NCBI GenBank assembly: GCA_963825815.1
Contig: CAWGVB010000002.1
Location: 147,564-211,563, forward strand
DNA: 64,000 nucleotides
Source: an uncultured Gemmatimonadales bacterium
Lineage (GTDB): Bacteria > Gemmatimonadota > Gemmatimonadetes > Gemmatimonadales > GWC2-71-9
Direction: 5' to 3'
A program made the position numbers and the translations under genes. Below the pieces are notes generated by a model that did no database searches, was not told the DNA's origin, and saw only the letters and a list, made by a program, of their open reading frames with translations. This document shows, one piece after another, positions 1-64,000 of this stretch (the first letter of the stretch is position 1; every line of letters begins with the position of its first letter).

Positions 1-935
1 GACGCAGCTCTTCGGCTACAAGACTGCCAACGAAGCCTTCGTTCTGGTAAAGGACAAGGAATGGAGCGCCCGGCTCGCCCATTACGCGGCGATGCTGCCG
101 GGACTGCAGCGGGAGCTGCCGGTGTCCGGCCGCCTACAAGCGAGAACGGCCGGGCACTGACTCCGATCTCAACGCCTACGATGCCGTCTACTACGCCGGC
201 GATGCCAACGCCGGCTCCAAGACCATCGCGATCAACCTGCCGAACGACGAGGAGGTGCAGCTTCGGAAGGGGACCCGCCGATTACAGCTCAAGAATGCCA
301 TGCAGGCCAAGTTCGAGAAGATCCTGCTGCCGGTGGCTGACGAGCTGATCGCCCAGGACCAGCGCAGTCACCTCAACTTCGACGCGTTCTTTGCCAACGT
401 CATGTTCCACGAAGTGGCGCACGGGCTGGGGATCAAGAACACCATCAACGGTAAGGGAACGGTGCGGGAGGCGCTGAAGGAGCAAGCAGGCGCCCTGGAA
501 GAAGGCAAGGCTGATATCCTGGGCCTCTACATGATCACCAAGCTGCAGCAACGGGGCGAGCTGAAGGCTCCGCTGGAGGACAATTACGTCACCTTTCTGG
601 CCAGCATCTTCCGCTCGATCCGGTTCGGCGCCTCCAACGCGCACGGCAGAGCCAACGCCGCCCAGTTCTCCTTCTTCGAAGAACGGGGCGCGTTCAGCCG
701 GGACTCCACCACCGGACGGTATCGAGTGGATTTTCCCCGGATGAAGGCAGCAGTGGACGCTCTGGCCGAGCAGATACTCCGCTTCCAGGGCGATGGAGAC
801 TACGTGGGCGTGACCCGCTTCATGGAGGAACGGGGAAAGCTGTCACCGACGCTCCAGCAGGATCTGGCGCGGCTCGGAAGTAAGGGAATTCCGGTGGATG
901 TCGTGTTCGAGCAGGGTGAGCAGATTCTGAAATGA
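1..935 (+). CDS. Peptidase M49 (dipeptidyl-peptidase III-like) Zn-dependent hydrolase, 5'-truncated; +1 frameshift near 125
   Basis: HEVAHGLG zinc motif, EEGKADILG, and IAINLPNDEEV upstream in frame with ORF 255..935. The frame starting at base 2 (TQLFGYKTANEAFVLVKD...ELPV) joins after one extra base. Confidence 0.8.
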
Positions 936-951
936 CCCGCATGGAGACCAG

Positions 952-1746
952 TTGTGGCCAAGCCTGAGGTTCACGTCCGGAGTGTTCGGAGACGCCGAAC
1001 CGAGCCCCTGCCGCCTCCCACTGTCACGCCCCCTCAACATTCGGAACTGGCTGATTTACGCGGGCCTAGCAACGCTGGTTGCCTCCCTGATGCTGGACGG
1101 GTTTCTCCGGGATCACCCCCAGCATCCGCTTCCCAAGCTGTCGTATGCGGTTGAGGTGCGCTCTGCCCTGGCCGAGGTAGGCGACTCCCTTCAGGTCGTG
1201 GTCTCCTGGGATCTCACTTTGTCGGACCCGGAAGGACGGCCCGATTCCGTCCTGATCAAGGTCACTCCCGGCCAAGGGAAACGGGCGGTGCTCGCGATCC
1301 AGACTCCAAACCAGTTATCGGACACCGTTTACCTCCAGGTTCCCCAGAGAGGCGAGACCCTCGCGGGGCTCTCTTGTGTCGCGACCGAACATGATGGCTA
1401 CCCGGTGGATGAGAGCTGTACTCCGTGGCAATACGTCCGCCCCGCGGCAGCGGCGGCCGGAACGGTGAGTCAGATCATGATCAAGCCCAACGGCCTTCAG
1501 GTTGATCCTGACGTAGGAGGGAGGTGCGCGCAGTGGCAGCGGGCCCACCCGGACCTTACCGTCTGGATCCAGGTAAACGTCACCGCAGTTCCAGAGTGCA
1601 CCGGGCCCAACCACAAGCCGGCGGTCGCCCAGTTCTGCGCCTTTGCCGTGCTGCCCGGCGGGAAGCGGGTTAAAACCGCAACCTCGAGCAACAACAGCTA
1701 CTGCGATGAGCTTTTTGTCGAATGGAGTCGGGAGCTGTATTCCTGA
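952..1746 (+). CDS. Hypothetical membrane-anchored, Cys-rich extracytoplasmic protein
   Basis: 264-aa ORF with a hydrophobic segment (WLIYAGLATLVASLML) and several Cys in beta-rich C-terminal regions; start uncertain. Confidence 0.55.
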   Translation: MWPSLRFTSGVFGDAEPSPCRLPLSRPLNIRNWLIYAGLATLVASLMLDGFLRDHPQHPLPKLSYAVEVRSALAEVGDSLQVVVSWDLTLSDPEGRPDSVLIKVTPGQGKRAVLAIQTPNQLSDTVYLQVPQRGETLAGLSCVATEHDGYPVDESCTPWQYVRPAAAAAGTVSQIMIKPNGLQVDPDVGGRCAQWQRAHPDLTVWIQVNVTAVPECTGPNHKPAVAQFCAFAVLPGGKRVKTATSSNNSYCDELFVEWSRELYS

Positions 1747-2573
1747 GATGCTTTGCTGCCCTTGGGCTCCGTGACATCCCGCTGGGTTCCCCAGGCCCCC
1801 ACCAGCTGACCTCTCTCGAAGATCCCCACCAGGTTATTCACGAAATACTTGGATTTGCCGTATCGGTCGATCTCATGGGAGTGCGCATCCTCCAGGCGGT
1901 AACCGCTTCGAATGAAGCTTCGGAGGTAGGCGAGGTTCTCAGGGTTTGAGGGAGGACAGAACACCACCAGACGAGTTCCAACCACGTCGGCGGCAGACCG
2001 AAAACCGTACATCCGAGCGAATGCGTCGTTACACTCCGCCAGCACTGAATACAGATAGAGATGCTCGACCTGCTCGTCCTCGGGCAGTGTGATGTCCAGG
2101 GGCTGCTCGTGACGGAACCGCCAGGTAGCCTCGGTGGTAACCTCGCGAAGACGGGGCGAAGCGACCGTCGCAATTGCCGGTTTCGCGTCGGCCATCACGA
2201 GCGGCAGAGCCGGCCGATCGCCGGCGGAATGCGGGGTGGGCTGCCCTGCGGATGGATTTGGGCGGCCGGGGCCGGCTCTCCGGAACCGGCTACACAGCAA
2301 GACCAGAAGGACTCCGGCCACAGCGAGCACCGGATCGCGAGCCACCAAGGTAGCAAGTCCAAGCGCCAGGATGCCCGGACCAGTCCCACCATAGAGTGCG
2401 CTTACCGCTACCGCAACGAGCAGAACCGGCCGGCCGTCGTATGCCCCTGCGCCTATCTTCCCCACACCGAACAGCAGTAGAACGCCCAAACCCACAGACA
2501 CCACCGCGACAGCGTACCGCAGGAGTGGGGTAAACGGGATTGAAAGCGGCCGGAAGCGAGGAGAGCTAGACAC
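1698..2573 (-). CDS. Membrane sensor-like protein (DUF4118-like TM region + PAS domain), no output domain
   Basis: N-terminal TM helices (YAVAVVSV...SALYGGTGPG); PAS/PAC-like segment CNDAFARMYGF...GAWGTQRDVTE. Confidence 0.6.
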   Translation of the reverse strand: MSSSPRFRPLSIPFTPLLRYAVAVVSVGLGVLLLFGVGKIGAGAYDGRPVLLVAVAVSALYGGTGPGILALGLATLVARDPVLAVAGVLLVLLCSRFRRAGPGRPNPSAGQPTPHSAGDRPALPLVMADAKPAIATVASPRLREVTTEATWRFRHEQPLDITLPEDEQVEHLYLYSVLAECNDAFARMYGFRSAADVVGTRLVVFCPPSNPENLAYLRSFIRSGYRLEDAHSHEIDRYGKSKYFVNNLVGIFERGQLVGAWGTQRDVTEPKGSKASQEYSSRLHSTKSSSQ

Positions 2574-2667
2574 CCGGAAACGTTTCCTTATCGAGCGTAT
2601 CTGAAGCTAGAGCCACCGTCGAGGGGGCACAACCAAGACGATGCCTCACTCGCGTCGCCAGTCGCAC

Positions 2668-2701
2668 AAAAGCCGGAGGAACGCGAAGTCCCTCCGGCTT
2701 T
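2668..2701 (-). terminator. Intrinsic terminator, possibly bidirectional
   Basis: AAAAGCCGGAGG-N11-CCTCCGGCTTT stem with T-tracts on both strands, 21 bp downstream of the 2723 stop. Confidence 0.8.
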
Positions 2702-2722
2702 AGAGTGCTGTCCAGGTCTGGA

Positions 2723-3430
2723 TTAGACGCGAGACAGACGGCGCTCCGGACCGCTGTAGTTGGTATCGTGCCGGTATCTCCGCTCGTTGCCTCTCCAGGC
2801 CTCGGTTCCTCCCTGGACGTTGGCGTCCCCGGTCCACTCTACCCTGGCCTCTTCCCGGCGCACGGTATCGGAACCGCGGCTCGAACCAACAGCGCTGCTC
2901 ATGTCCCGCCCCATGGAGCCGAGATCGGCGCCGCTCTCGTAGAGACAGGTCCGAGCTTCTTCGGCCCGGTTTCCGGCTGAAACCGTGACCAGGGTACCTC
3001 CCGAGCGGAACCCTTGATCGAAGTGCTTGGCATCCTCTTCGGGCACGCCCATCCCTACCAGGGCGCCCAGAAGGCCACCCGCGGCCGCGCCGATCCCGGC
3101 CCCGGCGAGGGTCGAGGCCAGGGTTCCGCCCGCGATGATGGGGCCGACACCGGGAATGGCCAGTGCGCCGACTCCCGCGAGCAGTCCGATCACGCCTCCC
3201 AGCACACCACCTCCAATGGCCCCGCTAGCTGCGCCTTCCGCTGCCTGCGTCCCGGTCCCCTCGATCAGCTCCTCCTGCCTGCCTCGATCCTTGATGGCCA
3301 CGCCGATCTGGCTCTCCGCGAAGCCTCGTTCCTTGAGCCGCTGGATAGCACGCTCAGCGTCCGCCTGATTGTGAAAAAGAGCCACCACCGTACCGCTGGT
3401 TCGGGTGGTCTCGTTGTCTCGATTGCTCAT
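2723..3430 (-). CDS. General stress protein (YflT/17M-like domain + glycine zipper)
   Basis: VVALF..QADAERAI..L...GF; glycine zipper GAIGGGVLGGVIGLLAG..IPGVGPIIAGG; ATG at 3430 preceded by AGGAGA. Confidence 0.8.
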   Translation of the reverse strand: MSNRDNETTRTSGTVVALFHNQADAERAIQRLKERGFAESQIGVAIKDRGRQEELIEGTGTQAAEGAASGAIGGGVLGGVIGLLAGVGALAIPGVGPIIAGGTLASTLAGAGIGAAAGGLLGALVGMGVPEEDAKHFDQGFRSGGTLVTVSAGNRAEEARTCLYESGADLGSMGRDMSSAVGSSRGSDTVRREEARVEWTGDANVQGGTEAWRGNERRYRHDTNYSGPERRLSRV

Positions 3431-3576
3431 GATGAATCTCCTTGCTCTTCGATGTCGAAAATCACGTCCCGCTACACCAGCCGACAACGTAGGGTTGGTA
3501 AGAAGATGATGGAGTGATCAATCTCACCGATAACGCAACAAGATCAGGAGGGGGATCAGTTATACTACGGGACGAC

Positions 3577-3658
3577 GCGAACGTGGCGGAATCGGCAGAC
3601 GCGCAGGACTTAGGATCCTGTCCCGAAAGGGGTGCGGGTTCAACTCCCGCCGTTCGCA
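3577..3658 (+). tRNA. tRNA-Leu (anticodon TAG)
   Basis: Acceptor stem GCGAACG/CGTTCGC, D-arm GGCGGAATCGGCAGACGC, anticodon arm CAGGA-CTTAGGA-TCCTG, long variable arm, T-loop GGTTCAACTCC; no encoded CCA; TATACT -10 at 3561-3566. Confidence 0.97.
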
Positions 3659-3681
3659 TTCGAGATGTTCGACCCCTCCCG

Positions 3682-3721
3682 GCTTCCCTGCTTCCCCGCT
3701 TCCCTGCTTCCCCGCCTCCAC
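3682..3721. repeat. Tandem octamer array (GCTTCCCY)x4 plus one degenerate unit
   Basis: gcttccct gcttcccc gcttccct gcttcccc gcctccac, just downstream of the tRNA. Confidence 0.85.
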
Positions 3722-3799
3722 CCCCCGGCACGTCCATTGCTCTGACTGCCCTCTCAGGTCGTACTAGCCGCTGAAATCACGCTTTACGGAGTCAGGCCA

Positions 3800-4549
3800 A
3801 TGTCAGACAGACGGGTGAACGGGCATCTTGCGTCAACCGGCGTCCTGGTCCTGATCCTGGGGCTGCCCCTGTTTGGCTGCGCCGGCAAATCGGCTGAGAC
3901 CGCCCCGGCACCGGCCACCGCGTCCCGCCGTGCCGTCCGGGTTCAGACGGCGGTCAAGGCCGAACAGGACCGGCGGATCTCCCGGCTCGAGCTCGCCCTG
4001 CTGGAGAAAACGGCCCAAGTCGAGGAGCTGCAGGGTCAGCTGGACGAGGCGCGGGAAGAGGTAGTTCGCGCCATGGCCAAGCTTCAGACCTTGGCCAGTA
4101 GAGCGGAAGCTGCGTCAGGCATGGCGGAGGCCGAGGTCGCGCTGCAACCGTTGAAAGCCCGGTCGGCCCAGCAGACCGCGCCGGAAGCCACCCAGGCTGC
4201 CCGGCTCCTGCGAGAGGCCTCCACCGAGTTCAGTCAGGAGAACTACGGCGGGGCCTTGTATCTGGCGACCCAGGCCAAGGCCTTGGCTGCAGCCGGTACC
4301 GGGCGTCTGTCGGCTCGGGATCGTTCGGCCGACCGGCCGGGTGAGAAGCCATTCGCGGTTCCGGTCCCACTCAAGGCCATCGGCTCAGGAAATGTGCGGG
4401 AGGCACCGGGCACCACCGCGCCTGTGGCATTTGCAGTGGAAGGTGGGGACAGCCTGACCGGCTATTCCTATCTGGAGGACTGGGTGCGGATCAGCGATGA
4501 CATGGGGCGGGGGGGTTGGATCTTCCGGAAGCTGATCGTCCGCCGTTAG
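3800..4549 (+). CDS. Lipoprotein with coiled coil and C-terminal bacterial SH3-like domain
   Basis: Lipobox-like LFGC; heptad-rich middle; NVREAPG...WVRISDDMGRGGWI SH3b pattern. Confidence 0.7.
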   Translation: MSDRRVNGHLASTGVLVLILGLPLFGCAGKSAETAPAPATASRRAVRVQTAVKAEQDRRISRLELALLEKTAQVEELQGQLDEAREEVVRAMAKLQTLASRAEAASGMAEAEVALQPLKARSAQQTAPEATQAARLLREASTEFSQENYGGALYLATQAKALAAAGTGRLSARDRSADRPGEKPFAVPVPLKAIGSGNVREAPGTTAPVAFAVEGGDSLTGYSYLEDWVRISDDMGRGGWIFRKLIVRR

Positions 4550-6200
4550 CTAGGCCTTTCCCTTCACATTGGCCGGCTTCGTGCCGGCCCGCACGACCCG
4601 ATTCCGCCCGGCGCGCTTGGCGGCGTAGAGAGCCTCGTCCGCGTTCGCGATCACTTCCTCCGCCGTCTCCCCATGGTTGGGGAATTCAGCTATTCCGATG
4701 CTGAGAGTGATTTTGCGCCCGGCAAACTGGTTGGACTCGACCCGGGCTCTGATCCGCTCGGCCACCTCGTTCGCCACCTCCCCGGTGGTCCCGGTCAGCA
4801 GCACGGCAAATTCCTCCCCGCCGTAGCGCGCCGTACAATCCTCGGACCGGGTGGAGTTCAGCAGAATGCTCGCCACCTTCTTGAGGACTTCGTCTCCGGC
4901 CGGGTGGCCGAATGCATCGTTGTACTTCTTGAACTCGTCCACATCCGCCATCAGGATGCTGAATGCGCCCTTGTGGCGATAGGACCGTAGCAGCTCCTCG
5001 GAAAGGCGCTGGGTGAGATAACGGCGATTGTACAGGCCGGTGAGCGAATCCGAGGTTGAGAGCCGTTCCAGATCTTCGTTCTGCTTGCGGAGCCGGTCAT
5101 TCATCGTGTCGAGCTCTTGGCGACCCTGCCGCAGGCGGGCGACCATGTGGTTGAACACATCGGTCAACTCGCCGACTTCGCCGGTGGCGGCAGGCAGGTC
5201 CACCGCCAGGTCGCCCTCGGCCACCTCAACCGCGCCCTGGATCAGCCGCTCGAGCGGCAGAACGATCCGGATTCCCAGCCGGTACGCCATGAACCCGACC
5301 GCGAGCAGCAGCCCACACACCATGAGCAGGCTGACGTCGCGGAATCGCCGGATCTCCTGGAAGGCGGCATCGGCTGGAATCTCAGAGACGACGGCCCACT
5401 TGGCCCGGGGAATTCGCTTGAGGCTGCCCACCACCTCCGCGCCCGACAGGCCCTCGTAGCCGATCACCAGGCCCTCGCGTGACTTGAGCCGGTCCAGCGT
5501 GCGCGGCTTGAGACGGGACTTCATGAATTCGGCGGAGCTCTCGGCAGTCCCGACCAGCATGTCGCCGTTGATGGTGATCAGAAACGCCTGGCCGCCCCGG
5601 GGGGCGAAGGCCCGTAATCCTTTCTGTGCTCCGCGGAGGCTCAGCCGGGCCGCCAGTGCTCCGAGCATCTGGCCCTCTCCGCGCTCGACCGGCACCGCCA
5701 CCACCAGCACGCCTTTGGTCAGTGACTCGTCCCAGCTGGCCTGCCCCACTAGCGCGTTGTTGGTGCTCAGCTCCTTGGCCCAGTCGGCCGGAAGCCGGAT
5801 GCCCTTACCCTGGGGACTGGTAGCAGCAATCGGCCGACCCTGGGGGTCGAACGACCACGAGATCTTCGTACTCGTTGAATCGGTCCCGGACCGAGGTGAG
5901 ATAGTCGTTCAGGCGTTCCTGCGAGTTGCCGGGCCGGCGGCGGGCGAGTTTTTCCGAGACCTCGTAGGAGCTGGCGAACACCCGGAGGTCGTACAGGCGC
6001 TCCTTCAGCCACACGTCCATTTCTCGGGCAGCCTGGCCGCTGGAGCTGAGCAGCTCCTGCTTGATCTTTGCTTCCAGGGCGCGGCTGTTCTGGCTGTAGG
6101 AGATCCATGCGGTGAGCCCGGACGGGATGAGGGCTACGGTCAGCGCAAAGACCAGAATCTTGCTTCGGACCGTGTCCATTCTCAGCCGCAGCTTGGGCAA
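4550..6200 (-). CDS. Diguanylate cyclase (TM-dCache-like-TM-HAMP-GGDEF); +1 frameshift near 5852
   Basis: ORFs 5805..6200 and 4550..5749 join after one extra base (…DPQGRPIAATSPQG…); DSLTGLYNRR, RSED I-site, RYGGEEF. Confidence 0.9.
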
Positions 6201-6361
6201 GGCAGTTTCCTCGGTCAGGTTGGGTCACGCCGATAGGCTGAGGCCTCCAAGCAGGTCCCAGGCCAATCGTTATTGCTATGATGGGCAACGAGATAGGTGA
6301 AAGAACCGGGGCAGGAAAAGCGGTGCGCTGCCGCCGCTCTGGCAGATTCCCTCAGCGCGGT

Positions 6362-6727
6362 CTAGTCTCGGGCGAGCAGCTTTCGGACGGTGCCGGTCAG
6401 GGTGGCGATGCTGAAAGGCTTGTAGATGGTCGGAATGTCGGAGGGCAAGTGCCCCAACCGCTCCCGCCGGACCAGGTCATCGATGTGGAGGATCGGCAGC
6501 TCGGGAAAATCCTGCCGGACCCGCGCCACCAGCTCGGGTCCGGTGAGACCTGGCATGTAATTGTTGGTAACGATCAGGTCAAACCCGGTGTCGGCTCCGC
6601 GGGCCGCGTCCAGCGCAGCACGGCCATTGGCCACTGCAACGACTTCATACCCTTCATCCGTCAGAGCACGAACGATGAGAGCCCGAACCATCGGCTCGTC
6701 ATCGACGACGAGGATGCGCGCGGCCAT
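6362..6727 (-). CDS. Single-domain response regulator, atypical (phosphoacceptor Asp appears replaced by Asn)
   Basis: ILVVDDE, IVTNNYMPG in place of ..TD..MPG, YKPF. Confidence 0.8.
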   Translation of the reverse strand: MAARILVVDDEPMVRALIVRALTDEGYEVVAVANGRAALDAARGADTGFDLIVTNNYMPGLTGPELVARVRQDFPELPILHIDDLVRRERLGHLPSDIPTIYKPFSIATLTGTVRKLLARD

Positions 6728-6835
6728 CCGATCTTTCCTGAGCAGGCTGTGGCGTTGAACTGCACCATCATACTGCGGGCCTGATGATCACGCGAGTCCC
6801 CTAGGCGGGTCCTCGGCGGCGGTCGTACAGCGTGG

Positions 6836-6865
6836 TTGACACTCAGTGCTGAGCGCTCTTAGCTT
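6836..6865 (+). promoter_or_regulatory. Sigma70-type promoter of the attenuated leader
   Basis: TTGACA (6836-6841), 18-bp spacer, TAGCTT (6860-6865). Confidence 0.65.
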
Positions 6866-6895
6866 GCCAGTGAACGCTCATTCGTCGGAGAAACG

Positions 6896-6988
6896 ATGGA
6901 TCACGGTCTACCGCACTTCCTCCAGCTCAACCCCCGGCGGCACAACCGCGGGCTTCGCTGCGCACTGCGCAGAGACCAGGGAGCGTAG
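6896..6988 (+). CDS. Putative 30-aa leader peptide MDHGLPHFLQLNPRRHNRGLRCALRRDQGA
   Basis: GGAGA RBS 4 nt before ATG; TAG stop lies in the 5' arm of a predicted antiterminator; below the ORF-track size cut-off. Confidence 0.65.
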   Translation: MDHGLPHFLQLNPRRHNRGLRCALRRDQGA

Positions 6989-7055
6989 GCCTTCACTACA
7001 AGCTCGGACAGTACGTCGTGCACCAGGCCCGCTCCAGATGAGCGGGCTTTTTGTT
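6980..7055 (+). terminator. Attenuator: antiterminator (6980-6992 pairs with 7025-7035) versus terminator (7027-7055)
   Basis: Terminator GCCCGCTC-cagat-GAGCGGGC-TTTTTGTT; GGAGCG(ta)GGCCT can form 11 bp with AGGCCCGCTCC. Confidence 0.8.
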
Positions 7056-7077
7056 GAGCTTATACCTGGGAGTAGCG

Positions 7078-8685
7078 ATGACCAACCCAGCTGCGGGGAA
7101 TACCCCGCGGATTGTGGTTCATCCACCCGCCCTGCTGCCCTCGAATCCGGAACGCGGCCCCAGCGATGCTGAGCCGGACGCGGTGCCGCTCCTTCGGACC
7201 GAAGCCGGTGAGGCGCGGAAGCTGGGGACCCTGGTCGACGTCAGCCAGGCGCTTGCCGGACACCTGAGTCTGCCCGCAGGTCTCTCGGACGTCCTACTCA
7301 TTCTGGTCCGGCGCTGTTCGGTACTTCGGGGGGGCGTGGCTCTCTTGCACGAGCAAACCGGGGCCCTCGAGATCAGGGCCCAGGTCGGGCTGCGCCACGA
7401 TCGGGAGGGCGATTCCTACGGCCCCGCCCAGGGGGTCCTGGCAGAGGCGGCCACGACCGGAGAGACTCTCGTTATCGGCCGCCAGGTTGACGGGACCAGC
7501 GAGCACACCGCGCTGGCAGTGCCGATCGTGCTTCACCGGCGCTGCATCGGCTCGCTGATGGTCGAGGTGCGATTCCGTCCTGAGCGCGACGTGGATCGCC
7601 TGCTGAAATTTCTGCGGGTAGTGGCCTCCATGATTTCGCAGGCAGTCCGGATTCACCGGCTGCTCGAAGTGGAGCGGCAAAAGCTGGTCTCGGAAAACGC
7701 CCAGCTGCGGCAGGAGCTGCAGCAACGGAATCCCCTCTTCAGCCTCGTGGGAGCCAGCGGCCCCATGCGCCAGCTGTACGAATCGGTGGCACGGGTTGCT
7801 GGAGGTAACACCACGGTGTTGATCCGGGGCGAATCGGGCACGGGCAAGGAGCTAGTCGCCCAAGCGGTTCACCTGCACTCGCCCCGGGCCCAGAAGCCTT
7901 TCGTCAAGGTGAACTGCGCCGCCTTGCCCGAAACCCTGGTCGAATCCGAGCTGTTCGGCTACGAACGAGGGGCGTTTACCGGAGCGCAGCAGCGGAAGAA
8001 AGGACGCTTCGAGCTGGCCAACGGCGGAACCTTGTTTCTGGATGAGATCGGGGAACTGAGTCCGTCCACACAGGTGAAGCTGCTGCGGGTCCTCCAGGAG
8101 CGAGAGTTCGAGCGGGTGGGAGGAACGGAGTCGGTGCCGGTGGACGTGCGAGTGATTGCCGCCACCAACCGGGACTTGGAGAAAGCATTGGCCGACTCGA
8201 CCTTCCGGGAGGACCTGTACTACCGGTTGAATGTCTTCCCCATCTTCATCCCGCCGCTTCGCGCCCGCAAAGCCGACGTGCTTCCCCTGGCCGATCACTT
8301 CATCGAGAAGTATGCCCGGGAGCACGGGAAGAGCATCCGGCGGATCTCTACCTCGGCCATCGACCTGCTGTCCAGCTATCACTGGCCCGGCAACGTACGG
8401 GAGCTGGAGAACACCATCGAGCGAGCCGTTCTGTTGGCGGACGAAGAGGTCGTTCACGGTTACCACCTGCCGCCGACGCTCCAGACCGCCGATGCCACCG
8501 GCACAGTAGTGAGCACTTCGCTCGACAATGCGGTCGAGGCTTTTGAGCGCAGTCTGATCGAGGACGCGCTCAAGACCGCGCGGGGTAACCGCTCCAGGGC
8601 AGCGAGGCTCCTGGGCACGACTCAACGGGTCATCAGTTACAAGGTCAGGAAATACGGGATAGATCCGGCCCGACTGAAGTCGTAA
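7078..8685 (+). CDS. NifA-like sigma54 enhancer-binding protein (GAF-AAA+-Fis HTH)
   Basis: GAF-like N-terminus; [32 protein letters not shown]; C-terminal HTH; ATG at 7078 after GGGAG. Confidence 0.93.
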
Positions 8686-8914
8686 TGGCCTCCCTGCTTT
8701 CAGGCCCGGCTTCGGTGCGGGAGGAATAAGCGGCAACCGCAGCAACGAGGAGATTGGCCACGATGATGGGCAACGCCTGGAGCAGGATGCCGTACACCAC
8801 CCAGAGCACCGCAGCGGCGGCCTGGGTCAGGCGGAGAGCTTGCTGGCTCTTCCGGGAGTAGGATGCCAGGAAGACGGCCGTGGCGAGCCATCCCAGCGCG
8901 TCGACGGCTTTCAT
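8645..8914 (-). CDS. Small inner-membrane protein (YgjV-like / PQ-loop-like)
   Basis: 89 aa, three hydrophobic segments, [15 protein letters not shown] motif; ATGA overlap with the HAD gene. Confidence 0.7.
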
Positions 8915-9720
8915 GCGACGGCCGGGTAGCGATCGGGATGGGCGCCCCGGATGATCAGCGAGTCAGTCCGCGCCTTGTCCCACTCCTGCAGCACAAAGCC
9001 GTGGGAGCCGAAGAAGGCCCTGATTGCGCCGGCATCGAGTTGGACGATCTCCTCCAGCACCGGAACCATCACGCTGAGCACGTCATCGCTGAGCACGGTT
9101 CTCCGCGCAATCGGGGTCAGAAACTTGTTCTCCGACACCGCGACCGTCAGTCCATCCAGCCGGTTCACGTGCAGCATGACATGCACGTCCGATCCTCCAT
9201 CTCCGACATAGACAATGCGGTCGCCGCTCAGTCCCAGCTCGGCCCGGAGCTGGTCCAGGACGGCCACCTTCCCGTATCCGGCCGGCACCCGGACGATGGA
9301 CTGGATCTCCCCGTTTCCAGGATCGTAGCGGAAGCGGGTACCGTGGATCCGCTCCGGCGGGACCATTCCGGCCAGCGCAGAACGGATCACTTCCTCTGGC
9401 GCGGCCGAAATGACGCAAAAGGTGAAGCGGAACCCCTGCAGTGAGTCCAGCACCCGGCCGAGCGCCGCGATGTGCTGCTTGAGCCGGATGCGACGGCCCA
9501 CCTCTTCCAGGTCCTCCTTCCGCACCCGCCGGTATTCCGGGTCGTGGAGCAAAAGGTAGGAGAGCTCAGCGCCCTGATTTACCAGATGCATGGACGAGAG
9601 CCCGGCGCACTTTTCCTCGAAGCCGCCGATTCCGAGCATCTCGCTCAGTAGAATGCCGGAATCGTTGAAGCTCAGCGTCTGATCGAAGTCACTGGCCAGG
9701 AGATAGTGCTTAGGGGTCAT
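8911..9720 (-). CDS. HAD-IB family phosphatase (phosphoserine phosphatase/MtnX-like)
   Basis: DFDQTL motif I, ISA motif [14 protein letters not shown] motif IV. Confidence 0.85.
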
Positions 9721-10043
9721 GGCCGCTTGACAACTGCCGGTGAGCGAGCGGCGATCTCCCGTCTCACCAGCGCAGCATCAAGAAAGGCCTGCTCCAGCGG
9801 GACCACGTGAGGACGCGCCGCCTCGGCCGAGGCGCCGGGACGCTCCATCAGTGGCGCGGGCCCGCAGTGAATCACCGGCGCCGCATCGTTCCATTCTCTC
9901 ACCCGCTCTCGAGAGCGGGCGTCGAGCCTGGCAGTGGTGTGGGTGGCAAGGCCCAATGTCGGGCTCTGAGCCTGGAGCACTCCGCCCCGACTTATTCCCA
10001 GGGCCACCAGCATGGGCGCGATGACAGTTGTTCGATGTCTCAT
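9717..10043 (-). CDS. Hypothetical exported protein, first gene of the sigma54 operon
   Basis: GAGGAG RBS, signal-peptide-like N-terminus, ATGA overlap with the HAD gene. Confidence 0.5.
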
Positions 10044-10159
10044 CCTGCCGCACTCCTCTGAAAACATCAAATCTTCGCCTGCTGCTTAGGCTCGGCGAAG
10101 ACAATCAGGTCACGATAGCGCAACGAGCCGCGTATCTCGTGGGGTCAAGCGAATCGAAG

Positions 10160-10174
10160 GCAACCCGCATGCCA
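10160..10174 (-). promoter_or_regulatory. Sigma54 -24/-12 promoter
   Basis: Minus strand TGGCATGCGGGTTGC = GG-N10-GC, close to consensus TGGCAC-N5-TTGC. Confidence 0.8.
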
Positions 10175-10233
10175 GGCATGGCGCGCGCGATTTACCCTCT
10201 CAGAGGAGGGCTGCCGAAGATCGGAGCCAAAGC

Positions 10234-10283
10234 AATCGACCAGATTGTCGGACGCTTCGGGCCTAATCGACAAAATTGTTAGA
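10234..10283. promoter_or_regulatory. Twin upstream activator (enhancer) boxes
   Basis: AATCGACCAGATTGTCGGA and AATCGACAAAATTGTTAGA, 31 bp apart, with a CGAC-N6-GTCG dyad core, 60-110 bp upstream of the -24 element. Confidence 0.65.
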
Positions 10284-10328
10284 TCTGACAGATGGCGCGA
10301 TTTGGAGAATCGCCGGTCCTGCAGCAGT

Positions 10329-10712
10329 TCACGGCAGCTCGATTGGACGGAGCAAGACCAGTCTCACCGCGTCGAGGACGATGCTCAAATCGTCCAGCTT
10401 GTTGATGAGAGGCACCCCACGATCTTCGAGAGGCTGATGCACCGTGGGGTCTCGGGCGGCTCCAGTGAGAAAAACCACCCGGTTTCGGAGGTGGGGAGAA
10501 CGGGCGACCAGGGCATCGTAGAAGTCGAGGCCGTCCAACTCCGGCATGATGAAGTCACTGACCACTGCCGCAATGCTGGCATCGTCGTCCAGAGCCTCGA
10601 GCGCCGCCCGGCCCGAGTTGGCCTCCCGGACGGCAAGCCCACCGTGCTCGAAGATCTTGCGAAGCGCACTCCTGATGGGTTGCTCATCGTCAACCAGGAG
10701 CACGGTGGCCAT
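10329..10712 (-). CDS. Single-domain response regulator
   Basis: VLLVDDE, VVSDFIMP, FLTG; ATG at 10712. Confidence 0.85.
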   Translation of the reverse strand: MATVLLVDDEQPIRSALRKIFEHGGLAVREANSGRAALEALDDDASIAAVVSDFIMPELDGLDFYDALVARSPHLRNRVVFLTGAARDPTVHQPLEDRGVPLINKLDDLSIVLDAVRLVLLRPIELP

Positions 10713-10717
10713 CGGGC

Positions 10718-12853
10718 CTAGCGCCTCGATGCAGTAGTAAGACTGGCTGTACCTCGGAGCACAGTCCCACCACTGCCCGCCACAAATACGTCGCTGGGGG
10801 AGCCGCCCCAGACGCCGGCAAGCCGCTGGGAAGCGGACAGCGTCTCGCTCCAACTCTGTCCATCAAAGTGCAGAATCGTGCCCACCCCCACGGCGTACAC
10901 ATCCGCTCCGGAAGTGCCCCAGACATCGAGCAGCGGGCCGGTGGGCGGAGCCGGCATGGGGCTCCAGGCGGTGCCATCGAAGTGCAGAACCACCCCCTGA
11001 TCGTTCGAAGCTCCCACCACAAAGACATCATTGGGCGCGGCAGCCCATACCCCATTGTAGGACATGTTCGCCGCGGCCGGCTGGGCTTCCTGCCAGGTGC
11101 TGCCGTCATAATGCAGGATCACGCCCTCAGAGAACAGGCGGGCCCGGGCGGCCAGGGAAAACTTTCCCTTCAGGCTGGTGCCGGCGTCGAAAAATCCTAC
11201 CGCGTACACATCCTGCCCCGAGCTGCCGGACACGTCCCGCAGCACGCGATCCCCTCCGGCCTCCAGCGACATCTCGGACCAGCGGGTGCCGTCGTAATGG
11301 GCGATCAGAGCACGATTGAAATCGCTGCCCGCCTCACCAACCGCAAACACGTCAGTGGACGAGGCGCCCCAGACCGAGAACAGCGCCACCTGAACCGATC
11401 CGCTCTGGGTCCCGACGCCGGGTCCAGCCATCGGGGTCCACGCCGTTCCGTCGTAATGAAGAATGACGCCATCGTACCCTTTCGCACCCAGAGGACTCGT
11501 GCCCACGGCAAAGACGTCGTGGGCCCCACTGCCCCAAAGCCCGTACAGGGTCACTCCTGATTCCATCGACTGCTGGGCCCACGCCTGTCCATCGTAGTGA
11601 AAGATGCCGGCCTCATAACGACCGCCCGGTTCACCGACAGTAAACACATCTCCCGATGAGCTGCCCCAGATGCTGTAGAGGCTGAAGCTGGTCCCGGTTT
11701 CCAACCGGGTCCACGGGCTGCTGGTGGGCGGCTCGCATCCCACGGCAAAGACAATCTCCGTGACGCTCCCGCTGGTTACGGATACCGCACGAGGGTTGCT
11801 GCCGTCCAGCGTGCAACCCTCGGCCAGACCCGAGAGCGCGACGGTGTGAGCGCCGGCTTCGATGCTGTCCAGCGTTACCGCGGCAGTGGAAGCGATCTGC
11901 TGTGCGGCACCGCCATCGACGGCGAAGGTATAACTGTTGCTGTCGGGGCTGCTTCCGGTGGTTGCAGTCGAGATCCGCAAACTGCCGACCGGCGGAGGGG
12001 TACAAGTGACGGTAAAGGTCACTGTTGCGGTGCCGGCCGCAGTGACCGCCACTTGACTCGGGTTTGCCTCGGCGGGCGCGCAGCCGGTGGCCAATCCGTT
12101 CAGACGGACCAGGTGATTGCCGGCGGCGACATTGTTGAGGAGGACCGTAGCATTCAGCGCCACCGGCTGAGGGATGTCATCGACCACCAAACGGTATCCG
12201 TCCGGGTCCGTTCCCGTGGTGGCGATGGTGATTTTCAGGGTGCCGGTCTCGGGCGGAGGGGCCACACAGGTGATGGCAAAGGCCACCGCGGTCGTATCGC
12301 CGGTCTGCAGGGTGATGTCTCGGGGGTTTTCGCCAGCCAGCTGACAGTTGGCTGGTAGGCCCGAAAGCCCGATCGAGTGCACCCCCGAAGACACACTGTC
12401 CAGCGCTCTGGTCTCGGAGGCTCCGAGGGGCCCCAGGGTGTTGCCATCGAGCACGAGATCGTAGCCGGATGGAGCGGGACCCGACGTGGCGGTTGTCACC
12501 TGGATGGTGCCCACCGGAGGCACACAGGTGATCGCGAAGCTCACGGACGAAGTGGAGCCCGGCTCGACGCTCACTGCCTGCGGGTTCGTACCGCTGGCAG
12601 AGCAGCCGTCCGGTAGTCCTGCCAGCTGGATGACGTGGGACCCGGTCTCCAGGTTTTCCCGGGAGATCGTGGCATTGGTGCCGATTGCCTGGGGCGGCTC
12701 ACCGTCTACTCGATAGCTATAACCCTCCGCGGTCACTTCACCCGCGGTCTCGGTTCTGATCTGCAGAATCCCCGTTGTGGGATCGGTCGGTTCGGTCGTG
12801 TCACTACCGCAGGCACACAGCACGGCAAGAAGCACTGGGACGTAAGAGCGCAT
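10718..12853 (-). CDS. Surface lipoprotein: four Ig-like repeats + C-terminal beta-propeller
   Basis: Lipobox LCAC; four ~88-aa repeats (G.L.I.T.T.G...DG...G.H.V.L.GL...C...NP...F...C); repeated WG...DVFAVG...ILHYDG..W blades. Confidence 0.8.
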   Translation of the reverse strand: MRSYVPVLLAVLCACGSDTTEPTDPTTGILQIRTETAGEVTAEGYSYRVDGEPPQAIGTNATISRENLETGSHVIQLAGLPDGCSASGTNPQAVSVEPGSTSSVSFAITCVPPVGTIQVTTATSGPAPSGYDLVLDGNTLGPLGASETRALDSVSSGVHSIGLSGLPANCQLAGENPRDITLQTGDTTAVAFAITCVAPPPETGTLKITIATTGTDPDGYRLVVDDIPQPVALNATVLLNNVAAGNHLVRLNGLATGCAPAEANPSQVAVTAAGTATVTFTVTCTPPPVGSLRISTATTGSSPDSNSYTFAVDGGAAQQIASTAAVTLDSIEAGAHTVALSGLAEGCTLDGSNPRAVSVTSGSVTEIVFAVGCEPPTSSPWTRLETGTSFSLYSIWGSSSGDVFTVGEPGGRYEAGIFHYDGQAWAQQSMESGVTLYGLWGSGAHDVFAVGTSPLGAKGYDGVILHYDGTAWTPMAGPGVGTQSGSVQVALFSVWGASSTDVFAVGEAGSDFNRALIAHYDGTRWSEMSLEAGGDRVLRDVSGSSGQDVYAVGFFDAGTSLKGKFSLAARARLFSEGVILHYDGSTWQEAQPAAANMSYNGVWAAAPNDVFVVGASNDQGVVLHFDGTAWSPMPAPPTGPLLDVWGTSGADVYAVGVGTILHFDGQSWSETLSASQRLAGVWGGSPSDVFVAGSGGTVLRGTASLTTASRR

Positions 12854-13097
12854 TGGGCTTCACCCTTCCGGGCACCACAACTGGATGCCACCACGCCTGG
12901 CCGGCTGAGCAAACCAGGATTCGCAGGATTGAGTCGCCCAGGGGGGCCGGACTGTCCCGGCAGAGCGGCCGAATGTTGGCTGGGGTCGGCCTGAGGTGCA
13001 ATGGCCGGTTGCGGCCCCCGGAAGCACGCAGTGCAACGATTGGCGCGGTGCAGTCCAAATTGACCCTGAGGTCAGCGACAGGGTAGATTCCCGCACA

Positions 13098-14351
13098 ATG
13101 AGTTCCATCACCGTCGAGAAGACCGCCGAAGATTCCGCCTCCAAGTCATTGCACGTGACGGTACCGGTTGACCGCATCCGCGAGGCGGAAGCCCGGGCCC
13201 TGAAGTACTATGCCAAGCGGGCTCGCCTGCCGGGATTTCGACCGGGCAAGGCGCCTGATACCGTCGTCCGCAAGCGCTTCGGCGATGCCATTCGCCAGAC
13301 GGTGCTCGAAGAAGTGATTCGGGAGAGCTGGGAAACCGCCAAGACCAGTGAGTCGCTCAAACCGATTACCGATCCATCGATTCGAAATCTGAAGTTCGAA
13401 GAGGGAAGCCCGATCGAGTTCGAGCTGCTGGTTGAAGTGCGGCCGGAGCTCAAGCTGGATCGAATCGGGGGCTTCCGGCTGGAGCGGCGGGTAGCGCCGG
13501 TAACCGATGAGGCGGTGACGGAGCAGCTGGCCCGAATCCAGGAGCACAAGGCCACCTGGATCCCCATCGAGGGAACCAAGCCGGCGCCAGGCCAGATGGT
13601 TCGCGTGGAGGTCGCTCCAATAGAGAACGGCGTGGCCGGGCCGGTTCAGCCGCACGACCTGGTGCTGGGCGAGAACCAGGCCATTCCGGAGCTGGAAGAG
13701 CAGATCATGGGGCTGCTCCCGGGCGAGACCACCGAGACCGATGTCCGCTTTCCCGAGGACCATCCGGATGAGGCCCGCCGGGGTCAGACCCGCCGGGTGC
13801 GGATCTCGCTGCATGAGGTGAAGCGGCAGGAGCTGCCGCCGCTGGACGATGCCCTGGCCCGTGAGTCGGGCGACTTCGAGAGCCTGGACGCACTCAGGGC
13901 CGCCATCCGCCAGGATCTCGAGCGCGAGGCGGGACGCGAGGCCGACGCCCAGCTGCGGCAGCAGCTGATCGCCCAGATCGTCGAGGCCAACCGGGTCGAG
14001 GCCCCGCACTCCCTGGTTCACCGGCTACTGCACGGTTACGCCGAGATGTACAAGGTTCCCCAGGACCAGCTCGAGGGGTTCGAGCAGCAGTTTCATGGGA
14101 TCGCGGAGACCCAGGTCAAGCGCGATCTCGTGCTCGATGCTCTGATTGAAACGCACGGCCTGCGCGCCACCGAGTCGGATATCGACGAGCGAATCAACAG
14201 CATGGCCGCTGCCCGGGGAACGCCCGCGGGCCAGGTGTATGCCTCCCTGCAAAAGGCCAACCGGCTCCAGGAGCTGGAGCGGGTGCTTACCGAGGACAAG
14301 GTCTTCGATTTCCTCCTGAAGCAGTCCACCATTGAAGAGGTCAAGTCCTGA
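13098..14351 (+). CDS. tig: Trigger factor
   Basis: [10 protein letters not shown] ribosome-binding motif, FKBP-like middle domain, synteny with clpP/clpX. Confidence 0.95.
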
Positions 14352-14353
14352 CG

Positions 14354-14989
14354 ATGGCCACTCTGTATCCGCCCTATATCATCGAGCGTTCCAGTCGCGG
14401 CGAGCGCACCTACGACATCTTTTCCCGCCTGCTGATGGACCGGATCGTGTTTCTGGGCGCTCCCATCAATGACGACGTCTCGAACATCATCATCGCGCAG
14501 CTTCTGTTCCTCGAGGCCGACAACCCGGATAAGGACATCTACCTCTATATCAATTCGCCGGGTGGGGTGGTGTCGGCCGGCATGGCCATCTACGACACCA
14601 TGCAGCACCTGAGAGCGCCGGTGAACACCATCTGCATGGGAATGGCTGCTTCGATGGGGTCCTTCCTGCTGGCCGCCGGCGCCAAGGGCAAGCGCAGCGC
14701 GCTGCCCCATTCCCGGATCATGATCCACCAGCCCTCGGGCGGGGCCCAGGGCACAGCGGCCGACATCGAGATCCAGGCTCGCGAGATCCTCTATCTCCGC
14801 TCCAAGATGAACTCGCTCTACGCGCTCCATACCGGGCAGCCGATCGAGACCATCGAGCGGGACATGGATCGCGACCGGTTCATGAGCGCCGAAGAAGCCA
14901 AGGCGTATGGCTTGATCGACAGCGTGTTCACGCCGCACAAGGACCTGGTGCCACACGCGAACGGCAAGGACGGCAAGGAGAAGACTTGA
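14354..14989 (+). CDS. clpP: ATP-dependent Clp protease proteolytic subunit
   Basis: [26 protein letters not shown]. Confidence 0.98.
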
Positions 14990-15051
14990 CGGTCGGGAGA
15001 CCCGGGGGCAGTTTACCCGGCACCCAATCCACCTCCATCACGAAGCGCTCC

Positions 15052-16295
<1,244 letters not shown>

Positions 16296-16299
<4 letters not shown>

Positions 16300-17015
16300 G
16301 ACCAGCGGGGCAGCGGGGCAGCGGGGCGGCGGAGGCAGAGAAGGACGAGCGGTCAGGCGGTCAGGCGGTCGGCAAGGGCGCACAGGGTGCGCCCTTCTCA
16401 CGTGCGGGTAGTGCACCCAATCCGCTGGCGTCGCAGCCGGTCGAGTTCATCGGTTCTTTTCCGGACGCCGGCGTGCGGCTGGAGCCCTCGCTTCCCGAGA
16501 TCGCCTTCATCGGGCGGTCGAACGTAGGCAAATCGAGCCTGATCAATGCCCTGTTGGGCCGACCCGGGATGGCCCGGGTCAGCGGCTCTCCCGGCAAGAC
16601 CACACTGCTCAATTTTTACCGGCTGCCATCGCTGTATCTGGTGGATCTGCCGGGCTATGGCTTTGCCCGGGCCAGCAAGACCGATCGGGCCGGCTATCGC
16701 AAGCTCATCCACAGCTATCTCCGGACCAGGCAGACCCTGAGCGGGATCGTGTGGCTGCTCGACATTCGACACGACCCATCGAAGGAAGATCGGGAGATGC
16801 AGGAGTTGTTGATCGAGAGCCGCCGACCGGTGCTAGCGGTCCTGACCAAATCGGATAAGTTGAGCCGCTCCGCCGTTGCAGCCCGTCAGCGGGAGCTGGC
16901 AGAGATCCTGCAGCTCCGGCAGGACCAGGTCGAAATGACCAGCAGCCGTTCGGCAGCGGGAATAGCCGAGCTGGCCCAGAGTGTCTTGGCAGCCGCCCAA
17001 GGGGAAAACCCATGA
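16296..17015 (+). CDS. engB: Ribosome biogenesis GTPase YihA/EngB (start uncertain)
   Basis: [23 protein letters not shown]; in-frame GTG overlaps the clpX stop (GTGA). Confidence 0.9.
16303..16396. repeat. Octamer arrays (CAGCGGGG)x3 and (GCGGTCAG)x3 plus a hairpin
   Basis: 16303-16326 and 16349-16372; AAGGGCGCAC-agg-GTGCGCCCTT at 16374-16396. Confidence 0.8.
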
Positions 17016-17629
17016 GCCTGCGTCATCTTGCTCTCGCTGTTCTGCTGCTCGGCTGCGCTCGGCCGGCCACAGGCCAGGCGCCGGCCCAGGGCCGGCCACT
17101 TCCCCAGGGGTATGGCAGCCTGTCCCAGGACGATCTCTCCCTCCGGGTAGGCGATGACAATCTGGTCATCCGATTCGTCCCGCTCGATCCCAGGCTCATG
17201 CCCCTCTTTGCCCGGGACGCCGCTCAATCGCTTCGCTCCCTGCTCGACAGCCACAAACGGGCTATCGATTCGGTGGCGTCGCGGGCCGGAGTGGCCACTC
17301 CGGGTATCGGGCTGGTCAGCTTCTTCGGACAACGGGCCGATGTAAGGTTCGACCCCCAAACCTTGACCATCCTCATCAGAAACCGGGTGTTCCGCCCGCT
17401 TGGCGTCATTGCCCTGAGTTCCCGGTTCAATTCTCAGCAGCTCGGCGTACGGGAGCAGGCGAGTGCGCTGTATCTGTTCGAGGAGGAGATTCCGGTCAAC
17501 GACTCGTTCCTGCTGTCGTATGGGGCGCTGACCTCGGAAGACTGGGAGCGGAAGCTGCCGCTGCTGGACCGGGAGCGAGCCCGGGTGGCCGCCCGATCCA
17601 GAACCGAGCCGATCGATACCGGGCGATAG
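17012..17629 (+). CDS. Hypothetical lipoprotein
   Basis: Lipobox LLGC; ATGA overlap with engB. Confidence 0.7.
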   Translation: MSLRHLALAVLLLGCARPATGQAPAQGRPLPQGYGSLSQDDLSLRVGDDNLVIRFVPLDPRLMPLFARDAAQSLRSLLDSHKRAIDSVASRAGVATPGIGLVSFFGQRADVRFDPQTLTILIRNRVFRPLGVIALSSRFNSQQLGVREQASALYLFEEEIPVNDSFLLSYGALTSEDWERKLPLLDRERARVAARSRTEPIDTGR

Positions 17630-17798
17630 CCGGTCTCGAGTCAGGACCTGCAGCAGAGCTGCCACGGTTACGTGCAAATCATTTCCCTGTAAAATCCCAC
17701 TGCTGCATTCGGCACCACTGGTGTCCCCCTTTCCCCCTACGCATCATTAGACTAAACGCGCACTTCCACCCCCTCACGGGGACTGAACGAGACCCCCC

Positions 17799-18644
17799 AT
17801 GGTTCTGCTGCCGTTGCGCGAAGTCCGCCTGCCCAAGGCTACCGACCAGTTTTACGACGGATGGCTGGCCGATCTCGAGGAACATCTGTCGCAGCCGAAG
17901 GCTGACTGGCACCGGATCACCCGCGAGCTGCTGTTCCAGATCACCTACCCGGGCGCACAGGATTATGACGGGATGCTGCAGGACCCCAAGACCCCGGAAG
18001 CCACCCGGGTTGCCCTGCTCTCGCTGGATCCGCGGAACATCACGCTGGAGCCGGAGTATTACTCGGAGGTGGACGCCGAGCGGTACGCCCGGGTGAAACC
18101 GCTGATCTGGCTGTGGCAGAGCTTCGACCGTTCGCCGCTCGGCGGCGGGAACGTGCATCTGGGGGTTCGGTTCCGCCGACTTCTGGCCCGACACATCTTC
18201 GCCCGGGTGGGCCGCAACTTCAAAGCGTTTCAGTTCGTGGAGTTTTCCTTCGGGTACAACCTGGAGGTGGGCGATGACGTCGTGGTCCACCGCAACGTGC
18301 TGCTGGACGATCGCGGAGGCATCACGCTGGGCAACCGGGTGAGCATCTCCGATTACGCCAACATCTACAGCCACACCCACAGCATCGTGGACCAGAAGGA
18401 TGTCACCAACGCACGAACCGTTCTCGAAGACGACGTTCGAATTACCTATCACGCCACTGTGCTGGCGGGTGTTCGCGTGGGTCGAAACGCCATGGTCGGG
18501 GCCAATGCGGTGGCTACCAAGGACGTACGGCCCTATCACGTGAATGTGGGTATTCCTGCCAAGTCGATCCGAATCAAGCCGAACGCGCCACCGGAGGCAT
18601 ACGTGACCGAGCGCGTCGTCCGAAGCCAAGCCCGGGAGCCCTGA
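17799..18644 (+). CDS. Hexapeptide-repeat (left-handed beta-helix) acyltransferase
   Basis: LEVGDDVVVH, ITLGNRVSIS, VRVGRNAMVGANAVATKDV, VGIPAK. Confidence 0.85.
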   Translation: MVLLPLREVRLPKATDQFYDGWLADLEEHLSQPKADWHRITRELLFQITYPGAQDYDGMLQDPKTPEATRVALLSLDPRNITLEPEYYSEVDAERYARVKPLIWLWQSFDRSPLGGGNVHLGVRFRRLLARHIFARVGRNFKAFQFVEFSFGYNLEVGDDVVVHRNVLLDDRGGITLGNRVSISDYANIYSHTHSIVDQKDVTNARTVLEDDVRITYHATVLAGVRVGRNAMVGANAVATKDVRPYHVNVGIPAKSIRIKPNAPPEAYVTERVVRSQAREP

Positions 18645-18678
18645 GCTGGCGCGCCGTCAGGCTGCTCCTCCTCTCCCG

Positions 18679-20964
18679 ATGGCGGCTGTTGCCGCCCTGG
18701 CCGCAGTGGTGTCCATCATTGCGGCGATCCTCACCACCCACGCGCTGCCTCGCCTCGCCGCTACACTGCTGCTCTTCCTTGCCGTGGCGCTGGTGGCTGT
18801 CTCGCTCTGGTTCCGCGCAGTGGGAGATCCCGCTTCAGCTCGTCTCCACGGTCCTCCTCGGGGTCATCGCGTGGTGGGCGGAGGAACGCGTCTGGTGGAT
18901 CTCGCTGTTCGCCTTGGTCCAGCGTGCTGGGGACCTTCTCGGTGGCGCTGCTCCGAGCCCGGAAGCGCGCCGGGGATGCTGAGGCCAAAGCCGACCAGCT
19001 GGCGGTGCAGGTCGACCGCCGCATCAGCGAGCTGTTTTCGCTGCAGGAGCTGAGCTACGTCCTGTCGGAGTCGATTCAGCTGGATCGAGTGGTGGACCAG
19101 GTCGCGAAGTATGCCGCTCGATTCCTCCAGGCCGACGGGGCCATCGTGGTGGTGGTGGAGACGGATGGCAAACTGCTCCGGGTGGTGGCCGGATCGGGGA
19201 CGCTGGAATCCATGGTGGGCCAGGTCAGCGCCGACTCGGAGAGCGCACTGGTTCGGTTCGCCATCGGTCGAGACCGGATCGAGGTGGCCCAAGGCGAAGA
19301 TACCCCGACCGTGGACCTCATCGGCGGGGTGTTGGTGCGCTCAGCCGCCGTGGCGCCGCTCCGGGCTCAGGGCATCACGATGGGTGCACTGGCCGTGGCC
19401 GATCGGAGGGGAGGGCCATTTACCACCGAAGACCTCTGGCTCTTGTCCACCGTCGCCACCAACGCCTCGGTCGTGCTGGCCAATAGCCGCCTCTACGAAA
19501 TGGTTCGCCGAGGGCAGCAGGAGTGGGAAACCGCTTTCAACGCGCTGGCGGAGGGAATCGCCGTGGTTGGGCCGGGTGGCGCAATTCTCAGGGCCAACCG
19601 CGCCTTGGCCAGCCTGGCGGACGTTGCCGAGCCTGAGCTGGTGGGACGAGACTTCTCGGAGCTGTTTGCTGGAGCCGCAGAACCGGTGGCCGGGATGATC
19701 GAGGCGGCCTATCGTGGAGAGAAGGGCGCTCCCCTTGTCGTACGGCTGGACGAGAGCCAACGGGTTCTGAGGCTGACCGCGGCACCACTGGCAGGAGTCC
19801 GGCCCGGCTCGGTGGTGATCCTGATCGAAGATGTTACCGAGCAGCGGATGCTCGAGGCTCAGATCATTCAGAACGACAAGATGGCGTCGATCGGACAGCT
19901 CGTCTCCGGCGTGGCTCATGAGCTGAACAATCCGCTGACGTCGATAGCCGGCCTGGCGGAGCTGTTGCTGGAGCGTCCGGCCCATCCCGATGTTCCTCGC
20001 GAGCACCTCCGGGTCATCCACGATCAGGCCGAACGGGCCGGGCGAATCGTGCGCAATCTGTTGACCTTCGCCCGAAAGGGCGGAGTCAGTGAGAAAACGG
20101 CGGTGGATCTGAATGATGTGGTAACCCGGACATCGCTTCTAATCGTCTACGAGCTCCAGCTGCATGGCATCGATCTGAATTCCGAGCTGAGCCCCGATCC
20201 GGTGATCGTCCTGGGAGACCGCTACGAGCTGCAGCAGGTGCTGCTCAATCTGATCACCAACGCCGTGCAGGCGGTTACCAGTCTTCCGTCTGAGCAGGAC
20301 CGGCGGATTACCCTGCTCACCAGCCGGGAAGACGGAGAGGCGGTGCTGCGAGTCCGGGACAACGGGCCTGGAGTGCCGAAGCACCTGGCGCCGTATCTCT
20401 TCACCCCGTTCTTCACGACCAAAGCGCCCGGCGAAGGCACCGGGTTGGGGCTCTCGCTCAGTTACGGCCTGGTTAAGGCACACGGCGGAGACCTTACCTA
20501 CGAGCAGCCGGGCGAGACCGGAGCCGAGTTCCGGATTAACCTGCCGGTCTACGAAACCGACCTGCCGGCGGAGGCTGCGGCCCCCAGCACCGACAACGGG
20601 CGATCACACCGCCGCATTCTCGTGGTGGACGAAGACCCGGCGGTGCATCGTCTGGTCCGCGCGCTCTTCGCCCCGGATGGGCACGCGGTCGAATCCGTGA
20701 GGTCGGGAGAACAGGCCCTCAGATTGGCCCAGGAGGGAGAATACGACATGATCATCGCGGATGTGCGGATGCCGACCGGATCGGCCGAGCCGTTCGCGCA
20801 CGCGCTGCTCCACACCTGTCCCCAGGCTCGAAGCCGGCTGGTCGTTGCCTGCCGGGGTGAAGAGGAGCTGCCCCCGCCCTTCACCGGACAACCGATCCGC
20901 CGGGTGAGGAAGCCATTCAACCCGAGGGACCTGCGGACGCGTAGCAAAGGAGATTCTTCAGTAG
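18679..20964 (+). CDS. Hybrid sensor histidine kinase (TM-GAF-PAS-HisKA-HATPase-REC); frameshifts near 18820, 18920 and 20940
   Basis: GVAHELNNPL, NLITNA, DNGPG, GTGLGL, receiver domain; the corrected C-terminus ends VAKEILQ* at 20964. Confidence 0.88.
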
Positions 20965-22385
20965 CCTGCCGCGCTGGCCGGCTTCCACGGGAGCACGCTG
21001 ATCCGGCCCTTCACCTTGGCAGTTGCGGTTGACGCGTCCGCCGTTGCCCAGTAGTTCCCGCCTGCCGCCAGATCCGGGGCCTCGATGAACCAGCGGGACG
21101 CGCGAAGAAAGATGTTGCCGGTCACCTCGCTGGCGTGGCCGTCCCCGTCCACCACCAATCCGTCCCCCACCCCGTCGAAGATGTTTCCCCGGATCTGCGC
21201 CCGGGTGGTATGCTCCATCACGATGCCCTGTTCCAGTCGCGACAGCCGATTGTCGTCGATCCGGTAACGCCGACTGGAATCGCCCTGCTGAGCCGGCGCG
21301 GCCACCCTGATCCCCACACCTCCGCCGATCACGACGTTTCCCAGAATCACGTTGTCGTTGCCGTTTTCGCTGACGATGCCGGCTGTTCGGGCACCGATGA
21401 TGGTATTGCCCCTGACCGTCGACCCGCCCGAGTGCGTCAGCCTGATTCCGATGACGGTGCTGTCCGCCCGATTGTCCAGAAAGAGGTTGTTCCACCCGAA
21501 GGACGAAACGAAGGCGGTCCGCAAGGCGGCTGAGGCGTCGTTGCGGTACACCAGGTTACCGACCGATGGCTCCATTGCCTTGGGATCCCCGGCGAGGAGA
21601 AGACCCAGGCTCGATGCGCTGAGGTCGTTGTCGACGATGGTGTTGGAGTCGCTTGCGTTGCGAAGGAGCAGGGCGGCCGCGCCGCAATCCCCGGCCGGCA
21701 CCTGGGACTCACAGCGGCGGGTATGGTCGGCGCGATTCCGGGCAATGACGTTGCGGGCCGACCGCCAGAGCTGAATGCCCCAACCATTGTTCGCCGACAC
21801 ATCGTTGTCGGCGATGTAGCTGTCGCGCACCTCCATGAGCGCGATCCCGTTTTGAGCGGCCCGAGCAGTGACTCCGGTGATGCTGGTTCCGCTGGTTCGC
21901 CGGAGCAGAATGCCGCCGCCATACCGCTCGAAGCTGTCCGCCCGAATCAGGTTCAGTTGGTCTGCGGCCTCCGGCCGCGCCGGCGTGGAGCGCACGCCCT
22001 GGTCCCGGCTGCCGGAGAGATCGGCGCCGCTGACCCGGTGAGACCGGCCACCCTCCAAGCGGATCCCGTACCGGTAGCCATGGATGGCACCGCCGGTGAT
22101 GCTTACGGCGTCCACGCCCCGGCTGGTGATACCAGCGCCCACGAACCGAGCCGGCACTGAGTCGCCGCTCTCCAGAATCACTCCGGTCAGATCGATCCGG
22201 GTGCCCGAGGCCGCGGCAATGATGATGCCTTGCTCGTTGGCGTCGGCAATCCGATAGCGGCCCGGGCAGACCCGCACCTCACCCTGTACCTGGGTGCCGG
22301 CACGGATGGGCCTGATGCACGGCGCAGCCTTGCCCGAGGAAGGAGACCAGATCGTCAGGAGGGGAAGCAGAAACGGGCTCAGCAT
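20958..22385 (-). CDS. Secreted right-handed parallel beta-helix (NosD-like) protein
   Basis: Signal peptide MLSPFLLPLL; repeated N...N.I..N / GI.L motifs; GNYW near the C-terminus. Confidence 0.8.
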   Translation of the reverse strand: MLSPFLLPLLTIWSPSSGKAAPCIRPIRAGTQVQGEVRVCPGRYRIADANEQGIIIAAASGTRIDLTGVILESGDSVPARFVGAGITSRGVDAVSITGGAIHGYRYGIRLEGGRSHRVSGADLSGSRDQGVRSTPARPEAADQLNLIRADSFERYGGGILLRRTSGTSITGVTARAAQNGIALMEVRDSYIADNDVSANNGWGIQLWRSARNVIARNRADHTRRCESQVPAGDCGAAALLLRNASDSNTIVDNDLSASSLGLLLAGDPKAMEPSVGNLVYRNDASAALRTAFVSSFGWNNLFLDNRADSTVIGIRLTHSGGSTVRGNTIIGARTAGIVSENGNDNVILGNVVIGGGVGIRVAAPAQQGDSSRRYRIDDNRLSRLEQGIVMEHTTRAQIRGNIFDGVGDGLVVDGDGHASEVTGNIFLRASRWFIEAPDLAAGGNYWATADASTATAKVKGRISVLPWKPASAAGY

Positions 22386-22847
22386 ACCCGCAACACGTCG
22401 TCCACCGCACCCGCGTTTCCCTGGCTCAGCAGGATTTCGATGTCGTCGAGGGCGCGGCGCTCGCGGGGCCAGGCGAAGCGAGCTCGCGCGGCGGCCGGGC
22501 TGAGCCACTCGAACCCGTCGTGCTCCGGCCCGAGTCGCACCGCCGCGTCGTCCGCCACGAAGGCGGCGAACACGGGGACCAGCGCCACCTCATCGCTGCG
22601 GTGCTGGTAAAACAGCTCCACCCGGCTCAGGTTGTAGAGCCGAGCGGCCATGAGGCCCGTCTCTTCCTCCAACTCGCGCTCGGCCGCCCGAGTGGGCCGT
22701 TCGGCCGGCTCGATGTGGCCGTGAACGCTCTCCCACGAACCGGGACAGCGTCCACCGGGCGCCCGCCGAAGCGACCAGGCACTGCAGCGAGCTTCCGACC
22801 CCACGGAGAACGTAGACGTCGACCAGCGAGGCGCGAATCGATGTCAT
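22379..22847 (-). CDS. NUDIX hydrolase (NudB-like); +1 frameshift near 22770
   Basis: WESVHGHIEPAE....AA.RELEEETGL Nudix box; EH..FEWL. Confidence 0.85.
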
Positions 22848-23001
22848 CCCTGAAGCCGTCGGGCAAACAACTCAGATGGCATGGCTTAACAGTTATCCGC
22901 TTCCGGGATCCGCGCCAGCATCGGGCTGGCCGGATCGATAATCAGCATGTGGTGAATGGAAAGTCGCTTAGGGCGGAGAACGGCTCTGCGTTACGGGTTG
23001 C

Positions 23002-25230
23002 TCAGGCTCTGCGGCGGCCCAACATCGCCTCGAGCCTCGCGGTGAGGGCCCGGGCCCGGAAAGGTTTGGTGACGAAGTCGTCGGCACCCAGCTCGAACAC
23101 CCGCACCTCATTGTCTTCATCGCCCTTGGCGGTCAGGACCATAATCGGAATGTCGCGCGTGGCCGGACGCGAACGCAGCTGCGCCAATACGCCGTACCCG
23201 TCGAGCCCCGGCAGATTGAGATCGAGAATGATCACATCAGGGGCGAATCGGTCGACCTCATCGAGCGCCTGAACCCCATCTCTGGCTTCGGCCACCCGAT
23301 AACCCTCGCGCTGCAGCAGGTCCTTCATCACCCGGCGGAGCTGTTCCTCATCTTCCACCAGGAGCACACAGGCGCCCTGCCCCCGTCCGCCCGCCACGAT
23401 GCCATCGACGTCGCTGGGCTCCTCGAGCAGCTCCATGTCCATCGAGAAGTCGGAGAGGGGAGGCGCTGCCGACGAGGGGGGCGGTGCCGCAGCCGCCGTT
23501 CGGCCGGAACGGCCTCGGCGAGGAGCGGGAGGCGGCTCGGCCGGCTCCTCCTCCCGGGGGACATCGGTGACCCGCAGCAGCTCTTCCAGGGTGGATTCCC
23601 CGGCCAGCACATGGCGCAGGCCGCTCCCCCACAAGGAGCGCATCCCGGCCTTGCGGGCCGCTTCAGCGATCTTTTCCGCGCTGGCGCCATCGGCAATGCG
23701 GCGCTCGAGGTCCGGATTCATGGTGAGGACCTCCACGATGCTGAATCGACCACGGTAGCCGGTCATCGAACAGTCGGAGCAGCCAACTCCCTGGTACAGG
23801 GTGATCCCGGGAGGAACGAACCGCTGCAGCCGCTCGCTTACCGGCTCGGTTGCCTGCACCCGGCATTTCTTGCAAAGCCGGCGCATCAGCCGCTGGGCGA
23901 CTATGCCCCGCAGCGCCGGCGCGATCTTGTACGACTCCATGCCCATGTCGACCAGACGGGTTACCGTGTTGGGCGCATCGTTGGTGTGGAGAGTGGAGAG
24001 CACCAGGTGGCCGGTGAGCGAAGCTTGCAGCGCGATCTGCGCGGTTTCCTTGTCTCGAATCTCACCCACCAGCACCACGTCCGGGTCCTGCCGCAGAATG
24101 GATCGCAGAGCCGCCGCGAAGGTGAGTCCGGCCTTTTCGTTCACCTGCACCTGGACGACGTTCTCGCCCAGCCGGTATTCCACCGGGTCTTCCACGGTCA
24201 CGATGTTTACGCCGGTACCCTGGACCGCCCGCAGAGCGGAGTACAGCGTGGTGGTCTTGCCCGACCCGGTCGGCCCGGTCACCAGGATGATGCCCTCTTT
24301 GTTCGACAGAAGCGCCCGGATCCCCTTTTCTTCGTCCTCGCTCAGTCCCAAAGAGTCCAGCGACAGGGTGGTGGCTTTCTGATTCAGCACCCGGATGACC
24401 ACCTTCTCGCCGTGTGAGGCGGGAAGCGTCGAGATCCGGAGATCGATTGCCTCGCCGTTCACCGAGACCCGGGCTCTTCCGTCCTGAGGCCGGAGCCGGT
24501 CGGCGATATCGAGCTTCGACATGATCTTGATGCGGGAGATCAGGGGGACGCCGGCGCTCCGAGGGATTTTCATCACCTGGCGCAAGACGCCATCGATGCG
24601 GTAGCGAACGACAACGCCGCCTTCCACCGGCTCGATATGGATGTCGCTGGCCCGGTTGGTTACGCCATCGGCGATCATGGTATCGACCAGCCGCAGAATC
24701 GGCCGCTGGCTGGCCTGCTGCTCGCTCGCGGCGTTCTCCTCGTCCTCCTTGATCTGCTCTACCTCGAAGTCGCCGCTGATGCCCTCGAGCAGCCGGGCCA
24801 CCGCGGTCTCGGTTTCGCGATAGGTCTCGTCGAGCTTCTCTCGGATCTTCGAGGGGGAGCCCAGCAACATGCGGACCTCTCGCCCGGTGGCGAAGGCCAG
24901 CATTTTCTCGGCATCGATGTCGAATGGATTTGAGGTCGCCACTTCGAGGAAGGAGTCGGTCTGGCGCACGGGTACCACGTTGAACCGTCGGGCCAGTTGC
25001 TCGGGAACTGTCGTCGTAAGCTTGGGGTCCGCCTTGGAGAGCTCGGCCACCGGCAATCGAAAACGGGCCGCCACGGCACCTAGGATTTGCTCGTCGGTGG
25101 CCAGCTTCCGGCCGATCAGCAGGTCCCAGAGGGACGCATCGGGTCCCGGCTCTTGCCGCAAGGCCTTGACGGCCTCATCGGACAGGAGAGTCTCGATGGA
25201 GGGTACCAACCATTCATCGGTGAACTGCAT
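23002..25230 (-). CDS. GspE/PilB-family secretion ATPase fused to a C-terminal receiver domain
   Basis: ASDIHIEP, GPTGSGKTT, VEDPVE, LRQDPD, HLVLSTLH, CKKC/CSDC; then VEDE...LDLNLP...LTA...KPF. Confidence 0.9.
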   Translation of the reverse strand: MQFTDEWLVPSIETLLSDEAVKALRQEPGPDASLWDLLIGRKLATDEQILGAVAARFRLPVAELSKADPKLTTTVPEQLARRFNVVPVRQTDSFLEVATSNPFDIDAEKMLAFATGREVRMLLGSPSKIREKLDETYRETETAVARLLEGISGDFEVEQIKEDEENAASEQQASQRPILRLVDTMIADGVTNRASDIHIEPVEGGVVVRYRIDGVLRQVMKIPRSAGVPLISRIKIMSKLDIADRLRPQDGRARVSVNGEAIDLRISTLPASHGEKVVIRVLNQKATTLSLDSLGLSEDEEKGIRALLSNKEGIILVTGPTGSGKTTTLYSALRAVQGTGVNIVTVEDPVEYRLGENVVQVQVNEKAGLTFAAALRSILRQDPDVVLVGEIRDKETAQIALQASLTGHLVLSTLHTNDAPNTVTRLVDMGMESYKIAPALRGIVAQRLMRRLCKKCRVQATEPVSERLQRFVPPGITLYQGVGCSDCSMTGYRGRFSIVEVLTMNPDLERRIADGASAEKIAEAARKAGMRSLWGSGLRHVLAGESTLEELLRVTDVPREEEPAEPPPAPRRGRSGRTAAAAPPPSSAAPPLSDFSMDMELLEEPSDVDGIVAGGRGQGACVLLVEDEEQLRRVMKDLLQREGYRVAEARDGVQALDEVDRFAPDVIILDLNLPGLDGYGVLAQLRSRPATRDIPIMVLTAKGDEDNEVRVFELGADDFVTKPFRARALTARLEAMLGRRRA

Positions 25231-25294
25231 GATTGCTCTACACGGCGGGTGGAGGGAGCCCCTGGGGGCGGAGCCACGCCGCAAAATAAGGGAG

Positions 25295-27358
25295 CTATAG
25301 CAGGCCCCACCAGTCCCGGTTCACATCGATGGTGAGACCCACCCGGCCATCCCGCAGTCCAACCCCCGCCTCCAACCGGATGATCCGCATGAGCCACTCG
25401 ACCGCGATGCCAGCGACGGGACGAATGCCGTCGGTCTCCGTCCAGGGCAGCGACTGGTAGGGACGTCCCGCATACCCAGCGGCGACGAACGGCGCCACCA
25501 CCATATGCTGGCCAGTCGAGGCGTACGAGCCAAGCGAAAGAGCGGGCACCGGTACTTCGAACCTCCATTCCAGTCGACCCAGGGCCATTTCCCTGCCGCC
25601 GTATGCCCGGAATGGTTCTCCGACCAGCGTGCCCCGCCCGCCGAGCACAAAGCTCCGATGCGGCGGAAGGCCGTTGCTTCCGGCTGCCAGGTCCAGGGTT
25701 GATTGGAGCTCATTGCCACCGAACCGGGCGGTCCAAACCCCGTGCGCTGCGGCCCGAACGTAATTGTTCGGCCCATCCCCCAACTCGAGCGATACTTGTC
25801 CCTGGAGATCGCGGCGCAGCGCGATTCCGCCGCTCGCCTGCTCCAGCTCGAGTCGGGCTACCCCATAGCTTCCGCTGCCCAGTGCTGGATTCGGGCGGTA
25901 GGTCCCGTTGGCCGGAGATGCTTGAACGGTTACCGACTGGCTCTCCTCGGCCCCGACACTGCCGCGAAGAGACGTTCGTCCTCCCAGGCGGTGGGCGACG
26001 GTGAGATCGGCGGCGGTGAGCAGCACGTAGTCGCCATAATCCTGGCCGGCCTCCTGAGACGTGAACGAGTTCAGCAGTGGAGCTATTACAGGGACATCGC
26101 TGAAATCGCTGATCCGACGGGAGCCCGAGACCTCGAGTCGGGTGGCGCCAAAGTTCCAGCCAGCAGAGAGCGAGGCGAGCCATCGGTGATCCGACGTGCC
26201 ATAGCCGACCGCAGGGCGCAGTTGAAGCCGCCCGCTGCTGAGCCCGAATGTCCCCCCGATCCCCAAAGCGAGACCCTGAACTCGGTTCACATGTGCGATG
26301 TCGCTCAGCGAGCCGGTGGCCAGCCGCTGGGAGGGCAGTCCGGCCAGAGCCCGGGCCCCCGCAATGCGCTCCACCTCGGCTCGAAGAGACTCCATGTCCT
26401 GCCGGTTTACCGGCTGGGCCACACCGGCTATCGCCTGGTCCAGCGGCTCGGTCCAGAGTGAGTCACCTCCCGGATGCACCAGGCCACCGATAGCGGGCGC
26501 ACCAACCAGGTCGGGAGGCCAGGGCACATTCATGTCGTATCCGTCGATCTCCCAGCGACCGCGGATGATTCCCCGGGCCGGAAAATCCAGCCAGATGGCC
26601 CGGCGGCGAATCTCCACCTCCTGGCGATAGGGCAGCCAGAAACGACCCTCGTACAGCGCGTTCTCCAGCACCACGCTGATGTCTTCCAGTTGCCGGTCGA
26701 GATAGGACGGTGGCGTGAAGCTGAAACGAAACCGGACCAGCTCAGCCGTTGCCACATCGAGATACAGGGTGCCGACCACCAGCGGCCGGTCGAAAGAGCG
26801 AGGCCGTACCGCTATCTGGTGAACGGTGACCTCGCCCTGGGCAGTGCGGATCGCGATCGAGTCGGTCAGGGCAAAGTCGTACGCGGTGAGGCCGGCGGGA
26901 GAAAGGGGATGGACCACGTCACGCACCTCATCTCCTTCCCCGATCCGGATCACATTCCCGAAGTTGTTGGTGACGATCCCGAGGTGGTCCCGATGGTAGT
27001 TGATATCGGTGGGGAGAAAGGCGCCATCGCGCCAGCCGAGGATCACCTGCTTGCTGTGGTTGGGCGCCTGCCAATACACTTCCACCTCGAGCTGGTCGGC
27101 TTTGACCAGTTTCGGTGGCTGGGCCAGTCCTTCTCCAACCTGGGCCAGAAAGAAGAGAAACCCGTGAGCCCGCGCCCGATAACTGGTGAGCGAGCTGTCG
27201 GCCTGCACCGCCAGTCGGCGATCGACCGCGCGCCGCACCAGGGTCATGGTTTCGGGAGTATTCCAGGATTGAGCCGACAGCGTTGAGCGGTAGGAGATAA
27301 GAAGGAAAACGCCGAGCAGTACTCGAGCTCCCCAATGTGCTCTCACGCTCCTGGACAT
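25295..27358 (-). CDS. Outer-membrane protein (periplasmic N-domain + Omp85/ShlB-like beta-barrel)
   Basis: Signal peptide; amphipathic beta-strands; LGGRGTLVG resembling the Omp85 L6 loop; aromatic C-terminus. Confidence 0.6.
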   Translation of the reverse strand: MSRSVRAHWGARVLLGVFLLISYRSTLSAQSWNTPETMTLVRRAVDRRLAVQADSSLTSYRARAHGFLFFLAQVGEGLAQPPKLVKADQLEVEVYWQAPNHSKQVILGWRDGAFLPTDINYHRDHLGIVTNNFGNVIRIGEGDEVRDVVHPLSPAGLTAYDFALTDSIAIRTAQGEVTVHQIAVRPRSFDRPLVVGTLYLDVATAELVRFRFSFTPPSYLDRQLEDISVVLENALYEGRFWLPYRQEVEIRRRAIWLDFPARGIIRGRWEIDGYDMNVPWPPDLVGAPAIGGLVHPGGDSLWTEPLDQAIAGVAQPVNRQDMESLRAEVERIAGARALAGLPSQRLATGSLSDIAHVNRVQGLALGIGGTFGLSSGRLQLRPAVGYGTSDHRWLASLSAGWNFGATRLEVSGSRRISDFSDVPVIAPLLNSFTSQEAGQDYGDYVLLTAADLTVAHRLGGRTSLRGSVGAEESQSVTVQASPANGTYRPNPALGSGSYGVARLELEQASGGIALRRDLQGQVSLELGDGPNNYVRAAAHGVWTARFGGNELQSTLDLAAGSNGLPPHRSFVLGGRGTLVGEPFRAYGGREMALGRLEWRFEVPVPALSLGSYASTGQHMVVAPFVAAGYAGRPYQSLPWTETDGIRPVAGIAVEWLMRIIRLEAGVGLRDGRVGLTIDVNRDWWGLL

Positions 27359-27397
27359 GGCCTTCTTATCTCTCAACTCCTGCCTCTCACGCTGTCG

Positions 27398-27995
27398 ATG
27401 CGCGCAATATCCCGGGACCTGAGAGCCCCGGCAACCGGGTTGCTGCTACTCGCAGGTTGGGGGGTGCGGCAGCAAAAGGCCAGTCGCTGTTGCCCCTCCC
27501 ACGGTACCCACGGCCGCCCGAGTAATCCCGCTGAATCGCGCCATCGTGTTGCAGACCTCGGGGCCCGGGCCTGCGGATACTTCGGTGAGTTTCCCCGCAG
27601 GTACCCCAAGAACAATCGTGCTTCGGCACGGCCCCCCCGAAAACATCGTATACGCCCGATTGTCGTTCACGGCCGGGGCCTTTCCCGATAGTGGTCAGGA
27701 CGTCACCGTGGAAGTGAAGCCTCAGCCGGGCGTCTACGGAGTGGACATTCTCATGAGCAAGCCCATCCGCGGGGGAGCCAGGCTCACCTTCGAGTACGCC
27801 CGGTACTTCTCCGCGCCGGAGCGGGCGCGGCAAGTGTATCGCTCAGACGGAGCGTTCGAGGAAGCGCTGGCTGTAGGACACGTCCTGTCCAGCGGCGATC
27901 AGATCGAGCTGCTGCCCACCGTCCGGGCCGATCTGGATCACCTCACCGCGCCGATTGCTACCGCAGGCCGGTACCTGGTGGCCGCTCCCCAATGA
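27398..27995 (+). CDS. Hypothetical lipoprotein; +1 frameshift in the G-run near 27460
   Basis: MRAISRDL...LLLLAGWG joins CGSKRPV...VLQTSG after removing one G; ATGA overlap with trpE. Confidence 0.6.
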
Positions 27996-29617
27996 GGACG
28001 AGCTATGACGCCTTCGCGGAACGCGCTCGCGAGGGCGGGATGGTTCCCGTCACCCATGAAGTCCTGCTGGATGGCGACACTCCGGTCACCGCGTTCGCCA
28101 AGCTTCACCAGGGGCAGTACGGGTTTCTGCTCGAATCGCTGGAGGGAGGCGAGCGCTGGGCCCGGTACACCTTCCTTGCCACCGATCCAACCGAAGTGTT
28201 TCGATATCAGGGACGGGAGTGCTCCCGATGGACCACGAGCACCGGATGGAAGCTGCAGGATGCCGATGTGGCTCCGCTGGACCACCTGGCCCAGACCATG
28301 CGCCGGCACCCCCCGGTCGAGGTGCCTGGTTTGCCCCGCTTCACCGGCGGGGCAGTAGGGTATATCGGGTACGACATCGTTCGTAGCATCGAGTCGCTGC
28401 CGGCCTCCCCGCCAGACGACCGCGGTCTGCCCGACGCCATCCTCATGGTGGTCGACACCCTGCTGGTGCTGGACAACCTGTTCAATCGCGCCACGGTGGT
28501 AGCGACCGTAGACGTTCCTCGGGGCACCTCTGCGGCGGAGCTTCGGCAGCTGTATGCGGGCGCGATCTCCCGAATCGACTCCTGGCTGGATCGGCTCAAG
28601 GCCGGTGGTCCCAATCCGGTTCTGCCGCTCGAGTCACCAGCGCTGCCCGCTACCGCTGGACCCTACCCCCAGCAGCAGTTCCAGAACGATGTCCGGCGGA
28701 TCAAGGATTACATCGCCGCGGGCGATACGTTTCAGACCGTGTTATCCCGCCGGGTAGATCTGCCGGCCCCAGACCCGTTTCTCACCTATCGCTATCTTCG
28801 CGCACTGAACCCCGCTCCCTACCTCTACTATCTCCACTGCGACGATGTCTATCTGATCGGAAGCTCGCCGGAGATCCTGGTCCGGGTGGAGGATGGGGAA
28901 GTAACTCTTCGGCCGATCGCGGGAACGCGGCCGCGCGGTTCATCGCCCGAGCAGGATGCCGCGCTCGCCGACGAGTTGCTGGCAGATCCCAAGGAACGCG
29001 CAGAGCATCTGATGCTGGTAGACCTCGGCCGGAACGACGTGGGGCGGGTGGCGGAGTTCGGAACGGTGCGACTGACGGCGTTCATGGCGATCGAGCGGTA
29101 CTCTCACGTGATGCATCTGGTCAGTGAGGTCCGAGGACGTCTTCGTCCGGAGCTCGACGCTATTGCGGCGCTGGCGGCCTGCTTTCCGGCCGGCACCGTC
29201 TCCGGCGCACCCAAGGTCCGGGCGATGGAGATCATCGACGAGCTGGAGCCGGTCCGGCGGGGCCCCTACGCCGGCGCCGTGGGCTACGTGAGCTGGGGGG
29301 CCCGAACCCTGGATACCGCGATCGCAATCCGAACCTGCGTCATCAAGGGGAAGACCGCCTGGATTCAGGCCGGCGCCGGGATCGTTGCCGATTCCGACCC
29401 CACCGCCGAATGGCTGGAGACCGAGGCAAAGGCCCGGGCGGTGCTGCTGGCGGTGGCGCTTGGCGGCGCGGCGGGGAAGCGGGGAGGCGGGGCAGGCGGG
29501 AAGCGAAGCAACAGCCCGGTTAGTGACGGCTCCCCGCTTCCCCGCTTCCCCGCTGCCCCGCATCTTTCCGACCATGCCCTACCGTCTCGTCAGCTTCTCC
29601 GGAGAACAGAGCTTTGA
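27992..29617 (+). CDS. trpE: Anthranilate synthase component I (C-terminal tail is repeat-derived)
   Basis: FLLES, LNPAPY, GSSPE, RPIAGTRPRG, EHLMLVDLGRND, PAGTVSGAPKVRAM, AGAGIVADS. Confidence 0.92.
   Translation: MRTSYDAFAERAREGGMVPVTHEVLLDGDTPVTAFAKLHQGQYGFLLESLEGGERWARYTFLATDPTEVFRYQGRECSRWTTSTGWKLQDADVAPLDHLAQTMRRHPPVEVPGLPRFTGGAVGYIGYDIVRSIESLPASPPDDRGLPDAILMVVDTLLVLDNLFNRATVVATVDVPRGTSAAELRQLYAGAISRIDSWLDRLKAGGPNPVLPLESPALPATAGPYPQQQFQNDVRRIKDYIAAGDTFQTVLSRRVDLPAPDPFLTYRYLRALNPAPYLYYLHCDDVYLIGSSPEILVRVEDGEVTLRPIAGTRPRGSSPEQDAALADELLADPKERAEHLMLVDLGRNDVGRVAEFGTVRLTAFMAIERYSHVMHLVSEVRGRLRPELDAIAALAACFPAGTVSGAPKVRAMEIIDELEPVRRGPYAGAVGYVSWGARTLDTAIAIRTCVIKGKTAWIQAGAGIVADSDPTAEWLETEAKARAVLLAVALGGAAGKRGGGAGGKRSNSPVSDGSPLPRFPAAPHLSDHALPSRQLLRRTEL
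29471..29562. repeat. Inverted pair of octamer arrays (GCGGGGAA)n ... (TCCCCGCT)n
   Basis: 29471-29504 is complementary to 29531-29562. Confidence 0.85.
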
Positions 29618-31284
29618 GCTCCAGCCGGGCCGTACCCTGGTCGTTGGACGGGGCGTGACCAGCGACATCGCCATCTACGATCCGACGATCTCCCGGCGCC
29701 ACGCCGAGCTGATCGTGGGGACGGATGGGGTCCAGGTCAGGGATCTGGGCAGCTCCAATGGGACCTGTATCAACGGCAGCCGGATCACCACCGGGCGGCT
29801 CAGTCCCAACGACTCGATCACCTTCGGTAAGGTGCTCTTTCAGCTCAAGGAGCAGAGGGCTTCGGGACAGACGCCCAATCCGCTGCCCCTGCAGCCATCG
29901 ACCCCGGCCGGTGACACACATCGTCCGCCAACTGATGGTTGGCAGCGGTGGACCGACCGGGATCACCAGCCGGAACCGAAGCTCCGGCCTCGGCCAGCTC
30001 AAGGTGGCAGCCAACACCGCCGAGGAACGACAGGCGAAGAAGCTGTCACTGTTGCTGGATATCTCGCAGAAGCTCTCGGGCGAGTTCGACCTGGACCGCC
30101 TCCTGGGCAACGTGGTGGACATGATGTTCGAGGTCATGGATGTCGACCGGGTATCCATCCTCCTTCGGAACGAGACCACCGGTGAGCTGGTCCCCTCGAT
30201 CTCCCGAAGCCGCCTGGGTGATGCCGCGTTTCAGCAGGTTCCCCGATCGATCGTAGACAAGGCTATCCAGGAGCGAGTGGCCGTGGTGTCGGACAACACC
30301 CGGACCGACAGCCGGTTCAAAGGACATTCGATCGTCACTCAGAGTGTGCGGAGCGCGATGTGCTCGCCCCTGATGGCGTCCGGTGACCGGATCCTGGGTC
30401 TGCTGTACGTCGACAGCGTCACCGCGGCAAACTCCTTCAGCGACGAGGACCTTCAGTTCCTGGTGGCCTTCAGCGGACTGGTCGCGATCGGCATTCGCAA
30501 CAGCCGCTACGCCGAGCAGGTTCGCCGCGAAGCGCTGGTCCGCTCCAACTTCGAGCGCTACTTCGCGCCCAATATCGCCGCCGAGATCGCGCAGCAGGAC
30601 GCCGTCGTTCCCCTGGGCGGGGAGCGGCGGCCCATCACCATTCTCTTCAGCGACATCCGTGGCTTTACCGCAATGGCGGAGTCCATGGGCCCGGACGCCA
30701 TCGCCCGGCTGCTGACCGAGTACTTCAGCGAGATGGTGGAGATCATCTTCGAGCACGGGGGCACACTGGACAAGTTCGTGGGCGACGCGATCATGGCGCT
30801 CTGGGGCACCCCGATCGCCCACGCGGACGATCCCGACCGTGCGCTTCGCGCGGCGGTTGCCATGCAGCGGGGTGTCGCCCGGCTGAACCAGCGCTGGGTG
30901 TCGGAAGGCCGGCCCGAGATCGGTGTCGGCATCGGGATCAACTACGGAGATGTCTTTGCCGGCAACATCGGAAGCCATCGCCGGCTGGAATACACCGTGA
31001 TCGGAGACGCGGTAAACGTCGCCAACCGGCTCTGCTCCGAGGCGGCCGCGGGCGAAATCCTGGTCAGCGAGGCGTTGTGTCAGGTGGTGAAGGATCAGGC
31101 TGACTACGAGTATCTGCCTGCCATGGCGCTGCGCGGGCGAACCAGGTCAGTGCAGGTGTATCGGGTGAAGGGAGTCACGAGTCGCGAGTCGCGAGTCGCG
31201 AGCCGCGAGCTCGGATCCCACGCTTCAATTGCCCAATCGGACGTCTGGTGCGAGCTAGCTATCCTCGACTCGCCTGACTCGTGA
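29574..31284 (+). CDS. Class III adenylate cyclase with FHA and GAF domains; +1 frameshift near 29915
   Basis: FHA (VGRG...ISRRHA...DLGSSNGT); GAF; FSDIRGFT, DKFVGD, TVIGDAVNVANRL (Lys/Thr = ATP specificity). Confidence 0.9.
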
Positions 31285-31308
31285 CTCGTGACTCGCGACT
31301 CCCGACTA
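31172..31308. repeat. Inverted pair of heptamer arrays (GAGTCGC)n ... (GACTCGY)n
   Basis: Five units at 31172-31206 are complementary to about six units at 31267-31308, at the junction of convergent genes. Confidence 0.88.
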
Positions 31309-31878
31309 CCTCCCAAACCGGTACTCTCGGCCGGCCTCCCGCATCAGGTTCAACACCAGCCGCACCGGCAGTCCCATCACGCTGAAGAAGTCTCCCTCGA
31401 TCCGTTCCACCAGCGCCGCGCCGTAGCCTTGGATCCCATACGCTCCGGCCTTGTCCATCGGCTCGCCGGTAGCCACATAGGCGCCGAGAAAATCGTCGTC
31501 CACCCGCCGGAAGGTCACGTTGGTGACATCGGTGGCCTGGTGCACCGCTTCATCGGCGACCAGGGCGACCGACGTCACCACCTGATGGGTGCGGCCCTGC
31601 AGCTGCTGCAACATCCGGAGAGCTTCCGCCCGGTCTGAGGGCTTCTCCAGCACCGCATCCCGGACCACCACGGTGGTATCGGCGCCGAGCACCAGCTCAC
31701 CCGGAACGCTGAGCGCCTTCTCCCGGGCCAGACGCTCCACATAGTCCACCGGGGTCTCGAATTCCCGGCGCACTTCCGGAATGTTCGGAGGAACCACCCG
31801 GACCGGGATGCCGAGCATTTCCAGCAGCTGGCGGCGGCGGGGAGAAGAGCTGGCCAGGGTCAACTCGGCAACTGTCAT
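31306..31878 (-). CDS. maf: Maf/YhdE nucleoside triphosphate pyrophosphatase
   Basis: LASSSPRRRQLL, GADTTV, DKAGAYGIQG. Confidence 0.95.
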   Translation of the reverse strand: MTVAELTLASSSPRRRQLLEMLGIPVRVVPPNIPEVRREFETPVDYVERLAREKALSVPGELVLGADTTVVVRDAVLEKPSDRAEALRMLQQLQGRTHQVVTSVALVADEAVHQATDVTNVTFRRVDDDFLGAYVATGEPMDKAGAYGIQGYGAALVERIEGDFFSVMGLPVRLVLNLMREAGREYRFGR

Positions 31879-32318
31879 GGATGGCGATCCAGAATGAGGG
31901 TGACCGGGCCGTCGTTGTGGATCTCTACCTGCATGTCCGCTCCAAACTCTCCAGCGGCAACTTCCAGTCCTCTTTCCCGCAGCACATCGAGGAAGCGTTC
32001 ATAGAGCGGTACCGCGACTTCGGGTCGGGCAGCGTCTATGAACGAAGGGCGCCGGCCCTTCACCGCGTCCCCGTAGAGTGTGAACTGGGAAACCACCAGC
32101 ACCGCTCCGCCGGTTTCCTCCAGCCCAAGGTTCATCTTGCCTTCGCTGTCGCTGAACAGTCGGAGGCTGGAGATCTTCTCGGCCATCCAATCTACCTGCG
32201 CCGGCGTGTCGCCATGGGTGAACCCGACGAGCAGGCAAAAGCCTCGTCCGATCGAGCCGGCCACCCGATCGTGGATCCGCACCGTCGCCTGGGAAACCCG
32301 TTGGAGGACGACTCGCAT
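31875..32318 (-). CDS. dtd: D-aminoacyl-tRNA deacylase
   Basis: MRVVLQRV, VSQFTL, NDGPVT. Confidence 0.97.
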   Translation of the reverse strand: MRVVLQRVSQATVRIHDRVAGSIGRGFCLLVGFTHGDTPAQVDWMAEKISSLRLFSDSEGKMNLGLEETGGAVLVVSQFTLYGDAVKGRRPSFIDAARPEVAVPLYERFLDVLRERGLEVAAGEFGADMQVEIHNDGPVTLILDRHP

Positions 32319-32405
32319 AGCCGGGGATCATACCCGGATGGGCTGGCCAGTCTAGAGTCTGCGGCAGAGTCGCGTCGTCGCGCGGCAGGCGGTTAGACTC
32401 CGAGG

Positions 32406-33224
32406 ATGACCTCCATTGACATCGCTCCCGCGCCCCAGCGGCCCCAGCCGCTCGCCTGGCCCGGCAATAGACTGACGGTTGCCTGGTTGGGGCATGCCAC
32501 CGTGCTCCTGAATATCGGCGGCTCGTTCGTACTTACCGACCCGGCGCTGGAGCGGCGCATCGGCATCGGCCGGGGTCTGGCGAAACTGGGGCCCCGGCGT
32601 CTGGTGCAACCCGCGCTTCGGCCCCGGGAGCTGCCCCGGCTGGACGCAATCCTTCTGTCCCATGCCCACATGGATCACACCGATACCGGGACGCTCCGGC
32701 ACCTGCGGCGCGATATCCCCGTCGTGGTGCAACAGGGTAATCGTGATCTGGTTCGGAGGTTTCGAACCGTGCAGGAGCTTGCGTGGGGGGAGTCAGCAGA
32801 GCTCGGAGGAGTACGAATCGAATCCACCCAGGCGCGCCATTGGGGCGCTCGCATGATCACCGACAAGCACCGGGGTTATGGAGGGTACCTGATTCAGCGG
32901 GATGGTCTAACGGTACTCTTTGCCGGTGATACCGCATACACCGACGGTCTCACCCCACTGGGGCGCCGTACCAGGATCGATCTGGCCATCCTGCCCATCG
33001 GCGCCTACGACCCCTGGATCCACAATCACGCATCGCCCGAGCAGGCCTGGACCATGTTTCGGCGGCTAGGCGCCACCTACGTTCTGCCGGTTCATCACTC
33101 GACGTTCCGCTTGAGTCGGGAACCCGTCTCGGAGCCAATCGAGCGCTTTCTGGCTGCCGCCGGATCCGACCGTTGGCGGGTGGTGGGAACCGAGGTGGGA
33201 GCCACCTGGAGCATGGACGATTGA
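32406..33224 (+). CDS. MBL-fold metallohydrolase (RomA/NAPE-PLD-like)
   Basis: WLGHAT, SHAHMDH, FAGDT, LPIGAY, PVHHSTF. Confidence 0.88.
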   Translation: MTSIDIAPAPQRPQPLAWPGNRLTVAWLGHATVLLNIGGSFVLTDPALERRIGIGRGLAKLGPRRLVQPALRPRELPRLDAILLSHAHMDHTDTGTLRHLRRDIPVVVQQGNRDLVRRFRTVQELAWGESAELGGVRIESTQARHWGARMITDKHRGYGGYLIQRDGLTVLFAGDTAYTDGLTPLGRRTRIDLAILPIGAYDPWIHNHASPEQAWTMFRRLGATYVLPVHHSTFRLSREPVSEPIERFLAAAGSDRWRVVGTEVGATWSMDD

Positions 33225-33390
33225 GCGCACCCGGCCAAGCTGTTGCTCGGATGCTGCGGGCGGATACCACAAACGGCGGGGGGCGCTCTACAGAATAGTC
33301 GGATCCCACTTCCCTCAGACGATTCGGCCGGTGGCCTTCCTCTTGCACCCTCTGGGTATGCCCTATCAGCCCTCCCCCCAGAGGCCTTGC

Positions 33391-35364
33391 ATGCGTCCGC
33401 GCTGGTTGCTTCTCGTCTGCGCCTTGTGGCTGGCGTCTGCGCCGGCCAGGGCCCAGGCACCCACGATCACGCCTTCGGGCGACCCTTCCATCCGGAATGA
33501 CACCCTCTATCGGCTCGCGGTCGATCCCCGGAGTCACCCGGGCGAGAGCGCGGTGCTATTACTGGACGACGGAGTCATCCGGTATGAGGCAGACGGAACC
33601 GGAACCGAGACCTACCGGGAGGTGAGCCAGATCCTCACGCCCGACGCGGTGGAGGACTACGCCGAGCACGAGTTCTCCTATGCCCCGGGGCACCAGCGCC
33701 TCACGGTCAACTGGATTCGGGTGGTCCGTCCCGATGGAACCGTGGTGAGTGAAGCGCCGAGTCAGGCCCAGGACGCCGACATTCCGGCAAGCCTGACCGA
33801 TCCGGTGTACACCGACACCAAGGTTCGCCGGTACTCGCTGAGCGGGGTGGCCCCCGGCACCATCGTAGACTGGAGCTATACGGTAGAGGAGATCAAACCA
33901 TTCCTGCCGGGAGACTTCTTCGCGACCTGGAGCGTCCATACCGACGCGTTCACCCGCCGCTCCCGGTTTATCGTCGATGTCCCAGCATCGGTCCGGCTTC
34001 ATCTGGTCGAGCGCAATCTTCCGTTCCGGTCCCGTGAGACCGTAGCCCGTGGCCGGCATTCCTATCTCTGGACCGCCCGCGACGTCCAACCGGTTACGCC
34101 CGAAGAGTTCATGGCCGACTCGAATGGCGTATACATGTCGATTGCACTATCGGGCCCTATATCCTGGGAGACCATCGGCAGCTGGTACTCCGGGCTGTCG
34201 CGTGACCGGTATGGCATCGACCACAGCATACGGGAAAAGCTTCGCGGTCTGCTCAAGGGAGCTCCGACCCCGGACGATACGCTGCGCACCCTGCAACGCT
34301 GGGTCGCGCAGGATATCAGGTATGTCTCCATAGCCCTGGGTCTTGGTGGCTATCAGCCGCGGATGCCGGCCGAGGTCCTGGCCACTGGCTACGGCGACTG
34401 CAAGGACAAGACAACTCTGTTCGTCGCTGCGGCGCGGGCGCTGGGTTTTCGGGCCTATCCGGTTCTTCTCAACAGCGGCGGCTCGGTTGATCGCGCCCTG
34501 CCATCTCTCAGTCAGTTCGATCATGCCATTGCCATGGTCGAGCGATCCGAGGGACGGATATACATCGATCTCACCGCCGAGCTGGTGCCCTATGGTGAGC
34601 TCCCCGAGTCGGATCAGGGCCAATTCGGGTTGATTGTCTATCCGGACGGAACCTCTGAGCAAGTCACATTACCGGAGACTGCCCCCAGCGCCAATTTGAA
34701 TGAGACCAGGATCGCGGGGTCGCTGTCGACCGAGGGCTACATCACGGCGATGTACGAGGAGCGAGGCCTGGGCAGCCGCCAATACGGTCTGAGGAGCCTG
34801 TTCCTGGCTCCGGCGGACTCGGGCCACCGGGCAGAGTTTGCTCGCGCTATAGCCACCAAGCTCTACCCCGGCGCTGAGGCTGACAGTCTTGTGGTATTCG
34901 AGGGGCGAGACCTGGCGGCTGATCCGCGTGTCGCCCTCCGCATCGTCCGGGGTCTGGCCGCCCGGCCGATCGGGAATAACCAGACCCTGATTCTGAGCCT
35001 CCCGTTGACCAGCATGCGGGGCATGGCTGACGCCGCCACCGCTCTCGAGTCGAATGGCCCGAGACGTTTTCCCATTGATGCCGCAAAGATTGTTGGCCCG
35101 GTGGCCACCTTCACCGACATCAAGCTCACCCTGCCATCCGGTTGGCGGGCTCAGCTGCCCCATGATGTCGAGGCGAAGAGCAAATGGGGAACCTATGCAG
35201 CCCGGTACGATCAGGAGGGCGCCACTCTGCACATTGTCCGTCGGCTGGAAGGCGCTCGAGGCATCTACCCACCAGCAGATCTTCCTGACCTGACCGGCTG
35301 GCTTCGCGCGGTGGCCCAGGACGATGTGGCTTATCTCGTGATCGAGCGGAATTCCACGCCTTGA
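33391..35364 (+). CDS. Exported DUF3857 + transglutaminase-like protein
   Basis: Signal peptide; IRYVSI; YGDCKDK (Cys), FDHAI (His), IDLT (Asp) triad. Confidence 0.85.
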   Translation: MRPRWLLLVCALWLASAPARAQAPTITPSGDPSIRNDTLYRLAVDPRSHPGESAVLLLDDGVIRYEADGTGTETYREVSQILTPDAVEDYAEHEFSYAPGHQRLTVNWIRVVRPDGTVVSEAPSQAQDADIPASLTDPVYTDTKVRRYSLSGVAPGTIVDWSYTVEEIKPFLPGDFFATWSVHTDAFTRRSRFIVDVPASVRLHLVERNLPFRSRETVARGRHSYLWTARDVQPVTPEEFMADSNGVYMSIALSGPISWETIGSWYSGLSRDRYGIDHSIREKLRGLLKGAPTPDDTLRTLQRWVAQDIRYVSIALGLGGYQPRMPAEVLATGYGDCKDKTTLFVAAARALGFRAYPVLLNSGGSVDRALPSLSQFDHAIAMVERSEGRIYIDLTAELVPYGELPESDQGQFGLIVYPDGTSEQVTLPETAPSANLNETRIAGSLSTEGYITAMYEERGLGSRQYGLRSLFLAPADSGHRAEFARAIATKLYPGAEADSLVVFEGRDLAADPRVALRIVRGLAARPIGNNQTLILSLPLTSMRGMADAATALESNGPRRFPIDAAKIVGPVATFTDIKLTLPSGWRAQLPHDVEAKSKWGTYAARYDQEGATLHIVRRLEGARGIYPPADLPDLTGWLRAVAQDDVAYLVIERNSTP

Positions 35365-35372
35365 TTGGCATA

Positions 35373-35399
35373 CGAAGCCCCCGAAGACCGGGGGCTTCG
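35373..35399. terminator. 11-bp hairpin between convergent genes
   Basis: CGAAGCCCCCG-aagac-CGGGGGCTTCG; no clear U-tract. Confidence 0.55.
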
Positions 35400-35442
35400 C
35401 TCATTCGGCTCAGCGGGCTTCAGCGAGGAATATTGTCGTCCG

Positions 35443-37272
35443 TTATTCGACGGTTACGGACTTGGCGAGGTTTCTGGGCTGATCCACGTTGCAGCCCCGG
35501 CTGACCGCCACGTAGTAGGAGAGCAGTTGGAGTGGAATGCTGGTCAGGATGGGCGTGAGCAGGTCAAGCGTTTCGGGAATGGTGAACGTGGCATCGGCCA
35601 AGCGCTCGATCTCGGCATCTCCCCCGTTGATCAGCGCGATCACCTTGCCGCCCCGTGCCTTCACCTCTTCGATGTTGGACACGATCTTGGAGTGGACCGC
35701 GTCGCGCGGAGCGATGAACACCACCGGCATGTTCTCGTCGATGAGCGCGATGGGCCCGTGCTTCATCTCGGCCGCGGGGTAGCCCTCGGCGTGAATGTAG
35801 GAGATTTCCTTCAGCTTCAAGGCGCCTTCCAGCGCAACCGGGAAATTGACTCCACGGCCGAGATACAGGGCGTTCTTGCTGGTCTTGAGGAAGCGATCCG
35901 CCAGCGCCTCGATCTCGCTGGTCCGTTCCAGAATCTGGGAGACCTGCTCCGGCAGCTGCCGCAGGGCGTGAATGAACTGGCGGCCCTGCAGAATGCTGAG
36001 ATTCCTCAGCCGGGCGATGCGAAGCGTGATCAGGGAAAGCGCGGCAACCTGGCTGGTGAACGCCTTGGTGCTGGCCACGCCGATCTCGGGGCCGGCGTGG
36101 AGGTAAATGCCCCCATCCACTTCTCGCGCTATGGTCGAGCCCACCACGTTGACCAGCCCGACGGTACGTCCTCCCCGCCGCTTGGCTTCCCGAATGGCGG
36201 CCAGCGTGTCGGCGGTCTCGCCCGACTGGGAAATGCCGATGACCAGAGTCTTCGGGTCAACGACCGGGTTCCGGTAGCGGAATTCCGAGGCGTATTCGAC
36301 TTCCACCGGAAGCCGCGCCATCTCTTCCAGCATGTACTCGCCGATGATCCCGGAGTGCCAGGAGGTGCCGCAGGCCGTGATGATGACGCGCTCGAACTGC
36401 TTGAGCTCCTCATCCGTCAGGTTGAGGCCGCTGACGCGGGCGGTGCCTTCGTCTTCCAGCAAGTGCCCCCGAAGCGTGTTGCAGATGCTCTCGGGCTGCT
36501 CGCAGATCTCCTTCAGCATGAAATGGGGATAACCACCCCGCTCCACCGTGGCGAGATCCCAGTCGATTTGATTCACCGGCTTGCTGATTCGCGCCGTCTC
36601 CAGGTTGCGCACCCGGTAGCCGTCACGGGTGAGCACCACCATCTCGCCGTCGTCCAGGTACACCACCGCGCGGGTGTGCTGCAGCAGAGGCGACGCGTCC
36701 GATGCCACGAAGAATTCGTTTTCACCGACGCCCACCAGCAGCGGAGAACCGTTCCGGGCCGCCACAATGACCCCGGGCTCGTCCGATGAGATGAAGGCCA
36801 GACCGTAAGCCCCCTCTACGTCCCGCAGCGCGCTGGCGACGGCATCCTCGAGATTTCCGTGATAGAACTCGCCCACCAGGTGAGCCAGCACCTCCGTATC
36901 GGTGTCCGACTTGAAGGTATGACCGCGCTGCTCCAACGCCTTTCGGATGGCGCCCGAGTTCTCGATGATGCCGTTATGGATGACAGCGATCCGCCCTGAT
37001 TGATCGGTGTGAGGATGGGCGTTGGTGGTGGTAGGAGCTCCGTGAGTGGCCCAACGGGTGTGCCCGATTCCGATCGTTCCCTGCGGCAGGTCATGGTTCA
37101 GCTCACCTTCCAGAACCGAAAGCTTCCCCGCAGCCTTCATGATCTTCAAGCCATGACCGTTCACCACTGCGATCCCGGCCGAATCGTAGCCGCGATACTC
37201 CAGGCGCCGCAGGCCTTCCAGCAGCAGCCCAGCTGCCTGACGCGGTCCGATATAGCCGACAATGCCGCACAT
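35443..37272 (-). CDS. glmS: Glutamine--fructose-6-phosphate aminotransferase
   Basis: MCGIVG, EYRGYDSAG, GHTRWATHG, SQSGETADT, PRNLAKSVTVE. Confidence 0.99.
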   Translation of the reverse strand: MCGIVGYIGPRQAAGLLLEGLRRLEYRGYDSAGIAVVNGHGLKIMKAAGKLSVLEGELNHDLPQGTIGIGHTRWATHGAPTTTNAHPHTDQSGRIAVIHNGIIENSGAIRKALEQRGHTFKSDTDTEVLAHLVGEFYHGNLEDAVASALRDVEGAYGLAFISSDEPGVIVAARNGSPLLVGVGENEFFVASDASPLLQHTRAVVYLDDGEMVVLTRDGYRVRNLETARISKPVNQIDWDLATVERGGYPHFMLKEICEQPESICNTLRGHLLEDEGTARVSGLNLTDEELKQFERVIITACGTSWHSGIIGEYMLEEMARLPVEVEYASEFRYRNPVVDPKTLVIGISQSGETADTLAAIREAKRRGGRTVGLVNVVGSTIAREVDGGIYLHAGPEIGVASTKAFTSQVAALSLITLRIARLRNLSILQGRQFIHALRQLPEQVSQILERTSEIEALADRFLKTSKNALYLGRGVNFPVALEGALKLKEISYIHAEGYPAAEMKHGPIALIDENMPVVFIAPRDAVHSKIVSNIEEVKARGGKVIALINGGDAEIERLADATFTIPETLDLLTPILTSIPLQLLSYYVAVSRGCNVDQPRNLAKSVTVE

Positions 37273-37283
37273 GATGGTGAACC

Positions 37284-38675
37284 TCAGTCCAGGAGTTCTC
37301 GGCCTGCCGCCACAAGGGCTTCGGCCTCGGCTCTGCTCGGTGCTTCAGCGATCAGCCGCACGATCGGCTCGGTACCCGAAGGTCGGACGTGCAGCCAACG
37401 GTCGGACCAGGCCAACCGAAGCCCATCGCGCTCGTCGGCGGCTGCATCGGAAAATCGCTGTCGCAGCCGCTGATAGAGAGGAGGCAGATCCGAACCGCGG
37501 GGTGCCTTTGCCTTGACGATGGTGTACCGGGGCGACTCGGCCACGAGTCGGGACAGCGTTACCCCAGTCTGGGCAAGAAGATGCAAGATCAAGGCCACCC
37601 CTAAGGGTGCGTCCCGTCCGATGTGCAGCTGCGGCAGCATGACGCCGCCGTTGCCCTCGCCGCCGATGAGCGCACGCTCATCTCGAATGGTACGAGCCAC
37701 GTTCGCCTCGCCCACAGGGGCCCGAACCAACCGAGCGCCACCGGCCCGGGCGGCATCCTCCACCACCAGGCTGGTCGAGAGATTCACCACCACCGTGGGG
37801 GTGGTACCGTCAGTGCGGCGTCGATCCAACACGGCTTTGACCGCGAAGGCCAGCGTATAGTCCTCCCCGATTGCAGTGCCGGTCTCATCTACCAGGGCAA
37901 GCCGGTCCACGTCGGGGTCGACTGCCAGCCCTATATCTGCCCGGGTGGTTTTGACCAGCGCGCTCAGCTCACCCAGGTTCTCAGGTACGGGCTCCGGCGC
38001 GCGAGGAAACCGACCATCCATCTCCAGATTGATCCCATGGACCCGGCAGGAAAGCCGCTCCAGCAGTGGGAGGATAGCCCCGGCGCCGGCACCACGCACG
38101 CAGTCGAGCGCGACCAGGAAGCGCCGCGCCCGGATGGCCGCCAGATCCAGCATCGGTAAGGCGAGGATGGCATCCAAGTGCCGCTCGATGGCCCCGGGAT
38201 CCTCTCGGGCGCTGCCGAGGTCACTCCAACCCGCTCGCCGCGGCCCCTGCTCTGCCAAGGCGCGGACTGCGCCGCCGGCCTGGGCATCCAGGAAGATCCC
38301 ATCCGGGCCCACGAACTTCAACGCATTCCACTCTATTGGATTATGGCTGGCGGTGAGGATCAAGCCAGCCGCCGCGTGATGATGCTCCACCGCCAGCTGT
38401 ACAGTTGGAGTGGGCACAATTCCCAGGTCGATCACCTCCACCCCCACCGACATGAGCCCGGCTGCAGCCGCACGAGTAAACATGGCTCCGCTGGTGCGGG
38501 CGTCCCGGCCGAGGACTACCGACGGGCGGACTGGCGGACGGGCGGACTGATCAGTGGATTGTGAGCCAGCCCAGGAACCCAGCGCAGCCGCGTAGCGGGC
38601 GACCAGCTCAGGTGTCAGGTCGGTGCCCACGTGTCCCCGGATGCCGGAGACGCTGATCATCAGAGTGTCGGACAT
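37284..38675 (-). CDS. glmM: Phosphoglucosamine mutase / phosphohexomutase
   Basis: ISVSGIRG, TASHNP, DPDVDR, GGEGNGG, VRPSGTEP; directly upstream of glmS. Confidence 0.88.
   Translation of the reverse strand: MSDTLMISVSGIRGHVGTDLTPELVARYAAALGSWAGSQSTDQSARPPVRPSVVLGRDARTSGAMFTRAAAAGLMSVGVEVIDLGIVPTPTVQLAVEHHHAAAGLILTASHNPIEWNALKFVGPDGIFLDAQAGGAVRALAEQGPRRAGWSDLGSAREDPGAIERHLDAILALPMLDLAAIRARRFLVALDCVRGAGAGAILPLLERLSCRVHGINLEMDGRFPRAPEPVPENLGELSALVKTTRADIGLAVDPDVDRLALVDETGTAIGEDYTLAFAVKAVLDRRRTDGTTPTVVVNLSTSLVVEDAARAGGARLVRAPVGEANVARTIRDERALIGGEGNGGVMLPQLHIGRDAPLGVALILHLLAQTGVTLSRLVAESPRYTIVKAKAPRGSDLPPLYQRLRQRFSDAAADERDGLRLAWSDRWLHVRPSGTEPIVRLIAEAPSRAEAEALVAAGRELLD
38525..38548. repeat. (GGCGGACK)x3 octamer array inside glmM
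   Basis: ggcggact ggcggacg ggcggact = 24 bp, frame-preserving. Confidence 0.7.
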
Positions 38676-38686
38676 TACGGCGAGGT

Positions 38687-39730
38687 TCAGGTGATCGGGA
38701 GCTGCGAGCCGCCGCCGAAGGCGCTGAGAAACGCCTCGACAACTCGAGCATCGAAGTGGACGCCGGCACACCTGCGAAGCTCGTCGAGCGCCCGGGGCAC
38801 AGGAAGCTGAGGACGATAGGCCCGGTTCGTGGTCATGGCATCGAACGCATCCACCACTGCCACGATTCGGGCTTCCAGCGGGATCTGCTCGCCCCGCAAT
38901 GCATCCGGAAAACCGCTGCCGTCGATCCGCTCGTGATGAGAGCGAACGATCCGAAGTACACTGGGTGACTGGGACAGAAAAGGTGCGAGGATTTTCTCTC
39001 CCAGAGCCGAGTGCTCCATGATGTGCTGGAACTCTTCGGGGGTGAGCGGTCCCGGTTTGTTCAGGATGAATTCGCGGGTGCCGATTTTCCCGATGTCGTG
39101 CAGCTCGCCCCCCAGTCGGATGTGCTCCACCGCATCATCGGCAAATCCCAGCTGCGCCGCAGTTCGGGTGGCATAGCGGCTCACCCGGCTGGAGTGCCCG
39201 CTGGTGTAGGCGTCCTTGGCCTCGAGCGCCTGCACCAGCGTCTGCACCCCATTTATCAGGGAGGAGCGGTTTTTTCGGTCGAGCTCCTGCACCCGCATTT
39301 CCAGCATCTGCTGGTAGTAGCGGTTTTCCAGAACCAGCCGGCGCTTCTCCAGCGCCTTGTGCAGCCGGGCCCGGACTTCCTCGATGATCACCGGCTTGGA
39401 GATGTAGTCCAGAGCGCCCAGCTTGAGGCACTCGACGGCGGTATTGACCTCGGCCATTCCGGTCAGCATCACCACCGCCATGTCCGGGTAACGCTGCAGG
39501 GCCTCGCGCAGAAAGGTGACCCCGTCCATCTCCGGCATGTAGATGTCGGAGATACAGATCGGGATCTCGCCTACCCGTTTCAGCACAGCCAGGGCATCAG
39601 CGCCGGAGGAGGCCTCAACGGGTGACAAACCCTGCGTCGCAATGACACGCGCGAGCACCTGCCGCACTTGAGCGTCGTCGTCCACAATGAGGCAACGCGG
39701 ACTGGCGCCATCGGAGATCGTGGCAGTCAC
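38687..39730 (-). CDS. Receiver + HD-GYP cyclic-dinucleotide phosphodiesterase
   Basis: IVDDD...SDIYMP; KDAYTSGHS, LHDIGKIG, HHERIDGSGFP, DAFDAMT..RAYR; GTG start near 39730. Confidence 0.9.
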   Translation of the reverse strand: MTATISDGASPRCLIVDDDAQVRQVLARVIATQGLSPVEASSGADALAVLKRVGEIPICISDIYMPEMDGVTFLREALQRYPDMAVVMLTGMAEVNTAVECLKLGALDYISKPVIIEEVRARLHKALEKRRLVLENRYYQQMLEMRVQELDRKNRSSLINGVQTLVQALEAKDAYTSGHSSRVSRYATRTAAQLGFADDAVEHIRLGGELHDIGKIGTREFILNKPGPLTPEEFQHIMEHSALGEKILAPFLSQSPSVLRIVRSHHERIDGSGFPDALRGEQIPLEARIVAVVDAFDAMTTNRAYRPQLPVPRALDELRRCAGVHFDARVVEAFLSAFGGGSQLPIT

Positions 39731-39817
39731 GCAGCGAAAGTAAACGGGGCCAACAGCTAATAGCCAATAGTCTTGCCTGCTATTACGCTTCACCTGACCC
39801 CTCCCTCGCAGGAGCCC

Positions 39818-40990
39818 ATGACCCGCATCCTCGAGCACGACCACGAGCACGGCTTTGCCACCCGATCCGTCCATGCCGGACAGATCATCGAGCCTCTGGC
39901 GGGCGCGGTCATGACCCCGATCTACCAGACCTCGACCTACGTGCAGGAAGGGCTGGGCAAGAACCGGGGATACGAGTACGCCCGTACCCAGAACCCGACC
40001 CGCGAGGCGCTGGAGCGCAACGTGGCCAGTCTCGAAGGCGCTACCCACGGCTTTGCCTTCGGCTCGGGGTTGGCCGCCCTCGATGCCGTGCTCAAGCTTT
40101 TCAAGACCGGCGATCACCTCGTCTGCGGCGAGAACGTATACGGCGGCAGTCATCGGCTGATGGAGCGGATCTATGGCAATCTGGGCTTGCGGGTGAGCTT
40201 CGTAGACATGCGCGACGTCGGGAATATCGAGCGCGCCCTCACCCCGGCCACGCGGATGGTTTACTGCGAGACCCCAACCAATCCGATGATGAACCTCACC
40301 GATCTCGCCGCGGTGGGAGACCTGACCCAGGCCCACGGCTATCTCTACGTGGTGGACAACACCTTCGCCACACCGTACTTCCAGCGGCCCCTGGAGCACG
40401 GCGCCGACATTGTCCTGCACTCGACTACGAAATACCTGAACGGTCACAGCGACATGGTGGGCGGGCTGCTGGTCACCTCGAGGGACGACGTAGCCGAGCG
40501 GCTGGCGTTCATCCAGAATGCGGCTGGGGCCGTTCCAGGACCCATGGACTGCTGGCTGGCGCTTCGGGGCATAAAGACCCTGCCGCTCCGAATGCGTCAG
40601 CACGATGCCAATGGACGCCGAGTCGCGGAGTGGCTGACCCGGCAGTCCATGGTCAGCAAGGTCTACTACCCGGGCCTGCCCTCGCATCCGCAACACGAGA
40701 TCGCCTGCCGGCAGATGAACGGCTTCGGCGGGATGGTGTCGCTCGATCTGGGCGATCCCGCCCGAGCGCGGCGTTTCGTGGAAAGCACCCGGATCTTCGT
40801 GCTGGCCGAATCGCTCGGAGGAGTCGAGAGTCTGGTGGGCCATCCCGCCTCGATGACGCACGCTTCGGTGCCACCGGCCATGCGACAGTCGATGGGCCTC
40901 ACCGACAGCCTGGTCCGGCTGAGCTGCGGCATTGAAGACGTGGACGATCTTCTGGCAGATCTGGATCAGGCCCTGAGGAAGTGCGCCTGA
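39818..40990 (+). CDS. metB: Cystathionine gamma-synthase/lyase (Cys/Met PLP enzyme)
   Basis: [45 protein letters not shown]. Confidence 0.9.
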
Positions 40991-40991
40991 G

Positions 40992-42009
40992 ATGAATTCC
41001 AGCGTTCCCGCCCCTCGTCCCCGGCAGCGTTTCCCCGAAATCGCGGCAATCACCTGGGAGCATCCCGCCGACCGGGCAGCGCTGCAGACCCTGCGAGCCA
41101 TACCGGGAGTGGACGAGATCATTCGGCGGGTGATTGCGCTGCTGGGCGGCGAACGCGGAATTCGCCTGCTGTTTCAGGGCAACGCGGTGCGGGTGGGACC
41201 TCACCAGTTTCCCAAGCTCTGGCATCTGCATACGGAAGTCACGACCACCTTCGACTGGAACACCGTCCCGGAACTCTACCTCACCCAAACTCCGTTCTTC
41301 AATGCCGGGGCCTACGGCATCGATTCGCCTTTCATCGTGGTGCACTCGGCGGCGGTAGAGCTGCTCGACGATGACGAGCTTCGGGTCCTCCTGTCGCACG
41401 AGCTCGGCCACGTCATGAGCGGCCATGCCCTGTATCGGACCATCGCGGCCATTCTTGCGCTGGTGAGCCTTGGGGTCCTGCCGGTGCTGGCCGAGCTGGT
41501 GGTGCTGCCGGTTCGGCTGGCCTTTCTCGAGTGGTCGAGAAAGTCCGAGCTCTCGGCCGACCGCGCCGGTCTGCTCGGCGCTCAGGACATTGTGGCAGCG
41601 CAGCGGCTGGACATGAAGATGGCCGGCGGCGGCCGGGGTGATGCATTTGCAGGGCAGCTCAATGTGGATGCCTTCATGCAGCAGGCCCATGAGTACGCCG
41701 CCGCCGGCGAGGGGCTCGATGTGGTGTACAAAATTCTGAGTACCCTCGCGCTCACTCACCCGATGCATACGGTCCGCGCGGCCGAGCTGCAGCGCTGGGT
41801 CGGCACGGGGGAATACGACCGAATTCTTGCGGGGAGAGTACCTGCGCCGCGGTACCGAATCGAGTGAGCGCCCGCTGCGAGATGATGTGGCAGCGGCCGG
41901 GAGCTACTACGCCTCCGAAGCCCGTGAGCTGGCTGGGCAGCTGGCCGATGTCGCCAAGCGGGCCGCCGACCGCGCGCGCGAGGCATTCCGGAACGCACAG
42001 AAACCGTGA
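40992..42009 (+). CDS. M48 family zinc metallopeptidase; +1 frameshift near 41835
   Basis: HELGH, ELSADR, THP; the tail continues in ORF 41827..42009 and overlaps the purD GTG. Confidence 0.88.
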
Positions 42010-43307
42010 GACTGCTGGTTGTCGGTGGGGGAGGCCGGGAGCACGCTTTGTGTTGGGCGCTCCGCCGGGAAGATCCCCGCGCCGAGCTGTACTGCGCTCC
42101 CGGAAACCCTGGAACCGCGGAGCTGGCCCACAACCTCGACATTGCGGCCGACGATCTGGATCGTCTGGCCGACGCCGCAGACATGTACGGCATCGACCTC
42201 ACCGTGGTGGGGCCCGAGCTTCCGTTGGCCCGTGGTCTGGCCGACCGGCTCCGAGCCGAGGGCCGCGCGGTGTTCGGGCCCAACGCCGCGGCGGCCCAGA
42301 TCGAAGCCTCCAAGGCCTTCGCCAAAGACGTCATGGCTTCGGCAGGGGTACGAACGGCGGCCAGCCAGTCGTTCGTCGATCTGAAGGCCGCCCTGGCGTT
42401 CGTAGACGCCCACCCAGAGCCTCTGGTGGTTAAAGCCTCCGGCCTCGCGGCAGGAAAGGGTGCAATTGTTTGCACCACCCGAAAGGAGGCTGCCCAAGCC
42501 GTCCGGGCCATGCTCGAGCGGGGCGACTTTGGCAGTGCCGGCAGCACCGTGGTGATCGAGGCCTACCTGGAAGGCGAAGAGATCTCGGTTATGGCCATCA
42601 CCAATGGTCGAGAGCTCGAGCTGTTGCCGGTCGCTCAGGATCACAAGCGGTTGCTGGAAGGAGACCGGGGCCCCAACACCGGTGGGATGGGCGCCTATAG
42701 TCCGGTGGCCGTGGCCGGGCCAGCGCTCCTGGAGCGGGTGAAGCGTGATGTGCTGCTGCCAACGCTGGAACAGCTGCAGCGGACGCGGACGCCGTTTGCC
42801 GGCGTGCTCTACGCCGGACTGATGATCGATGGCGCCGGCACACCTCGGGTGGTGGAGTTCAACTGCCGATTGGGCGATCCGGAGGCTCAGGTGATCCTGC
42901 CTCTGGTATCTCGAGGACTGATCGATTCCCTGTCTCGCGTCGCCCGGGGCGAGGCGCCCACGCGCATCGATTCCAGCCGAGGTGCCGCTGTGACCACCGT
43001 TCTCGCATCGAGAGGATACCCTGACGTCCCGGAGAAGGGCGCGCCGATCCAGCTGCCCGAGGATCTCCCCCAAGGCGTGACAATTTTCCAGGGTGGGACC
43101 AGCCGGGGCTCCGATGGTGTTCTCCGGGTCAATGGCGGGCGGGTGCTCACCGTTACAGGCGTCGCGGGTAGCTTCCCCGAAGCGCAACAGCTGAGCCGCC
43201 GCACAGCGGAGGCGGTTCAGTTCGAAGGGAAGACCTTCCGGCGGGACATTGGCTGGCGGGAAGCGTCGCGACAGCTGGCGTATTCGGCCCGAGGCTCATC
43301 CTCGTAG
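42006..43307 (+). CDS. purD: Phosphoribosylamine--glycine ligase
   Basis: GGGGREHAL, APGNPG, KASGLAAGKG, QDHKR, GPNTGGMGAY, EFNCRLGDPE. Confidence 0.98.
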   Translation: MRLLVVGGGGREHALCWALRREDPRAELYCAPGNPGTAELAHNLDIAADDLDRLADAADMYGIDLTVVGPELPLARGLADRLRAEGRAVFGPNAAAAQIEASKAFAKDVMASAGVRTAASQSFVDLKAALAFVDAHPEPLVVKASGLAAGKGAIVCTTRKEAAQAVRAMLERGDFGSAGSTVVIEAYLEGEEISVMAITNGRELELLPVAQDHKRLLEGDRGPNTGGMGAYSPVAVAGPALLERVKRDVLLPTLEQLQRTRTPFAGVLYAGLMIDGAGTPRVVEFNCRLGDPEAQVILPLVSRGLIDSLSRVARGEAPTRIDSSRGAAVTTVLASRGYPDVPEKGAPIQLPEDLPQGVTIFQGGTSRGSDGVLRVNGGRVLTVTGVAGSFPEAQQLSRRTAEAVQFEGKTFRRDIGWREASRQLAYSARGSSS

Positions 43308-43322
43308 CGGCACCACATCGGA

Positions 43323-44148
43323 ATGCCTGAGCTCCCCGAAGTCGAAACCATCGTTCGAGATCTTCAGCCACTCGTGACTGGGCGGCGTATCGTGCGCGCC
43401 AGCCTGAGTCACGATGACGTGCTCCGGGGAGTTACCAGGAGACAGCTCACCCGCCGCCTGGCCGGCAAGACCATTCGGGACGTTGCTCGGCGCGCGAAAC
43501 ACGCGGTGTTCGACCTGGGCTCCGAACGGCTGGTCATCCAGCCCGGAATGACCGGCTCGCTCACAGTACATCGGAAACGTCCTGACGCCGGCGGAGAGCC
43601 GCTATGCCGTGCTGCGGGCCGAGCTCGACCGGGGCGGCGAGCTGGTCTACACCGACGTCCGCCGGCTGGGCACCATTCTCCTGCTGAACGAAAAGCAGTG
43701 GGAGCTCTACGATCAGGGGCTCGGCCCCGAGCCACTGGACCCGGCGTTCTCTGTCGAGCAGCTGGGGAGCGCGCTGGGCCGGAGCCGCCAGGCGGTAAAG
43801 AAGGTACTGATGGACCAGCGCCACCTCGCGGGCGTAGGAAACATCTATGCCAACGAAGCGCTGTTTGCGGCAGGAATCGATCCGTCCAAGCCGGCCAACC
43901 GGCTCGACCCCGCGGACCACCGGCGCCTGCACACCGAGCTTCGCCGGATCCTGAGCTCGGCCATTCGGTCCAACGGTACAACCTTTCGCGACTACCGCAC
44001 GGGTACCGGTGAGCCGGGCAATTTCCAGCTCGAGCTTCTGGTATATGGCCGGGAGGGCGAGCCCTGCCGGCGCTGTGGCACCCGGCTGACCGGAACTCAT
44101 GCCATCGACGCCCGAATTTCGGTGTTCTGCCACCACTGCCAATCGTGA
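43323..44148 (+). CDS. mutM: Formamidopyrimidine-DNA glycosylase; +1 frameshift near 43595
   Basis: MPELPEVE, GMTG, AGVGNIYANE, CRRC...CHHCQ zinc finger. Confidence 0.95.
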
Positions 44149-45245
44149 GTCGCTCGAAACATCAGCGGCTGGTTCCCCTCCCCTCTACCGATCTCGGACA
44201 GTTGCTCTCGCGGGTTCGCGCAGTGGCGGAGAACCGGCCCGGCGTCTATCAGATGGTGGACGCCACCGGCCGCGTGCTATACGTCGGTAAGGCCAAGCGG
44301 CTGCGCACTCGGTTGCTCAGCTACTTCCGAGCCAGTTATCCGGACGATAAGGCGGCGCGAATCCTCTACGCCGCAAGTGAAATCCGCTGGGACTACGTGC
44401 CCAGCGAATTCGCCGCGTTTCTCGGAGAGCTGCGCCAGATCCGGAAGCTGCGCCCCTACTTCAATCACAAGGGAAACCGGACCCGCCGCGCGGCCTTGAT
44501 CAAGATCGCGGGCGGCCCGGCGCCCCGGATTTACGGCGGCGGCAGCATAGCCCGGGAGGACGTCCGCTGCTACGGGCCGTTCCAATCCATGGCGAGAATG
44601 GCCGAGGCGGTGAGGACGCTCAACGATCTCCTGGGGCTCCGCGATTGCTCCAGCTCCACGCCGGTGGTCTTTGCGGGCCAGGGAGATCTCTTCGAGCAGC
44701 CGAGGCAGGCGGCCTGCATGCGGCACGAGCTCGGCTTCTGCACCGGCCCCTGTGCCGGTCTGGTTGAGGAACGAGAGTACCGTCGGCGGGTGGATACCGC
44801 GGTGGCATTTCTGGAGGGCCGCACCATCCAGCCAATCGACCGGGTGATCTCCGCAATGCAACAGGCATCAGACAACGCCCAATTCGAAGTTGCGGTGCGG
44901 TGGCGGGAAAAGTTCGAGCAGCTCGAATGGCTCCTGGCGGCAACGAGCCGGGCCCGAAGCGCCATCGATCTGCTCACCTTCGTTTACCGGGACCCCGGCG
45001 ACTTTGGGGACGATCGGGTTTATGTCCTGCGCCGCGGAGTCGTGCGGGCCTCCTTCCCCTATCCCTCGACGCCAATCGAGCATGAAGCCTTTCGAGGCGT
45101 GGTGGCGGAAGAAGCCCGACAGCCGGATCGCACGTCCGGTCCGCTGCCGCTGGATGCGGTGGATGAGGTGCTGCTGATGATGACGTGGTTCAGGGCTCAC
45201 CCCGACGCGCTCCGGCGCACGACTCCGTATGAGCAGTGGATGTAA
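44145..45245 (+). CDS. UvrC N-terminal-like (Cho-like) GIY-YIG endonuclease with UVR motif
   Basis: PGVYQM...LYVGKAKRLRTRLLSYF, Cys cluster (LRDC...C...CTGPC), UVR (MQQASDNAQFEVAVRWRE); no RNase H or HhH domain seen. Confidence 0.85.
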   Translation: MSRSKHQRLVPLPSTDLGQLLSRVRAVAENRPGVYQMVDATGRVLYVGKAKRLRTRLLSYFRASYPDDKAARILYAASEIRWDYVPSEFAAFLGELRQIRKLRPYFNHKGNRTRRAALIKIAGGPAPRIYGGGSIAREDVRCYGPFQSMARMAEAVRTLNDLLGLRDCSSSTPVVFAGQGDLFEQPRQAACMRHELGFCTGPCAGLVEEREYRRRVDTAVAFLEGRTIQPIDRVISAMQQASDNAQFEVAVRWREKFEQLEWLLAATSRARSAIDLLTFVYRDPGDFGDDRVYVLRRGVVRASFPYPSTPIEHEAFRGVVAEEARQPDRTSGPLPLDAVDEVLLMMTWFRAHPDALRRTTPYEQWM

Positions 45246-45267
45246 TCACTGCCGCAGCACTTGATGA

Positions 45268-45756
45268 TTATTGGGCTGAGTCGTTCAGCGGGACGATTCG
45301 GCCCCGGGGTGGGATTCCCGGCTCCAGTTCCAGAATGCCGACCGAGGGCGCCAGCTTGAATCTCCTCGGACCCGCGCTGCCGGGATTCATCACCGTAACG
45401 ACCACGTCCACCACCGTCAGCAGCGGACTATGGGTATGGCCGTAGACGATGATCTGCGCTTCGGGAAAGGCGGCGTTGAGTTTCTCCGGTGTGGGCGATC
45501 CGAGCTGATCTCCGTGGGTCACGACAATGTCGAAGCCGTCCAGTTCAACCGTCGCCGCCTGAGGCAGCCGCCGGCGCACATCGCCACCGTCGGTGTTGCC
45601 GTACACCGCCGTCACCGGGGCCAATGCTTCCAGTTCAGTCAGCAGATCGAGAGATCCCAGATCTCCCGCATGTAGGATGTGATCCACCTCGGCAAAGGCA
45701 TCGAAGACCTGAGGCCGGAGCAAGCCGTGGGTATCTGCGATCACCCCCAGCCGCAT
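45268..45756 (-). CDS. YfcE-like metallophosphoesterase
   Basis: DTHG, HAGD, GNTD, THG, GHTH, NPGS. Confidence 0.92.
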   Translation of the reverse strand: MRLGVIADTHGLLRPQVFDAFAEVDHILHAGDLGSLDLLTELEALAPVTAVYGNTDGGDVRRRLPQAATVELDGFDIVVTHGDQLGSPTPEKLNAAFPEAQIIVYGHTHSPLLTVVDVVVTVMNPGSAGPRRFKLAPSVGILELEPGIPPRGRIVPLNDSAQ

Positions 45757-46979
45757 CAGGGCAGCGCCGCCACTGTGAGCGGTACGTTGGGCGGCTGATT
45801 ATCGATCTGCTGCCAAAGGTCGTTGAAGGCATTCAGCAGCTCCGAAGCCTGGAAGTTGCAGTGGCCGGCGCGAGTCACGTCCACCTGGGTGAAGTTTCCA
45901 TTCCCCGCTTGCCGCACTTTGTCGGCATAGAGGCCAGCCTGGCCGAACGGCACGATGGGGTCGCCGGTGGTGTGCAGGTTGATCAGCGGTGCCTGTGGGT
46001 TTCCCGAGGTGGTGAACCTCGCGATCGACGAGAGAGCCGCGGGATCGGCGGTGTACCGGGCGACCCCGGCATTCAACGCAGCATCGTCATCCGATCCGGC
46101 GTACACCCGCGCCGAGTTGTCGAACGGCTGCCCTCCGAGCCGGGCCTGCGCGTCGGCGGTACCGAACGCGTTGTACCAGAGCAGGCCGATCGCGGTCTCG
46201 GCCAAGGATCGGATGTCGCTCCCGGGTGTGGGGGCCCCGGTGACGGCGAAGAGCTGCCGGGCCGCGTCGGGCCGGGCCGCGAACGCCAGAACGATCGCCG
46301 GGGTGTAGATGTCGTTCCAATGCTCGCGCACCGACTCCGGTACCTGGAGCGCGTCACCCGGAATCAGGCCGGGGTAGAAGTAGTCGAAGACGACCCGGAA
46401 GTTGGCGATGTAGTCGAGCTGAGCCCGGAAGTCGCCGATCGGGCCGCAGCCCGCGAGCGCGCCGTTGAACCGGTCGGCGTGACGCTCGGCCTCGAGCGTA
46501 GCGACCAGCCCGCCCTCGGAGAATCCCACCACGACCGCCCGCGCGGGATCGGGCCGGTAGCGCTGCTCCACCGTGTCCATCAGCTCGAGCATGTCATCCA
46601 CTGCGACGTCGGCCACCAGGCCGTTGGCCCGAAAGCTGGTGGTGGCGTACGCGTACCCCATGCCGGTGATCACACCGGACGCCGGCTGTCCCCCTATCGA
46701 CTCCTCCGGTATGGCGAGGTCGTTCTGGGGCGCCACGTAGCCGTGGGCGAAGAGCACCAGGTTGCCATTCCAGGTCGCGGGAAAACAGATGCGGTACAGG
46801 CCGCCGTGCTCCAGCACGCCGTCGGTACATCCGGCCGACGGCGCGATGCCGACGTCCGGGGGCGGCTCGGGGCCGGGTCCGGCCGGATTGTTGTCCCCGT
46901 CGCCGCAGCCCAGCGCAACGCCTGGGAGGAAAGCGAGAACGGCGCCCGAGAGCAGGCGCCGGAGACCATCAGGGTTCAT
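45756..46979 (-). CDS. Lipoprotein alpha/beta hydrolase
   Basis: Lipobox ALGC, HGY oxyanion segment, GFSEGG nucleophile, GDPIVP, GHCNF; start and stop overlap both neighbours. Confidence 0.8.
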   Translation of the reverse strand: MNPDGLRRLLSGAVLAFLPGVALGCGDGDNNPAGPGPEPPPDVGIAPSAGCTDGVLEHGGLYRICFPATWNGNLVLFAHGYVAPQNDLAIPEESIGGQPASGVITGMGYAYATTSFRANGLVADVAVDDMLELMDTVEQRYRPDPARAVVVGFSEGGLVATLEAERHADRFNGALAGCGPIGDFRAQLDYIANFRVVFDYFYPGLIPGDALQVPESVREHWNDIYTPAIVLAFAARPDAARQLFAVTGAPTPGSDIRSLAETAIGLLWYNAFGTADAQARLGGQPFDNSARVYAGSDDDAALNAGVARYTADPAALSSIARFTTSGNPQAPLINLHTTGDPIVPFGQAGLYADKVRQAGNGNFTQVDVTRAGHCNFQASELLNAFNDLWQQIDNQPPNVPLTVAALP

Positions 46980-47572
46980 TTTGCTGTTCCTCCCCATCGT
47001 GGCGCGACCTCCAGATCGAGCCCGACCTGATCGATGATGCGCTGCACCACGAAATCTACCAGCTGGCTGACCTCGGTGGGCCGATGATAGAAACCGGGCG
47101 AGGCCGGCAGAACCACCGCGCCCGCCTCGGCCACCGTCACCATGTTCCGGAGATGTATCACCGAGAGAGGAGCTTCCCGAGTGACCAGCACCAGCTTGCG
47201 CCGCTCCTTGAGGGTCACGTCCGCGGCCCGCTCGACCAGCGAGCGGCTGGTCCCCGCGGCCACAGCGGCCAACGTGCCCATGGAACAGGGGCAGATGACC
47301 ATGCCGGCGGTCCGGCGCGAGCCGGATGCCGGGAGCGCTCCGCGATCGCCGTCGGGATAGTTCACCACGGAGGACCAGTCACCTCCGGTCGCCTGACGCA
47401 GCGCATCCAGTGACCCAATCCCGCATTCTTCCTGGAGCAGCCGCATGCCATGTTCAGAGGTGATGAGCCAGACGGGAATTCGGTTCCGAGCCAGAATCTC
47501 GAGCAGGCGCACGCCATAGGGAGCGCCCGAGGCGCCAGTCAGCGCCAGCACCAGCGGAAGTGGCGTGGTCAC
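46976..47572 (-). CDS. ubiX: Flavin prenyltransferase UbiX
   Basis: TGASGA, ASGS, PCSMGT, RAADVTLKERR, PGFYHRP. Confidence 0.95.
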   Translation of the reverse strand: MTTPLPLVLALTGASGAPYGVRLLEILARNRIPVWLITSEHGMRLLQEECGIGSLDALRQATGGDWSSVVNYPDGDRGALPASGSRRTAGMVICPCSMGTLAAVAAGTSRSLVERAADVTLKERRKLVLVTREAPLSVIHLRNMVTVAEAGAVVLPASPGFYHRPTEVSQLVDFVVQRIIDQVGLDLEVAPRWGGTAK

Positions 47573-48498
47573 GTGATCCGGTCGATGAGAGCAAACCCGA
47601 ACACCACCAGTGACATCACACCGTTCATGGTGAAGAACGCCGCATTCAGCCGGGAAAGATCTCCCGGCCGCACCAGATGATGTTCGTAGGCCAGAATCCC
47701 CGTCGCCACGATCAATCCGGCAAAGTACCAGGGCCCAAACCCCGCCCCGTAGCCAAACAGCGCCAAGGCAGGAATGGTGATCCCGTGGAGCAGTTTTGCC
47801 AGCAGAATTGCCCGCGAATTACCCAGGCGCACTACGGCGCTTCTGAGTCCCTCTCCGGCATCGAAGGCAGCGTCGGGCAGAGCGTAGAAGATGTCAAAGC
47901 CCGCCACCCAGGTGGACACCGCGAGAGTAACGGCAAGGAGGAGCCATATCGGGTGACTCCACCGCCCGGTGACCGCGAGGTATCCGCCCACCGGCGCGAT
48001 CGCCAGGCTCGCGCCGAGCCAGAGGTGAGGCCACCAGGTGAACCGCTTGGACATGCTGTAGAGCAGAATCCAGGCTAGAGCCAGGGGACTCAGCCACAAG
48101 CAGAGCGGGTTGAGCAGCCCGGCAGCGAGGAAGAAGAGCAGCGACGCCGCAATCACCGAGCCCCACGCCTGCGCCAGCGAGAGAGTTCCCCTGGGCAGCT
48201 CGCGGTTGGCGGTCCTTGGGTTCCGGGCGTCGAAGCCGCGGTCGGCTATCCGGTTGAAGCCCATCGCTGCCCAGCGGGCGGCGGAGAAAGCCAGCACCAC
48301 CAGAACAACGGTTCGCCCGGTGACCGGAGCTACCCGCGACGCCGCGAGCACGCCGAGCAGCGCAAAGGGAAGGGCAAAGACCGTGTGAGGAAGCTTGACG
48401 AAGTTGACATACCGGGTGAGCAGCGACTCGCCGCGGAAGGTTTGCGCTTCGCGGGCGGGCGGAGAGGCGGTCAGCCGGTCTGGCGGTCCGATACTCAC
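47569..48498 (-). CDS. ubiA: UbiA-like polyprenyltransferase (MqnP-type)
   Basis: VKLPHTVFALPFA, FNRIADRGFDARNPRT.NRELP, GFDIFYA; probable own GTG start at 48498. Confidence 0.9.
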   Translation of the reverse strand: MSIGPPDRLTASPPAREAQTFRGESLLTRYVNFVKLPHTVFALPFALLGVLAASRVAPVTGRTVVLVVLAFSAARWAAMGFNRIADRGFDARNPRTANRELPRGTLSLAQAWGSVIAASLLFFLAAGLLNPLCLWLSPLALAWILLYSMSKRFTWWPHLWLGASLAIAPVGGYLAVTGRWSHPIWLLLAVTLAVSTWVAGFDIFYALPDAAFDAGEGLRSAVVRLGNSRAILLAKLLHGITIPALALFGYGAGFGPWYFAGLIVATGILAYEHHLVRPGDLSRLNAAFFTMNGVMSLVVFGFALIDRIT

Positions 48499-48553
48499 CG
48501 GCGACCCCCATGGGCCTTGCTGTCCGCCTGTCCGCCAGTCCGCCCCGTCCGCC
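48458..48553. repeat. Inverted octamer arrays (GGCGGTCN)n ... (NGTCCGCC)n at the ubiD/ubiA junction
   Basis: Four units at 48458-48489 and four at 48521-48553. Confidence 0.8.
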
Positions 48554-50027
48554 AGCTTTATCCCCAGCTTCTCCCACATCTCATCTACCCGCCGCTGGGT
48601 TTCAGGATCCATGGTGATCAGCTGGGGCCACTCGCGCTCGAAGCCCTCTTCCTTCCACTTGCGGGTGGCGTCGATGCCCATCTTGCTGCCGTAGGTGAAG
48701 GCTCGGCTGGAATGGTCGAGCACGTCGATGGGTCCCATGGTGAACCGAACATCCCGTTCCGGATCGATGTTGTTGAGCGCGATCCACCAGGCCTCATCGG
48801 GATTCTGCACGTTCACCTCCTTGTCCACGATCACCAGGACCTTGGCCAGCGACATGAGGCCCTGCCCCCACAGCGCATTCATCACCTTGTAGGCCTGACC
48901 GGGATATTGCTTGTCGATCGAGACGAACACCAGGTTGTGAAAGATCCCGGCTGCGGGCATGTGGTAATCCACAATCTCCGGAATCGTGAGCTTGAGCAGG
49001 GGCAGGAAGATTCGCTCGGTGGCATGGCCCAGGTAATAATCCTCCATCGGAGGACGGCCCACCAACGTTGCCGGATAGATCGGATCTCGCCGTGAGGTGA
49101 CCGCCGTGACGTGCACCTGAGGGTAGTAATCGGCCAGCGAGTAGAATCCGGTGTGGTCGCCGAAGGGCCCCTCGAGCACCAGGGGCTCGGCCGGATCGAT
49201 ATACCCTTCGAGCACCAGCTCCGCTTCGGCCGGTACGGCCAGATCCGAGGTCAGCGCCCGCGCCAGCTCGACCGGCTGGCGACGGATGAAACCCGCAAAC
49301 AGAAACTCGTCGATGGTGGGCGGAAGCGGCGCGGAACCGGAGTAGATGCTGGCCGGGTCGCCACCCAGAGCAATGACCACCGGCATCCGCTCCCCCCTCG
49401 CCGCCATCTCTCGCCAGTGCGCCGCGCCCACCTTGTGGCGCTGCCAGTGCATGGCCAGAGTGTTCCGTCCCAGTACCTGCACCCGGTACATGCCGACATT
49501 GCGAACGCCCCGCGCCGGGTCGGTCGTGATCACCATCGGAAGGGTGATGTACCGTCCGCCGTCACCCGGCCAGGTGGTGAGGAACGGAATGCTGCTCAGA
49601 TCGACGTCCTGATCTCGCTGGACCACCTCCTGACAGGGCGGACGACCGCCCTTCTGCCGGGGCGGGAACTTGCCGATCTCCGCCAGCCTGGGCAGCATCG
49701 CCAGCTTGCCGAACAGTCCCTCGGGCACCTTGAGGTTCAACATTTCCGAAATGCGCTCGCCGATCTCGTTGAGGTCGGTGACCCCGAGCGCCAGGTTCAT
49801 CCGGCGGAGCGAGCCGAACAGGTTGATGGCGACCGGCTGCGCGCTGCGCCGGCCGTCGTCGAGCAGGACATGCTCGAAGAGGAGAGCCTGGCCTCCCCCG
49901 GGCTCTTCATCACCCGGTCGGCGATCTCGGCGATCTCCAGGCGGGCTCGCACCGGATGGCTGATTCGGGCCAGCTCACCGATCCCGTCGATGGCCTTGAT
50001 GAACTCCCGGAGGTTGTCTAGTGCCAT
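48495..50027 (-). CDS. ubiD: UbiD-family menaquinone biosynthesis decarboxylase (MqnL-type); indels near 49895 and 48545
   Basis: MALDNLREF, RNVGMYR, MHWQRHK, EGPFGDHTGFY, GRPPMED, KMGIDATRK. Confidence 0.92.
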
Positions 50028-50037
50028 ACGGCGTTTC

Positions 50038-50064
50038 GGCCCCTTCGCTTCGCTCAGGGTGACA
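50038..50064. repeat. REP-like element TGTCACCCTGAGCGAAGCGAAGGGGCC (minus strand)
   Basis: Imperfect hairpin CCCT-GAGC-GAA-GCGA-AGGG between menG and ubiD; single copy in this window. Confidence 0.55.
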
Positions 50065-50091
50065 ATTTCCATCTCGCCCAGCGCTTACTGA

Positions 50092-50820
50092 TCACCTCTT
50101 CGTCGCGACATACAACGCGCATACCCCTCCCATCAGCAGCTCGTAGCCAACCTCCACGAAGCCTTGAGTTCTCATTCGACGGGCAAGCTCAGCCGGAGGG
50201 GGAAAGACCCGGGTCGACTCTGGAAGCCAGCTATAGGCAGTCGTATGTTTTGAAATCACGCGACCGATCAGGGGCAAGACCCGGCGAAAGTAGAATTGAA
50301 AAGCCTGCCGGAACAGCGGCTGCGTGGGCGTCGCCATCTCCAGCACAACCAGCCGGGCCCCGGGCTTGAGTACGCGTGCTGCTTCGGCCAGTCCGTTATC
50401 GAGATCCACCAGGTTGCGGATACCCCAGCCGACCATGGCACCATCGAAGGTGTGCTCGGGAAAGGGAAGATCGAGGGCATCGGAGGTGACCGGTACCAGC
50501 CGGGGCGCCTTCTTCCGGCCCAGCTGCAGCATCTGAGCTACGAAATCGGCGCCGACGATGCTGCCCCGAAATCCGGGCGCCCGGGCAAGGGTGGCGCCGA
50601 AATCCAGCGTGCCGGCGCAGAGGTCGAGATAGATTCCCTCCGGAGCCCGCTCCCACCCCAATCGCTTTAATGCCCGGCGGCGCCAGCCCTGATCGAAGTG
50701 AAAGCTGATGATGCGATTGAGCCGATCGTAGGTGGGAGCGATGGCGGTGAACATCGTGCGGACGTACGCCCGCTTTTCCGGACCGCCTGAAACGGGTAAC
50801 TGACGATCCGAGGCTAACAT
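50092..50820 (-). CDS. menG: Demethylmenaquinone methyltransferase (UbiE/MenG)
   Basis: MFTAIAPTYDRLN, DLCAGT, GWGIRN, RVLKPG, AYSWLPES. Confidence 0.92.
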   Translation of the reverse strand: MLASDRQLPVSGGPEKRAYVRTMFTAIAPTYDRLNRIISFHFDQGWRRRALKRLGWERAPEGIYLDLCAGTLDFGATLARAPGFRGSIVGADFVAQMLQLGRKKAPRLVPVTSDALDLPFPEHTFDGAMVGWGIRNLVDLDNGLAEAARVLKPGARLVVLEMATPTQPLFRQAFQFYFRRVLPLIGRVISKHTTAYSWLPESTRVFPPPAELARRMRTQGFVEVGYELLMGGVCALYVATKR

Positions 50821-50870
50821 AGGCGCTGAATGTAGTCTTCGGGCAAGCCCCTTCGCAAGCGGAATCACGA

Positions 50871-51477
50871 GTGGCCGGCCCTCGAACTGAGTGGGGCGGG
50901 CTCACCGACCAGGAGGTGGTGCTCCGGGCCCGCTCGGGTCAGGAGACCGCCTACCGCGAGCTGATCCGCCGCTACGAGCGCCCCATCTTTGCCCTGTTGT
51001 TTCGGATGGTTCGCGACCGCGAGCTGGCCGAAGACCTGTCGCAGGAGACCTTCGTCAAGGCGCTCAACGCCATCGACTCCTACCGTCCTGAGTTCAAGTT
51101 TTCGTCCTGGATCTTCAAGATCGCGAACAACGCGGCAATCGATCACCTCCGTCGGCGTGAGCTGGATACGCTCTCGCTGGATGGCTCGCCGCACGCCGAG
51201 ACCCCTGAGGCCATGCAGGCGACGGCGCTTGCAGATCGGCGCCCGGCAGGAGACCCCGCTCGACACGGTTGAAGCCAAAGAGCTGGGGAGCGCCATCGAG
51301 GCGGCCATCGGCTCACTCCGGCCCGAGTACCGCTCCTGTATTCTGCTGCGCCACGTCGAGGGGCGGGCCTACGAGGAGATCGCCGAGATCCTGAACCTGC
51401 CGCTCGGCACGGTCAAGACGTACATCCACCGGGCCCGCAACGAGCTGCGGCTCTCGCTGGCACATCTCAAAGAATGA
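50871..51477 (+). CDS. ECF sigma factor (SigW/SigE-like); +1 frameshift near 51230
   Basis: AEDLSQETF, KFSSWIFKIANN..IDHLRR, YEEIAEILNLPLGTVKTYIHRAR. Confidence 0.93.
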
Positions 51478-51501
51478 AACCTTCATTTCCCCCTCAACGT
51501 A
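51475..51501 (+). promoter_or_regulatory. SigW-type ECF promoter overlapping the sigma stop codon
   Basis: TGAAAC-N17-CGTA with a T-rich extension (CTTCATTT). Confidence 0.6.
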
Positions 51502-51514
51502 GGAGGGTCCACTT

Positions 51515-52123
51515 ATGACCCGCTCTCCCGGATCGCATCTCTCCGCCGACGAGATCGACGCCTGGCTGATCGGAGTGCCCACTCCCGAAATCCAGCGGCA
51601 CCTGGATCAGTGTTCCCAGTGCCTCGAGCAGGTCAAGATCGATCGGGAGATCGCCGAGCAGGTGGCGGCCCTGCCGCTGATCAGTCCGGCTGCAGGCTTT
51701 GCCGACCGGGTCATGGCCCGAGTGGTCGTTCCGGATCCTTTCGCTATCCGCTCTCTCCAAGCCACTCGCCGCCGCCTCTTCTCCACCCCAAAATCCTTTG
51801 CCGCTGCCGCCGGCTTTGCCCTGTTCCTTCTGGGCTCCATGGTCGGGAGCGTGGTCTGGTCGCTGAGCCATCAGGAGACGCTCGCCGCGCTGGGCTCGTG
51901 GCTCTTTGCCCAGGGTGGACAAGCGGTATGGCTCGGGGTCCAGGGTCTGGCGTCCAATCTGCTGGAGCAACCCTGGTACGGCGGACTCAAATCGCTGGCG
52001 GACAATCCGGGACGGCTGGCCCTGTTCTCGGCCCTGGGGTCGTTTGCCTACCTGAGCGGGTTGATCGCCTTGCGTCGCCTCCTGGCTGCCCCGACCCAGC
52101 AGGTGGCCCATGCCGGCCTCTAG
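51515..52123 (+). CDS. Zinc-binding (ZAS) transmembrane anti-sigma factor
   Basis: HLDQCSQC (Hx3Cx2C), P.AGFADRVMARV, TM helices. Confidence 0.85.
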   Translation: MTRSPGSHLSADEIDAWLIGVPTPEIQRHLDQCSQCLEQVKIDREIAEQVAALPLISPAAGFADRVMARVVVPDPFAIRSLQATRRRLFSTPKSFAAAAGFALFLLGSMVGSVVWSLSHQETLAALGSWLFAQGGQAVWLGVQGLASNLLEQPWYGGLKSLADNPGRLALFSALGSFAYLSGLIALRRLLAAPTQQVAHAGL

Positions 52124-53391
52124 GCGCTTTCTCGGGATCCTCGCGCTACTCAGCGTCGCCGGGGGTCACCAGCTCCGCGCTGAAATACCGGTGGATGGGA
52201 TCACCAGTCGCGCGGCCGACCTGGTCGATCACATGCGCGGTCTGATCACCGGGTTCACCAGGCCCGAACGGCGTGCGCCAGGCTCAGGCGCGGGTTCACC
52301 CTCAGGAGATCGCCACCGGTGGAACCACGGTGGATCTCAGCCATCTCAGTCAGCCAACACTGATCGAGGATCGGCTCAGTTCCGCACTGCATCCGTCCAG
52401 CGGTGAGCTCAGGATCACCATTCCCGGCGGGGCAGCCCGTCGGGGGGACTTCAGCCTGGGCTCAACCGAAACTCGAAGCGGCCACCTTCTGGTGTTGGAT
52501 GGAAACGCCGATATCTACGGTCATCTGAACGGAAATCTGGTAACGGTCAGAGGAGATGTCGTAGTTCACCCAGGCGGCGTGGTGGGTGGTGATGTGCTGA
52601 CGCTGGGAGGACGAGTTCGAGACGAGGGCGGCGAAATCGGCGGTGAGGTCCGGACCCTCAGGTCCACTACCCTCCTCTCCCCGGCCGCACGGCCCGAGCC
52701 CGCGCCGCTGAGCGCCTGGCAGAGTGTTCTGCGCCGAACCGCCGGCGTGCTCGGTGTCTTCCTGTCGCTGACGCTGCTGGGGTTTGGACTGGTCCTGTTC
52801 GGGCGACAGAATCTGGAAATCGTGTCCGACACGGTATCGCATTCCTTCGGTCGCGCCTTCGTTACCGGTCTTTTGGGCCAGATCCTGCTGCTCCCTACCT
52901 TCGGCATGCTCGTCGTTGGGCTGATTCTCAGCGTGGCCGGCATTCTCCTGCTGCCCTTTGCGGTCGCCGTTTTTGCCCTGCTGGTGGTGATAGGAGTGGT
53001 TGGCGGGTACCTGGCTGTCGCCCATGCCATGGGGGAGACCTACACCCGGCGGCGGATGGCTCTGGGTACCCTCGTTGGTTCTCCCAACAGCTACCGGTAT
53101 CTGCTGGTTGGACTGGTAGCCCTGAGCAGTCTGTGGGTAGCCTGGGCACTATTCGGCTGGGTGCCGGTAGCGGGAACAATCGTGTGGGGCGCAGCCTTCT
53201 TCGCCAGCTGGCTCCTGGGCACCGCTGGATTCGGGGCGGCACTGCTCAGCCGGGCCGGCATCAAGGAGAATTTCGCCGGGCGACTGCTGCCGCCAGAAGC
53301 CCTGACCGACGAGTACCTGTGGGCTACGCCGCAATTCGGGGTGCCGGCGGGCCGAAAGCCGGGAACCCGGACGCCTTCGCGTGGGCTGTAG
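52110..53391 (+). CDS. Membrane protein with bactofilin-like beta-helix + multi-TM domain; +1 frameshift near 52265
   Basis: GNADIYGHLNGNLVTVRGDVVV.PGGVVGGDV repeats followed by several TM helices. Confidence 0.7.
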
Positions 53392-53392
53392 G

Positions 53393-54238
53393 ATGCGGCG
53401 GAGCACAGCGGCGCTGCCCATGATGCTGCTCTGGGCCGGCCTGGTTCAGGCTCAGACCATGCGCCCGTTCGAGACCTTCCGGCAGAGCCATGGGGATACC
53501 CGGCTGGGCGCGCGGGTGGAGTACGCTGCGGGCAACCTGCGACTGGTGCCCGGCCAGGCGGACGAGCTCTACCGAATGGAGCTCTCCTACGACGAGGACC
53601 GCTACGTTCCGGTCAGCGACTTCAACAACCAGACCGGGGCCGTGTTGCTGGGCCTCAAGCCGGCAGGCGAGGGTGGCATGCGGGTGGTTTCCCGCAGTCA
53701 GCTGAGCCAGCAGGCCACCGTGGCGCTCTCTCCCGCCGTCGACCTCAATCTGGACCTGACCCTGGGAGCGGTGAATGCCGATGTGGAGCTCGGAGGTCTC
53801 CGGATCAACAATCTTCATGTGAAAGCCGGAGCCAGCAGGACCATACTGCGTTTTTCCCAGCCCAACGCTGTGCGATGCGAGCTGGCAGCGATCAGTGCAG
53901 GTGCCGCCGAGGTGTCCGTTTTGGGACTGGGCAACAGCCGGTGCGATGAAGTTGAGTTCGAAGGCGGGATGGGACGGGTCCTGCTCGATTTCGCCGGCCA
54001 ATGGACCTCGAGCTCCCGGGTCGAGGTCAAGATGGCCATGGGAGAGCTCACCCTGCGGCTTCCCAGGCGGATCGGGCTTCAGATTACGATGGACAAGTTT
54101 CTCTCGAGCTTTGAGCCGGCCGGGTTGACCCGGCGGGGCGATACTTTTCAATCGGCCAACTACCAGAGCAGCACGCGGCATCTCGATCTGGATCTCACCA
54201 CGGCCATGGGTGGGGTGAATGTGGAGTGGGTGGACTAG
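53393..54238 (+). CDS. Exported toast-rack/LiaF-like beta-solenoid protein
   Basis: Signal peptide; repeated GA/GM turns (LGAVNADV, AGAS, GGMG, MAMGE, TAMGGV). Confidence 0.7.
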   Translation: MRRSTAALPMMLLWAGLVQAQTMRPFETFRQSHGDTRLGARVEYAAGNLRLVPGQADELYRMELSYDEDRYVPVSDFNNQTGAVLLGLKPAGEGGMRVVSRSQLSQQATVALSPAVDLNLDLTLGAVNADVELGGLRINNLHVKAGASRTILRFSQPNAVRCELAAISAGAAEVSVLGLGNSRCDEVEFEGGMGRVLLDFAGQWTSSSRVEVKMAMGELTLRLPRRIGLQITMDKFLSSFEPAGLTRRGDTFQSANYQSSTRHLDLDLTTAMGGVNVEWVD

Positions 54239-54247
54239 ATTGGATCC

Positions 54248-54868
54248 ATGTCGCCGCTGGAAACCCTCGGCTTTGCGCTCGGCACCTCGTTCGCTTCGGG
54301 GCTGAACCTTTACGCCACGGTAGCCGCCGCGGGGTTGTTCCAGCGATTCGGAATCATCCAGCTCCCCGATAGCCTGCAGGTACTCGCGAGTCCCTTCGTC
54401 CTGGGGATCGCGATTCTGCTGTTCGTCATTGAATTCATCGCAGACAAGATCCCCTACGTCGACAGCGCGTGGGACGCCGTCCACACCTTCATCCGTCCCC
54501 CGGCAGCGGCCCTCATCTCCTACAGCGCCTTCGGCCACGTGCCCGAGGAATGGAAGATTACGGCGGCGCTGCTGGCGGGCGGAGTGGCGCTCACCTCTCA
54601 CGGCGCCAAGGCCACGACCCGCGCCGCCGCCAACACCAGCCCGGAACCGATCAGCAACTGGACGCTCAGCACTCTGGAGGATGGACTCGCGGTGTTCCTG
54701 GCGTGGATGGCTGCGGCGCACCCGATCCTGACGGCCGCGGTCGTAGTGGTGCTGGTGATTCTCGCCGTGTTGTTGATCTGGAAGCTGGTGGGCTACGTAC
54801 GCGTGCTGCGCGACCGGGTACGAGGATGGAAGACGAGACCGGCCGGTCCGCCTGGAGGCGCCACGTAG
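54248..54868 (+). CDS. DUF4126 membrane protein
   Basis: SGLNLYA, EFIADKIPYVDSAWD.VHTFIRP, NTSPEP.SN. Confidence 0.9.
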   Translation: MSPLETLGFALGTSFASGLNLYATVAAAGLFQRFGIIQLPDSLQVLASPFVLGIAILLFVIEFIADKIPYVDSAWDAVHTFIRPPAAALISYSAFGHVPEEWKITAALLAGGVALTSHGAKATTRAAANTSPEPISNWTLSTLEDGLAVFLAWMAAAHPILTAAVVVVLVILAVLLIWKLVGYVRVLRDRVRGWKTRPAGPPGGAT

Positions 54869-54875
54869 GACCGTC

Positions 54876-55631
54876 TCAGTCCAGTCTGGCCCGGACTCTC
54901 TCTCCCATTCCGACACCGAGCCGCCGCGCCGCCGAGCCATCACGCACGGCGATCTCCACCGCCCCTCCCGATCCGATGTACGCCAGCAGGCTCCCGGTTG
55001 CCACGTCGTTGTAGGTCTGCTGCAGACGACCGATCTCCAGCTCGTCGATCTCGACCTTCGCGTGAGACGGCACCAGGTCGGCGGTGAGGTTGGTTATCAG
55101 ACTGCCAAACCGATCGACGTACACCACCTCCCCGACCACTGCTCCGTTCTCTCGATGCGGCGGAGTGTACGCCAGCCGGTGAGGCATGCCGGCGAACCGC
55201 TGCCCCAGTGAAGTGAGGGGGGCGCCGGTCGCCAAGGCAGCCGCCGCCGGAGCGAAGAGGTCGCGGCCGTGAAAGGTTCTCGACGACCCTTCCCGGGCCT
55301 GGAGTTCGACAGCCTCGACCTCCGCGTCGTGCAGCACCGGGGTGAACACCCCGTTGTCGGGGCCGACGAACCGGTGTCCGTGTGCGCTCAGGGCCAGGGC
55401 GGCGCGCGAGCTGCCCACTCCGGGATCTACCACGACGAGGTGGATCGTGCCCGCGGGAAAGCGGTGCCAGGTGCGTCCCAGGACGTATGCGGCGGATCGG
55501 ATATCTCCGGGAGCGATCTCGTGCGTTACATCGACCAGCGTGGCGCCGGGAGCACCACTGACGAGGACGCCCTTCACTTCGGCGACGTAGGAGTCGGCCG
55601 TGCCGAAGTCGGTGAGGAGGGTGATGATCAT
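54876..55631 (-). CDS. SAM hydroxide adenosyltransferase (DUF62, chlorinase/fluorinase family)
   Basis: TLLTDFG, VVDPGVG, GPDNG, TFHGRD, VDRFG. Confidence 0.92.
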   Translation of the reverse strand: MIITLLTDFGTADSYVAEVKGVLVSGAPGATLVDVTHEIAPGDIRSAAYVLGRTWHRFPAGTIHLVVVDPGVGSSRAALALSAHGHRFVGPDNGVFTPVLHDAEVEAVELQAREGSSRTFHGRDLFAPAAAALATGAPLTSLGQRFAGMPHRLAYTPPHRENGAVVGEVVYVDRFGSLITNLTADLVPSHAKVEIDELEIGRLQQTYNDVATGSLLAYIGSGGAVEIAVRDGSAARRLGVGMGERVRARLD

Positions 55632-55667
55632 AAAGCGGATAGAGCGGCAGAAGCGGGAAGTTCGGTT

Positions 55668-56777
55668 CTATCCCCGCAAGATCGGTAACGCCATGCTCCG
55701 GCCCGCGGTCTTCCGCTGCAGCTGCTCGGCGATATCCCGGAGGCTCTGAGCGGCGGGGCTCTCAGGCTGGGCAATCAGGATGGGCTGGCCTTCGTCCGCC
55801 AGAACGGCCAGCTGCGGCTGCAGTGGAACGCTGCCCAGCAGGGGCGCCGAAATCTCTTCGGCCAGGCGCTGCCCCCCACCCGAGGAGAAGAGCTCGAATC
55901 TGCGGCCGGTCTCGGGATCGGTGAACCCGCTCATATTCTCGACCACGCCAATGACTGGAACGCCCACGCGCTCGAACATTTTCGCTCCCCGAAGCGCGTC
56001 ACCCACCGCGACTTCCTGAGGCGTAGTGACGATCAGCGCGCCGGCCACGTGGGTGGCCTGAACCAGGGAGAGCTGGGCATCGCCGGTGCCGGGAGGGAGA
56101 TCGACAATGAAATAGTCCAGCTGGCCCCACTCCACGTCCTGGAGAAACTGATTGACGATTTTCATGATGATCGGACCGCGCCAGATGGCCGGAGCATCCC
56201 GCTCCACCAGGAAGCCCAGGGACATGAGCTTCACGCCATAGGCGTCCAGCGGCTGGATTTTACCTCCCAGCACGGGCGGGCGATCGAACACTCCAAACAT
56301 TCGCGGAATGTTCGGCCCGTAGACGTCCGCGTCCATCAGTCCGACCTGAAAACCTGCCTGGGTCAGAGCGATGGCAAGGTTGGCCGCGACAGTGGACTTG
56401 CCGACTCCACCCTTGCCGGAGGAGATCGCGATGATCTTTCCCAGATTGGGCTGCTCGGCCGGCTTGGGGGCAGGTGCGGTTGGGGCTCCAGCTCCGCTCG
56501 GTGGTCCATGAGTGGCCTGGGCGGGCCCGGCCGGATTGGTCACGTTGATCTTGATCTCGTCCTTCCGCACGCCCTCGACCGCGGCAACCGCGGTCCGAGC
56601 GGCCCGCACCAGGGAGGCAGGATCGTCGGGAGCCAGGAGGAAAGTGAACGATACCCGACCCTCGTCGGTCACCGTGAGGTCGCGAATCATCCCGGCCGAG
56701 AGCAGGTCGTTCTCCAAGCGGGGATTCTGAATCCGGGCAAGTGCCGCCGTGACTCGGGCCTCGAGCGAATCGCTCAC
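55668..56777 (-). CDS. mrp: Mrp/NBP35 (ApbC) family ATPase
   Basis: SGKGGVGKST, DADVYGP, WRGP, DLPPGTGD, VTTPQ, ENMS. Confidence 0.93.
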   Translation of the reverse strand: MSDSLEARVTAALARIQNPRLENDLLSAGMIRDLTVTDEGRVSFTFLLAPDDPASLVRAARTAVAAVEGVRKDEIKINVTNPAGPAQATHGPPSGAGAPTAPAPKPAEQPNLGKIIAISSGKGGVGKSTVAANLAIALTQAGFQVGLMDADVYGPNIPRMFGVFDRPPVLGGKIQPLDAYGVKLMSLGFLVERDAPAIWRGPIIMKIVNQFLQDVEWGQLDYFIVDLPPGTGDAQLSLVQATHVAGALIVTTPQEVAVGDALRGAKMFERVGVPVIGVVENMSGFTDPETGRRFELFSSGGGQRLAEEISAPLLGSVPLQPQLAVLADEGQPILIAQPESPAAQSLRDIAEQLQRKTAGRSMALPILRG

Positions 56778-56780
56778 GGA

Positions 56781-57011
56781 CTACACCGCCTCCACGTGCT
56801 TGACTTCCGGCACCATCTCCCGGAGTCGGGCCTCGATGCCTTGCTTCAGGGTAACCGTGGAGGCGGAGCAACCGTGACAGGTTCCCCCGAGACGCAGCAG
56901 CAGGATCCCGTCCTGCTCGTCGAAGTCCACGACCTCAACCCGCCCCCGGTGCGACGCGATATAGGGCCGAAGGGTGTCGAGGGTCTGCTCGATGCGATCG
57001 ATGGTGTCCAT
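56781..57011 (-). CDS. NifU/Nfu C-terminal domain protein
   Basis: LRPYIASHRG, GTCHGC, TLKQGIE. Confidence 0.92.
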   Translation of the reverse strand: MDTIDRIEQTLDTLRPYIASHRGRVEVVDFDEQDGILLLRLGGTCHGCSASTVTLKQGIEARLREMVPEVKHVEAV

Positions 57012-57025
57012 GGTGGAAATATAGT

Positions 57026-57124
57026 GGGAGTCGCCAGTCGTCAGTCCTCAGTCGTCAGATTGCCCTGAATAAGCCTCGGGACCACTGGCGACTAGGGACT
57101 GGGGACTGGCGACTGGCGACTCCC
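57026..57124. repeat. Inverted heptamer arrays (CAGTCGY)n ... (CTGGCGA)n
   Basis: GGGAGTCGCCAGTCG (57026-57040) is perfectly complementary to 57110-57124; four to six units per arm. Confidence 0.88.
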
Positions 57125-58141
57125 CGCCCCATTCGACCCCAGATACTCCCGCGCGGCCTTGAGCACCGTGTCCTGCACCTCCGCCAGCGATCCGGTCAAC
57201 GAGAGACCGGCGGCTTTGGTATGTCCCCCTCCGCCATAAGCCTTCGCAAAGGCGGCGACATCCACGTCACCCACCGATCGGAGCGAGACTTTGACCCGCC
57301 CCTGGGCAATTTCCCGGAAGAGAAGCGCCATGCGCACACCCTCGATCGAGCGGGGAAACTCGACCACCCCATCCAGGTCGTCTGAGGAGACGCCATGGCG
57401 CTCGATCGAACCCGGCGGGACCGTCACCCAGGCCAGCCCGTACTCCGGCTCCACCACCAGGGTTTGCAGCGCCTCGGCAAAGAGACGAGGCCGACCCTCA
57501 GGCGCCCGGGCATACACCTCGAGATAGATCTGCTCGGGGTCTACTCCGACCTCCAGCAGGTCGGCCGCAATCCTCAAGGTATGAGGCCGGGTGTTGCTGA
57601 ACCGAAAACCTCCGGTATCGGTGAGCAGCGCCACGTAGAGCGCGCGGGCGACGGCCTGAGTCACAGGCCAATCGTTTGCCCGGGCAATCTCGAAGATCAG
57701 CTCGCCCGTGGCCGCGGCATCCGGATCCACGTAGCGGGGGCCGGCCGGAAGCACCCCGGCGCTGACGTGGTGGTCCACGCAGGCAACAGGAACACCGCGC
57801 TGCTTGACCGTATCGCTCAGCATGCCCAGCCGCGCCAGATCCGAGATGTCCAGGACGACGATCAGGTCGGCCCGGCGCAGCTCCTTTACCGCCTCGCTGG
57901 TCTTGTCGACGCCGGGGATATCGCGGAAGAGGAACCCGAACCGAGGCGGCGTCGGAGTGGGGTTGGTGATGATGGCATCGATGTTCTGGGCCCGGAGGAG
58001 GTGCACCAACGCCACCTCACTGCCCAGACCATCGCCATCGGGGTTGACGTGGGTGGTGATGCAAACGCGCTGGCCGGGCCGGAGCGCATCGGCGAACGAC
58101 GCAGCCCCGGCGATCTTCTCGGGGGACAGCAACAGCGGCAT
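57092..58141 (-). CDS. nrnA: DHH/DHHA1 oligoribonuclease/pAp phosphatase
   Basis: HVNPDGD, VDHH, TDTGGF, KVSLRS, GGGH. Confidence 0.92.
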   Translation of the reverse strand: MPLLLSPEKIAGAASFADALRPGQRVCITTHVNPDGDGLGSEVALVHLLRAQNIDAIITNPTPTPPRFGFLFRDIPGVDKTSEAVKELRRADLIVVLDISDLARLGMLSDTVKQRGVPVACVDHHVSAGVLPAGPRYVDPDAAATGELIFEIARANDWPVTQAVARALYVALLTDTGGFRFSNTRPHTLRIAADLLEVGVDPEQIYLEVYARAPEGRPRLFAEALQTLVVEPEYGLAWVTVPPGSIERHGVSSDDLDGVVEFPRSIEGVRMALLFREIAQGRVKVSLRSVGDVDVAAFAKAYGGGGHTKAAGLSLTGSLAEVQDTVLKAAREYLGSNGAGSRQSPVPSP

Positions 58142-58179
58142 TTCCAATACTAACCGCAGACAACCACTGGCGCGAAACT

Positions 58180-59628
58180 CTACGTATCGTTGCCGGCCGC
58201 CAGCCGGGAATGCGTTCGGCTATAGGAGAAGTAGATGACCAGTCCGATCACCAGCCAGATGACGAGCCGGAGCCAGGTCTCCTTGTCCAGATAGGCCATG
58301 AGGTACGCGGAGGAGAGTGCGCCCATCGGGGCCACGAACCAGACCATCGGGGTCTTGAATGGCCGAGGCAGGTTGGGCTCGCGTATTCTCAACACCAGAA
58401 CCCCACAACACACGATCACGAAGGCCAGCAGGGTTCCGATCGACACCAGTTTGGCCGCATCCCTGACGGGCAGGATGGCTGCGGGGAGCGAGACCCCCAG
58501 TCCGGTCACGATGGACGTGATATAAGGAGTGCGGAATCGGGGGTGGACCCGCCGAATGAAGGGAGGGAGTAGTCCGTCGCGGGACATCGAATAGAAAATG
58601 CGGGATTGTCCCAACAGCTGGACCAGAATGACCGATGTGAGTCCGGCGATGGCTCCAATCTTGATGAAGGCACCGAAGAATCCGAGCCCGGTATAATCCG
58701 CCACCTTAGCGATTGGGGCCGGCACGTCCAGATCGGTATAGTGGACGATGCCGGTTGCAATGGCAGACACCACGATGTACAGAACGGTACACGCGATCAG
58801 CGATCCGATGATGGCAATGGGCATGTCCCGCTGCGGATTCTTGGCCTCCTGCGCCGCGGTCGTAACCGAATCAAATCCGATATAGGCAAAGAACACGATT
58901 GCCGCGCCGGCCACGACGCCGCTGAAGCCGAAGTGCTCCCGCGCCCCGGTGTTGGGTGGGATGAACGGATGCCAGTTGGCCGGGTTCACATGCGGGGCCG
59001 CCAGGGCGATGAAGAGCAGGACTACGGCCACCTTGATGAAAACGATGACGTTGTTCACCGAGGCCGACTCCTTGATCCCTACCACCAGCAGCGTCGTGAT
59101 GAGTGCGATGATGAACACCGCCGGCAGATTCAAAAGCGCGGTCACCTGACTGCCATCAGCCAGGGTTACCACTGTTCCCCGGGCAGCCTGCCAGTGGGCC
59201 GGGATGTGAATCCCCAGGCCATCCAGAAACGAGACCATGTAGCCTGACCAGCCGATGGCCACCGTGGTTGCGGCGAGGGCGTACTCCAACACCAGATCCC
59301 ACCCGATGATCCAGGCAATGAACTCGCCCAGCGTGGCATATCCGTAGGTGTAGGCGCTGCCCGCCATCGGCACCAGTGATGCGAACTCGCTATAGCACAG
59401 CGCGGCAAAGATGGACGCCACCCCCGCCAGCACGAATGACAGGATCACCGCGGGGCCGGCGTTTTGAGCCGCTACCGTTCCGGTCAGGACGAAAATTCCG
59501 GTACCAATGATGGCGCCCACGCCGAGCGCCGTCAGGTTCACCACTCCGAGCGCTCGTTTGAGACTATGGTCTGCGGCGGCTTCTGCCTGCAGCGCCGTGA
59601 CGCTTTTGCGTCGGAAGAGGCCGTTCAC
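58180..59628 (-). CDS. APC-family amino acid permease (paralogue 2)
   Basis: GAIIGTGIF, GSAYTY, FAYIGFD; GTG start overlapping the upstream stop (GTGA). Confidence 0.93.
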   Translation of the reverse strand: MNGLFRRKSVTALQAEAAADHSLKRALGVVNLTALGVGAIIGTGIFVLTGTVAAQNAGPAVILSFVLAGVASIFAALCYSEFASLVPMAGSAYTYGYATLGEFIAWIIGWDLVLEYALAATTVAIGWSGYMVSFLDGLGIHIPAHWQAARGTVVTLADGSQVTALLNLPAVFIIALITTLLVVGIKESASVNNVIVFIKVAVVLLFIALAAPHVNPANWHPFIPPNTGAREHFGFSGVVAGAAIVFFAYIGFDSVTTAAQEAKNPQRDMPIAIIGSLIACTVLYIVVSAIATGIVHYTDLDVPAPIAKVADYTGLGFFGAFIKIGAIAGLTSVILVQLLGQSRIFYSMSRDGLLPPFIRRVHPRFRTPYITSIVTGLGVSLPAAILPVRDAAKLVSIGTLLAFVIVCCGVLVLRIREPNLPRPFKTPMVWFVAPMGALSSAYLMAYLDKETWLRLVIWLVIGLVIYFSYSRTHSRLAAGNDT

Positions 59629-61136
59629 GCCGATTTCCTCACCGCCTGGCTTTCCCGCTCCCGCTGCAGCACGCTGTGCTTCCGGCCATAGCCGAAGTAG
59701 ATCACGAATCCGATCAGAAGCCACACGAACAGCCGAATCCAGGTATCGGCCGGAAGCGTTGCCATGAGACCCAGGCAGCAGAGAATGCCCATGATCGGCA
59801 CGAAGGGCACGAGTGGGGTCCGGAACGGCCGGTCCAGGTCAGGCCGCTTTTTTCGGAGTATCAGGACCCCGATACAGACCAGCACGAACGCCAACAACGT
59901 GCCGATGTTCACCAGCTGGCCCAGCAGCTGAAGCGGCAGAATTCCGGTGGCGAGACCTACCGCAACCCCGGTGAAAATCGAAGAGAGATAGGGAGTACGA
60001 AACTTGGGGTGCACCTTCCCGGCCCAGCCACCCAGGAGTCCATCGCGTGACATCGAGTAGAACACCCGGCTCTGGCCCAGAAGCATGACCAGAATGACTG
60101 ATGCGAGGCCGAGCACGGCGCCCACGTCTACCAGGATCCGCACCAGATGAGGAGCGCCAACCTTCTCCAGAGCGTAGGCCACCGGCGCCGCCACATTGAG
60201 CTCGGTATATGGCACCATTCCAACCAGCACCGCCGAGACCACTACATAGAGCACGGTACAGATGGCTAATGAGCCCAGAATCCCGATCGGAAGATCGCGT
60301 TGCGGATTTTTAGCCTCCTGGGCCGCCGTCGATACGGCATCGAACCCGATATAGGCGAAGAACACCAGGCCGGCCCCCCGAAGCACGCCGGATACGCCGT
60401 AAGTGCCCCACTCGCCGGTGTTGGGGGGAATGAAAGGCTGCCAGTTACTCGGGTTCACGTAGCTGAGACCGACCCCGACGATCAGCAGCACGATGGCAAC
60501 CTTGAGGATCACGATGAAGTTGTTGACTGAGGCCGATTCCTTGATCCCTACCACGAGAATGGTGCTCATTACCGCTACGATGAAAACTGCGGGCAGGTTG
60601 AGCAGCGCGCCGGTCAGGTTGAGACCGGCATGCGCGCAGCCCGCCACGGCCCGGGTGACCTCACCCTCGGTACACCACCGGGTGGGCGCCTGGGTCAGAT
60701 GTCCCGGCAGGTTGATGCCGAACTGATTGACGAGACTCACCAGGTGTCCCGACCAGCCGACTCCGACCGTCGCCGCGCCCGCGGCGTACTCCAGCACCAG
60801 GTCCCAGCCGATGATCCAGGCGATCAGCTCGCCCATGGTGGCGTAGGAGTAGGTGTACGCGCTCCCCGCCACCGGAACCGTGCTGGCCATTTCGGCGTAG
60901 CAGAGCCCGGCGAAGGTGCATGCGATGCCCACCAGAATCATCGAGATCGGCACCGCAGGGCCGGCGTGCAGCGCTGCGGCCTGGCCGGTGAGCACGAAGA
61001 TCCCGGCGCCGATGATGGCGCCGATGCCGAGAGTGATCAGATTCAGCGGGCCGAGCTTGCGCTTCAGGGAGTGCTCGCCAGTCTCTTCGGCTTCCGCGCG
61101 GAGTGCCGACACTGACTTCGTGGCCCAGAGATTCAT
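59625..61136 (-). CDS. APC-family amino acid permease (paralogue 1)
   Basis: GAIIGAGIF, GSAYTY, FAYIGFD, EAKNPQRD. Confidence 0.93.
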   Translation of the reverse strand: MNLWATKSVSALRAEAEETGEHSLKRKLGPLNLITLGIGAIIGAGIFVLTGQAAALHAGPAVPISMILVGIACTFAGLCYAEMASTVPVAGSAYTYSYATMGELIAWIIGWDLVLEYAAGAATVGVGWSGHLVSLVNQFGINLPGHLTQAPTRWCTEGEVTRAVAGCAHAGLNLTGALLNLPAVFIVAVMSTILVVGIKESASVNNFIVILKVAIVLLIVGVGLSYVNPSNWQPFIPPNTGEWGTYGVSGVLRGAGLVFFAYIGFDAVSTAAQEAKNPQRDLPIGILGSLAICTVLYVVVSAVLVGMVPYTELNVAAPVAYALEKVGAPHLVRILVDVGAVLGLASVILVMLLGQSRVFYSMSRDGLLGGWAGKVHPKFRTPYLSSIFTGVAVGLATGILPLQLLGQLVNIGTLLAFVLVCIGVLILRKKRPDLDRPFRTPLVPFVPIMGILCCLGLMATLPADTWIRLFVWLLIGFVIYFGYGRKHSVLQRERESQAVRKSA

Positions 61137-61182
61137 CGGCCGGATCCTTGGTTAGAAAACGTGAGCGGGACTAGGAAGGCTA

Positions 61183-62640
61183 CTACGCGCTGTAATTCGG
61201 GGCTTCCCGCGTGATCGTCACATCATGCGGGTGTGATTCTCTGAGTCCGGCGCTGGTAATCTGAATCATCTCCACATCGCATTGAAGCTGCGGGATGCTG
61301 CCTACGCCACAGTAGCCCATGCCGCTCCGCAGCCCTCCAACCATCTGATACAGCACATCGGCTACTGGCCCCTTGTAGGGGACTCGGCCCTCGATGCCCT
61401 CGGGTACCATCTTGGAAGCGGCCATTTCCCCTTCCTGGAAGTACCGGTCGGCCGATCCATCCTGCATGGCCGACAGGCTTCCCATGCCCCGGATCATCTT
61501 GAACCGTCGGCCCTCGGCCAGAACCGACTCGCCGGGACTCTCCTCTGTTCCGGCCAGCATGGAGCCCATCATCACTGAGGACGCTCCAGCGGCCAAAGCC
61601 TTGACCACGTCTCCCGAGTACTTGACCCCGCCATCGGCGATGATCGGGACGTCATCGGCTCCCCGCAGTGAATCGAGAATGGCCGTGACCTGAGGCACGC
61701 CGACGCCGGTGACCACCCTGGTAGTGCAGATACTCCCGGGGCCGATGCCGACTTTCACGGCATCCACACCCCGCCGGACCAGCTCCCGGGCCCCGGCTTC
61801 GGAGGCGACATTGCCGGCGATGAGCTGCACGTCGGGGAACGCTTCCCGCAGCTGATCCACCGTGCTGAGAACACCCTCGCTGTGACCGTGGGCGGAGTCG
61901 ACCACGATCACATCAACGCCGGCTCCCACCAGGCTGCGGGCGCGCGGAAGGGCATCCGGTCCCCCGCTCACCGCGCCGGCTACCCGAAGGCGGCCGTGCT
62001 GGTCCTTGTTGGCGTTGGGGTGCTCCCGTCGTTTGAAGATGTCCTTCACCGTGATGAGCCCCTTGAGCACCCCCTGCGCATCCACCACGGGCAGTTTTTC
62101 GATCCGGTGCTTGGCGAGAATTCGTTCCGCTTCGTCCAGTCCGGTCCCGACCGGCACGGTGACCAGTTTTTCCTTGGTCATGACCTCGCGGATGGGCTGG
62201 TCGAGGTTGCTCTCGAACTGGAGGTCGCGGTTGGTGATGATGCCGACCAGCCGTCCCTGGCCATCCACGATGGGCACTCCGGAGATCCGGAAGCGCCGCA
62301 TCAACGCCATGGCTTCCTTCAGGAGGCGGTCGGGACCGAGCGTGATCGGGTTCATGATCATCCCGCTCTCGCTTCGCTTCACCCGATCCACCTCGGCAGC
62401 CTGCCGCTCGATGGTCATGTTCTTGTGCAGGACTCCAATGCCGCCGGCCCGGGCCATGGCGATGGCCATCTCCGCCTCGGTAACGGTATCCATGGCGGCC
62501 GATACGAGCGGGATATTGAGGGAGATGGTGCGGGTCAGGCGAGTGGCGGTCGAGACCTCACGCGGATGGACGGTGGAGTGCCGGGGAACCAGCAGCACGT
62601 CGTCGAAGGTGAGGCCAAGCTTGGGCCGGATCACACTCAT
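61183..62640 (-). CDS. guaB: IMP dehydrogenase
   Basis: [11 protein letters not shown] pair, [22 protein letters not shown]. Confidence 0.99.
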
Positions 62641-62792
62641 GTGCAGCCGACCCTATACACAACGGCCCACCGGTGCCCGGTATGGGCGAGCGGCGGGCCA
62701 GAGTTCAATTGGTCCATCTCAAACACTAGCAGTCGTTTGCGTTTTAATCAAGCTCAGCGCATGACGGCGGAATCAATAGCACTAGCAATTCC

Positions 62793-63614
62793 TCATGGCC
62801 GCCGGGCTATGGCGAGCAGATGCGCACTGACGCCCAGGAGTGCAGGCTCGGTCTCCAGCGCCGCGATTGCGTCGAGCAGCGCCGCACGGCGCCGCTCCTG
62901 GCCAAGCCGCGCGTCGATATCCGGCATGAGCCAGCCGATCCCTTCTACCGCAAGGGTGGCAGTGTGCTCCAGCCCGGCAGCTGCGCACTCCGCTGCCAGC
63001 TCTTCGGGGCGGTGGAAGTAAGCGGTAGTGAAGTATGCCGGGTTGCCGGTGGGGTTTCGATGTCGCCCATCCTGCCGGTCTCCCGCGGCTATAGCCGCGA
63101 ACACCGGGTCCTCCAGATAGTCGCCCCGGAGACCATCCAGAGTCGACGCAAAGCGGGAAATGCCCGCGGCGACAATGACGCCACCCGGACGGCACACCCG
63201 GCGGGCCTCGGCCAGAGCCTGAAGTCGGTCGGCCCGCTCGGAGAGATGGTAAAGCGGTCCGAGCAACAGGACTGCGTCCATGCTCGCATCAGGGAACGGA
63301 AGCTCCCGCGCGTCACCCACCTGTGCGCTGGCGAGCACCGCCGTGGATCTGCTCTGGGAGGCGCTGCGGGCCTGCTCGATGTGCAGTGTTACCGGGTCGA
63401 CCAGGTGAACCTGGTATCCCTGCCCGGCGAGCCATATGGCGTATCGGCCTGGCCCGCCGCCGACGTCGGCCAGCACCGCTGGAGCCGCTGGGAGATATCG
63501 CTCGAGTAGCTGTTGAGTCCGTAACAGCTCGAGCGCCCCCTGCCCGGCAGAGAGCCGATCGCGCTCCAGGCCCCGAGCATAAAAGGCCGCGATCTCGTGC
63601 TTCTCGTCGCCCAT
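62793..63614 (-). CDS. Class I SAM-dependent methyltransferase
   Basis: DVGGGPG, GDAR, LLGPLYHL; ATG at 63614 after GAGGAG. Confidence 0.9.
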   Translation of the reverse strand: MGDEKHEIAAFYARGLERDRLSAGQGALELLRTQQLLERYLPAAPAVLADVGGGPGRYAIWLAGQGYQVHLVDPVTLHIEQARSASQSRSTAVLASAQVGDARELPFPDASMDAVLLLGPLYHLSERADRLQALAEARRVCRPGGVIVAAGISRFASTLDGLRGDYLEDPVFAAIAAGDRQDGRHRNPTGNPAYFTTAYFHRPEELAAECAAAGLEHTATLAVEGIGWLMPDIDARLGQERRRAALLDAIAALETEPALLGVSAHLLAIARRP

Positions 63615-63765
63615 CAGCTCCTCGGCATGCGCAGTTCCGCCGTTTTCAGCGGAGACTGGTCCGCTCCCGCTCCACAATCTGCCGTCGACCACCCTTCAGC
63701 CTGGCAAGGAATTTAGCTCGGAGACGGTCTTTATTTTCGGGGTTGCTCAGTAGCGCCCGCGCGGA

Positions 63766-64000
63766 TCAGGCCGTTTTCTTGAGCCGGGATGTCTCTGCGA
63801 AGAGGGCCGCCAGACGGTCGTGGGCTTTCCGCACGGTAGACTGGCGGTTCGGTCCCGACTCCGTGACGAACAGCTGGGTCGGAACATGGGTGATCTTCAC
63901 GCTGAACCCTCCGGTCGGGTTCTCGGTGACCTCAAGCGTAAGCTCCTGGTCCGGAAGCCGGTGAGCGCGCCTCCGCTCCTTCGCGATAGTGAGCCCCTTC
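63766..64000 (-). CDS. Small protein resembling release-factor domain 3 but lacking GGQ (absent from the ORF track; start uncertain)
   Basis: Frame open to the window edge: ..IAKERRRAHRLPDQELTLEVTENPTGGFSVKITHVPTQLFVTESGPNRQSTVRKAHDRLAALFAETSRLKKTA*. Confidence 0.55.
   Translation of the reverse strand, partial: KGLTIAKERRRAHRLPDQELTLEVTENPTGGFSVKITHVPTQLFVTESGPNRQSTVRKAHDRLAALFAETSRLKKTA

Follow-up and report, generated by a model that had tools for sequence, protein, structure and literature searches.

Oriented inverted pairs of short tandem-repeat arrays at gene boundaries in a soil Gemmatimonadota genome

The window analyzed here is a 64-kb stretch of a 3.85-Mb soil Gemmatimonadota MAG (G000 among the compared genomes). 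Tandem Repeats Finder and the sequence itself placed 7/8-nt arrays at all seven loci named in the original prediction, and four of these loci possess a complementary arm as predicted, the arms lying 23-56 nt apart. The gene names proposed there are retained for trpE, the cyclase, the ubiD/ubiA junction and nrnA. No engB was found near the first array, which follows a tRNA-Leu instead, and the array at 38525, attributed to ubiD and placed at a gene end, lies within a phosphoglucomutase/GlmM-like gene; in the revised naming, the array at 16303 belongs to the end of clpX. Gene contexts and position counts rest on crude ORF calls made in the analysis. The features are listed below, with the strand where one is assigned.

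3577-3658: tRNA-Leu, preceding the first array
3677..3719: lone array of about 5 GCTTCCCY units, pyrimidine-rich, 19 nt past tRNA-Leu and 80 nt before the ORF 3800-4549
16303..16370: two direct G-rich arrays, CAGCGGGG x4.4 (16303-16338) then GCGGTCAG x2.8 (16349-16370)
16376..16394, plus strand: small terminator-like hairpin, GGGCGCAC-AGG-GTGCGCCC then TTCTC, directly past the clpX arrays
29462..29505: 5' purine-rich arm, unit GCGGGGAA, at the trpE/FHA-cyclase junction, translated in the TrpE ORF tail
29506..29530: unique loop of the trpE element, in which TAG and TGA triplets stand out of frame
29531..29561: 3' arm, pyrimidine-rich with unit TCCCCGCT, stopping 12 nt short of the FHA-domain ORF, whose ATG is at 29574
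31172..31209: 5' arm, unit GAGTCGC, within the tail of the cyclase ORF (29725-31284)
31266..31307: 3' arm, unit CGACTCG/TGACTCG, adjoining the stop codon of the minus-strand maf ORF (31306-31878)
38521..38547: single 27-nt array, GACGGGCG/GACTGGCG, in domain I of the phosphoglucomutase/GlmM-like gene (minus strand)
47569..49800, minus strand: 743-aa ORF, UbiD (residues 52-378) and UbiA (476-726) linked by an array pair
48452..48490: G-rich arm, of GGCGGTCA type when read on the plus strand, coding on the gene (minus) strand for the UbiA N-terminal extension
48520..48555: C-rich arm, TGTCCGCC on the plus strand, which on the gene strand is the G-rich UbiD tail
57026..57058: 5' arm, AGTCGCC/AGTCGTC, traced by Tandem Repeats Finder from 57029, between the end of the nrnA-like DHH/DHHA1 gene and the next minus-strand start at about 57011
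57084..57121: 3' arm, ACTGGCG/ACTGGGG, covering the final codons of the DHH/DHHA1 ORF
57092-58147, minus strand: nrnA-like DHH/DHHA1 ORF

Three loci are devoid of an inverted partner. The array behind tRNA-Leu has neither a partner arm nor a hairpin fold (z +0.6). The clpX arrays begin 4 nt 3' of the stop codon (ORF 14986-16299), and G-rich arrays occupy this position clearly in G011, G046 and G051 and in degenerate form in G008. The terminator-like hairpin beside them is kept in 4/4 relatives compared while the neighboring arrays vary; at clpX the arrays themselves are not the terminator, which speaks against a terminator role. The third array codes for an in-frame loop insert of the phosphoglucomutase/GlmM-like protein, in a variable segment whose lengths in the six species compared are 36, 51, 27, 30, 27 and 15 nt, a multiple of 3 throughout.

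Paired arms are about 30 nt each and form a hairpin with a unique loop between them. Three of the four window pairs fold as RNA far better than shuffled sequences, namely the trpE junction (-78.8 kcal/mol, z -6.1), the element separating the convergent cyclase and maf genes (-80.3 kcal/mol, z -7.2) and the nrnA junction (-61.5 kcal/mol, z -6.9), in agreement with the long hairpins that had been proposed; the ubiD/ubiA pair, with one systematic mismatch in each unit, is weak (z -2.1). The arrays also overlap coding ends and create protein tails, as claimed: the TrpE ORF continues across both arms, the cyclase ORF extends into the element at its end, and UbiD and UbiA form one ORF. In most relatives carrying arrays at the trpE junction, the trpE stop codon lies inside the loop, and at three closely studied junctions stop or start codons of the host itself are found within the loop.

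The G-rich arm of the ubiD/ubiA pair fell below the Tandem Repeats Finder score and was recognized by eye in the sequence. In relatives, UbiD and UbiA are two separate genes with an ATGA/GTGA stop-start overlap, and the single ORF of the window could be either real or an assembly error within the repeat. The 11 loci compared at this junction comprise 6 pairs with differing units, 2 single arms and 3 empty sites.

The loci of the window are members of a genome-wide and order-wide class of arrays, with units of 7-9 nt, in short gene-boundary spacers. With a threshold of at least 3 copies and a score of at least 40, the genome contains 110 arrays of period 7 and 185 of period 8, and two third-order Markov shuffles gave 0-1 of either kind (295 versus 0-2 overall); a chance origin is excluded genome-wide. 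The merged set consists of 376 arrays and 87 canonical unit types, copy numbers that refer to a MAG 78% complete and to a bin with redundant contigs; octamers are the majority (234/376), GCGGGGAA, GCGGGGCA and GGCGGGGA are the commonest units, and the top two types account for 93 arrays, so that a dispersed family with recurring units, as first proposed, is indeed present. Inverted pairing likewise exceeds its background: at least 2 complementary units occur within 120 nt of 202/376 arrays, compared with 53-77 in a control that took the complement of a unit from another array chosen at random, and 174/376 have no partner arm.

In every unit class, array length has a sharp maximum near 4 units. 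One hypothesis regards the arrays as G-quadruplex or i-motif regulatory repeats, as proposed for the heptamers of Xanthomonas and Nostoc, given that the three commonest units at the modal four copies yield four G-tracts and that G4 formation has been shown in vitro for the published relatives (PMC4692102). This reading is very unlikely, as G3+N1-7 x4 is satisfied on either strand by just 96/376 arrays, the peak at 4.0-4.5 copies is equally clear in GGG-free heptamers (42/118), and units of relatives, where 9-mers occur too, include GTGAAAG, GGATGAA, TGAGCTA and CACAGAGA, which are incapable of forming G4.

The expected enrichment at gene boundaries was found, with 260 intergenic arrays versus 104 expected and 54 in ORF interiors versus 219. 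Within pairs, the purine-rich arm lies a median of 4 nt 3' of the upstream stop and the pyrimidine-rich arm a median of 49 nt 5' of the next start. Arrays per gene pair amount to 56/345 for convergent, 175/1715 for tandem and 31/345 for divergent genes; the resulting rates of 16:10:9 are far off the 2:1:0 of pure terminators and, together with the 174 partnerless arrays and their lack of folding, argue against a terminator role.

The polarity of the arms, a new observation, is fixed: the purine-rich arm is 5' whichever strand is read (193 versus 4, counted by family). It is kept in 55/57 pairs of G000 and 31/33 in other genomes, octamers as 5' arm are G-rich in 50 cases and C-rich in 1, and the nearly purine-balanced AGTC-type families are also strictly polar (14/14, 13/13 and 11/11). 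Such polarity would always place purine-rich, stop-free sequence coding for hydrophilic residues after stops, and pyrimidine-rich sequence free of Shine-Dalgarno motifs before starts, an argument that fails to cover the AGTC-type families. It could also correspond to properly oriented Chi sites for a break at the centre, if the arrays were oriented DNA binding or recognition sites, either signals of the Chi type directed towards a fragile hairpin centre or sites bound by nucleoid or partition proteins. Either AGCGG or GAAGCGG, which serve as Chi in Bacillus and Staphylococcus, occurs within many units, and the mismatch in each unit of the ubiD/ubiA arms suits unit recognition better than pairing. 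However, the 87 unit types of this genome and the unrelated units of sister species imply that no one sequence-specific protein reads all arrays, which leaves this explanation hardly credible.

Comparison of orthologous junctions revealed a rapid turnover. The trpE junction carries pairs in 13/28 loci, among them 11/11 of the well-supported clade containing G000. Although G000 and G011 are 92% identical, both arms are built of GCGGGGAA in the former and of GCGGGGCA in the latter; the sister species G017 and G002 have unrelated units; and G002 and G008 share an identical GGACGGGAA unit at differing insertion points. At the nrnA junction, arrays are present in 4/4 relatives and built of other units, and contigs C11 and C2 have flanks about 90% identical and wholly different arrays. 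Unit families are common to many loci within a genome, yet species-specific at orthologous junctions, where the two arms of a pair change units jointly. Variant units are nevertheless not mirrored from arm to arm (score 15.7 versus 14.6 permuted, p = 0.17), which disfavors simple arm-to-arm copying.

This turnover of sequence and length, seen even at 92% genome identity, would be expected if the arrays were a tolerated mutational by-product without function, arising from slippage-prone seeds that expand where selection permits, with position, length cap and polarity reflecting only purifying selection on coding and translation signals. The sites empty in some relatives with no replacement visible, the frequent single arms (174/376) and the exclusively in-frame variation of the phosphoglucomutase segment fit this explanation, as does the absence of a regulatory role in Xanthomonas in the study of Rehm et al. 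(PMC4692102). It is challenged by the retention of a pair, despite sequence change, in all 11 members of one clade at the trpE junction and in 4/4 relatives at the nrnA junction, and by the co-variation of both arms, which indicates that complementarity is maintained. The sharp length peak near 4 units, common to all unit classes, is a further difficulty, as is the distribution: among the genomes searched, arrays are confined to three families of one order, with no pairs in six genomes from other families, 480 kb in total, and no arrays in 80 kb of G054 (family f10), a restriction that calls for a lineage-specific cause. On balance this explanation is improbable, though a serious contender.

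A second contender, to which we give the same low probability, is that the arrays belong to non-autonomous mobile DNA, like REPINs, MITEs or foldback elements, with a trans-acting enzyme that recognizes units by their orientation and inserts or relocates arm pairs, and with unit families as invading lineages. Identical unit families at dozens of unlinked loci, an orientation to the element centre as strict as that of terminal inverted repeats (193 versus 4), the different units at one junction in G017 and G002 and the single unit at differing insertion points in G002 and G008 are in its favor. Furthermore, the GCGGGGMA family is all-or-none, with 40-350 hits or zero, and occurs in 8/18 members of one genus and, within the family, in some further genera. 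The genome contains one Y1 transposase gene. However, this gene is not flanked by arrays; Y1_Tnp has no match in the array-bearing G019 and G021 or, among the matches listed, in the sampled f3 genomes (0/3), and it is common in f10, the family of the array-free 80 kb of G054. Outside the arrays, 238/296 loci have no common sequence and 58/296 do, mostly via redundant bin contigs, and neither a conserved end motif nor a target-site duplication was seen, the information content of the flanks being about 0. The loops are unique host sequence containing stop or start codons, so the elements are not copied transposon-like units. A REP-like system, as put forward in the original prediction, is not supported in the sense of a mobile REP/RAYT-type element, and the comparison with relatives that it proposed revealed filled and empty sites.

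The explanation that we prefer, with about even confidence, is that the arrays are slippage-driven, concertedly evolving repeat hairpins, probably 3'-end or insulator stem-loops. Replication slippage or unequal exchange inside an array would cause growth, shrinkage and homogenization, exchange between arms and among arrays of one family would produce concerted evolution, and new sites may be seeded at spots of short local homology. Less certainly, the paired form might be a stable stem-loop in the transcripts of either flanking gene, acting as a U-tract-independent terminator, a 3'-end protector or an insulator between packed transcription units, a role comparable to that of REP/BIME elements in other organisms. 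Since neither 7 nor 8 is divisible by 3, gain or loss of units reshuffles C-terminal tails and can fuse neighboring genes, and the new protein tails and the UbiD-UbiA fusion would be by-products. Slippage alone leaves unexplained the all-or-none GCGGGGMA family, the GGACGGGAA unit at differing insertion points and the polarity of the AGTC-type families.

Several known systems resemble these arrays. REP/BIME and REPIN-RAYT elements, for which terminator or mRNA-stabilizer roles have been proposed, are also hundreds of hairpin-forming extragenic repeats at gene ends, in species-specific families; REP units, however, are imperfect palindromes of 20-40 nt with conserved sequence, which are copied whole and associated with a RAYT gene that they flank, whereas the Gemmatimonadota arms are tandem arrays with unique loops, and the lone Y1_Tnp is unflanked and does not co-vary with them. 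Eukaryotic foldback transposons have inverted arms of short tandem repeats and a variable centre, and are mobile as whole units, opposite to the Gemmatimonadota arrays, in which no whole-unit copying was seen. Cyanobacterial STRRs, short tandemly repeated repetitive heptamers, are equally dispersed and mostly intergenic; the present host is not a cyanobacterium, most of its units are octamers of other sequence, and inverted pairs are frequent here and few in Nostoc (PMC4692102).

The LSSRs of Mrazek et al. 2007, as summarized in PMC4679880, are tandem repeats with 5-11-nt units, heptamers foremost, in scattered non-pathogen lineages and were ascribed to polymerase slippage. The surplus of such repeats is shared, and that summary covers neither inverted pairing, polarity nor Gemmatimonadota. 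MacGregor 2015 described plentiful intergenic TAACTGA heptamer arrays of 2-6 copies in marine Beggiatoaceae, cyanobacteria and Bacteroidetes (PMC4679880), a similarly patchy phylogeny, but these are direct repeats of one AT-rich unit just 5' of start codons, with one inverted case in 170 sets.

The closest known relatives are the convergent heptamer arrays of Xanthomonas (GGGAATC) and Nostoc PCC 7120 (GGGGA(C/T)T), so that this kind of element was already published and the "unknown origin" first suggested overstates its novelty. Rehm et al. 2015 reported 186 and 183 dispersed arrays in the two genomes, mostly of four units in Xanthomonas, where they lie 28 nt from the upstream and 160 nt from the downstream ORF and form 70-75 "convergent" inverted pairs, one per strand in every case; Nostoc has "only a few paired repeats" (PMC4692102). 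Hundreds of dispersed arrays, about four units, a strongly intergenic location (about 90% there), proximity to the upstream ORF, scarcity between divergent genes, and differences in length and sequence among close species with retention of the single or paired type are common to these systems and ours. The Gemmatimonadota arrays differ in phylum, in their 87 unit types versus essentially one per genus, in the octamer majority and the 9-mers of relatives, in the low share of G4-capable arrays (26%) and in a polarity that extends to units without G-tracts. Together with this strict polarity and the few G4-capable arrays, the unique host loops, the joint change of units in both arms and the one-order distribution are new. 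The predicted likeness to cyanobacterial heptamers has a direct counterpart: GGGNATC occurs in 0/376 arrays, and GGGGA(C/T)T in 4/376, a family with the 5'-arm unit AGTCCCC (canonical ACTGGGG) x4, whose complement GGGGACT is the Nostoc unit.

Period-7 or period-8 tandem arrays were found by Tandem Repeats Finder (TRF) at all seven window loci named in the original prediction; one arm, at about 48452-48490, lies below TRF detection and is visible by sequence. Across the window's own genome (G000, a 3.85-Mb MAG of 46 contigs, with 65% G+C, 78% completeness and 2.8% contamination), TRF recovered, at thresholds of 3 copies and a score of 40, 110 arrays of period 7 and 185 of period 8. The frequency of these 295 arrays exceeds that of the controls, as two third-order Markov shuffles gave 0-1 arrays of each period. 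After overlaps were merged, 376 arrays remained at a density of about 6 per 64 kb, spread over 296 loci; these counts are drawn from an incomplete MAG with redundant contigs. The arrays fall into 87 canonical unit types, a few of which predominate (AAGCGGGG 48, AGCGGGGC 45, ACTCGCG 21, ACGGGCGG 20 and ACTGGCG 18), and 234 of them are octamers. Copy number peaks sharply at 4.0-4.5, and the median array is 31 nt long. The predicted inverted pairing also rises above its control, since at least two complementary units lie within 120 nt of 202 of the 376 arrays, compared with 53-77 when the complement of another array's unit is sought; nearly half of the arrays are single.

The TrpE of G000 is closest to that of Gemmatimonadota MAGs (79% to a "Gemmatimonadales bacterium"), and the public runs containing the window stretch are soil and rhizosphere metagenomes, so the host is not a cyanobacterium; RNA runs hold at most 0.06 of its words. 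Several contigs of the bin are redundant: C11 and C33 match stretches of C2 at 80-96% identity, and C21 and C1 match stretches of C13 and C23, respectively, at 100%, which suggests a strain mixture or a duplicated assembly in the MAG.

The elements of the window, and a sequence box close to two of them, are placed as follows.

3677: first array, preceded by tRNA-Leu
16303 onward: direct G-rich arrays, behind clpX
trpE element: the TrpE ORF runs through both arms
cyclase element: the cyclase ORF terminates within the 3' arm, which adjoins the maf stop
38521: array forming a 27-nt in-frame insert in the domain I loop of a phosphoglucomutase (PGM)/GlmM-like gene
47569-49800, minus strand: one 743-aa ORF in which both genes of the ubiD/ubiA pair are merged
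54916-54938: weak 8-mer array, CCGAGCCG x2.9
57084: arm overlapping the end of a DHH/DHHA1 (nrnA-like) ORF
29562-29573 and 57012-57025: TATATT-type box

The first array had been assigned to the end of engB, in whose place stands the tRNA gene; a tRNA was also the sole Rfam match over the whole window. The weak 8-mer array, absent from the first list of loci, lies where two minus-strand ORFs, 53324-54943 and 54876-55631, meet. That arrays generate new protein tails was borne out by the tails of TrpE and the cyclase, the C-tail of UbiD and the N-tail of UbiA. The arrays extend, frameshift and even fuse ORFs, as the TrpE and cyclase tails, UbiD-UbiA and the PGM insert illustrate, which makes them relevant to annotation, and they are likely sites of assembly errors in MAGs. 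UbiD and UbiA, probably a futalosine-type menaquinone pair, are neighbors in all relatives and are fused in G000 because the GTGAGT junction stop falls out of frame after the 8-mer array; the single ORF could be genuine or could stem from a repeat that collapsed during assembly.

Near the cyclase element, an FHA domain ORF (ATG 29574, stop 30185) and the GAF-adenylate/guanylate cyclase ORF (29725-31284) overlap by about 460 nt in different frames; the MAG may have a frameshift here, or a single gene may have been divided. Of 30 loci under comparison, counting that of G000, 28 conserve the N-terminal FHA sequence. Upstream of the FHA-cyclase gene and of the small gene that follows nrnA, about 7-9 nt before each ATG, a (C/T)ATATTYC box is conserved in relatives; it may be the -10 box of a leaderless transcript. 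The TATATT hexamer is rare genome-wide (36 copies) and thus is not a general promoter signal; its use as a marker of transcription-unit starts was rejected, with 4/129 near elements vs 28/1444 (p = 0.33).

Gene context on the genome scale was taken from a crude in-house caller based on ORFs and codon usage, which gave 2973 genes and 72% coding sequence, so the position figures that follow are approximate. Intergenic arrays numbered 260 against 104 expected, and arrays deep inside ORFs 54 against 219. Arrays occupied 56 of 345 convergent, 175 of 1715 tandem and 31 of 345 divergent spacers, ratios unlike those of pure terminators, which speaks against such a role alone. In tandem spacers, the purine-rich arm of pairs lies a median of 4 nt past the upstream stop, and the pyrimidine-rich arm lies a median of 49 nt ahead of the next start.

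The arms have a strict polarity. Among arrays with a partner on one side only, the orientation of the unit family relative to the center is fixed in 193 cases vs 4 (AAGCGGGG 30/30, AGCGGGGC 17/18, AGTCGCC 14/14, AGTCGCG 13/13), and the 5' arm of octamer elements is G-rich in 50 cases and C-rich in 1. Purine content is higher in the 5' arm than in the 3' arm for 55 of the 57 pairs of G000 in which TRF detected both arms and for 31 of 33 pairs from loci of other genomes, three of these 33 being from an unpublished genome, G102. Strict polarity extends to the AGTC-type families, in which purines and pyrimidines are nearly balanced. Because the arrangement is identical when read from either strand, polarity belongs to the element itself and does not follow gene direction; for single arms, the bias with respect to genes is weak (50 vs 35). 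Polarity would set purine-rich, hydrophilic-coding sequence directly past stops, and pyrimidine-rich sequence devoid of Shine-Dalgarno-like runs ahead of starts, in all four gene arrangements.

RNA folding of the window pairs was far better than that of shuffles for three of the four (z -6.1, -7.2 and -6.9), and weak for the ubiD/ubiA pair (z -2.1), which has one systematic mismatch per unit; hairpin folding was not found for the single arms of the window when compared with shuffles. The paired form may act as a stem-loop in RNA transcribed from both flanks, possibly as a terminator that needs no U-tract, a protector of 3' ends or an insulator. Against the stem-loop stand the abundance of single arrays and the polarity of the purine-balanced AGTC-type families. 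An intrinsic (Rho-independent) terminator with a U-tract was rejected, as no T-run follows the arms at the trpE, cyclase/maf and nrnA elements of the window, and canonical hairpin-plus-T terminators were not in excess in 20 kb of the window (11 vs 9.3 +/- 3.6 in shuffles). The G-quadruplex (G4) idea proposed for Xanthomonas fails here, because only 96 of the 376 arrays carry the four G-tracts needed and the four-unit peak is equally clear in GGG-free heptamers.

Comparison of orthologous junctions showed rapid turnover with co-variation of the arms. At ubiD/ubiA, the 11 genus loci with both anchors comprise six inverted pairs, two single arms and three empty sites, and the pairs differ in unit (GGCGGACA, GGCGGAAC, GACGGAAA, GTGAAAG, CACAGAGG and others). 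The other two tallies were read by eye from relatives that are not independent: 28 loci between trpE and the FHA-cyclase gene contain 13 clear pairs and one single arm, and 29 cyclase/maf loci contain eight pairs, two single arms and three 25-27-nt sites with no room for an element. At trpE, a pair is present in 11 of 11 members of the G000 clade, well-supported in a tree of one gene, with diverged units; G000 and G011, 92% identical here, have GCGGGGAA vs GCGGGGCA, changed in both arms. At cyclase/maf, the units of the sister species G017 and G002 are unrelated (GGCTATG vs GGACGGGAA), and G002 and G008 share one identical unit at differing insertion points. Two contigs of the bin with flanks about 90% identical have entirely different arrays and loops. 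Pairs with other units occupy the nrnA junction in four of four relatives, and the G-rich direct arrays at clpX are variable, next to a small terminator-like hairpin that is conserved in four of four. The PGM insert measures 36, 51, 27, 30, 27 and 15 nt in six species, always in frame. Mirroring of variant units between arms, as exact copying predicts, was not significant (p = 0.17), so agreement between the arms is one of consensus units, and neither arm was recently copied from the other. These patterns suggest that arrays change by slippage or unequal exchange, that exchange among arrays of one family may homogenize them within a genome, and that complementarity would be upheld by exchange between arms or by selection.

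Other genomes were sampled at 20-100 kb each (n=15). Inverted 7/8-mer pairs with their own units were found in 100-kb samples of G004 (same genus), G019 and G021 (family f2) and G028 (family f3), and three pairs each in 60-kb samples of G102 and G164. Pairs were absent, with 0-2 weak rows, from samples of other families and classes (G054, 80 kb; G055, 60; G058, 80; G103, 100; G106, 100; G149, 60), and ten Gemmatimonadota trpE loci from a public collection (82 kb) gave one weak row only. A single unit family, (GCGGGGMA)x3 with up to two mismatches, is distributed in an all-or-none manner: 28 of the 301 genomes sampled across the phylum carry it, among them 8 of 18 genus members with 40-170 matches each (147 in G000) and some members of four further genera in the same taxonomic family, and it is nearly absent elsewhere. 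Its reversed control gave about zero matches.

This all-or-none spread, and the wholesale replacement between sister species, would be fitted more easily by a trans-acting or mobile process. Yet once the arrays were masked, 238 of the 296 loci had no sequence in common with any other locus, and no conserved flanking motif was found on either side of arrays; the 58 sharing loci mostly lie on redundant bin contigs or carry an unrelated hairpin repeat (GTCAYCCTGAG...). The loops carry host signals. The ubiD/ubiA loop, between arms that encode the UbiD C-tail and UbiA N-tail, contains an ATGA/GTGA stop-start overlap also present in array-free relatives, and the trpE stop lies inside the loop in most array-bearing species. 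A MITE or foldback transposon, which would be copied as a whole element with terminal inverted repeats and leave a target-site duplication, was rejected on these grounds, there being no common internal sequence, no conserved ends and host stop or start codons in the loops.

REP and REPIN-RAYT systems copy a conserved 20-40-nt palindromic unit between loci, and the RAYT gene is flanked by repeats. The proposal of a REP-like system, taken as a mobile element of REP/RAYT type, is not supported, as the arms are tandem arrays without such a palindrome and with unique loops and flanks at most loci. The genome has one Y1_Tnp gene, unflanked, with the nearest arrays about 2-3 kb off.

C2:269874-270212: Y1 (IS200/IS605-type or RAYT-like) transposase ORF, 160 aa, single-copy, no arrays within about 2 kb

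Nor does a RAYT co-occur with the arrays: G019 and G021 have arrays and no Y1_Tnp match, and family f10 has Y1_Tnp matches in 10 of 13 genomes, with no arrays in the 80 kb sampled of its member G054. Loss of Rho or of a MutS-type gene was also rejected as a cause, since the genome has both; the score of an SbcD-like gene, 64.5 bits, falls short of the family cutoff of 77.65. In G000, about 60 matches were counted to the motif of the second, unrelated type of hairpin repeat, GTCAYCCTGAGCG...CTCAGGRTGAC, which also occurs at the trpE junction of some relatives (L130, L131 and L132; G032, G001 and G039), sometimes within the loop of an array pair.

Short heptamer arrays have long been noted in cyanobacteria, Xanthomonas and Burkholderia, and to our knowledge nobody knows their role. 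The closest described system is that of the GGGAATC and GGGGA(C/T)T repeats of Xanthomonas and Nostoc, which have no known function, with a nearly identical layout: about four units, intergenic, beside the end of the upstream ORF and in convergent inverted pairs (PMC4692102). Unlike those units, GGGNATC is found in 0 and GGGGA(C/T)T in 4 of the 376 arrays here, and unlike those G4 repeats, most arrays here are not G4-capable. Cyanobacterial STRR are defined by a heptamer unit in cyanobacteria. The suggested likeness to them survives in the few arrays with the Nostoc-type unit and is lost in the Gemmatimonadota host and the majority of octamers; STRR, LSSR, TAACTGA repeats and REP/BIME are all more distant than the Xanthomonas/Nostoc class. 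In literature searches of a limited collection, no account of arrays of this type turned up for Gemmatimonadota. New here are the phylum, the many unit families, octamers included, and the independence of polarity and four-unit length from G-tracts, together with a turnover that appears concerted, junction by junction.

The lineage is in effect a natural experiment, with many unit families in one architecture, mostly non-G4, strict polarity, co-varying arms and fast turnover, which argues that the common principle is an oriented gene-boundary repeat hairpin and not a G4 motif. A bolder reading, which we regard as improbable, is that these self-renewing, purine-arm-5' hairpins of the order are U-tract-independent bidirectional terminators or insulators, whose arrays are written by a lineage-specific factor. 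The 7-9-nt period would then match the length of the RNA:DNA hybrid in RNA polymerase. A pyrimidine-rich RNA arm would form a weak RNA:DNA hybrid, and that of the 3' arm might be zipped out by the repeated 5' arm in any register. The factor, a property of polymerase or repair or an unknown enzyme, would both write and homogenize the arrays and, if real, would explain the sweeps of unit families through a genome and their wholesale replacement between sister species. The lineage offers concrete tests of the role of heptamer arrays, by polarity swap, 3'-end mapping and gene-content profiling.

Pairs of CACAGAGA then TCTCTGTG were met by chance at two proteobacterial loci, in addition to one in G019.

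L030, 2888-3050, Wenzhouxiangellaceae MAG: octamer pairs CACAGAGA/CGCAGAGA then TCTCTGTG/TCTCTGCG
L078, 1600-2025, betaproteobacterial MAG: the same octamer pairs
L098, from G019: the same octamer pairs

They have purine-first polarity in distant phyla, with loops of 117-380 nt, and may be a separate, more widespread family.
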